This document shows, in pieces, positions 1 to 64,000 of a stretch of DNA of 64,000 nt. Where the stretch lies: NCBI RefSeq assembly GCF_009914755.1, contig NC_060925.1, one strand, 5' to 3'. The notes beneath the pieces are model-generated. The model worked only from the letters and a program-made list of their open reading frames with translations, was not told where the DNA came from and did no database searches. Made by a program: the position numbers and the translations under genes. The stretch's first letter is position 1; the number at the start of each line of letters is the position of its first letter. Source of the stretch: the human T2T-CHM13v2.0 reference genome, Homo sapiens.

Positions 1-1640
1 AAAAATTACTCAGACTTGTTCCTGGTGAAGTGCATTCTCTGTTTGTATACTTTTTGATGGAGAAATTGATCTATAGAACTGCTTAATTTTTTGAGGCATT
101 TAGACAGCAATGAAAGGTAGTTCTCCACAGGACACCGAATCAAAAGGAGAGACCAGACTCTGGCCTCATACCCAGCCTATTTGAAACAAGCTATCTAGTT
201 TCTCCTGCAGACACCTTGTCAACAACATGCAACAGTGTCAGGTGCCTTGCAGGAAAATAATCTGAGTCCCAAGCTAGCCTGTGCTCATCCACAATCACAA
301 TGAACATGTCAAGGAAGAATTTGCAGAGACTCAAGGGAAGCACAATGGGATAAGGTAATCACTTTCAGTGAAAAACTGTTTTCTTGAAAACAGGCTTGGA
401 CACAATTGAAAGCTGGCTTCCTGCAAACACACCAAGAGTCTGTAATCTAGCCTATCCATTATATGTCCTTTATTATTCATGATATCCTATTCTTCTACCT
501 TGTTGCCTGGTAACTTTTTCTGAGGACTGAGTTTCTGCAGCGATGTGGTGCACTCTTCCTGTGATGAGGAAACATCTGGGCCCCCTTCTGCAGGCTTTGG
601 AAGATGATGTGTCTTGTCAAGGGGTAAAGGGCAAATGGATTTAATTTCTGCTTAAAACTATCATAGACGTTCCAAATAGAATATGTAAAATTTCTCTGTA
701 TTAGAAAAAGAAACGTGATACCAATTGTATATTTTCTTTTCTTTATTTATTCTCTGTAAGTCTGTCAGATGATAAATTGTAAATAACAATGATTAAAGAG
801 TCATGCTACTGATGGATCTCCCTTTCTGTATAAACAGTGCCAGTTCTGGGCTTTGTAACCTTTGCTCTTTATAGTCTTTCATTCCTGGGGAAGTGATGGG
901 GCATGGGCCCAGAGCTGGGGTGTATGTGGTATGGACACCTGTTTGTGGGGCTTTCCAGCAAAGGATTATTTAAATAGACCTCTAACATATGAGTTGACTG
1001 TTTATTGGGAAGAAAGCATCTTGGTCTCTGACATATCCAAACATACGAGACACTGGGATTTTACGTCCTCACATTAATTAGTCCAGTTCTGGGGAATCCA
1101 GTCTAGAATTAACTGGTGATCCCTTATCGTTATGGTTACAGACTTGTCTTGTTTGATACACAGAAATCCTTTTTAAATCCAAATATAGTCTGTCTCAGAC
1201 TACCTGCACATGCACAAACCAAAAAAAACTATGAAAACCAGAATTTAGACTCAGTCATTATACTAGAGATTAGAATGAAACGACCCCAAACAACCCATTT
1301 CTTACCTGGTCTCTGAGAATAAGTTTATACTTTTAGTTTTCTGAGAATATTTCTCAGAATATGTGAGTTTTCTGAGCACATTTTTCAGCATGGGGTATGG
1401 TAGATAAATCACAGGGCCAAGGTTTGGCAGGGATAGTTGGGATCATTGTGTACCCTATTGTTCTTCTGATTTCCAGGAGAACAGAATGAGCCCATGCAAA
1501 ACATAAACTTATGATGATTAAAAAAAACACACCTATCCATTCACTCATCAATAAAAACATATTATGATGGTTATCAAGCTGTGTCCTATGAGTGATAAAA
1601 TATTTGTAAAATATAAAATTAAATGGCATCTATTGTGAAC
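1..1640 (+). other. Probable distal 3' UTR end of the upstream neighbour gene (DDR2 by recalled synteny)
   Basis: Repeat-poor AT-rich sequence with AATAAA 1550-1555 and ATTAAA 1618-1623. The assignment rests on recalled gene order, not on coding sequence in the window. Confidence 0.4.
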
Positions 1641-2079
1641 TCTATTCTAGTCTCTCTGAGCACCTCTAGCAGTTCAGCCCATCTTTCAAAAGTCATAACA
1701 CCTTGAAAGCAGCAACTTTAGTGCAGAAAAAGGAAGAAGAGAGCAGTTTCATCACTTGGCTTGAATGAAAATCTTGGGGAAAGGAGAGACAGACGGTCTT
1801 GCTCTGAAGCTGTCTGGACTTCAGTTAATTCAGTCTGTCTTAGGCTGGCGGTCATCCCGAGACTGCGGTAATGCTGAGCCTCCACAGCCCAGGCCCTCTC
1901 CCTTCTTTATAGAAATGATTTTTTTATGGGACAGCCACACAACCAGGTCTTCTTCTTATTCCTTATCACCTCTGAGCTCTAGAACATTTTAAAATGAGTC
2001 TTTGGGTCTAGACTCTCACAATTAGGCTTAATTTTACTCCATGACTTTCAGAAAATGTTGTTAAATTGTGGTCTCTTTA

Positions 2080-2495
<416 letters not shown>

Positions 2496-2829
2496 TTTTA
2501 TTTAGGAATCTAATGTTCTAATAACCAGATTTGTTCTTTCAATCTAATTTTATTGATATAGGATAAATGATTACTAAGTAAGTTGGTATCATTAATCAAA
2601 ACCTCTAGAATCAAAAGCCAATATAAATTATCTCAGTGTTTTATGGATCATTGCTGTTCATAAATAATTAAAACACTGAAAGAGGCCATTAAATAAAGTA
2701 TGTTCAGTAGCGTTTGATGTATGATACACAGTTTTATTCTGCATGAGCTGGGGCTAGTGATGGTCCCATTACCAGTCTACTACAAATACAGAAACCTAGA
2801 GTAAGCATTAGAAACCTTTATAGCAGTTT

Positions 2830-4119
2830 TGTCACTGGAAGGAGGGCCTTGAGTGTGAGTCGTCCAGGTTTTTGGCCATTTGGAACGAAAAGTTGGACAA
2901 AATGCACAAAGTAACAAAGGAATGAAGCTGCGAAAGCAAAAGCAGGGATTTATTAAACTGAGAAAGCACTCCACAGGGTGGGAGTGGGCCTGAGCAAGTG
3001 GCTCAAGGGCCCAGTTACAAAGTTTTCTGGGTTTTAAGTAGTTCTTTTGAGGTCCCTATGGGCTACCCCTTATCTGGATGAAGGATTTGGTTTATGGCTA
3101 AGTAAAGGCTGAGGTGAATTTGTGCCCTATGCAGATGATGGCATGGCCCATGCTTAGTGCTTGGCCCACAGCCAATCCAAGGCACTTTCCCTTTCCATCT
3201 GAGACATGGTGGAAGGGTGGCAGGCCAGGTCTCACTAACAACTGTTTCAGTACTAAGTGGTTAAATATTAAAAGCCAGTGCCCTTATACAAAGGCTGGGA
3301 TGTAACAAAAGCCCATCAAGAATTTTGCCTAGGCCTTTCCTGGGCCTCTTAAAGCATACAAAATAAAGAAAGAATTCTTAACCGGACCCCTTTAGGATTA
3401 AACAAGTTTTATTGTGGTCTGAAGAAACTCCCCAGGCCTCCACAAACAAGTTTATTGGGGGGTCTAAGAGAACTCCTCAAACCTCCACCACTTAGCAGGA
3501 GAGAATACAAGGGCAATCACCCCAGCACCTGGACCCATTTAGGTTAAGTAAATTTACTGAGGCTCCAGAGGAAGGTTTTCAGGACTCAGACCTTAGTTAC
3601 AGATTAAAAGAAGTTAATCACTTATGTCTTTAGATAAATGCACACTTACACATAGACAGTTCGCTTAGAAGGCATATAAGCTCTGAAAAACCGTAATTTT
3701 GAGTTGGTCTGGTGATAATTTCCAGGCCTTCTCCCTGCAACCGGTTACAGAAATAAAAACTCTCTTCCTCCCCAGCTCATCTGCATCTCGTTATTGGGCC
3801 TTGAAAAATAGCAGCCCAACCCTCAGTTTGGTCTGAGAACAGAAGGTTGTAGGGAGAGTAGCCTTTGATCCTTTGCTACTGGGGAGTGGGGAGATGGGGT
3901 TTTTCCTTCTGGTTTAGCTTTAGGAAGTTGGTGTTAATTGACCCTAGGCTCTCGGCCCCCAGACCCAGGTGTTTTCATTTTGATCCAGCTTTGGGAAGCC
4001 AGCACCAATTGGTCTCAGATTCCCTACTTCCAGCCCTTGCTGTTTTTCCTTGATTGAGCTTTAGGAAGTCAGCACGAAGTGGCCTTAAGTACCCTGCCTC
4101 CAAACCCTATTCTGCCTCA
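2830..4119 (-). mobile_element. ERV1-class solo LTR (MER51/MER61-like), interrupted by a second LTR
   Basis: Reverse complement starts TGAGGCAGAATAGGG...GGAGGCAGGG; TG...CA termini. Confidence 0.7.
3218..3841 (+). mobile_element. Nested ERV solo LTR (LTR15-like, tentative)
   Basis: TGGCAGGCCAGGTCTCACTAAC...GAGAACA, TATA-like and AATAAA motifs, GAAGG repeated at both flanks. Confidence 0.7.
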
Positions 4120-5036
4120 TTTTGGCAGAGTACTTTTATATGTCTTGGATCTAATAATAAAATATCGGGGCTTGTGTTTTGTATGCCTTTTGCTTTTCTT
4201 TTTCTAGCACTTTATTTTTTTGTATTTTCTAAAAGCACCCATCTGGGATGGCTTGGAGACAAAAACAGGTCCTTTAGCACAGTTTGAGATGCACTGATAC
4301 AGAAGGTTACAGCACATTCTCAGTACTTCGGAGAATGAAGTTCTGAGATTCTGATTCCACGCCACATTCCAAGTTTTGAATACTGGTAATTTACGTCTGA
4401 TTCTACATAAAGTTCTTAATAAAATCAGTGCTCATTTTCTCAAATAAGCTTCTTTAGAGGAGGAGGTCTGGGATCAAAAGTTGGGCTGTGAAGTGGCACA
4501 ATGCCTGGATCTGTACATCCAAAAAGGAGTGGAAAATTAGATGATAATCGCCCAACTTTGGCTCCTAGACCCAAACCTTTTCTCTAAAATGGGCACTGGT
4601 GCAAATACCGTGAGGCCTTCCTGCAAAGAAGTGCCAATCTCAGGCGCCAGGGCACAGACCCAGTGCGTGTCACAGATCCTGTCCTGAGTGCTAGGCCGGG
4701 TGACGCCCCCACCAGGATTAAAGATCAGGCGCCCGCTGAGCCCTAGGAAGCAGTGACAGACACCTGCGCCTAGGCGGAGCGAGAAGAGCCTGGAATGGCT
4801 CCGGGCTTTGCGTCACGCAGCTCCGCCCCTCGGCCTATCTCACCCGACGCCGTCTCCGAGGGCAGGGAACGGTTGGCGGACTGAGATTGGAGGGATCAGC
4901 TCAGACTCGATGACGCAACGGGAGGCGGGGCGTGGCCGTACTCTGATTGGTGACGGGTGAGGCGGCCCGAAATCGTAGGACTTCCGAAAGCAGCGGCGGC
5001 GTTTGCTTCACTGCTTGGAAGTGTGAGTGCGCGAAG

Positions 5037-27376
<22,340 letters not shown>

Positions 27377-27452
27377 CTATGACTGTCTCTTTTCCTTCCT
27401 TTTGGAATGATCTCCAAGACTGTGTATGTGTATGCATATGAGAAAAAGATTG

Positions 27453-27761
<309 letters not shown>

Positions 27762-29789
27762 TTAATTAGTTATTCTCTAGAGTGGTATCACATCAAAATT
27801 ATTAGAGTTCTTTTCGGAAAGATTTTATGTAAAAATAAAAATTATTCGAGTCACCCAACAGAGTATCTGTTTATATTATTCTGCCAACTGGGGCCTAAGC
27901 TGTGCTCCATGGGACAAGAGGTGGACTTGAATAATTGTGACACAGGCACGCACTGCTCCTTTCTTTGGCCTGACCCCAGCAAAAGGAAGTACTGCCCACT
28001 ATCTGAGTGGCAGTCGGAACTTTGTTGCTTTATGAGCAATTTTTTTTAGCTCTTTTGCCTTATTTCTTCCTCCATATGTTGCTTCTGACAATCTTAAGAT
28101 TGTTAGAATCCTAACAATCCTCATGTGGGTGCCCATGTGGTTAATAACAAAAACCAAATAGATAGATGTTTGGGTCACTTGAATTATTTCTTGTTTAAAA
28201 AATATCTTTTATTGATTCTGAGGGAGTTGATGCTAATATTGGGCCCGACCCTTAACACTATTTGCAAATTTATTAGTGACCAGCCCATTTTCATGATCAT
28301 ATCTTAATAGTTGTAAACTTGCAGCAAGAAATTATTCACTCACATTAAGTTTCAATAAAATTTTCTAACTGGGTAACTGCTGGTGTAAGGTACACTATAG
28401 TGAGGATTTAGTTTACATGTATCAGATAATTATGCAAACTTTATAAATTTTCAAAGAACCACACCCCAGGCCTCATTTGATATGAAGAAAAATGATAAAA
28501 TGCCGTATATTTTTACTTTAAATATAACCAATGTAATGCCTGAAATCTAAAGTCAGTAAAATTTTGAATGACTTGACAAAAGTAAAAAATGATATATAAT
28601 TTCCTCACATTTTAAAGTATGAAGCTGTTGGTTCTAGTTTCTCTAATTTTGTTGTTAAAGGTTTTCTATAAACATTCTATAAGTGAAAATGAGAGCTGCA
28701 CACCACTGTGTCCACCGTCTTTGGGAGAGAAGGGTGAAGTTGACCTGAAATCAGAGCTGTTTTTCACTCTTCCATTCACTCACATTGTAAATTTGGAAGA
28801 AGCACATTATCTGTTGTGAATCTCAGGTTCCTCATATGTAAAGTGGAGTGGTTATCTTTTTGCTGCTTCTACTCATGGGTATGGAGTGAAGATTTAATGC
28901 AATAATATATGTGAATGAATAAAGAGCTTTTTTTGGCACATTGTAATAATTTTTACTGGAGATTGAATATGCCAGAATATCATGGTTCAAATGCTATGGT
29001 GTAAGGCACTGAGTGATCACTTCCTATCTGGTAGAGTTGGTTAATTTTCCAAGTTTGACCCGGAAGGCAGCATCTGATCAAGTGGGAGGGCATGGTGGGA
29101 GGAGTATGGGCTTTAGGGCTGGGCAGACCTTGCATCAGATTTGGATTTAGCCAGTTAACTATCTGTATGGAGTTCGAGACCAGTCGTATAACTTTGGGCA
29201 AGTTACTTCAATTTGTACCTCAGTTTAATTACATAAAGTATTGATGCCAGTGCCTACCTTGCAGAATTGTGATAATATCCTAGTAGGTGCACAGTCAATG
29301 CAAATTGGTACTGAATTCTGTTCTACGTTAAGTACCCAAAAGGAAGCTTTAAACATGAACCAATCTTGATTTCACGTCATTGATGACGTGTCACTAGGTT
29401 GGTGCTGTACGTATTTTCTGAGCCATTTTATCCAATTTCCTCAAAATAGGGAACACTCCCTTCCCACACTCCCAAATGATGTACCTGTACAATTGGTTCC
29501 TTTCATTAAACAATCCTAGGTTTCACTGTTTTTGTATCTGACTGGAGTAGTAAGTTAAAGATTCAACTGCTAGGAAGTTGGATTTCAGCAGATGCCTGCT
29601 TTCTGCCTTGATCTGGTACATTTATTTTGATTTCCAATGGGTTCAGTATAATTCATTCGTTCCACAGATGAGCACCAACCACATGCCAGGCACTGTTGGG
29701 TTTTGAGGATATAGAAGTTAACATATGAATGATAGAGTGAGACATCTCAAATGCTTCTAGGCATTCTAGAAAGAATTGAGAACATGGGA

Positions 29790-31220
29790 AAGAGGCAACT
29801 TTGAGGAGATGAAGGCTGAGTTTTTTTTTTTTTTTTAGAATTGATGGAAGCCATGATCATCAGATTCAGGAAAAATGGCAAGTTCCACACAAGATAGACA
29901 CAGATAAAGAAAAACCTAGACATAGTGAAACTGCAGAGAACCAAAGAAACTAACTTGCAAAAACAATTGAAGACAATAGATTATTGACAAAAATCACTGG
30001 GTGGATTAGCTAATGCCTGTAATCCCAGCACTTTGGGAGGCCAAAGTGGAAGGATCGCTTAAGGCCAGGAGTTAGAGACCAGCCTGGGCAACATAACGAG
30101 ATGCTGTCTTTACCAAAAATAAATCATTTCTTTTTAACATTGTTGGATTTGCTTTGCTAATATTTTATGGAGAATTTATGTGTCTAGGTTCATGAAAGAT
30201 ATTGGCCTGTACTTTTTTTTGGTTTTGACTGGTTTGGTTATTTGGCAATAGCAACCTCATAAAATGAGTTGAAGTGTTCTCTCACCTTCTATATTCTGGA
30301 AGATATTATATAACATTGGTGTTAATTCTTCTTTAAATATTTGGTAGAATTCACCAGTGAAACCATCTGGGCCTGGAGATTTATTTTATGAATCTTTAAA
30401 ATTATGCATGTAATTGTTAATGATGATAAAACTATTCAGATTTTCTGTTTTATCTTGTGTTTTTGTCATTTGTACTTTTTAAGGAATTGGTCAATTATTT
30501 CTAAGTTTTCAAATTTATTAGCATAAAAGTTGCTTGTAGTAGTATTTTCTTTTTAATGGCTACGAGATCTGTAATTATGTTCTGTATTTCGTTCTTGATG
30601 TTAATGTCTTCTCTTTTTTAGTTTTTGTCAGTCTTGCTAGGAGTTTCTCAATTTTAATGGTATTTTCCTAAGAACCAACTTTTTGTTTGGTAAATTTTCC
30701 CAATTGTTTTCCTATTACCAATTTCACTGATTTCGGCTCAGATCTTTTCTATTTCCTTCCTTCTGCTTGCTTTGGATTTATTTTGCTCTTCTTTCTCTAC
30801 TTTCTTGCTGTAAAAACTTAATTATTAACTTGAAATTTTTCCTCTTTTTTATCATAAGCATTTAGTACTATAAATTTTCTTCTTAGCACTATTCTAGCTG
30901 CATGCCAGGTTTTTTGACACATTCTTTTTTATTAAGTTGTATATATTTTTATTAACTTCCTTTGATATTTTCTCTTTACTCATGAATTATTTAGAAATAT
31001 TGTTTAATGTACATATTTTTAGAGATTTTAAAAAACTTGTTATTGATTTCTGACTTTTTTTGTTATTGATTTCCAGTTTTATTCTATTACAGTCAGAGAA
31101 CACATGCTGTCTGATTTCTATACCGTTAAATTTGTTGAGGTTTGTTATATGGCCTAGGATAAGGCCTGCTTTGGTGAATGTCTCATGGGCTGTCCTCCAC
31201 ACTGTGCCTGCTGTTGTTTC
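29790..31220. mobile_element. Old L1M fragments with an Alu left-monomer fragment (about 29998-30125)
   Basis: Degenerate ORF2-like antisense sequence (ORF 30987..31202 resembles the L1 endonuclease C-terminus). Confidence 0.65.
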
Positions 31221-33199
31221 TTCTTCGGAATTCTAAGGTAATTGTTTTTTTTTTTTGCCTTTTTTCCACAGTTAATAGTTGTTCTTCAGGAAGGATGGTC
31301 TGTACGTGGGGTACATTGCTATAATTAAAAGCAAGACTTCTCCGCACTTTTTAGTTCCATCTTTATTTCTGTATGATTTTACTTTCTTCTGTTTCTTTCC
31401 TGAGTATAATCAGTTTTTGTTTTATTTATTCCTGTTCTTTGTCCATTTCTGTTTTTAAAATTTTTGATCCATAGTATTTTTTAATATCTCCAAATGCTTG
31501 TTTAAGGATATTTAATTCTGTTTCATTGGGTTAGTATTTTCTTCTCCCTTGTAGTTGTTTTCTTGGGCATGGGAGATGGTGGTTATTGTGGTTGTCAGCT
31601 CAAACATTTTTTTTCCCTCATTTTGTTTGCTTCACTTCTCAGCAAAGTCTTCTGGTCACCCAGTCTAAAATTTCATCATGCTCCTCATATCTTCTAATCT
31701 TTCTTATCTACCTTTTTTTTTTTTCCTTTTTGTTGCTTATTACTATCTAACATATGTATTTTACGTATCTTGTCTATTGCCTTTCAACCTACCGAAGTAT
31801 AAGCTCCAAGATGATTGGGACTTTTAAAAAAATTGTTTCGCCACTATTAATGCAAGGCACATAGTAGGCACTCGATTACTGCTTGTTGTATAAATAAATA
31901 TATGAACAATTGATTAAACAAAGGTTTATTCGAATTAAGGTATCATGAAATGGTGTTTGCAGTACCAAGTCAGAGTTTATTGAGGTTCTGTCTGCTGTCA
32001 TTGTCATGTTAGAATTTTGCCTTTTGCTGATACAATTCCTTCTCATGAAAAACAAAAAACACTAAGAACAACAAGAATGTAGAATGAGTCTTATTCCTAC
32101 TAATGGAACTCCACGCAATAATCCATGTTTCTTGTCTGCCACCTGAAAATGTGAACAAATTTCATTATCCAACAAGTCTCATTTACTTATTATTTTTAAT
32201 AACTGTGACAATATACATAAAGGACTGTTGAAAATGGATAGTAATCCACTGGGTTAAAGAGAGCTCATCTCACCATTGCTGGAGGTTATTCCTCACTGTC
32301 TCATTTGACTCCTGTTTCAAAGAAGGGAATTATGGGAGGTTTTATAGCAGTTTATTGTGGAAAAGAGAAAATTCAGAGACTCTGGATGTTCAAGAAACAC
32401 ATTTTTTGTTAGTGACTCATAAATAGGTTTAAATGTGGGTAGATGACATAGATGATGCTTTAGATATAGGCTATGCATGGATTTATTTTCTCTCTTAGGC
32501 TAGGAAGTAACTATCCCATCCTGCTGTATTTAACAGTCAAAATGATTCTATATTCTCTATATCTTTGATTGCAAAGTGATCTCTATTTATAACTATCATT
32601 CATATTCTACATTTGAAAGAAATATATTCACAAGCACCCAGGAAAAAATGATTTATTATATATGCCATATGAGTAAGAATTAATTACTTATCATTTATAA
32701 CAATGTAAAAAATCCTATCCCACACATTAGTTATGAGCCAGGCCGGAGGTATGGGGATTTGGAAAGAAGAGATATGGATGATAGGAGGGAAAGGAAATGA
32801 AGGGAGAGTGTTTGAGTTAAGGCAGTACTTTCCCCCTGCTTGAAACTGGAGGCAACTTCATTCCAGAGAGATCCACAGAGAAGTACAAGTTCTCTGTTAT
32901 AAGGGGCTAAAAATAAATCATTTTATTCTTGGCCATCAAGGACTTAGTTCCGGCACATGATAGGAATTAGAGCTAGATTTTAAAGTTCAGGGTAGAAGTG
33001 GATGAAAAAAATAGCAAATAATCAGCCACAGATAGAGCTGCCAGATTCTTATTGAGAGAATGGATGAATGGTTGTCCAGGAATAGGGTTACCATGACCAG
33101 GCGATGCTTCTCCATGTCCAGAAACTAAAATATCTACATCAACACAACAAAAATCAAGAAGAAAATGTAGGAGTTGTAGGAAGTAAAACCAAGGGCTTA

Positions 33200-33804
33200 A
33201 TTTGATTAGATCCACCAAACTTATCCTGCCCTGCTTGCTTTGGGTTGTTTGCTTGTTGCTTTTGTTTTTGTTTTTCCCTGAAGCTGAAGGCATGGTAGCT
33301 GAAGTCTGCACCACTGAATGCTGTAACTTAACCTTCACTGGCTACTTTACAGATAACATAAGTCACATGGTAGTGGTCACTTCAGTTGTGTTTTAGGAAC
33401 TTAGGGCAGCTTCTGTCCAGTTCAAACCAGTTGAGACCACGTACCCTTCAACTAGGCATGTGCAGATACATGAGAGGGAAACTTTTGATGGCAGAGGCAA
33501 AAACTCCATTCTCAGATCATGCTAATGCTGATCTGAGACATATATCCTGTGAAATGCCATGAACCCTGATAATGCTGGCATAGATCACTGATTACCTCAT
33601 TTTAACCCACTGCCAATCACCTTTCCCTATGCCTTAGACCATCTGCTTCTCTAATCCATAAATATTTCCTATCTTTGGGGAGGCAGATTTGAGAGCTGTT
33701 GTCCACCTCCTTGCTGGGATGCCTAATTAATCTTTTCTTTTGCAAAAACCCATTGTCCCAGTAATTTATTTACTGTGCAGGTAGAGTGAACCTGGCTGGT
33801 ATCA
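33200..33804 (+). mobile_element. Old ERV LTR-like element, family uncertain
   Basis: Ends ...GAACCTGGCTGGTATCA with LTR-like U3/R motifs; 5' boundary approximate. Confidence 0.45.
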
Positions 33805-34547
33805 AAAGTACACAAAGAGACATCAACAAAATGATAGTATCATGATAACTGTCCTATACATAATACATTTTAATAACTTAAATACATGATTTCTTCAGTC
33901 ATCTAGAGTTCTGTCTTTCTCTGTTACTTTTAGTAGGTCAGACAATTGTTCAAAGTTTGCAGCAGCTTGAAAGCAAATTCTTTAGTGAAAGGTGCCAGGT
34001 CTCTAGAGATAACAAGAAACTAGGTCTTTCTTACGTGGTTCTGATGGAAGTGATGGTGGGAGGGAGAGGCTGCTGGCCTTGCTCCAATGCCTTCAAGCCT
34101 TCCTGGAGTTCACAGTTTTTTTCTAGCTGTCATTCCCACATTATGATGAGTGTCAAACCTCCAAGATTAGGACCCTTTTCTGTTTTCCAGAGGGTGAGCT
34201 CTTCATGGGACAGCCACACTCCCAAGTTTCCACTCACTTTCTTTCCTTACGTGACACCTCTGAGTCCAGGAACTTTCACATTGAGCCTTTGGGTCTGGCC
34301 CTGGAATAAGACTATTCTTATTTTCAGAGTTAGAGTTGTCAAATACTGATCTCTTGTCTTGGAAGGAGTTGGAGTGGGAGAAGGGTAGGGGCTGAGTTCC
34401 TCTCAAATCATGAACACTTCTGAATTATCCAGAAATCTAAATGTCAGACAACCAAACAAATTGGTAGTATCAGTGATTTATTCCAAATAATTTTGGGACA
34501 AGTGGCTAGTAACCGGGAAAAAAAAAGTTGGAGCCTTCTATCACTGC

Positions 34548-35107
34548 TGTAGTAGGCAGAATTTAAAATGTCCCCCATGACCTTTGCCCAGTTACTCTCA
34601 TGATTGCATTGTTATGTGGCACAGTTGTTATTAAAATAGGGAGATTATCCTGGATTATTCAGGTGGGCCACATGAGCCCTTAAAAGCTGTAGAGAAGGAG
34701 CAGAAGTTAAGTCAGATCTGCAGCTATAGTAGTGCTCTCCTGTGGACCCTGAAAGAGCAAACTACCTTCTGCAGAAAGGGCTACCTGACGGGATAGTGGG
34801 TGACCTCTAAAAGCTGAGGATCCCTCCCTCTGTCTTCCATCCCTGCAAAGTTTATAAACTGCAAGAAAGTGGGACTGTGGACCTACCAAGCAAGGAACTG
34901 GTTTCTACAAAGGGCCTAAGTGAACTTGGAAGCTGATTTGACCCAGAGCCTGCCTGGCTTTTATTTAGCCTAGTGGGACCCTGAGCACAGAAATCAGTCA
35001 GGCTATGCCAGGCTTCTGACCCACAGATCTCAGATAATAAAATGTGTATTGTTTTAAGCTGCTAAATTTGTGACAATTTGTTACAGCAGCAATAGAAGAC
35101 TAATACA
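34548..35107 (+). mobile_element. MLT1 (MaLR) solo LTR within an old L1M fragment
   Basis: TGTAGTAGGCAGAAT...TTTGTTACAGCAGCAATAGAAGACTAATACA. Confidence 0.8.
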
Positions 35108-36787
35108 ATTCCTTACACCCAAATAAATTCCATATGTATCAATGATGAATAAATATGATTACAAAATAATTAAAATTTCCTGTACAATAAATTATCACAA
35201 ATAAAAATCAAAATTCAAATAAGCTGGGAAAATATTTGTAACATAGAAGCCAATTGGATAATTAACCCACTATTTAAATAATGTGCACAAATCAATAGTA
35301 AATTTTAATCTCACCCATAGTAAAATGAAATCAAATTAAAAGCACATGAGTTATCACCTTTTTGCTTATCATATTATCAAACACCAAAAAGTTTTGTTCA
35401 GGGTGTGAAAGAACAGGCACTTTCATTTCATATTGTTTGTGATGTAAATTGTTAATTCCTTTGAAAAGCAATTTGACAATACCAAAATTTTAAATGCATA
35501 TACCTTTAATAATTCTACATTTTGAAATTTATCCTAAAGATACAACTCATTAATATACCTAAAGATATTTATACAGGACTGCCATCACTTATGCAAAATG
35601 TGTACTAACCGTGCTTTAGAATTTAAAATTGCTTGGAGTTTAGAAAGGTAAGTTGGTGCATACAATACAGTATGTTTTGCAATAATTCTACTGGGACCTG
35701 GGATAACAACCTGCAATCAAACCTAGCTATATGTTAGCAAAAAAGATACATGAATTCACATTAAGTAGTAGAAGTAAAGATGATAAATAGCCTCACATCA
35801 GTACAGCTATAGTTCAGCTGCCAAACGAGTGTGCCAAAAATTTGAAAAGACTAAATTTTCTTAGCTGTTTGGACTTTAGAATTGTGGGTAAAGGATTTTA
35901 GATCTGCACAAGAACAATTCATTGCAGCATTTTTTTTTTCCTGTAACAGCAAAAGAGTAGAAAGAACTGAAACATATTCCTCTAGCCTCTGGGGTACTGG
36001 ATAATTATGTCATATTCATAAAATGTAATAAAAAATATTAAAATAAATACAATTACTAAAAAGAGTGAAGTTTTAAAAATGAAGTGATATATATGGATTG
36101 TGGATTAAGTGCATAAAAACAAGATGCTGTAAACTTTATAGATTTTTGTTTTCATTTGTATTATACACACATACACACAACACATATACATACATACACA
36201 CAGAATCTCTGAAAGACCCTATCAGAGACTTGGGCTTTGTGACAGTGACAGTTGCACTGTAAAGGCAAAGTAGCCAAGAGGAATACTACATGGGCTTTTC
36301 ACTGCATTTTTCTTGTACTGAATTTTTAGTTTACATATTTTATTTTCAATTATTATTCAGAAAGAAAAAAAAGTCTCTAGGTAGTAAGTGGTTGGTTTAG
36401 ATTTAGTTCTGTCTCCAGGCCTCCTCCTTGGAAGTTGCCACCTCCTCCATGGTGGGTGTTTGGAAAGATGGTTCTGAGAAGTAGAAAAAAAGGGAGAGAG
36501 AAATCGACTGAAATCTTTTATAGAGGGTTCGGTTTTAAGTAGAGGCAGTTGAAGTGGATGACCTTTTCTACACCATAAAAATACATATTGTGATAGTACA
36601 TACAATTCCTTATCAAAATCCAGGTTATTTTCTGCTTCAGCCTGTAAACAAAGAAACTAAGACATGAAGAGTTTTTTGTTTTGCTTTTAATAGGTGACTG
36701 CAATTAGGAATGTAATGGCAAAGGAGGGAAAGAAAAGGAGATGAATGACTGGAATGTGAACATAAAAAATGACACAGTGCCTCGATT

Positions 36788-36833
36788 CTTTTTTTTTTTT
36801 TTTTTTTTTGAGACGGAGCCTTGCTCTTGTCGC
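36788..36833 (-). mobile_element. Extremely 5'-truncated Alu (about 24 nt plus tail)
   Basis: Poly-T then GAGACGGAGCCTTGCTCTTGTCGC; TSD CAGTGCCTCGATT at 36775-36787 and 36834-36846. Confidence 0.88.
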
Positions 36834-36939
36834 CAGTGCCTCGATTTTTGCATTTAAAATGAGGCGAAAGAACAAATGGAATAATTATAGAAAATTTTAG
36901 CCTCTAGCAAAACACTGTGAAGCAGCTCCAGCCTGTGGT

Positions 36940-37570
36940 GGAAGATGTGCGAAAGGGATGGGGGAACGCTGTGGACCGGTGTGGAGTCTAGGACGACAGG
37001 TGGTGGGCTCTGTCCCCACGCGCCTCGCGGCCAGCAGAGGCCCCCTCACTGCGGCCGCCGGGCGGGACTGGCGCGGGCGGCGCTGGGCTGGGCCCGGGAG
37101 GCTGGCATCCCTGGGTGCTCCGGTGCGGTACTAGGGGGCGACGGCTGAGCCGTGGGTGGAGCCGCTGGGTCAGTCTCGGATAGAAATAAACTGGGAAACT
37201 GCTGTGGTCTCTGTTGCTTGCGTGCTCGGTTTTCGTGCTTATCACGCTGATGATGAGGAAGGTGGTTTTGGTTACGGAGTGAGCAGGTGAACGCCTCCCC
37301 GTGGACCCCACCGGACTGGGTGGGGAACTCACAGCTCTGACGCCCCGTGACTGCATCCCCTAGCTGGGCAGAGACGCATTTGGCTCGCCACCAGCCACCT
37401 CCCAACAGCGCCCAGCTCGGGGAGCTCAGGGAATTTGCAGTTGAATCAGGCGTGGCTCCAGGGACCTGAGCTCTGCCTTCAGATGGATCCTAGTAATCCT
37501 CCAGGTGCGGCGGGAGAGAGCAGCCGACCATCCCCAACTCGGCTCAGAGCCTGGGGTCCTAACTCACGTG
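36940..37570. promoter_or_regulatory. CpG island around paralog exon 1
   Basis: Dense CpG/GC tract (GCGGCCGC, GGCGGG boxes) in an otherwise CpG-depleted region. Confidence 0.8.
37253..37286 (+). pseudogene. Paralog exon 1 (ATG AGG AAG GTG GTT TTG GTT..., 1-nt deletion)
   Basis: MRKVVLVT versus MRKVVLIT; 34 nt versus 35 nt; GCAG|gtga donor retained. Confidence 0.85.
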
Positions 37571-39364
37571 GTCATGTATCGGTTTCCAGTTGTTTCATGA
37601 TGTAGAGCTTCTCTCAATTAGGTTTAATTAACAAGTAGAACAAGGACTGGCAGAGCTTCATTGGATGTTGCACCCCTTACAGCTTCCCTCCAATGACTAA
37701 GCATTGGAGGGAAGAATCATTTACCTGTTGAATATGGAAAGAACATACAGACCCTTCAGTGGCTCATCTTGTAGGCCCTTTCTGCTTCTGGCTGTTTTAC
37801 TTATTTGCATTGCCAGTGCAGGGCATAAAAAAAAAGTGGCTATAGACATTAACCAATCCATTTTGCTGCTTTTGAAATCTGAATTTATGGTAGATGCTAG
37901 TACTAGATTAAAAGTTTCAATTAAAATGACTCAGTGTTTAGCATATTTACTTACATTTCCTGTTAATCAAAATTGATGTTTAGGTGCTTGAGGACACCTC
38001 TGCCACATCCAGTGAATCACCACTTCCCTTCTCATGCTCCTAAACAACCCCCAGACTGTCTTCCACCCACCAGTGCCGAAACAGTGCACACGATCAAGAT
38101 AGATTCTTGTTATAAAATTATATTAAACAACTAAATAGTACTAACCAATTTCCAGGCACCGTTCTAAGTGCATTATATATTTTTTTCATGTAATTTTCAT
38201 GCTGTAGGCTAGGCACCATTATTATCCTCATTTTACAGATAAGATAAAGGGATTAGTTATCTTGCCCAAGGTACAGAGCTAGTGAGCGATAGAGTCAGGA
38301 TTCAAATGTACCCAGTCTAGCTCTAGCTTCTGTACTCATAACTACCAAATTGTACAGTTCACAACATGGGCATTCTCTCTCTCTCTCTCTCTCTCTCTGA
38401 ATGTACATAAAAATAAGGTAAGGCTTATTTTTTCTCAGTGAAGGAAGATACACAGTGAAGGTGTTTGGCTCTGTGCTTACAGGCACAGCTGCTTAAGGAC
38501 ATGTTTCAGAGTGAGCTTTAGAGCATTCTTGAGCCATTTGTCACCTTGTGACAATTACAGGGAGACAGAGAGGATATATTCAGTGGCAGGTCATGGTTAT
38601 CATCTTTTTAATACACAGTCCTGTTTGCTTCCTTTGAAGGCTTTCTTCTGAAGACCTGTCTTCCTTTGACCTCCTGTATCCTCAGGTATCCTACTTTTCC
38701 TACTTTCTCCTTCCTGGCCTCTATTTGTATGTCCTCCATTCTTCTTTCTAAAGTCCTAATTTGTTCAAGGAAAAAAAAATCGCAAAGCCAAATAAACACT
38801 TAATTACACTGAATGCTCCTTTTTACATTAGTTATGTTCTCAGACTGACTGGCTAATGAACAATGAATTCATTCATTTATTCATGCAGAAAACGTTTGCT
38901 GTTTGCCCCTAGCTGTGATGATTAAACTTACTCATGGCATTGTATATGCCCATGAGGAACTTGCAAACTGCTTGAGAAAATAAAAATTGTATTAAAATGG
39001 TTGATAAAGATGCTGTCTTTAACACTTGCTATGGATGGTTTGTAATCACCCTTAGATATCAGTTGCATAGTAAATTCAGGATGATAACGTGCCTCAGAAT
39101 AATCTCAATAGAGCAATGAGCAATGGAAAAGTACAGCTCTCATTGTTGACAGTACACTAAGTAAGCGGCTATTAGAGTGTGAGTTCCCTCTTTCCTTTAC
39201 CTTTTTTTTAAAAAAAAAAAAGATTTTTAAGGCTTTAAAAAATCTTTCCTTGGGCTCCTGCTTGGAACCAAAGCAGTCAAAATCAGTTTTCTGAACCAGA
39301 GAGAAATGCCTCTACCTGATGCCATCCAGATAATGCACATTCTGTGTCTGAACTGCCCTCCCGG

Positions 39365-39564
39365 TGGCATTGACCTATCCTTCTGCAGCAGCTGCTGGTG
39401 GAAGATGATGAGCTTCACCTGTGTTTGCCATGCAGGAACATGAGCAATACAGAAGCTGTCCATGCAACTCTGCTGGCCTCTCACCATACGGTCAAGGTCA
39501 CCACGATGCAGGTGGATGGCAACCTGCAGTCAGTGCTCCAGGCCTCTAAGGAACTCAAGCAAAA
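39365..39564 (+). pseudogene. Paralog exon 2 (acceptor AG>GG, 1-nt and 3-nt deletions)
   Basis: About 84% identical to 7227-7430; ORF 39398..39601 reads [15 protein letters not shown]...ASKELKQK. Confidence 0.95.
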
Positions 39565-39964
39565 GTATGCCTGGACAGTCCTCATGAAATGGTATCTCTG
39601 ATTTCTATTTCAAGATGGCAGACTGAGCACTCGGTAACTGCCTTTTCCTTCCACATCGAATCTGGAATACACATATGTGAGTGCAATTACAGAAGTTTGG
39701 AGTGGCATCAGGGGATCCGCTGTGGAGGTAGAAGATTCTAGGAACTAGAAGAGAACAAAGGAAATAAAAAATGGTGATTGGTTGGGATACAATGGAAATA
39801 GCAGGCAGGTATGTAGGCCCCTGTAAACATCCCCTTGTCCTTTCTTAGAGCAGATTTCAAGTTCTTGATCCTTTAATCTTCTGGCTGTATATGCTCCTTA
39901 TTTTTCCTGTGATTCAGAGATACTTTTCTCTCTCTCCAATCCAAACTCTCATATTTACTGCTCC

Positions 39965-41620
<1,656 letters not shown>

Positions 41621-41702
41621 TACCAATGGGAGTATTTAGAAACTTGACAAACAGTTTATAAGAGTAATATGGATGTATAAAGATGTGAGACTAGCTAAAC
41701 AA

Positions 41703-42298
41703 TTTTTTTTTTTAGACAGTCTCACTCTGTCGCCCAGGCTGGAGTGCAGTGGCACTATCTTCTGCCGGGTTCAAATGATCGATTCTCATGCCTTAGCCCC
41801 CCTAGTAGCTGGGATCACAGGCGCATGCCACCACACCTGGGTAATTTATGTATTTTTTAATGGAGATGGGGTTTTGCCAGCCAGGTGTGGTGGTTCACAC
41901 CTGTAATCCCAACATTTTGGGAGGCAGAGGTGGGTGGATCACTTGAAGTCAGGAGTTCAAGACCAGCCTCGGCAACATGGTGAAACCCCATCTCTACTAA
42001 AAATACAAAAATTAGCCGGGCATAGTGGCACATGTTTGTAACCCCAGCTACTCGGGATAGTCACCTTTAGAAGGTAAGGTCTAATGAAAGGGATGCAGAG
42101 GTAGCAGTGAGCTGAGATCACGCCACTGCACCCCAGCCTGGGTGACAGAGCAAGACTCCATCTCAAAAAAGAAAAAAGAAAATAAATGGGGTTTCACTAT
42201 GTTGACCAGGCTGGTCTCAAACTCCTGGCCTCAAGTGATCTGCCTGCTTCAGCCTCCCAAAGTGCTAGGATTACAGGTATGAGCCACCACACCTGGCC
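41703..42298. mobile_element. Nested Alus: + AluS (about 41879-42185) inserted in a - Alu
   Basis: Outer Alu resumes at atggggtttcac; atggggttt duplicated at both junctions. Confidence 0.85.
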
Positions 42299-43259
42299 CC
42301 ACACAATTTTTAAATAGAAAAATAAGTAGGGAATATATTATATATATATTAAACTATATTATAAAGCTATAGCAGTTACAGTAGTGTGGAACTGATGCAG
42401 AAAATAATAAATTGAAGAAAACAAAATCCAGCACTAGTTCTATAAATGGGTGTCATTAAAATTTAGGGACAAGTAGTGGGTGGGACAATTGACTATATCA
42501 TGTGGAAAGATAAAGTTAGTTATCTTCCTCATCAAAGTCACAAAATTAAATGCTACATCAGTTAAAGGCTAAATGCAAATAAATAGATGAACAAATGAAT
42601 GAATAAAAATCCATAAACATATTAGAAAACAGAAGAATGTGATCATGAATTTGGAATTAAAACAGGATTTTTAAACAATACCCCCAAATCAAAAACCATG
42701 AAAAAAAAATGGGTGAAATTGACTATAAAAAACCAAATTACTGTTTAATAAGAGATACTAGAAATGAAGTTAAAAAACAAGGGTGAAGCTGGAAGAAGAA
42801 TATTCACAACATATAAAATAAATAAAATATTAAAATCTAGAAAATAAAATTATACTACAAACCATTAAGAAAATGACAACTCTATAGACAAATGGGCATA
42901 GTATAAAAATTGGCAATTCTCAGAAGAGGAGACTCAATGGCAATGAAGAAAAATGCTCAACCTCATTAGTTCTCAGACACATGTAAGTTAAAATTATAAT
43001 GCAAGACATTTCACACCCATCAGATTGGTAATAATAAACAAGCATAAAATTGTGTGGCTAGTGTACATAAATTGTGATAGTCACCTTTGGAATGTAAAGT
43101 CTAATGAAACTTTAAGTGTAACTTATGAACAAGCACTGATGATTTTTTGGGTGTCCTTCCTAGAGAAACTTTCCTACTTGTGCACAAGGAGGCAGGTACA
43201 ATGATTGGAGGCTACCTAATAGTAGCTATTCATCTATTTATCAATAGATGAATAGCCAA

Positions 43260-43563
43260 CCCATTCATGGATGAATAGATTAATGGGCTAATGGATTCAT
43301 GGGTTATTATGAAAGTAGGAATGGTGCCTTTGTGAGAAGAAGAAAAGAGACCTAAGCTAGCACATTATCATGCTCAGCCCCATCACTGTGTGATGTCCTG
43401 CACCACCCGGGACTCTTGAGAGTCTCTACCTGCAAGAATACCCTCACAGATGTGCCCTTGGATGTTGGACTTCTCAGCCTCCATAATCGTAAGAAATACA
43501 TTTCTTTGTAAATTACCCAGATTCAAGTATTCTACTATAAGCAACAGAAAACAGACAAAGACA
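43260..43563 (+). mobile_element. MST-family MaLR LTR fragment
   Basis: ...AAATTACCCAG...TATAAGCAACAGAAAACAGACAAAGACA end. Confidence 0.7.
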
Positions 43564-43669
43564 GCTATTCTCTCAGAAAGGAACAACTTTTTGATTTTTA
43601 ACTAAATAGCACATTGAGTAAAATTTCTTTTTCTTTTATTTTCTTCTTTTAAAAAATCGTCTGTTTCAG

Positions 43670-43784
43670 AAAGGTGATTCATGTATTCTCCATAGCTGAA
43701 GAACCGCTGACCCAGAATGGCAAGATTACTGCTGATGGGCTCTAGAAGGTGTTTGAAACCAACGTCTTTGACCACTTTATCCTG
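43670..43784 (+). pseudogene. Paralog exon 4 (in-frame TAG at 43743-43745)
   Basis: 115 nt like exon 4, about 83% identity, tttcag| and |gtaaaa sites intact. Confidence 0.95.
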
Positions 43785-43875
43785 GTAAAAGGGCTTTGAG
43801 CTTTATAGGCTCATCTACTCAGTGTTACAATTCTAATGGCAGTGCTGTTCTATTAAACTAATAGTTTTTGGCTAA

Positions 43876-44502
<627 letters not shown>

Positions 44503-45954
44503 TAAAGGGTAAATTTTGAGGGAGAAAGTGCAAACCAAAGAGAATTTGCATATAGAATGATCTGAGACATGTAGACTGGTCCCATAAAGAACGTTGTTTT
44601 CTGCTAAGCATATCTCCATTTAGAAGAGGACAGCAGGAAAGTTAAATGGAAGGCACTTTTTCATGCCCATTTGTTAGATGTGTCATGTACTAACAACTGT
44701 CTTAGATTAGTTAAATTTGTCCAATGTCAGTGTCAGGTACTGATGAAGAACATTAAGCACAGGTTAGACCAGTGTTCAAAAAAATTAGTTTTATCTCTTT
44801 CCAAATGTAGAGATTTTCTGGCTTCAGTGAAATTTTCTTCTGTGCTCTTTCCTGAGTCACATATGTCATACATAGTACTACTTTAATATCTGAATCAAGT
44901 AATTCCTGACTCTGGTAGGGGTCAGATGTAATTTGTTGATGTTGGATAAAGTACTTTTGCATCTAGAATTGCATGTCACAGAATTTGCGTCTCATTATAC
45001 CCAGGGGCAATATTCAAGATAGGCAACAATCAGATGGCATATGGGAGTCAAGTAGTCAGAAGAAATGTAAGCCATAGAACTAGAACAGAGTCTTGGAGCT
45101 TCCTAGAGGAAGAGGAAACCAACTCTTTAGTCAATGAGGTTTGGGGCAGGGCAGGGGAAGAGGAGGGGGAAGCGGCACCAGCAGGCTCAGGCTTTGTTAT
45201 TATATTTACCCACTGGTGTGGAAGTAGTCCAGAACTTAAAAACCAATACAGTTGTACTGGATAAATATTTGAATCATAATTCTATTGCTAAATATTTTAT
45301 GATTTAGCTCTTTAACTCAGTCTATTTCTTTTCATCCCTCTACAGTATAGAGGTTCCATGTCCAAGTTCCAAAGCCAAACTGTCTGCTTTCACATTTCAG
45401 CTCCATCACTTATTAGCTGAAGGACTTTGAACAAGTTACTGATCTTTCTGGATTAAGTTTAAGTTTCCTCATTTGTAAAATAAGAGTTAATAGTCATTAC
45501 CTCATAGAAGTATTGAATATTAAATGAATGAATATATATATATATACACACATACAATTGCATATGCATATATTAAGTTTCTCATAGAATGCTTTTAATT
45601 AAACAATATAAACTTCCTTATTCGGATGAATGGAATAAAAACAGAAGCAGAGTGGGGCTACAAGTTTTTATTTTTGCTCCTACATGGTGTGGATTTTCTT
45701 TATGAATAGGTGGATGTATGAATAGAGATTTGGAATCTTACAGCACTTTGGAAACAAATCTTGTTGTAAAGTTAATGTGTATGTTTTTATAAGCTGAGAC
45801 TTCTTCAGTTTTCTAACATGGCTCTTCCCCAGTTTCTAATATTCAATGTATTATTTAAGGTAAAGCGAATTGATATAACCCCCAAATCTCAATGGATTTA
45901 ATGCAATACTTGGTTCTTACTTACATAAAGTCTATTTAGTGGTTAGAGGGGTAG

Positions 45955-46507
45955 TGTTAAAGATATGTGAATGAGAACAACTCCATCTTGAATAGGAACT
46001 GGGTAAAATGAGGCTGAGACCTACTGGGCTGCATTCCCAGATGGTTAAGGCATTCTAAGTCACAGGATGAGATAGGAGGATGGCAAAAGATACAGGTCAT
46101 AAAGTCCTTGCTGTTAAAACAGGATGCAGTAAAGAAGCCAGCTCTAACCCACCAAAACCAAAATGGCCATGAGAATGACCTCTGGTGGTCCTCACTGCTA
46201 CACTTCCACCAGTGCCATGACAGTTTACAAATGCCATGGCACGACAGAAAGTTACCCTATATGGTATAAAAAGGGGAGGCATGAATAATCCACCCCTTGT
46301 TTAACATATCATCAAGAAATAACCATAAAAATGCGCAACCAGTAGCCCTTGTGGCTGCTCTGTCTATGGAGTAGCCATTCTTTTATTCCTGTACTTTCCT
46401 AATCAACTTGCTTTCACTTTCCTCTATGGACTCGCCCTGAATTCTTTCTTGTGAGAGAGCCGAGAAGCCTCTCTTGGGGTCTGGATTGGGACCCCTTTCC
46501 TGTAACA
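45955..46507 (+). mobile_element. MER41A solo LTR
   Basis: CAACTCCATCTTGAATAGG...GGACCCCTTTCCTGTAACA, 553 bp, 4-bp TSD GTAG. Confidence 0.88.
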
Positions 46508-47112
46508 GTAGGAGTCCTTGCTCTGCTTCATACAGTCACTCAAGGATCCAGACAGATGGAGGCTCTGCCTCTTTTTATCCATGGATTTTGAGATTACTCT
46601 GTCAATATCCATTTAGCATTTAGGGAAGAGAGAACATTACATGTGGGAGGTTTATATGAGCCTGATCTCAAAACGTACATAGGATTTCAGTTCACATTCT
46701 ACCAGCAAAAGTAATTTATATGACATACCTAACTGGAAGGGAAATTGGAGAATAGATTCTAGCTGAGTACACAAGAAGAAACGAACATAGGTTTGGTGAA
46801 TAGTTAGCTGTTGTTACTACATGTAGAATGAGGCCGATAACACAACCTGGCAGCTTGTTTCTAAGGATCAAAGATAATGCCTTTAAAGTATCCAGCACTG
46901 TTCCTGGAACCTAGGAGGTCCTCAGTAAGTTATAATGCCATATGAAGATTATTTTTATTATTATAGCTGAGGAACTGTTTTGGTTGTCTTTATTCTAGTG
47001 TTTTTGGGCTTGGTTGCGTTTGCTCATTTATTTATGCAGGCGTCAAATATTTCTGCAAACTCCCACATCACATTTTAAGATGCAGTTTTTTGTTGTTGTT
47101 GCTTGACCTCAG

Positions 47113-47296
47113 CTTCAAGAACTACAACCTCTCCTCTGTCATCTTGATTATCTTGGATACAACCTACAGTGCCTGGAAATCCCACTGTTATTATCAGGCT
47201 TGAAAACATCCAGCACAGCAAAGGCCAGGAGCCAGGCAGCTCTCCCAGATCACCACTGCCCTGAGTGTGGCTTTGAACAGAGACTTCAACCAGCAA
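47113..47296 (+). pseudogene. Paralog exon 5 (indels; YSSSK replaced by GSSPR)
   Basis: LQELQPLLCH start, ATCCAGCACAGCAAAGGC and TGAGTGTGGCTTTGAACAG blocks; |gtgagg donor. Confidence 0.92.
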
Positions 47297-47801
47297 GTGA
47301 GGCCTGTCTCAGTGATATGGAAATAGCAGAGCAGGAGCTTCTTTGTTACTGTTGAATTCCTGATTATAAGGCTGACTAACGAAAGAATTGCCGTCATTTC
47401 AGAAAGTTCAGTATAGTCACTTGAGCTGGATTGCTGTGAGGATAAGATAGGACACAAGTGTTGCTAGTTGGTATAAAAGAACATTTTAGAGTAGTGAATA
47501 TGTGCTTATGGCACTCTACTTATATGTAGCCCATTCTCTTGCATTCTGAAACTCTCTGGGACATCTGATTTATCTAACGAATGATAATAAAGCCATGGCT
47601 ACCTGCTATGGGACTGTCCTGGGCTCTTTATGTGTATTATAAGCTTGTGAGGTAGCTGTAATATCTCCATCTTCTATCTTCCAGAGGAGAAAACTAAGGT
47701 ACAGGAAGGACAGTACTCACCTCAGATCACAGGTTGGGATCTGAGGTGTAAATTAATTACAACACTTTCCTTTTCAGCGTATGCACTATTTGAGTAACAT
47801 A

Positions 47802-48269
47802 TGTGAAAAGAAAGTATCTTGGGACCCCAAAATCACTAAGGAAAACTCAAGGTGGAAACTGATAAGACAAACCTGCCTCCCATTCTATTCAGCATTATCC
47901 CCTCTGCTCACTGAGATAGATGCATATCTGATTGTCTCCTTTGGAAAGGCTAACTGAAAACTCAAAGAATGCAACCATTTGTCTCTAACCTACCTGTGAC
48001 CTGGAAGCTCCCTCCCGCTTTGCTCTGAGTCTTCCTGCCTTTGCTTCAAGTTGTCTCACCTTTCCAGACCCAACCAATGTACTTCTTACATATATTGATT
48101 GATGTCTCATGTCTTCCTAAAATGTATAAAACCAAGCAGTGCCCCGACCACATTGGGCGCATGTCATCAGGACTTCCTGAGGCTGTCTCACGTCCTCAAC
48201 CTTGGCAAAAATAAACTTTCTAAATTAAATAAATAAACTCAGACCTGTCTCAGATTTTCTGGATTCACA
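47802..48269 (+). mobile_element. MER4A-family solo LTR
   Basis: TGTGAAAAG...CCCCAAAATCACTAAG...GGATTCACA, 4-bp TSD CATA. Confidence 0.85.
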
Positions 48270-48994
48270 CATACATATAAGGATTACCAGATTGTTTTGT
48301 TTCTGGCAAAGCTGGACCTGATGTTAAAATTGGATTTTTTTTAGTCCGTTTCCTATGAATTAACATTGCTCTTCAGCTACAGGCTAGATGATGACTACCT
48401 TCCCACCGGTGGTGGAGCCTACCTCACTGAATGGAGAAGGCAGGGAAGAGAAGAAGAACATGAGCTGCTTGTGGGCAAGCCAGCTCTGGAAGAGCTGAAC
48501 CACACAGGCTCATCCCCTTTGCTTAATCTCGCCTATAAGATAAATCACTTTCATAGAGAGGGTAAGCAGGAGGTGGCAGGGGGTGTGGGAGCATCTGAGC
48601 AGTGTCATGGAGCCACATGTTATGGAGCCTGTGGAGACTTCAGCTATATACATGTGAGACAGAAGAGTGAAAAAGGCAGTACAGTGTAATTATGAAAGTG
48701 GTTTTGACCTGATAGGCCCCCTGATCAGTTTAAGGACGGATGTTCTAATACCAACTATTGTTCCTTCATGTTTTCTCTGGGCTCACCGGGTGAACCTTTG
48801 CTCCCAGAAAGTTCTGGATTGGGTTAGAACAGCTCATGAATGAAATTAACTCTAAGGTCACATTCTACCCAGAATTCAGTTTTGCTCTCAGTTCTCTCTT
48901 CTAATTCTCAGTTGTGTGCTCTGTTGTTCGATATAGCTCTCCAGAGATGAAGCAGTGAGCTTCAAGGACAACAGAAATACCCAGTACCAGTTAT

Positions 48995-49422
48995 TGTGCT
49001 AGACCCCTATTGACTCCAGTAGTGGTGGCCACTGTGTCCAGGAGGCCAAAGAAGAGGTCTGGAGCCAGTGAATGAGACATAGTGTTTATTGAGGACTCAC
49101 ATACAGGGAGGTCCAGGAGTGGCAGGCTGGACTAGAAAAATGCTACGGTTCACAAAAAGCACACAGTTATATAGCATTTCCACTTAGCAGCCTCCGCCTA
49201 GTAACCTGCATTTAGCCCAAAACAAAGGGCCTCAATCCCCCGTATAGGCTGTGTCCCAAGGGATGGGCCAGGGAATTGGATGTTCTTCATAGATAAAGAG
49301 TACATCTCTTGGTTGGTACTTCCAGATTCTTTAACTTGGAACCCTGAACATATATGCTTCTTAGACCCAGGGTATTCTCAGGGTATGCTTGAGTTATTGC
49401 TATCAAGTGCATCTGCCATACA
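48995..49422 (-). mobile_element. ERVL LTR (LTR47-like)
   Basis: Reverse complement starts TGTATGGCAGATGCAC...AGCAATAACTCAAGCATACCCTGAGAAT. Confidence 0.7.
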
Positions 49423-50819
49423 CCAGCAATGTACAAAATCCCTCAATTTGGACACCATGCGTATGACCTCATTTTAAAATTTTCTGGGAAAAATTAATGT
49501 CTGAAGATGAAAATTCCTCTCCCATGTAAGTTAATGTTTCATTATGTCCTCAAATCATCCTTCTTCATTGCTTTGTCCACTATAGCCATCATGCTCAGAT
49601 GTTTAGGGTGAATAGGGCTGTCTCCAGCATCTGTAACCTGAGTAACCTGAGCTGCCTATTACTGGAATAGCCATTATTCCCTTAGAACTCTGTGACCGGA
49701 TTAATCAAAGCCCATTCTCTCATCACCCTCTCCTTAAAGAATCTATAGTATGAATAGGACACATAAGATTTTCCTAGCACTAGCCTCACACCCCAGGCTC
49801 CTAGAAACTACAAACAAATCTTGAGCCCCTATAGCAGTCATCCTAAGCAAACTTCAGAACCCACATTGCTATTATTTGCCAAAGACCGTAGCAGAGACTT
49901 TGTGGTAGAGTGTGAAAAACAAGAGAAAAGAGAACATTGTGTGGTTTTTCAGTTTCACTTGTATGCTTGGCTTCCTGTGCAGCTATCTAGAGTTTAACAT
50001 ATGGAAGAAATCACCCATCATGAGGTTTACTAAGGCACTTTGCCATATTTGCAAGAAAATGCACCTAAGCATATTTTCTGTCAGAGAATAGCATATGAGA
50101 CATTTCTTCTAGCAAATTTAAAAAGTTTATGTAGTGGCCAGCCACTATGTCTTTGCTTGAAATTCCCCTTTTCCCTTTTATGCCTATTTAAAACCTTTCA
50201 CTTCTTTTCCCTCTTAAGTCTTATGTCCCCAGAATCTCACTGCTACACTGGACTGTCTAGTGACACGTTTGTGGCTGATGTGCCCCAACGACTCACCTTG
50301 TAGCCTCTCCTTCTCCAAGTCCTGATCTCTTACTCTTTCTTTGGATTTCTTCAATCCAACAAAGTTCAAGACATTTTTGAACTTGATGTGGCTGTGGCCT
50401 TTGCTATTGTCCCCTTGCTCTGAAATTTCTTTAGGCCTATAAAAACTTGATTTTAGGGACAGTCTCTCCCTTGTCACAGGTTTACTTCAGCTAGAGAATC
50501 ATCTTCAGCATATACCTGAACTGAAACTGCTGTTAGTAATTCCAGAGTCTGGCTGCAAGGGACCCAGTGAAGGCCAATACTTGTAGTGCTATGTGCTGCC
50601 CAAACTTTACCCTTTCTGTATGTTTGCATGTTAGAAGCTTTGAATAATTTGTACTAGTAATGTCAAGTCCTGGACCAGTCTTTTGGCTTCCATGTGTTTT
50701 CTTTAGTCTGTTTCACCCTCCTGGTACTTTCCTAAGCATGTTCCTTCAAGGTATGTGCTGCAGTAACTTTCCCACTTCCAGTTACTGTCACCTTAACACT
50801 TTCTTATTTAATGCTTTAA

Positions 50820-51137
<318 letters not shown>

Positions 51138-52980
51138 AATGCTTTAATTTTTATATGCTGAGTTCCTTTCACATCTGGTTCCATCTTATATAATCATCTA
51201 GCAGAGCTGTTCTGCAGTCTTTAAGGAATAGTTGTAAATGTGTGTGTAATCATCTCTCTGTAGCTTGAAGGGTAGGGAGGAGTCATTTCAGTTTGCCTTT
51301 CTGCTTCTGTTCAGATTGTTGGAATCTGGTCACTCTTGCTTATCCTATAAACACTGAGCTGGAGCTAGGCAAGGTTGGAGTGTATTACCCATTCTTGAGG
51401 GCATCTGGGATTTTACTTAAGCCACAATTGTCATGAGAGGTTTGAGCTCCTTTTCTATAAATGGGGAATAGGGTAATGATAGAATATTTCTTTCTGAAGG
51501 CTCTATTGGCTTTCTTGATGAGAAAGGACCTGGGAAAGAACTAAACAGGACTATTCCTTTAGAAAGTTTATGTTATTGGTGGTTGTCCAGTTTCAGAGAA
51601 GTAGAATAATAGATTTAAATAGTTCACATACCTCTTGTAGAGAGTTTCAGGATTACCTGCATTTTTCCTTGAATTAAACTCATGGTGTGATTACAATGAA
51701 GGGCCCACTGGGCTGTGACTTCCTACCTGGTTAGTTTTTTTGTCTAATATTGATTATATGTGTTGGAGACTCTGAGTTTTAGCTCATAGATTTTCTCAGC
51801 TAGAAACTGAGTGGTGCTAAAATAAAAGAGAAATGCAGCTTCTCAGCTTTTCTGAGCACTCCTTGAGATAAGACACATTCCCCTCTTTGAGGAGGGGGGC
51901 CTGGATAGATATTTATAAAATGCTTACCACAATATCTGCTATATAGTGGCTATAGCTATATTTGTTTATTAAAATAAAAATAAATAAACAATGAGTTGCC
52001 AAGAGCTGTGATATTGAGCCTAAGGCTATTCACCTGACCTTTTCTGGGGATGTTATGAACTTCTTATTTAACCACATAAGTAGCATGAGAGGAGATCTGC
52101 TTTAAGGGCCAACAGACTTCCCTACTGCTGCCTGGAGGAAGAAAGCAATAGGCTTCTTTTATTTGGGGCACAGGCAAAACAGGGGCTGTCTCATTTACAC
52201 TGGTATTTTCTAGTCTTCACTTAAATGAATAAAATGAGGATTAAAATAAAATAAAGATTAAGATTAAAATGAATTGGTATAAAAATACTAATTCATATAT
52301 AATTAAGTATAATGTATATATGATTATATATGACATATATTTTGATTATGCTTATAATAATTATTATTTAAAATAAACTAAAATTAAGATGACAAATAAT
52401 AAATGTGTTCTTAGGATAAATTATCAATAATTAAAATAAATAGTTGAAAATTAAGCCATTATAAAATACTAAAGCAATTCTGCTGTGGTTAACAAATCAC
52501 TAAAGACCAAGCAGTGCTTTTAAATGGAATAAAATAGCTACAAGCCACCAACAGAAGTTTTGTGTAGACTGAGATTTTCATTCTGGCAGAACTTACTAGA
52601 GGGATGTGACCCTGGGCTAAACATCTCATTTTGAGCTTTCCAGCTCCAGTCTTTTTCTAATGACTAGAGCATCTACCTCAAGCTAGAGGCAAAGGATATT
52701 GTATCTCTGGGACCACTTCTTCTTCCCCAATCAGTTCTTAGGTAAAGGCATGGTATAGCTGTCTAATTTTTTATACTACAAGTTTCTAGGAATAGAGGCT
52801 TTCTTTTATGTCCCGGGTTCCTTTTACATGATAGACACATAATAGTTGTTGAACTGAAGAGATCTCCTATTTCAAAGAAAATTGACAGAGTGTGCTTAGG
52901 ACAATATCTTGCATATGAAGATGACATGGTAATTATCTGATGAATCAAGAACCTCATAGTGCCCCTCTCTGTGTCCCCAG

Positions 52981-53788
52981 GGCCTGTATTCCAGTGCACA
53001 GTTGAAACCACCTTTGCAAAAACTGTGACAGTGAGAGAAATCTAACATAACTAATTCCATCTGACTTGTAATCTCACAAACTATTCTTGCTCATTCCTGG
53101 GCGTAGGCTATGGGAGGAATTTAGTTTACAGTTTAACTTTAAAACAAAGTCGTTTCCTGAAACTAACCTCCTCCTTGCTCAGGGACTTAAACTGCCTTTG
53201 TAGAACTCCACAAGGTTAGAATTATGGTTCAGGAGTTATGTAGCCAGAGGTAACAAGAATTAACCTCCTCAATTGCTCCTATAGATAGCATCACTATTGT
53301 AAAAACTAAAACTGGTGTTTGAGGTGTTTTTCAGACCTTGCATTTTGATGGACCAGGTGGTGCCACCTGGACTGGTAGCCATACCAATAAATTGGCTCAA
53401 CTGGTCTTGTGACCCCTACCCAAGAACCAACTCAACATGACAAGAGAACTTCAACCGCCTGTAATTTTATCTCTGACCCAACCAGTCAGCATCCCTCATT
53501 CCCTAGCCACCTGCCCACCAAACTATCCTTGAAAAACCTTAGCCTCTGAATTCTCAGAGAGGTAGATTTGCGAAACATCTCCCACCCTTCAGCTTGGCTG
53601 GCACTGTGATTATTAAACTCTTTCTCTACCGCAACTCCTGCTGTTCTCAGTGTTTGGCGCTTCTGGGCAGCAGGCAAGATGAACCCACTTGGGTGATTAC
53701 AGGGTGCTCAGGCACAGTGGTGGCCAACCTTACATATGAAATTCTGCCTCCTTTAATCTGGATGCTGCTGGTGCCCATCATATTATTG
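52981..53788 (+). pseudogene. Paralog exon 6, split by a solo LTR (52981-53002 and 53702-53788)
   Basis: ccccag|GGCCTGTATTCC ... CSGTVVANLTYEILPPLIWMLLVPIILL|gtgagt; 22+87 = 105+4 nt. Confidence 0.92.
53003..53701 (+). mobile_element. LTR8-family (LTR8A-like) solo LTR inside paralog exon 6
   Basis: TGAAACCACCTTTGCAAA...GAACCCACTTGGGTGATTACA; ATTAAA at 53612-53617. Confidence 0.85.
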
Positions 53789-54466
53789 GTGAGTAAGAAA
53801 TATGACTTCACTATAAAAATGCATTCACTTTGGGTACATATAAGATTAATTTTAGGTTTGGGGAGCAAAGAAAGCAGATGTTTATGTAAATTACAAGTTT
53901 TAGCAGTTTTCAAGTTCATTAATTCTTTATCTTTACTTTATCCTACTGATCCAGAGGGTACAGCATGTGGGAATTTATTTTGCACTCTTGTTTGTACCAT
54001 ACAGTGTTCTCTGAGGCAATATACCTCAGCAGGTGCCACCAGGTGTAATGCAATTATCTTTGCACTTAATGTCTTCCATCAGCTGGACTTGCTTCCCTCA
54101 TGTTGGCTGCCTGACTTTGAGAAACACAGAAATGTGAGACCTTGGGAACATCAGGAACTGCCTTTCTTTTAGAAATTATTTTCCAACATGGGTTCTTCAG
54201 GAAAGTAGTTATTCTGCAAGATGTCAGTAGGTAATAAAAAAAAGCAAGCAAGCAGGGAATAAAGAAAGAAAGAGGAAGGAAGGGGAAGGGAAAGAAAGAG
54301 GCATAGTGGAGAAGTAGAAAGGGGAGCAAGGGAAGAAAGAAAAAAAGAGAGAGAGAAACAGAAAGAAAGAGCAACAGAGAAAGAAAGAGAGAAAGAAAAG
54401 AAAGAAAGAAGAAAGAAAGAAAAAGAAAGAAAGAAAGAAAGAAGGAAGGAAGGAAGCAAGGAAGGA

Positions 54467-54946
<480 letters not shown>

Positions 54947-55428
54947 TTAACTGTGGAACTTGCCAAGATCTTTACTATGCTAGTATCATGTTACCATGTG
55001 TGAATCCCTAAGATGGGGATAGAAGATACAGTGTATCCCAAATGCATTCAAACACAGACTCCTTTTTTGAGGACATCTTGTGGCCAGAATGCTCTATGAA
55101 AACACTGGGGGAACTGTTCCTAAAAGGTAAAGGCTTCTGTATATCTTTACTGTTGTTGTAATATTCCTCCTTTTCAACAAAGCTTAGACAAAAGATTAGA
55201 AAGGAATATGCTGACACATCAATAGCATTGCCTCCTAATGCTGGGACCTTGTATACATTTTTAGGTTCCTGTAACATTTTTTGTACTTTCCAAATATCTA
55301 CAATTAACATGCATTTGTTATTATATCCTAAAATAATTAAATAAAAATTATGTTTTTATGACCCTGGTTACACTAGCAAAAATGTTGCTAGTTCTTAATG
55401 GGTAACTTATCTTTCTTCCTTTGCTCAG

Positions 55429-55487
55429 CTGTACTTTTCCTGGTGAATTCTTTCACAGCAACACCTTACAATGGAGCAGAAGTGTTA
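55429..55487 (+). pseudogene. Paralog exon 7 (+2 nt frameshift)
   Basis: ctcag| ... NSFTATPYNGAEVL |gtaagt versus NAFTLTPYNGTEAL. Confidence 0.88.
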
Positions 55488-56150
55488 GTAAGTGCTGTGA
55501 CATCAGAATCCTTCTTAACACAGTGATCCAAGAGTAGCTGCTAACAATCATGGCCCATGAGAAACAAACTAATTTGCCAAACCTTCCTTGTATCTAGTGA
55601 GAGAGATCCCAGTGCACTGTACTTGCATGCTGGTGTGCCTGTCTCCCACCGCCTCTCTGTGAGCAGCTCTAGACCCTCACCCAGCATGGGAATGAGTGCT
55701 CAATGAGCAGCAGCCCTTCTCTGTGTATCTACAGTGCCTAGCCCAGTAGTGGCTAGCCCGGAAGTGCCTACTCCTAGTGGGTGCTTCATAAATGCTAGCT
55801 GATTAAAATTAAGTAAAAGATTCGGTAAAAGGAATCTATGTTCAGAGTGAGAAATCTTCAACTGATTTTCTTATAAAGTTTTCTCTCCTTTTGAAAACCA
55901 CCAGGAACATTAATAAGCAACCTATTGAGGACTCTTACTTTCTATACATCTATACATTTACAGCATTGGGATATAAGTCAAAGGCATGGGTATTTATGCT
56001 CAGGCTTGTGCTAAGAGCCCCAAGGGACAGAGAAAAAACAGTCACTGGTAATCTGTCCCCCCTCACATGCACAATGCAGGGAACTTAAATCTTGATGAGG
56101 ATACAAAATTTAAGTACAGAGACAAAGAGAGGTCAAAAACAAGACCTCCT

Positions 56151-57549
<1,399 letters not shown>

Positions 57550-58665
57550 AAGACCTTCTGAACTCAAGTTTTGAATTGCTGCTGCTCCAGCAGACAGGAA
57601 GGGAGAGATTCCCCTGCAAAATCATGCATTAAGTGGGACTTGTGCTGAGCCCTGAAACATAAACAGATTTCAACATAATCTAATTTTTAGTTGATGGTGA
57701 TCCTGTTTGGATATCTTATAACGTGGTCGCTAGGAGACTATCATCCAAGGCTTCATTTTAGTTCTAACATAATGCTTAGTTTTTCGTAGGTGAAGGGCAT
57801 TAAAAAAGTATGCGTATGTATGTGTCTCACACACAATATACACACACAGATACTCTTTGTTTCATTAATTGTGAGATTTACATTTTCATATTTTAACTTA
57901 TTTGAAATTGTGATGCATTTTACAATCAAGAGCATGCCATAGTTTAATTGGCAGCATTCTTTTTCTTTCTTACTAGTACATAAACAAGGGTGCATCTCAT
58001 AAAATTGGCATCCTGGATCAGATGAAATACAGTATTAAATATTTATGTCTATTTACATATGTATAAGTGTACTTGTTTGGGAGTATGTATCTCTATACTC
58101 ACATCAACATGTGAACATGTATTACAAATGCAGTTTGCTGTTCCATTCAGTCATTTGAATAAAATGGGCTGCCATAGAAGCCATCAGGCTTAGCCCTTCA
58201 TTGTCGGTCAGACCTGGGTTTGGATGTACTTGCTCTCCAGTTCCATTTGGAAAAGTGGACTCACAATAATTTTATGCCAAATGATGTCTATAAAATGTGT
58301 TGCCTTAGTTTTGGCTGAGGGGTCTATTTAGATCCATGTGTTACCATTCCGTTTTCAAGGTCCTGGGAGATCAGGGATTCATATGTTACTGTGACACAGC
58401 GTGTGCAAAATTATAGAGTTTTAGGGAAGGAAACAATTGTAATGGGATTTTCTCCCTTTACATAATTTGCAAGGACATTGTTAATCAGTTTGTCCCACTA
58501 CCTTCCTATGGCTTACTTTTGAGAGTATAAATCACTGAAAAAAATCACAAATGAAGAACATGGAATTTGTAAGTTTTGTTCAGTGTAAGGTACTAGGTGG
58601 ACAGCACCAGAGCCTCCCTTAGCTCAGGTAGGTGTGAATCACTGACATTCCCACCTCCTTCCTAG

Positions 58666-58762
58666 TTACGGCTGGTTCAATAACAGCCTTTAGTCTCTCA
58701 ATCCACTGACCAAATAACAGAGTGCTATCAGGCCTTGGGAACAATTGTATCAATACCCCAGT
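58666..58762 (+). pseudogene. Paralog exon 8 (stops and indels)
   Basis: TCTCTCAATCCACTGACCAAATA versus TCTCTCAATCCTCTGATCAAATA; upstream aatcactgaca matches aatcattgaca; cctag| and |gtaagt. Confidence 0.85.
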
Positions 58763-59668
58763 GTAAGTTATTTTAACATTGTTTAAATGAAGACTTTTAG
58801 TAGGGAGACCCCACCTTCTCTGCAAATCCTTGCCGCCCATTCCCTGCCATGCTCCTCCTCTTCCTAACTCCCTAAGCTCCAGCCACAGGGCTTTTCTCTC
58901 AGGACCACCCCCACCCCCTTGCTTCCCCCTCTCCAACCCTGCTTCTGCTCCCTAAGGGCCTTTGCTCAGGTTCACCTTCCCTCTGGAAACTCTCTGCTCC
59001 TCCCTCCTTCCCTTTTAACTTGCCAGTTTCTCCTTATCCCTCAAATCTCAGCTGAAATTTCAGGCCCTCATTGAAGCCTTTCTTGTCTCTCCAGACTAAT
59101 TCAGGCCTCTGTTTTTGGTTTTCTTTGCACATATACTTTTCACTCATCATAATTGTAATTAAATAATTACTTGAATTTTACTTTCTTATTGTTTGGCTCT
59201 CCTGCCAGAGTAGATGCTCCAGGAGGAGGGTTTTCTGTGTCTCCACCCCTGGAACAGGGCCTTTATACAGAGCAGACAAGAAATATGCATTGCATGAACT
59301 GCCAAATAAAGGAGAGCATGGTATTAACCTAAAGGAGTATTCCCTTAAGAGATTCTCTACTTCTTAATTCATCCTAAAGACCACTGTCACTTTGACCATT
59401 AGCAGCTATAGTAGTTTGATATAAGAAATGCTGTTTTGAAAGCACTGAAGATGAAGTACAGAAAAAGTCTTCTTAGATTCAGACCAGTCTTTTGCAAAAA
59501 AAAGTTCTACAATAAGAAAAGAGAAAATTTATTATTAATTTACAAAAACTGTCTTTTATCTTGATCACATTCAAGGTTTCTTTCAGTTGAATATCCCCAA
59601 GAGCACTTTTGGCTCTTGTAGAGAAATATGATATGGTGATTTACTTGGAGGTTGGGAGGAAACAGAGT

Positions 59669-59708
<40 letters not shown>
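59669..59708. repeat. (TG)n microsatellite, about 20 units
   Basis: Directly visible. Confidence 0.95.
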
Positions 59709-59713
<5 letters not shown>

Positions 59714-60822
59714 CAAATATCCATCTATCAGACATCTTTATTAAATTAGCTTCACAAGCATGAACAAACAGCCTGGAAGTTGGCCATGACTGCAACAATC
59801 ATACCTTGTATTCTATTTTCTGTAATGAAAGAACAGCACCAATCACAGAATGGTGTTCAATACAGATATTTGTTGAATGAATGATTCTCAAGAAATACAG
59901 CAGTGGGTGTTTTAGCCCCTGGCCAGCAACCAACATGTTGCATATATTATCTTAATTGTGTATCAGAATGCTTAATAAAATTCAGCCTTCCCCCTAGTTG
60001 TATTAAAACTGATGAAATAACAAGGAGAGAAAAAAGGGAGAGAGAGAGATTGATTCTTGGAAGAAAGAGAATGATTTGACTATAGCCAAAACATAGGAGT
60101 GCCTAGAAATCCAGGCATGAAGTAGCTCCTGCCAAGGGCAAGATTTTGTCTCCCTGATGTGTCCTGTGCCTCAGACACATCGCAATATATTGCCCTCTAT
60201 CTCCTCTTGTTGACAGTTTCTACTGGACTCCTAGCCACTGTCTAATTCTCTTTCTTCAAATTTTTTTCTAATTGTTAATCTCTTTCAGAAAGATTGAGAG
60301 CGCTAGCACAGTTCTCCCAACCCCCAAGTTACTTTCTACATCAAGATAGCATCTTATGTACAAGTCCATGCAGCAGGTCCAGTGAGCTTAGCATCCCGCA
60401 GCCTTCCAAGTTTGGTTGCCAGGGTCTTCCCAGCAAGAGGGGAGGGCCATTACTCCTTGGGTTTTCCAAGTTCTTGGAAATGGCTTCATCTTTCATGAAG
60501 ATGCCCAAGCCAGGGACCGGAATCCCACCTTACCTTCCTTCTTCAGACCTAGGCAGCCACCACGTTCTTCCTTTTGAACATTTTTCTAATCTTCCCCTCT
60601 TCTTGATCTACACCACTCTGACCTCATTGGGTCCCTCAACCTCTCTCATGTTAGCCAGACCTACAGTTTTATCCCCTGATTCTTGGCCTACCCTGGAAGC
60701 CCTTCTCTCTATAGCAGCCAGAAAGATATATATAAAATCCAGAAGTGGCTCTAACCTTTTAAAAGTTCTGAAGTAGCCAGGCCCAGACAAAGTCCAGACT
60801 GATCAGCATAGTATGTAAGTAG

Positions 60823-61149
<327 letters not shown>

Positions 61150-62591
61150 TCAGTTTATTTATTAGTAGCATCCCTTTTCACTCTTGGAAGTGTTCTGGTT
61201 TAGACGGTCAGTTTTGTAGTCCCCTCAATATCAAGTTTTTCATTATCTGAATCTCCCACTTCTCCAGCTCTTCAGCACATCCACTCAGCAGCTTATCTCC
61301 TGCTCATCTCTCCCTGGGCTTCCTCCTCCCACTGGAGCAGGATGGCTGTAGCAGATGTTCCAGAAGCAACATCTAGGAAGTCACATCCAGATAGGACAGT
61401 GTCTAAAGGATGGAAACAACTGTTTTCTCTGTGTCTATTTCTTAGGAATGGGAATGTCTTTCCCAGAAGTCTTCAGGAGACTTCCCTTCATGTCTAACTG
61501 AGAAGGATTGAGTCACTTGCTCTTTTCTAAACAAGCCTCTGGCAAGAAAGAAAGAATGACCATGACCGATGTTTATCATTTGCGGTAGACGTGAGGAAAT
61601 AGGTAATGACCGTGACTGTAACACCAATTTTTGTTTAATTTGCTTTGGGGCCTGTTGATTCCACTAGACGGCAAGCAAGATCACTGTGTGGGATATGTGT
61701 TCACCCTTAGCCCCAAGCACAGTGCCTGCATCAGCGGGCACTTTTGTTGCCATTGTTGAACTTTTGGATGGATGCAAGCTAGGCGGTATAATGTAGTGGG
61801 GAGAACAGGGTCCTTGGAGCTAGATAGAAATAGGCTTGGTCCCCAGCTCAGTACTTGCTGCCTGTTTAGGATCTTGCTGGACTTCTGAAGTTCAAAATCT
61901 TTAAGCTTCAGATTTCTTACCTGTAAAATGAAGCAAAGACTACCCCCGAGAACACATGTAACACAGATGAACCAGCCAAAACAGCCACAGATATTTCTCC
62001 AGTTTCTTAACATTTCCATTTAATTCTAACAATATTTTTGAGTGAGGGTGTGGCAATGTTTGTGTGTGTATGTGTGCACTTGTGAACAGGTGTATGTCAT
62101 GTATATGTGGGAATACCTGTAAGAAAAATGGAGGAAAATATCTTCTAAGGAAAATGTCATTCCTGCTATTGCCTTCTGGAATTTATGAGGTCTTTGCTGA
62201 CTATTTGACCTGTAAAAGATAAAAAGCCTCTCTTAACCTATTTTTCATTCCAGGAAAGTGTTTCTAACGTGTGCTTTGTGGATTGTAATAGTCCCTGGAG
62301 ATGATTTATGGACAAAGTTTTCATGGTCATATTATTTGGGGGAATTCAGTGTGGTGTGATTTCCCCCTTGACAGTCACAGTGACATTAGCATATTAAAGG
62401 CTTAGAGAAGTCTCATAGAGAAATTTGTTTTCATTGTTTAACCCAGGTTTCTCCAAATTTATTTTAACCCAGAGTCCTTTTTTTTTCTGACAGCACCTAA
62501 CAAGATCTTTTGCAATGCTCTTTGGGAAATTATATTAGCCTAATTACTAATTTCCTGGCCCTCAAGGTGACTTGCTTGAACTTGCCACCTT

Positions 62592-62609
62592 CGCCACTAG
62601 GGGGCAGCA
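62592..62609 (+). promoter_or_regulatory. CTCF-binding motif
   Basis: CGCCACTAGGGGGCAGCA matches the core CTCF consensus. Confidence 0.7.
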
Positions 62610-63451
62610 TTGGTTTACACAGGGTGAACAAACGTTCAATTCTAAACTAATATTCTTTGGTGGGAAAGTGTGTTCATTTTGGTTTGTTTTGAAGAAGTCA
62701 CTTCATACCTTTGAACTGGGGTTAAGCTGGTTAACTCCCAAAATTCCACCAGTTCCAATATCCTATGAAAAACCCCAAAACCACTAGTATAAATAAGATA
62801 GTTATTTCTGTTACTAAGTAAAGTTTTGTTAATTTTTTTAGTGATATTTAGGATTAAATGGCAAAGTATGGGTAAGCTGTAGAACTTTCCACCTAGGGAT
62901 TCTGATTGCCCTTAGCCAAAGTACATTCTCCTGAGCGTGAATTATTTTCCATCCCTGGAGAGTTAGCTATGAGGCAAAAGGAAAGTCTGTATAGGTTTTC
63001 AATAATGAAAGAAGGACCCTTGGGAATCAGTTGTTATGAGAAAAAGCTTCTCACCTTATCGCTGCTGGGACAATTAAGGAAAAGTCTTGATTTTAGAATT
63101 GAGGTCCCTGTCAAGGCTTGGTATTAAAACCTGTATTAGGGACGTTTTTTTTTTCTATTTGGTCATGACACCAGTTGTTAGTGCTTCTGCTGCAGAAACA
63201 AAGATATTCGGGGGCAGCAAAGCTCAGACGTGCCAGCTTTTCTGTTTAAGAGAAGTCCCACTTGGTTTGGTAAGGGATGGAGTTAGAACCATGTGATAAC
63301 ATGTTCTTAAGTTCCCTGTGATTCCTAGAATTGCCTTATCTTGCTGATCTCTTTCTGTCTAGATTTTTAATTCTCTTCCTATAGACTATGCCAAATGTCA
63401 TTTTTAGTCCAAACTTAATTAATTTTATTTTTCTTTATTTTGGGACCCAAC

Positions 63452-63965
63452 TGTATTAGTCAGGATTATCTAGAGGGACAGAACTAATAGGATATACATA
63501 TATGTGTTTATGTATATATGTATATATCCCCATAATATATGTATATAGGGGAGTTTATTAAGTATTAACTTACACGATCACAAAATCCCACAATAGGTCA
63601 TCTGCAAGCTGAGGAGCAAGGAGAGCCAGTCCGAGTCCCAAACCTGAACAACTTGGAGTCAGATGTTTGAGGACTGGAAGCCTCCAGCACGGGAGAAAGA
63701 TGTAGGCTGGGAGGCTGGGCCAGTCTATTCAGTTTGATTCCAACCAAAATGTGCTATGTCTTTTCACATTTTTCTGACTGCTTTATACTCTAGCTGTGCT
63801 GGCAGCTGAATAGATGGTGCCCACCCTGATTAAGGGTTGGTCTGCCTTCCCAGCCCACTGACTCAAATGTTAATCTCCTTTGGCAACACCCTCCCAGACA
63901 CACCCAGGACTGATACTTTGAATCCTTTAATCCAGTCAAGTTGATGCTTAATATTATCCATCACA
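63452..63965 (-). mobile_element. MLT2A (ERVL) solo LTR
   Basis: TGTATTAGTCAGG...AGAGGGACAGAACTAATAGGA...CCATCACA, 5-bp TSD CCAAC. Confidence 0.88.
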
Positions 63966-64000
63966 CCAACTTATACTTCATTTTGCTTGTATTTTTCAGA

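What the first reader, a model, noticed from the sequence alone, without database searches (positions are those of the whole stretch)
37253..64000. Hidden tandem, intron-containing second HSD17B7 gene (decayed paralog)
Seen: homologs of exons 1, 2, 4, 5, 6, 7 and 8 lie in order on the same strand about 10 kb downstream of HSD17B7, with matching sizes (34/35, 200/204, 115/115, 184/195, 105+4/105, 59/57, 97/99 nt) and mostly intact splice sites. Lesions include an exon 1 frameshift, exon 2 acceptor AG>GG, TAG in exon 4, an LTR in exon 6 and stops in exon 8. I found no Alu or L1PA shared with the functional gene's introns. Inference: an ancient pre-Alu tandem duplication, distinct from the recent chr10 HSD17B7P2 copy. 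It may already be partly annotated as an unnamed pseudogene; I cannot check.
Basis: partly seen in the sequence, partly recalled or inferred. Interest (0 to 1): 0.85.

Follow-up and report, generated by a model that had tools for sequence, protein, structure and literature searches.

The report
Ancient dead tandem copy of HSD17B7
About 10 kb downstream of the human cholesterol-synthesis gene HSD17B7 lies a broken second copy with its introns, which arose before placental mammals diversified, probably survives intact in elephants and manatees, and in humans keeps only its CpG-island promoter in good condition.

Summary
Homologs of HSD17B7 exons 1, 2, 4, 5, 6, 7 and 8 lie in order on the + strand at 37253-58762. 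I also found exon 9, which starts at the last base of the window (64000). Only exon 3 is undetectable.

Over eight exons, 689 of 893 ungapped positions are identical (77.2%), and 13 of 14 splice dinucleotides are canonical.

The copy is dead:
- 5 premature stops and 19 indel events
- a 699-bp LTR inside exon 6
- exon 2 acceptor AG>GG
- catalytic Tyr and Lys replaced

The duplication is old: dS is 0.62, against 0.15 for the 1q44 processed pseudogene.

In protein trees the copy groups with intact 'HSD17B7-like' proteins of Asian elephant and manatee (support 97-98/91). That group is sister to all other placental HSD17B7 and lies inside the marsupial split. AU tests do not reject alternative placements (p 0.06-0.32), so orthology is likely but not proven.

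dN/dS is 0.31, against 0.54 for the processed-pseudogene control. This suggests the copy worked for a long time before it died.

Its promoter is still a CpG island (36831-37430, o/e 0.74) and overlaps a RefSeq enhancer.

RefSeq does not annotate the copy. I could not check GENCODE. It is a real, ordinary kind of feature (an old unprocessed pseudogene) with an interesting history.

The parts
36831..37430 (.). CpG island at the relic promoter and exon 1 of the dead copy. It overlaps the RefSeq 'enhancer 37148-37753'.
   Evidence: 600 nt, GC 0.61, CpG o/e 0.74, 41 CpG. HSD17B7's own island at 4621-5330 has o/e 0.77. The window background is 0.21. The other 4 of 6 passing intervals lie in masked Alus. 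Sequence similarity to the gene's promoter is weak (181 of 309 columns).
37253..37286 (+). Pseudo-exon 1: ATG kept, 34 nt against 35 (a 1-nt deletion causes a frameshift), donor GT.
   Evidence: 27 of 34 ungapped positions identical.
39218..39364 (+). The 3' end of pseudo-intron 1, unusually well conserved against gene 7087-7226.
   Evidence: 112 matches, 21 mismatches (84.2%, K2P 0.18). Unrelated 100-nt pairs under the same aligner give 62 +/- 5%.
39365..39564 (+). Pseudo-exon 2: 200 nt against 204, acceptor AG>GG, donor GT, two deletions (1 and 3 nt).
   Evidence: 168 of 200 identical (84.0%); tblastn E 4.5e-21.
43670..43784 (+). Pseudo-exon 4: 115 nt against 115, both splice sites intact, in-frame TAG.
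   Evidence: 95 of 115 identical (82.6%).
47113..47296 (+). Pseudo-exon 5: 184 nt against 195, 5 indel events. The catalytic YSSSK motif reads GSSPR.
   Evidence: 138 of 177 ungapped positions identical (78.0%).
51404..51793 (+). Collinear remnant of intron 5, matching gene 16430-16861.
   Evidence: 58%, E 9e-10; 69.6% ungapped, K2P 0.39.
52981..53002 (+). Pseudo-exon 6, 5' piece (22 nt), acceptor AG.
53003..53701 (+). 699-bp dispersed repeat with TG...CA ends (solo-LTR-like; family not named) inserted in exon 6.
   Evidence: 2908 first-look candidates in the genome, 40 scored, near-full-length copies 72-78% identical; 4 of 4 fetched copies start and end at the same bases.
53702..53788 (+). 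Pseudo-exon 6, 3' piece (87 nt including a presumed 4-nt target duplication), donor GT.
   Evidence: with 4 nt removed, exon 6 aligns without gaps, 73 of 105 identical.
55429..55487 (+). Pseudo-exon 7: 59 nt against 57, both splice sites intact.
   Evidence: 38 of 57 identical. tblastn with the manatee paralog gives 83% of 18 aa.
58666..58762 (+). Pseudo-exon 8: 97 nt against 99, both splice sites intact, three stops in the aligned frame, 4 indel events.
   Evidence: 69 of 95 identical; 0 of 200 shuffles reach its score.
62383..62656 (+). Collinear remnant of intron 8, matching gene 21093-21356.
   Evidence: 60%; 67.7% ungapped.
63150..63390 (+). Collinear remnant of the 3' part of intron 8, matching gene 26543-26777.
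   Evidence: E 3e-13; 76.0% ungapped.
63452..63930 (+). Dispersed repeat of about 480 bp, inserted just upstream of pseudo-exon 9. It pushes exon 9 to the window's edge. The 3' limit is not resolved.
   Evidence: 3669 first-look candidates, 40 scored, 76-85% identical, covering query 13-491.
64000..64000 (+). First base of pseudo-exon 9. The acceptor AG is at 63998-63999. The exon runs to about 64125, outside the window, and carries an in-frame TAA.
   Evidence: gene 26778-26941 against 63913-64080, 66%, E 9e-15; tblastn 13 of 21 aa, E 7e-5 to 7e-4 with four different orthologs; 81 of 110 ungapped positions identical.

Best explanation
This is an unprocessed pseudogene: the remains of a second, tandem HSD17B7 gene (3-ketosteroid reductase, short-chain dehydrogenase family). 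It spans about 27 kb, from 37253 to about 64125, on the same strand as HSD17B7.

Shown:
- Eight of nine exons survive in order, with intron positions kept.
- The reading frame is destroyed many times over, and catalytic residues are gone. It cannot encode the enzyme.

Inferred, probability about 0.9: the duplication happened on the stem lineage of placental mammals, after the split from marsupials and before the living placental orders diverged.

Inferred, probability about 0.65:
- The human relic is the ortholog of the intact 'HSD17B7-like' genes of elephant and manatee.
- It stayed under purifying selection for roughly half of its history. It then died in the human lineage at or before the insertion of the LTR into exon 6, tens of millions of years ago.

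Inferred, probability about 0.5: the relic promoter, still a CpG island, is kept unmethylated in the germline and acts today as a regulatory element. It coincides with a RefSeq enhancer feature.
For: Anatomy:
- Collinear exon hits.
- 689 of 893 ungapped exon positions identical.
- 13 of 14 splice dinucleotides canonical.
- Collinear intron remnants.
- Exon 9 found just past the window.

Death:
- 5 premature stops and 19 gap events.
- LTR in exon 6.
- Exon 2 acceptor GG.
- Gly15>Asp, Tyr193>Gly and Lys197>Arg, while both paenungulate paralogs keep TGxxxGxG and YSSSK (the manatee one also NAG).

Age:
- dS is 0.62, against 0.149 for the 1q44 processed pseudogene.
- 0 sites where the copy shares a state that is rare among canonical proteins but present in Homo.
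- It has placental-derived L6, A50 and D307. It keeps ancestral S256 and L269 where canonical proteins are derived.

Orthology:
- The IQ-TREE clade (copy + Elephas P0039 + Trichechus P0023) has support 98/91, 97/91 with exon 9, and 98/93 on exons 5-9 alone.
- In a FastTree of 137 rows the clade holds only these three (support 94).
- At 11 scorable sites that separate the two paralog groups, the copy has the 'like' state at 6, the canonical state at 2, and another state at 3.
- Its highest identity is to the manatee paralog: 71% of 266 columns, against 68% to Homo.
- Both paralogs of elephant, and both of manatee, sit on one chromosome-scale contig.

Past function: dN/dS is 0.31 (bootstrap 0.22-0.45). 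The control that has been neutral since birth gives 0.54 (0.34-0.89), or 0.65 on the same codons.

Promoter: CpG island overlapping the RefSeq enhancer in the supplied table.
Against: - AU tests do not reject placing the copy with primate HSD17B7 (p 0.32) or with all 27 canonical placental proteins (p 0.21 on all columns; p 0.060 on exons 5-9).
- The copy has a long branch (0.5), which can be pulled toward the base of the tree.
- Only two intact paralog proteins were found. Their position relative to HSD17B7 in those genomes could not be seen.
- The bootstrap intervals for dN/dS of the copy and of the control overlap. The frame was imposed by alignment to the gene, which may bias both rates.
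- Exons 2 and 4 (84% and 83% identical) and the intron 1 flank (84%) are closer to the human gene than exons 5-9 (67-78%). dS is 0.43 for exons 1-4 against 0.79 for exons 5-9. This may reflect later gene conversion and blurs the dating.
- No expression or methylation data were available for the CpG island.
- Absolute ages rest on substitution rates recalled from the literature, not computed here.
Confidence: 0.85

Rival explanations
1. The human relic and the paenungulate 'HSD17B7-like' genes come from separate duplications. For example, there may have been an Afrotherian duplication plus an independent old one in the human lineage. The tree would then join them only because a long branch is drawn to a basal clade.
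For: AU tests leave other placements open (p 0.32, 0.21, 0.060). Only one clean shared derived residue was seen (Val267). Most sites shared with the 'like' proteins are retained ancestral states. Synteny was not testable.
Against: The canonical elephant and manatee proteins sit inside Afrotheria (95/95), while the 'like' pair sits outside all 27 canonical proteins (99/94). The like-to-canonical identity of 77-83% is as low as placental-to-marsupial (75-80%), against 90% for Homo-Elephas canonical. So the paenungulate paralog is itself as old as the placental stem, the same window of time as the human relic. One duplication is the simpler account.
Confidence: 0.25
2. The copy was dead on arrival. 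It never functioned and has drifted neutrally since the duplication.
For: The dN/dS intervals overlap (0.22-0.45 against 0.34-0.89). Exon 3 is missing. No intact ortholog was found in any of the many boreoeutherian species in the protein lists.
Against: The point estimate of 0.31 is about half the control value on the same codons (0.65). The copy's own amino-acid divergence, by three-point comparison of the identities, is about 22%, against 7-10% for the functional lineages. That is a 2-3 fold excess, not the 4-5 fold expected if neutral throughout. If it is orthologous to the paenungulate genes, the ancestor was functional at the placental root.
Confidence: 0.2
3. A recent (primate-era) segmental duplication that decayed unusually fast.
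For: The AU test does not reject a clade with Homo and Rhinopithecus (p 0.32). Exons 2 and 4 are slightly closer to the human protein than to the manatee paralog.
Against: dS of 0.62 is four times that of the 1q44 processed pseudogene. Most intron flanks are at noise level. No collinear shared Alu or L1 was seen. There are 0 sites where the copy shares a Homo state that is rare among canonical proteins. It lacks the canonical-derived residues at 256 and 269.
Confidence: 0.03
4. The matches are chance or repeat-derived similarity and not a gene copy.
For: None beyond the weak individual scores of exons 1 and 7.
Against: Eight exons lie in order on one strand, with matching sizes and splice sites. 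E-values go down to 4.5e-21, and 0 of 200 shuffles reach the exon 8 score.
Confidence: 0

Closest known systems
HSD17B7P2, the intron-containing copy on chromosome 10 (here G000:C10:38.40-38.42 Mb)
   Same: An unprocessed, exon-by-exon copy of HSD17B7 that keeps its introns.
   Different: It lies on another chromosome and is young. Against the manatee protein its exons score like those of the functional gene (69-79% against 72-82%), while the tandem relic scores 47-66%. All nine exons are found there.
Processed HSD17B7 pseudogene at 1q44 (G000:C1:247258317-247259291)
   Same: A dead copy of HSD17B7 on chromosome 1, with stops and frameshifts.
   Different: It is intronless and derives from the canonical mRNA: 86.5% identity by blastn and 90.5% ungapped, against 65% to the tandem relic. 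dS is 0.149 and dN/dS 0.54. I used it as a neutral control.
Predicted 'HSD17B7-like' proteins of Elephas maximus (P0039) and Trichechus (P0023)
   Same: Nearest relatives of the relic in every tree. They are encoded on the same chromosome-scale contig as the canonical gene. They share Val267 and the ancestral residues 254, 256 and 269 with the relic.
   Different: They are intact. Pfam adh_short scores 97.2 and 75.1 bits, against 95.7 for human HSD17B7. Cofactor and catalytic motifs are kept. They are 91% identical to each other, which implies purifying selection. Their function has not been tested.
Human unitary pseudogenes such as GULOP or the urate oxidase relic (recalled from the literature, not from any call)
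   Same: A gene that is intact in some mammals but is a decayed relic at the syntenic place in humans.
   Different: A functional paralog (HSD17B7) remains next door, so no enzymatic activity is known to have been lost. Synteny with the intact genes is not shown.

Membership tests
Unprocessed (duplicated) pseudogene of HSD17B7 | Homology to the parent gene's exons, in the same order and orientation | tested here: met
   Eight of nine exons found, collinear on the + strand. Exon 3 not found.
Unprocessed (duplicated) pseudogene of HSD17B7 | Introns retained at the parental positions (not a retrocopy) | tested here: met
   Pseudo-exon boundaries coincide with the gene's. 13 of 14 splice dinucleotides are canonical. 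Collinear intron remnants are present.
Unprocessed (duplicated) pseudogene of HSD17B7 | Disabling lesions | tested here: met
   5 premature stops, 19 gap events, an LTR in exon 6 and the acceptor loss at exon 2.
Functional short-chain dehydrogenase/reductase (Pfam adh_short) | Gly-rich cofactor motif TGxxxGxG and the catalytic Tyr-x-x-x-Lys | tested here: not met
   The copy reads xGVSSGID and GSSPR in place of TGASSGIG and YSSSK. The exon 2 fragment alone gives no Pfam match.
Ortholog of the paenungulate HSD17B7-like gene | Forms a clade with those genes, to the exclusion of canonical HSD17B7 | tested here: inconclusive
   Clade support is 98/91, 97/91 and 98/93 and FastTree 94. AU tests give p 0.32, 0.21 and 0.060 for the alternatives.
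Ortholog of the paenungulate HSD17B7-like gene | Same genomic position (tandem, between HSD17B7 and CCDC190) | not testable with these tools
   Only the contig length is given. Both paralogs are on one contig in Elephas (221,642,160 bases) and in Trichechus (209,730,343 bases).
CpG-island promoter | At least 200 nt with GC >= 0.5 and CpG observed/expected >= 0.6 | tested here: met
   36831-37430: 600 nt, GC 0.61, o/e 0.74.
CpG-island promoter | Unmethylated, with transcription start or open chromatin | not testable with these tools
   The only evidence is the RefSeq 'enhancer 37148-37753' line in the supplied table.

The most novel reading that the evidence does not exclude
Placental mammals began with two tandem 3-ketosteroid reductase genes.
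- The copy that became canonical HSD17B7 picked up derived residues in exons 7-8.
- The second copy kept the ancestral sequence and still works in elephants and sea cows.
- In the human lineage the second copy functioned for about half of its history and then decayed.
- Its CpG-island promoter was kept and now serves as an active regulatory element beside HSD17B7.
Probability: 0.35. Interest if true: 0.55.

Novelty: new member of a known kind. Interest (0 to 1): 0.4.

Why it matters
- It adds a gene-sized feature that RefSeq does not annotate to a well-studied locus, and it explains the origin of a RefSeq enhancer and an orphan CpG island.
- It shows that HSD17B7, an essential enzyme of cholesterol synthesis with a second role in oestradiol formation (recalled from the literature), had an ancient placental paralog. 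That paralog seems to survive only in Paenungulata. It offers a natural experiment on the division of the two roles and on lineage-specific gene loss.
- In practice, reads, probes or variant calls for HSD17B7 exons 2 and 4 (83-84% identical) could occasionally cross-map here.

Tried and rejected
- Exon 3. Smith-Waterman of exon 3, with and without flanks, against 39565-43669 scored 12 and 13; 112 and 143 of 200 shuffles reached these scores. tblastn with the manatee paralog also found nothing there at E <= 1.
- Exon 9 inside the window. Nothing was found. It was found only after I fetched the next 5 kb.
- Was the 1q44 processed pseudogene a retrocopy of the dead paralog, which would have proved past transcription? 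No. It is 86.5% identical to the canonical CDS and 65% to the relic.
- AU tests did not settle the placement.
- Rfam, 28000-64000, gathering thresholds: 0 matches.
- Pfam on the open part of pseudo-exon 2: 0 families.
- The search of protein representatives returned 150 unnamed representatives. I did not use them further.
- Literature. Five searches found only HSD17B7P2 mentions and fish duplicates, and nothing on a tandem mammalian paralog: HSD17B7 + pseudogene (60 papers, 25 listed); HSD17B7P1 (0 papers); HSD17B7 + tandem duplication (3); HSD17B7 + unitary pseudogene (1); and 'HSD17B7-like / HSD17B7L / dehydrogenase 7-like / HSD17B7P' (41, 20 listed). I read passages of PMC8073704 and PMC3484327 and only the search listings for the rest. 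Supplements were not opened.
- Most 100-nt intron flanks are no better than unrelated sequence (60-74% against 62 +/- 5%), so they do not date anything.
Full report

Yes. I built the 341-aa HSD17B7 protein from the annotated CDS and searched the window with tblastn. Besides the gene's own exons, there is a second, collinear + strand series:

| Exon | Place | Result |
|---|---|---|
| 2 | 39380-39568 | E 4.5e-21 |
| 4 | 43668-43790 | E 9.7e-13 |
| 5 | 47113-47296 | E 4.9e-4 |
| 6 | 53702-53791 | E 2e-7 |
| 7 | 55437-55490 | E 0.005 |

Exon-wise blastn added exon 1 (37253-37286) and exon 8 (58667-58758). Exon 8 scores 36 against shuffles of mean 11.2 and maximum 19; 0 of 200 shuffles reach it.

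Local alignments with flanks show that homology runs into the introns at most junctions. A blastn of the gene region against 28001-64000 gave 150 matches. Apart from Alu and L1 matches, they form one collinear chain that includes three intron remnants.

- exon 1 has a 1-nt deletion
- exon 2 has acceptor GG
- exon 4 has a TAG
- exon 8 has three stops in the aligned frame

**2. Corrections and additions to the anatomy**

Exon 6 is split by a 699-bp element at 53003-53701.
- The element begins with TG and ends with CA.
- It has thousands of relatives in the genome: 2908 first-look candidates, 40 scored, with full-length copies 72-78% identical.
- 4 of 4 fetched copies share its exact ends.
- With a 4-nt target duplication removed, exon 6 is 105 nt and aligns to the gene without a gap. 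I could not name the repeat family.

- A dispersed repeat of about 480 bp (63452 to at least 63930) pushes it to the window's edge.
- The acceptor AG is at 63998-63999, and the exon starts at 64000. It continues for about 125 nt in the next stretch.
- Its translation aligns with [13 protein letters not shown]..., and it carries an in-frame TAA.

Exon 3 was not detectable by DNA or protein search.

In all, 689 of 893 ungapped exon positions are identical to the gene (77.2%). There are 19 gap events and 5 premature stops. 13 of 14 splice dinucleotides are canonical.

**3. It cannot encode the enzyme**

Beyond the stops, frameshifts and the LTR, the cofactor motif reads xGVSSGID where the gene has TGASSGIG. 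The catalytic YSSSK reads GSSPR.

**4. How old is it?**

- Synonymous divergence from the gene is 0.62 over 275 codons.
- An internal yardstick is the processed HSD17B7 pseudogene at 1q44, found by searching the whole genome. It has dS of 0.149.
- Most 100-nt intron flanks are indistinguishable from unrelated sequence.
- At the protein level there are 0 sites where the relic shares a state that is rare among canonical proteins but present in Homo.
- The relic has the placental-derived residues L6, A50 and D307. It keeps the ancestral S256 and L269 where 24-26 of 27 canonical placental proteins are derived.

So the duplication lies after the marsupial split and before the crown of placental mammals. 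Absolute dates would rest on recalled substitution rates, and I do not press them.

**5. Relatives elsewhere**

A protein search with the exon 2 translation returned named vertebrate orthologs. It also returned second, 'HSD17B7-like' predictions in Asian elephant (P0039) and manatee (P0023). Each lies on the same chromosome-scale contig as the canonical gene.

Trees:
- In an IQ-TREE analysis the relic joins these two with support 98/91. I chose 38 of the 161 proteins then held to cover the orders, dropping isoforms, fragments and two long rows (P0030, P0047), and added the relic.
- In that tree the 27 canonical placental proteins form a clade (99/94). Both together form a clade (96/82) inside the marsupial and monotreme outgroups.
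- Adding exon 9 gives 97/91. Exons 5-9 alone give 98/93.
- In a FastTree of all 136 proteins of at least 290 aa plus the relic, the clade holds only these three rows (support 94).

Site and identity evidence:
- At 11 scorable sites that separate the two groups, the relic has the 'like' state at 6, the canonical state at 2 and another state at 3. The 2 canonical states are ancestral states that the paenungulate proteins changed.
- On the 266 columns where the relic has a residue, identity is 71% to the manatee paralog, 68% to Homo, 66% and 63% to canonical elephant and manatee, and 64% to a marsupial.
- The two 'like' proteins are 91% identical to each other. They are only 77-83% identical to canonical proteins, about as far as placental from marsupial.

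Against this, AU tests do not reject a clade of the relic with primate HSD17B7 (p 0.32). Nor do they reject a clade with all canonical proteins (p 0.21; p 0.060 on exons 5-9). The relic has a long branch. I therefore rate orthology at about 0.65.

The paenungulate proteins look functional. They have full adh_short matches of 97.2 and 75.1 bits, against 95.7 for human, and their motifs are intact.

**6. Did the human copy ever work?**

- Pairwise dN/dS against the gene is 0.31 (bootstrap 0.22-0.45).
- The processed pseudogene has been neutral since birth by its nature. It gives 0.54 (0.34-0.89), or 0.65 on the same codons.
- Taking about 0.2 for the functional lineages (inferred from the control), the relic would have been constrained for roughly 40-95% of the time since duplication, with a central value of about 70%.
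- The LTR copies differ from the window copy by 22-28%. This suggests an old insertion and therefore an early death. The count of stops points the same way: 5 in 281 codons, against 3 in 321 for the control.
- The intervals overlap, so this step is inferred and not shown.

**7. What may still work**

The window has two large CpG islands that do not lie in masked repeats:
- HSD17B7's own, at 4621-5330 (o/e 0.77)
- one at 36831-37430 (600 nt, GC 0.61, o/e 0.74, 41 CpG), over the relic's promoter and exon 1

The window background is o/e 0.21. The relic's exons hold 6 CpG, against 14 in the gene's exons.

A CpG island that persists in a long-dead gene implies continued protection from germline methylation. 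It coincides with the RefSeq 'enhancer 37148-37753' of the supplied table. I infer, at about 0.5, that the relic promoter is a live regulatory element. No expression data were available.

**8. Oddities**

- Exon 2 with the 140 nt upstream of it is 84% identical to the gene, and exon 4 is 83% identical. Exons 5-9 are 67-78% identical.
- dS is 0.43 for exons 1-4, against 0.79 for exons 5-9.
- A later gene conversion or local constraint could explain this. I did not test it formally.

**9. Novelty**

The RefSeq table lists no gene between HSD17B7 and CCDC190. Five full-text searches found no description of a tandem mammalian paralog. GENCODE could not be consulted and may already carry a pseudogene model.

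The kind of object is ordinary: an old unprocessed pseudogene. The particular history is a modest but real addition, with a probable intact ortholog in elephants and sea cows, a likely long functional phase and a surviving CpG island.

Noticed in passing
53817-53843 (pseudo-intron 6): A 27-mer just 29 nt after the pseudo-exon 6 donor matches gene exon 7 (nt 15-41) at 23 of 27 positions, with 16 in a row exact (blastn E 0.002). The true pseudo-exon 7 lies 1.6 kb further on. The same stretch also aligns with the gene's intron 6. This is unexplained.
   Followed up: partly
39218-39364 against 7087-7226: The last 140 nt of intron 1 are 84% identical between the two copies (K2P 0.18). That is better than any exon, while other intron flanks are at noise level. 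Possible causes are gene conversion or a constrained intronic element. A RefSeq silencer lies nearby in the gene's intron 1 (6654-6854).
   Followed up: partly
26952-26984 (end of the HSD17B7 CDS): The last 30 nt or so of the human coding sequence, including the stop codon, match Alu copies all over the window and lie in the masked interval 26952-27276. Human HSD17B7 is 341 aa, while most mammalian orthologs listed are 334 aa. The human C-terminus therefore looks Alu-derived.
   Followed up: no
G000:C1:247258317-247259291 (L001, L002): An intronless HSD17B7 processed pseudogene at distal 1q. It is 86.5-90.5% identical to the canonical CDS, with 3 stops in the aligned frame, dS 0.149 and dN/dS 0.54. 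I used it as a neutral control.
   Followed up: yes
HSD17B7 exons 7-8 (18831-20056) against pseudo-exons 55429-58762: At residues 254, 256, 269 and 273, most canonical placental proteins (22-26 of 27) carry states that differ from the outgroups. The relic and the paenungulate paralogs keep the outgroup-like state. After the duplication, the canonical gene was therefore the copy that changed in this C-terminal part.
   Followed up: partly
Protein lists: Two HSD17B7-type proteins are named after the neighbouring gene DDR2 in their sources (P0098 Crocuta, P0101 Oryctolagus). These are probably read-through or mislabelled models.
   Followed up: no
50020-50129: A second RefSeq enhancer lies in pseudo-intron 5. 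It has no detectable counterpart in the gene's intron 5.
   Followed up: no
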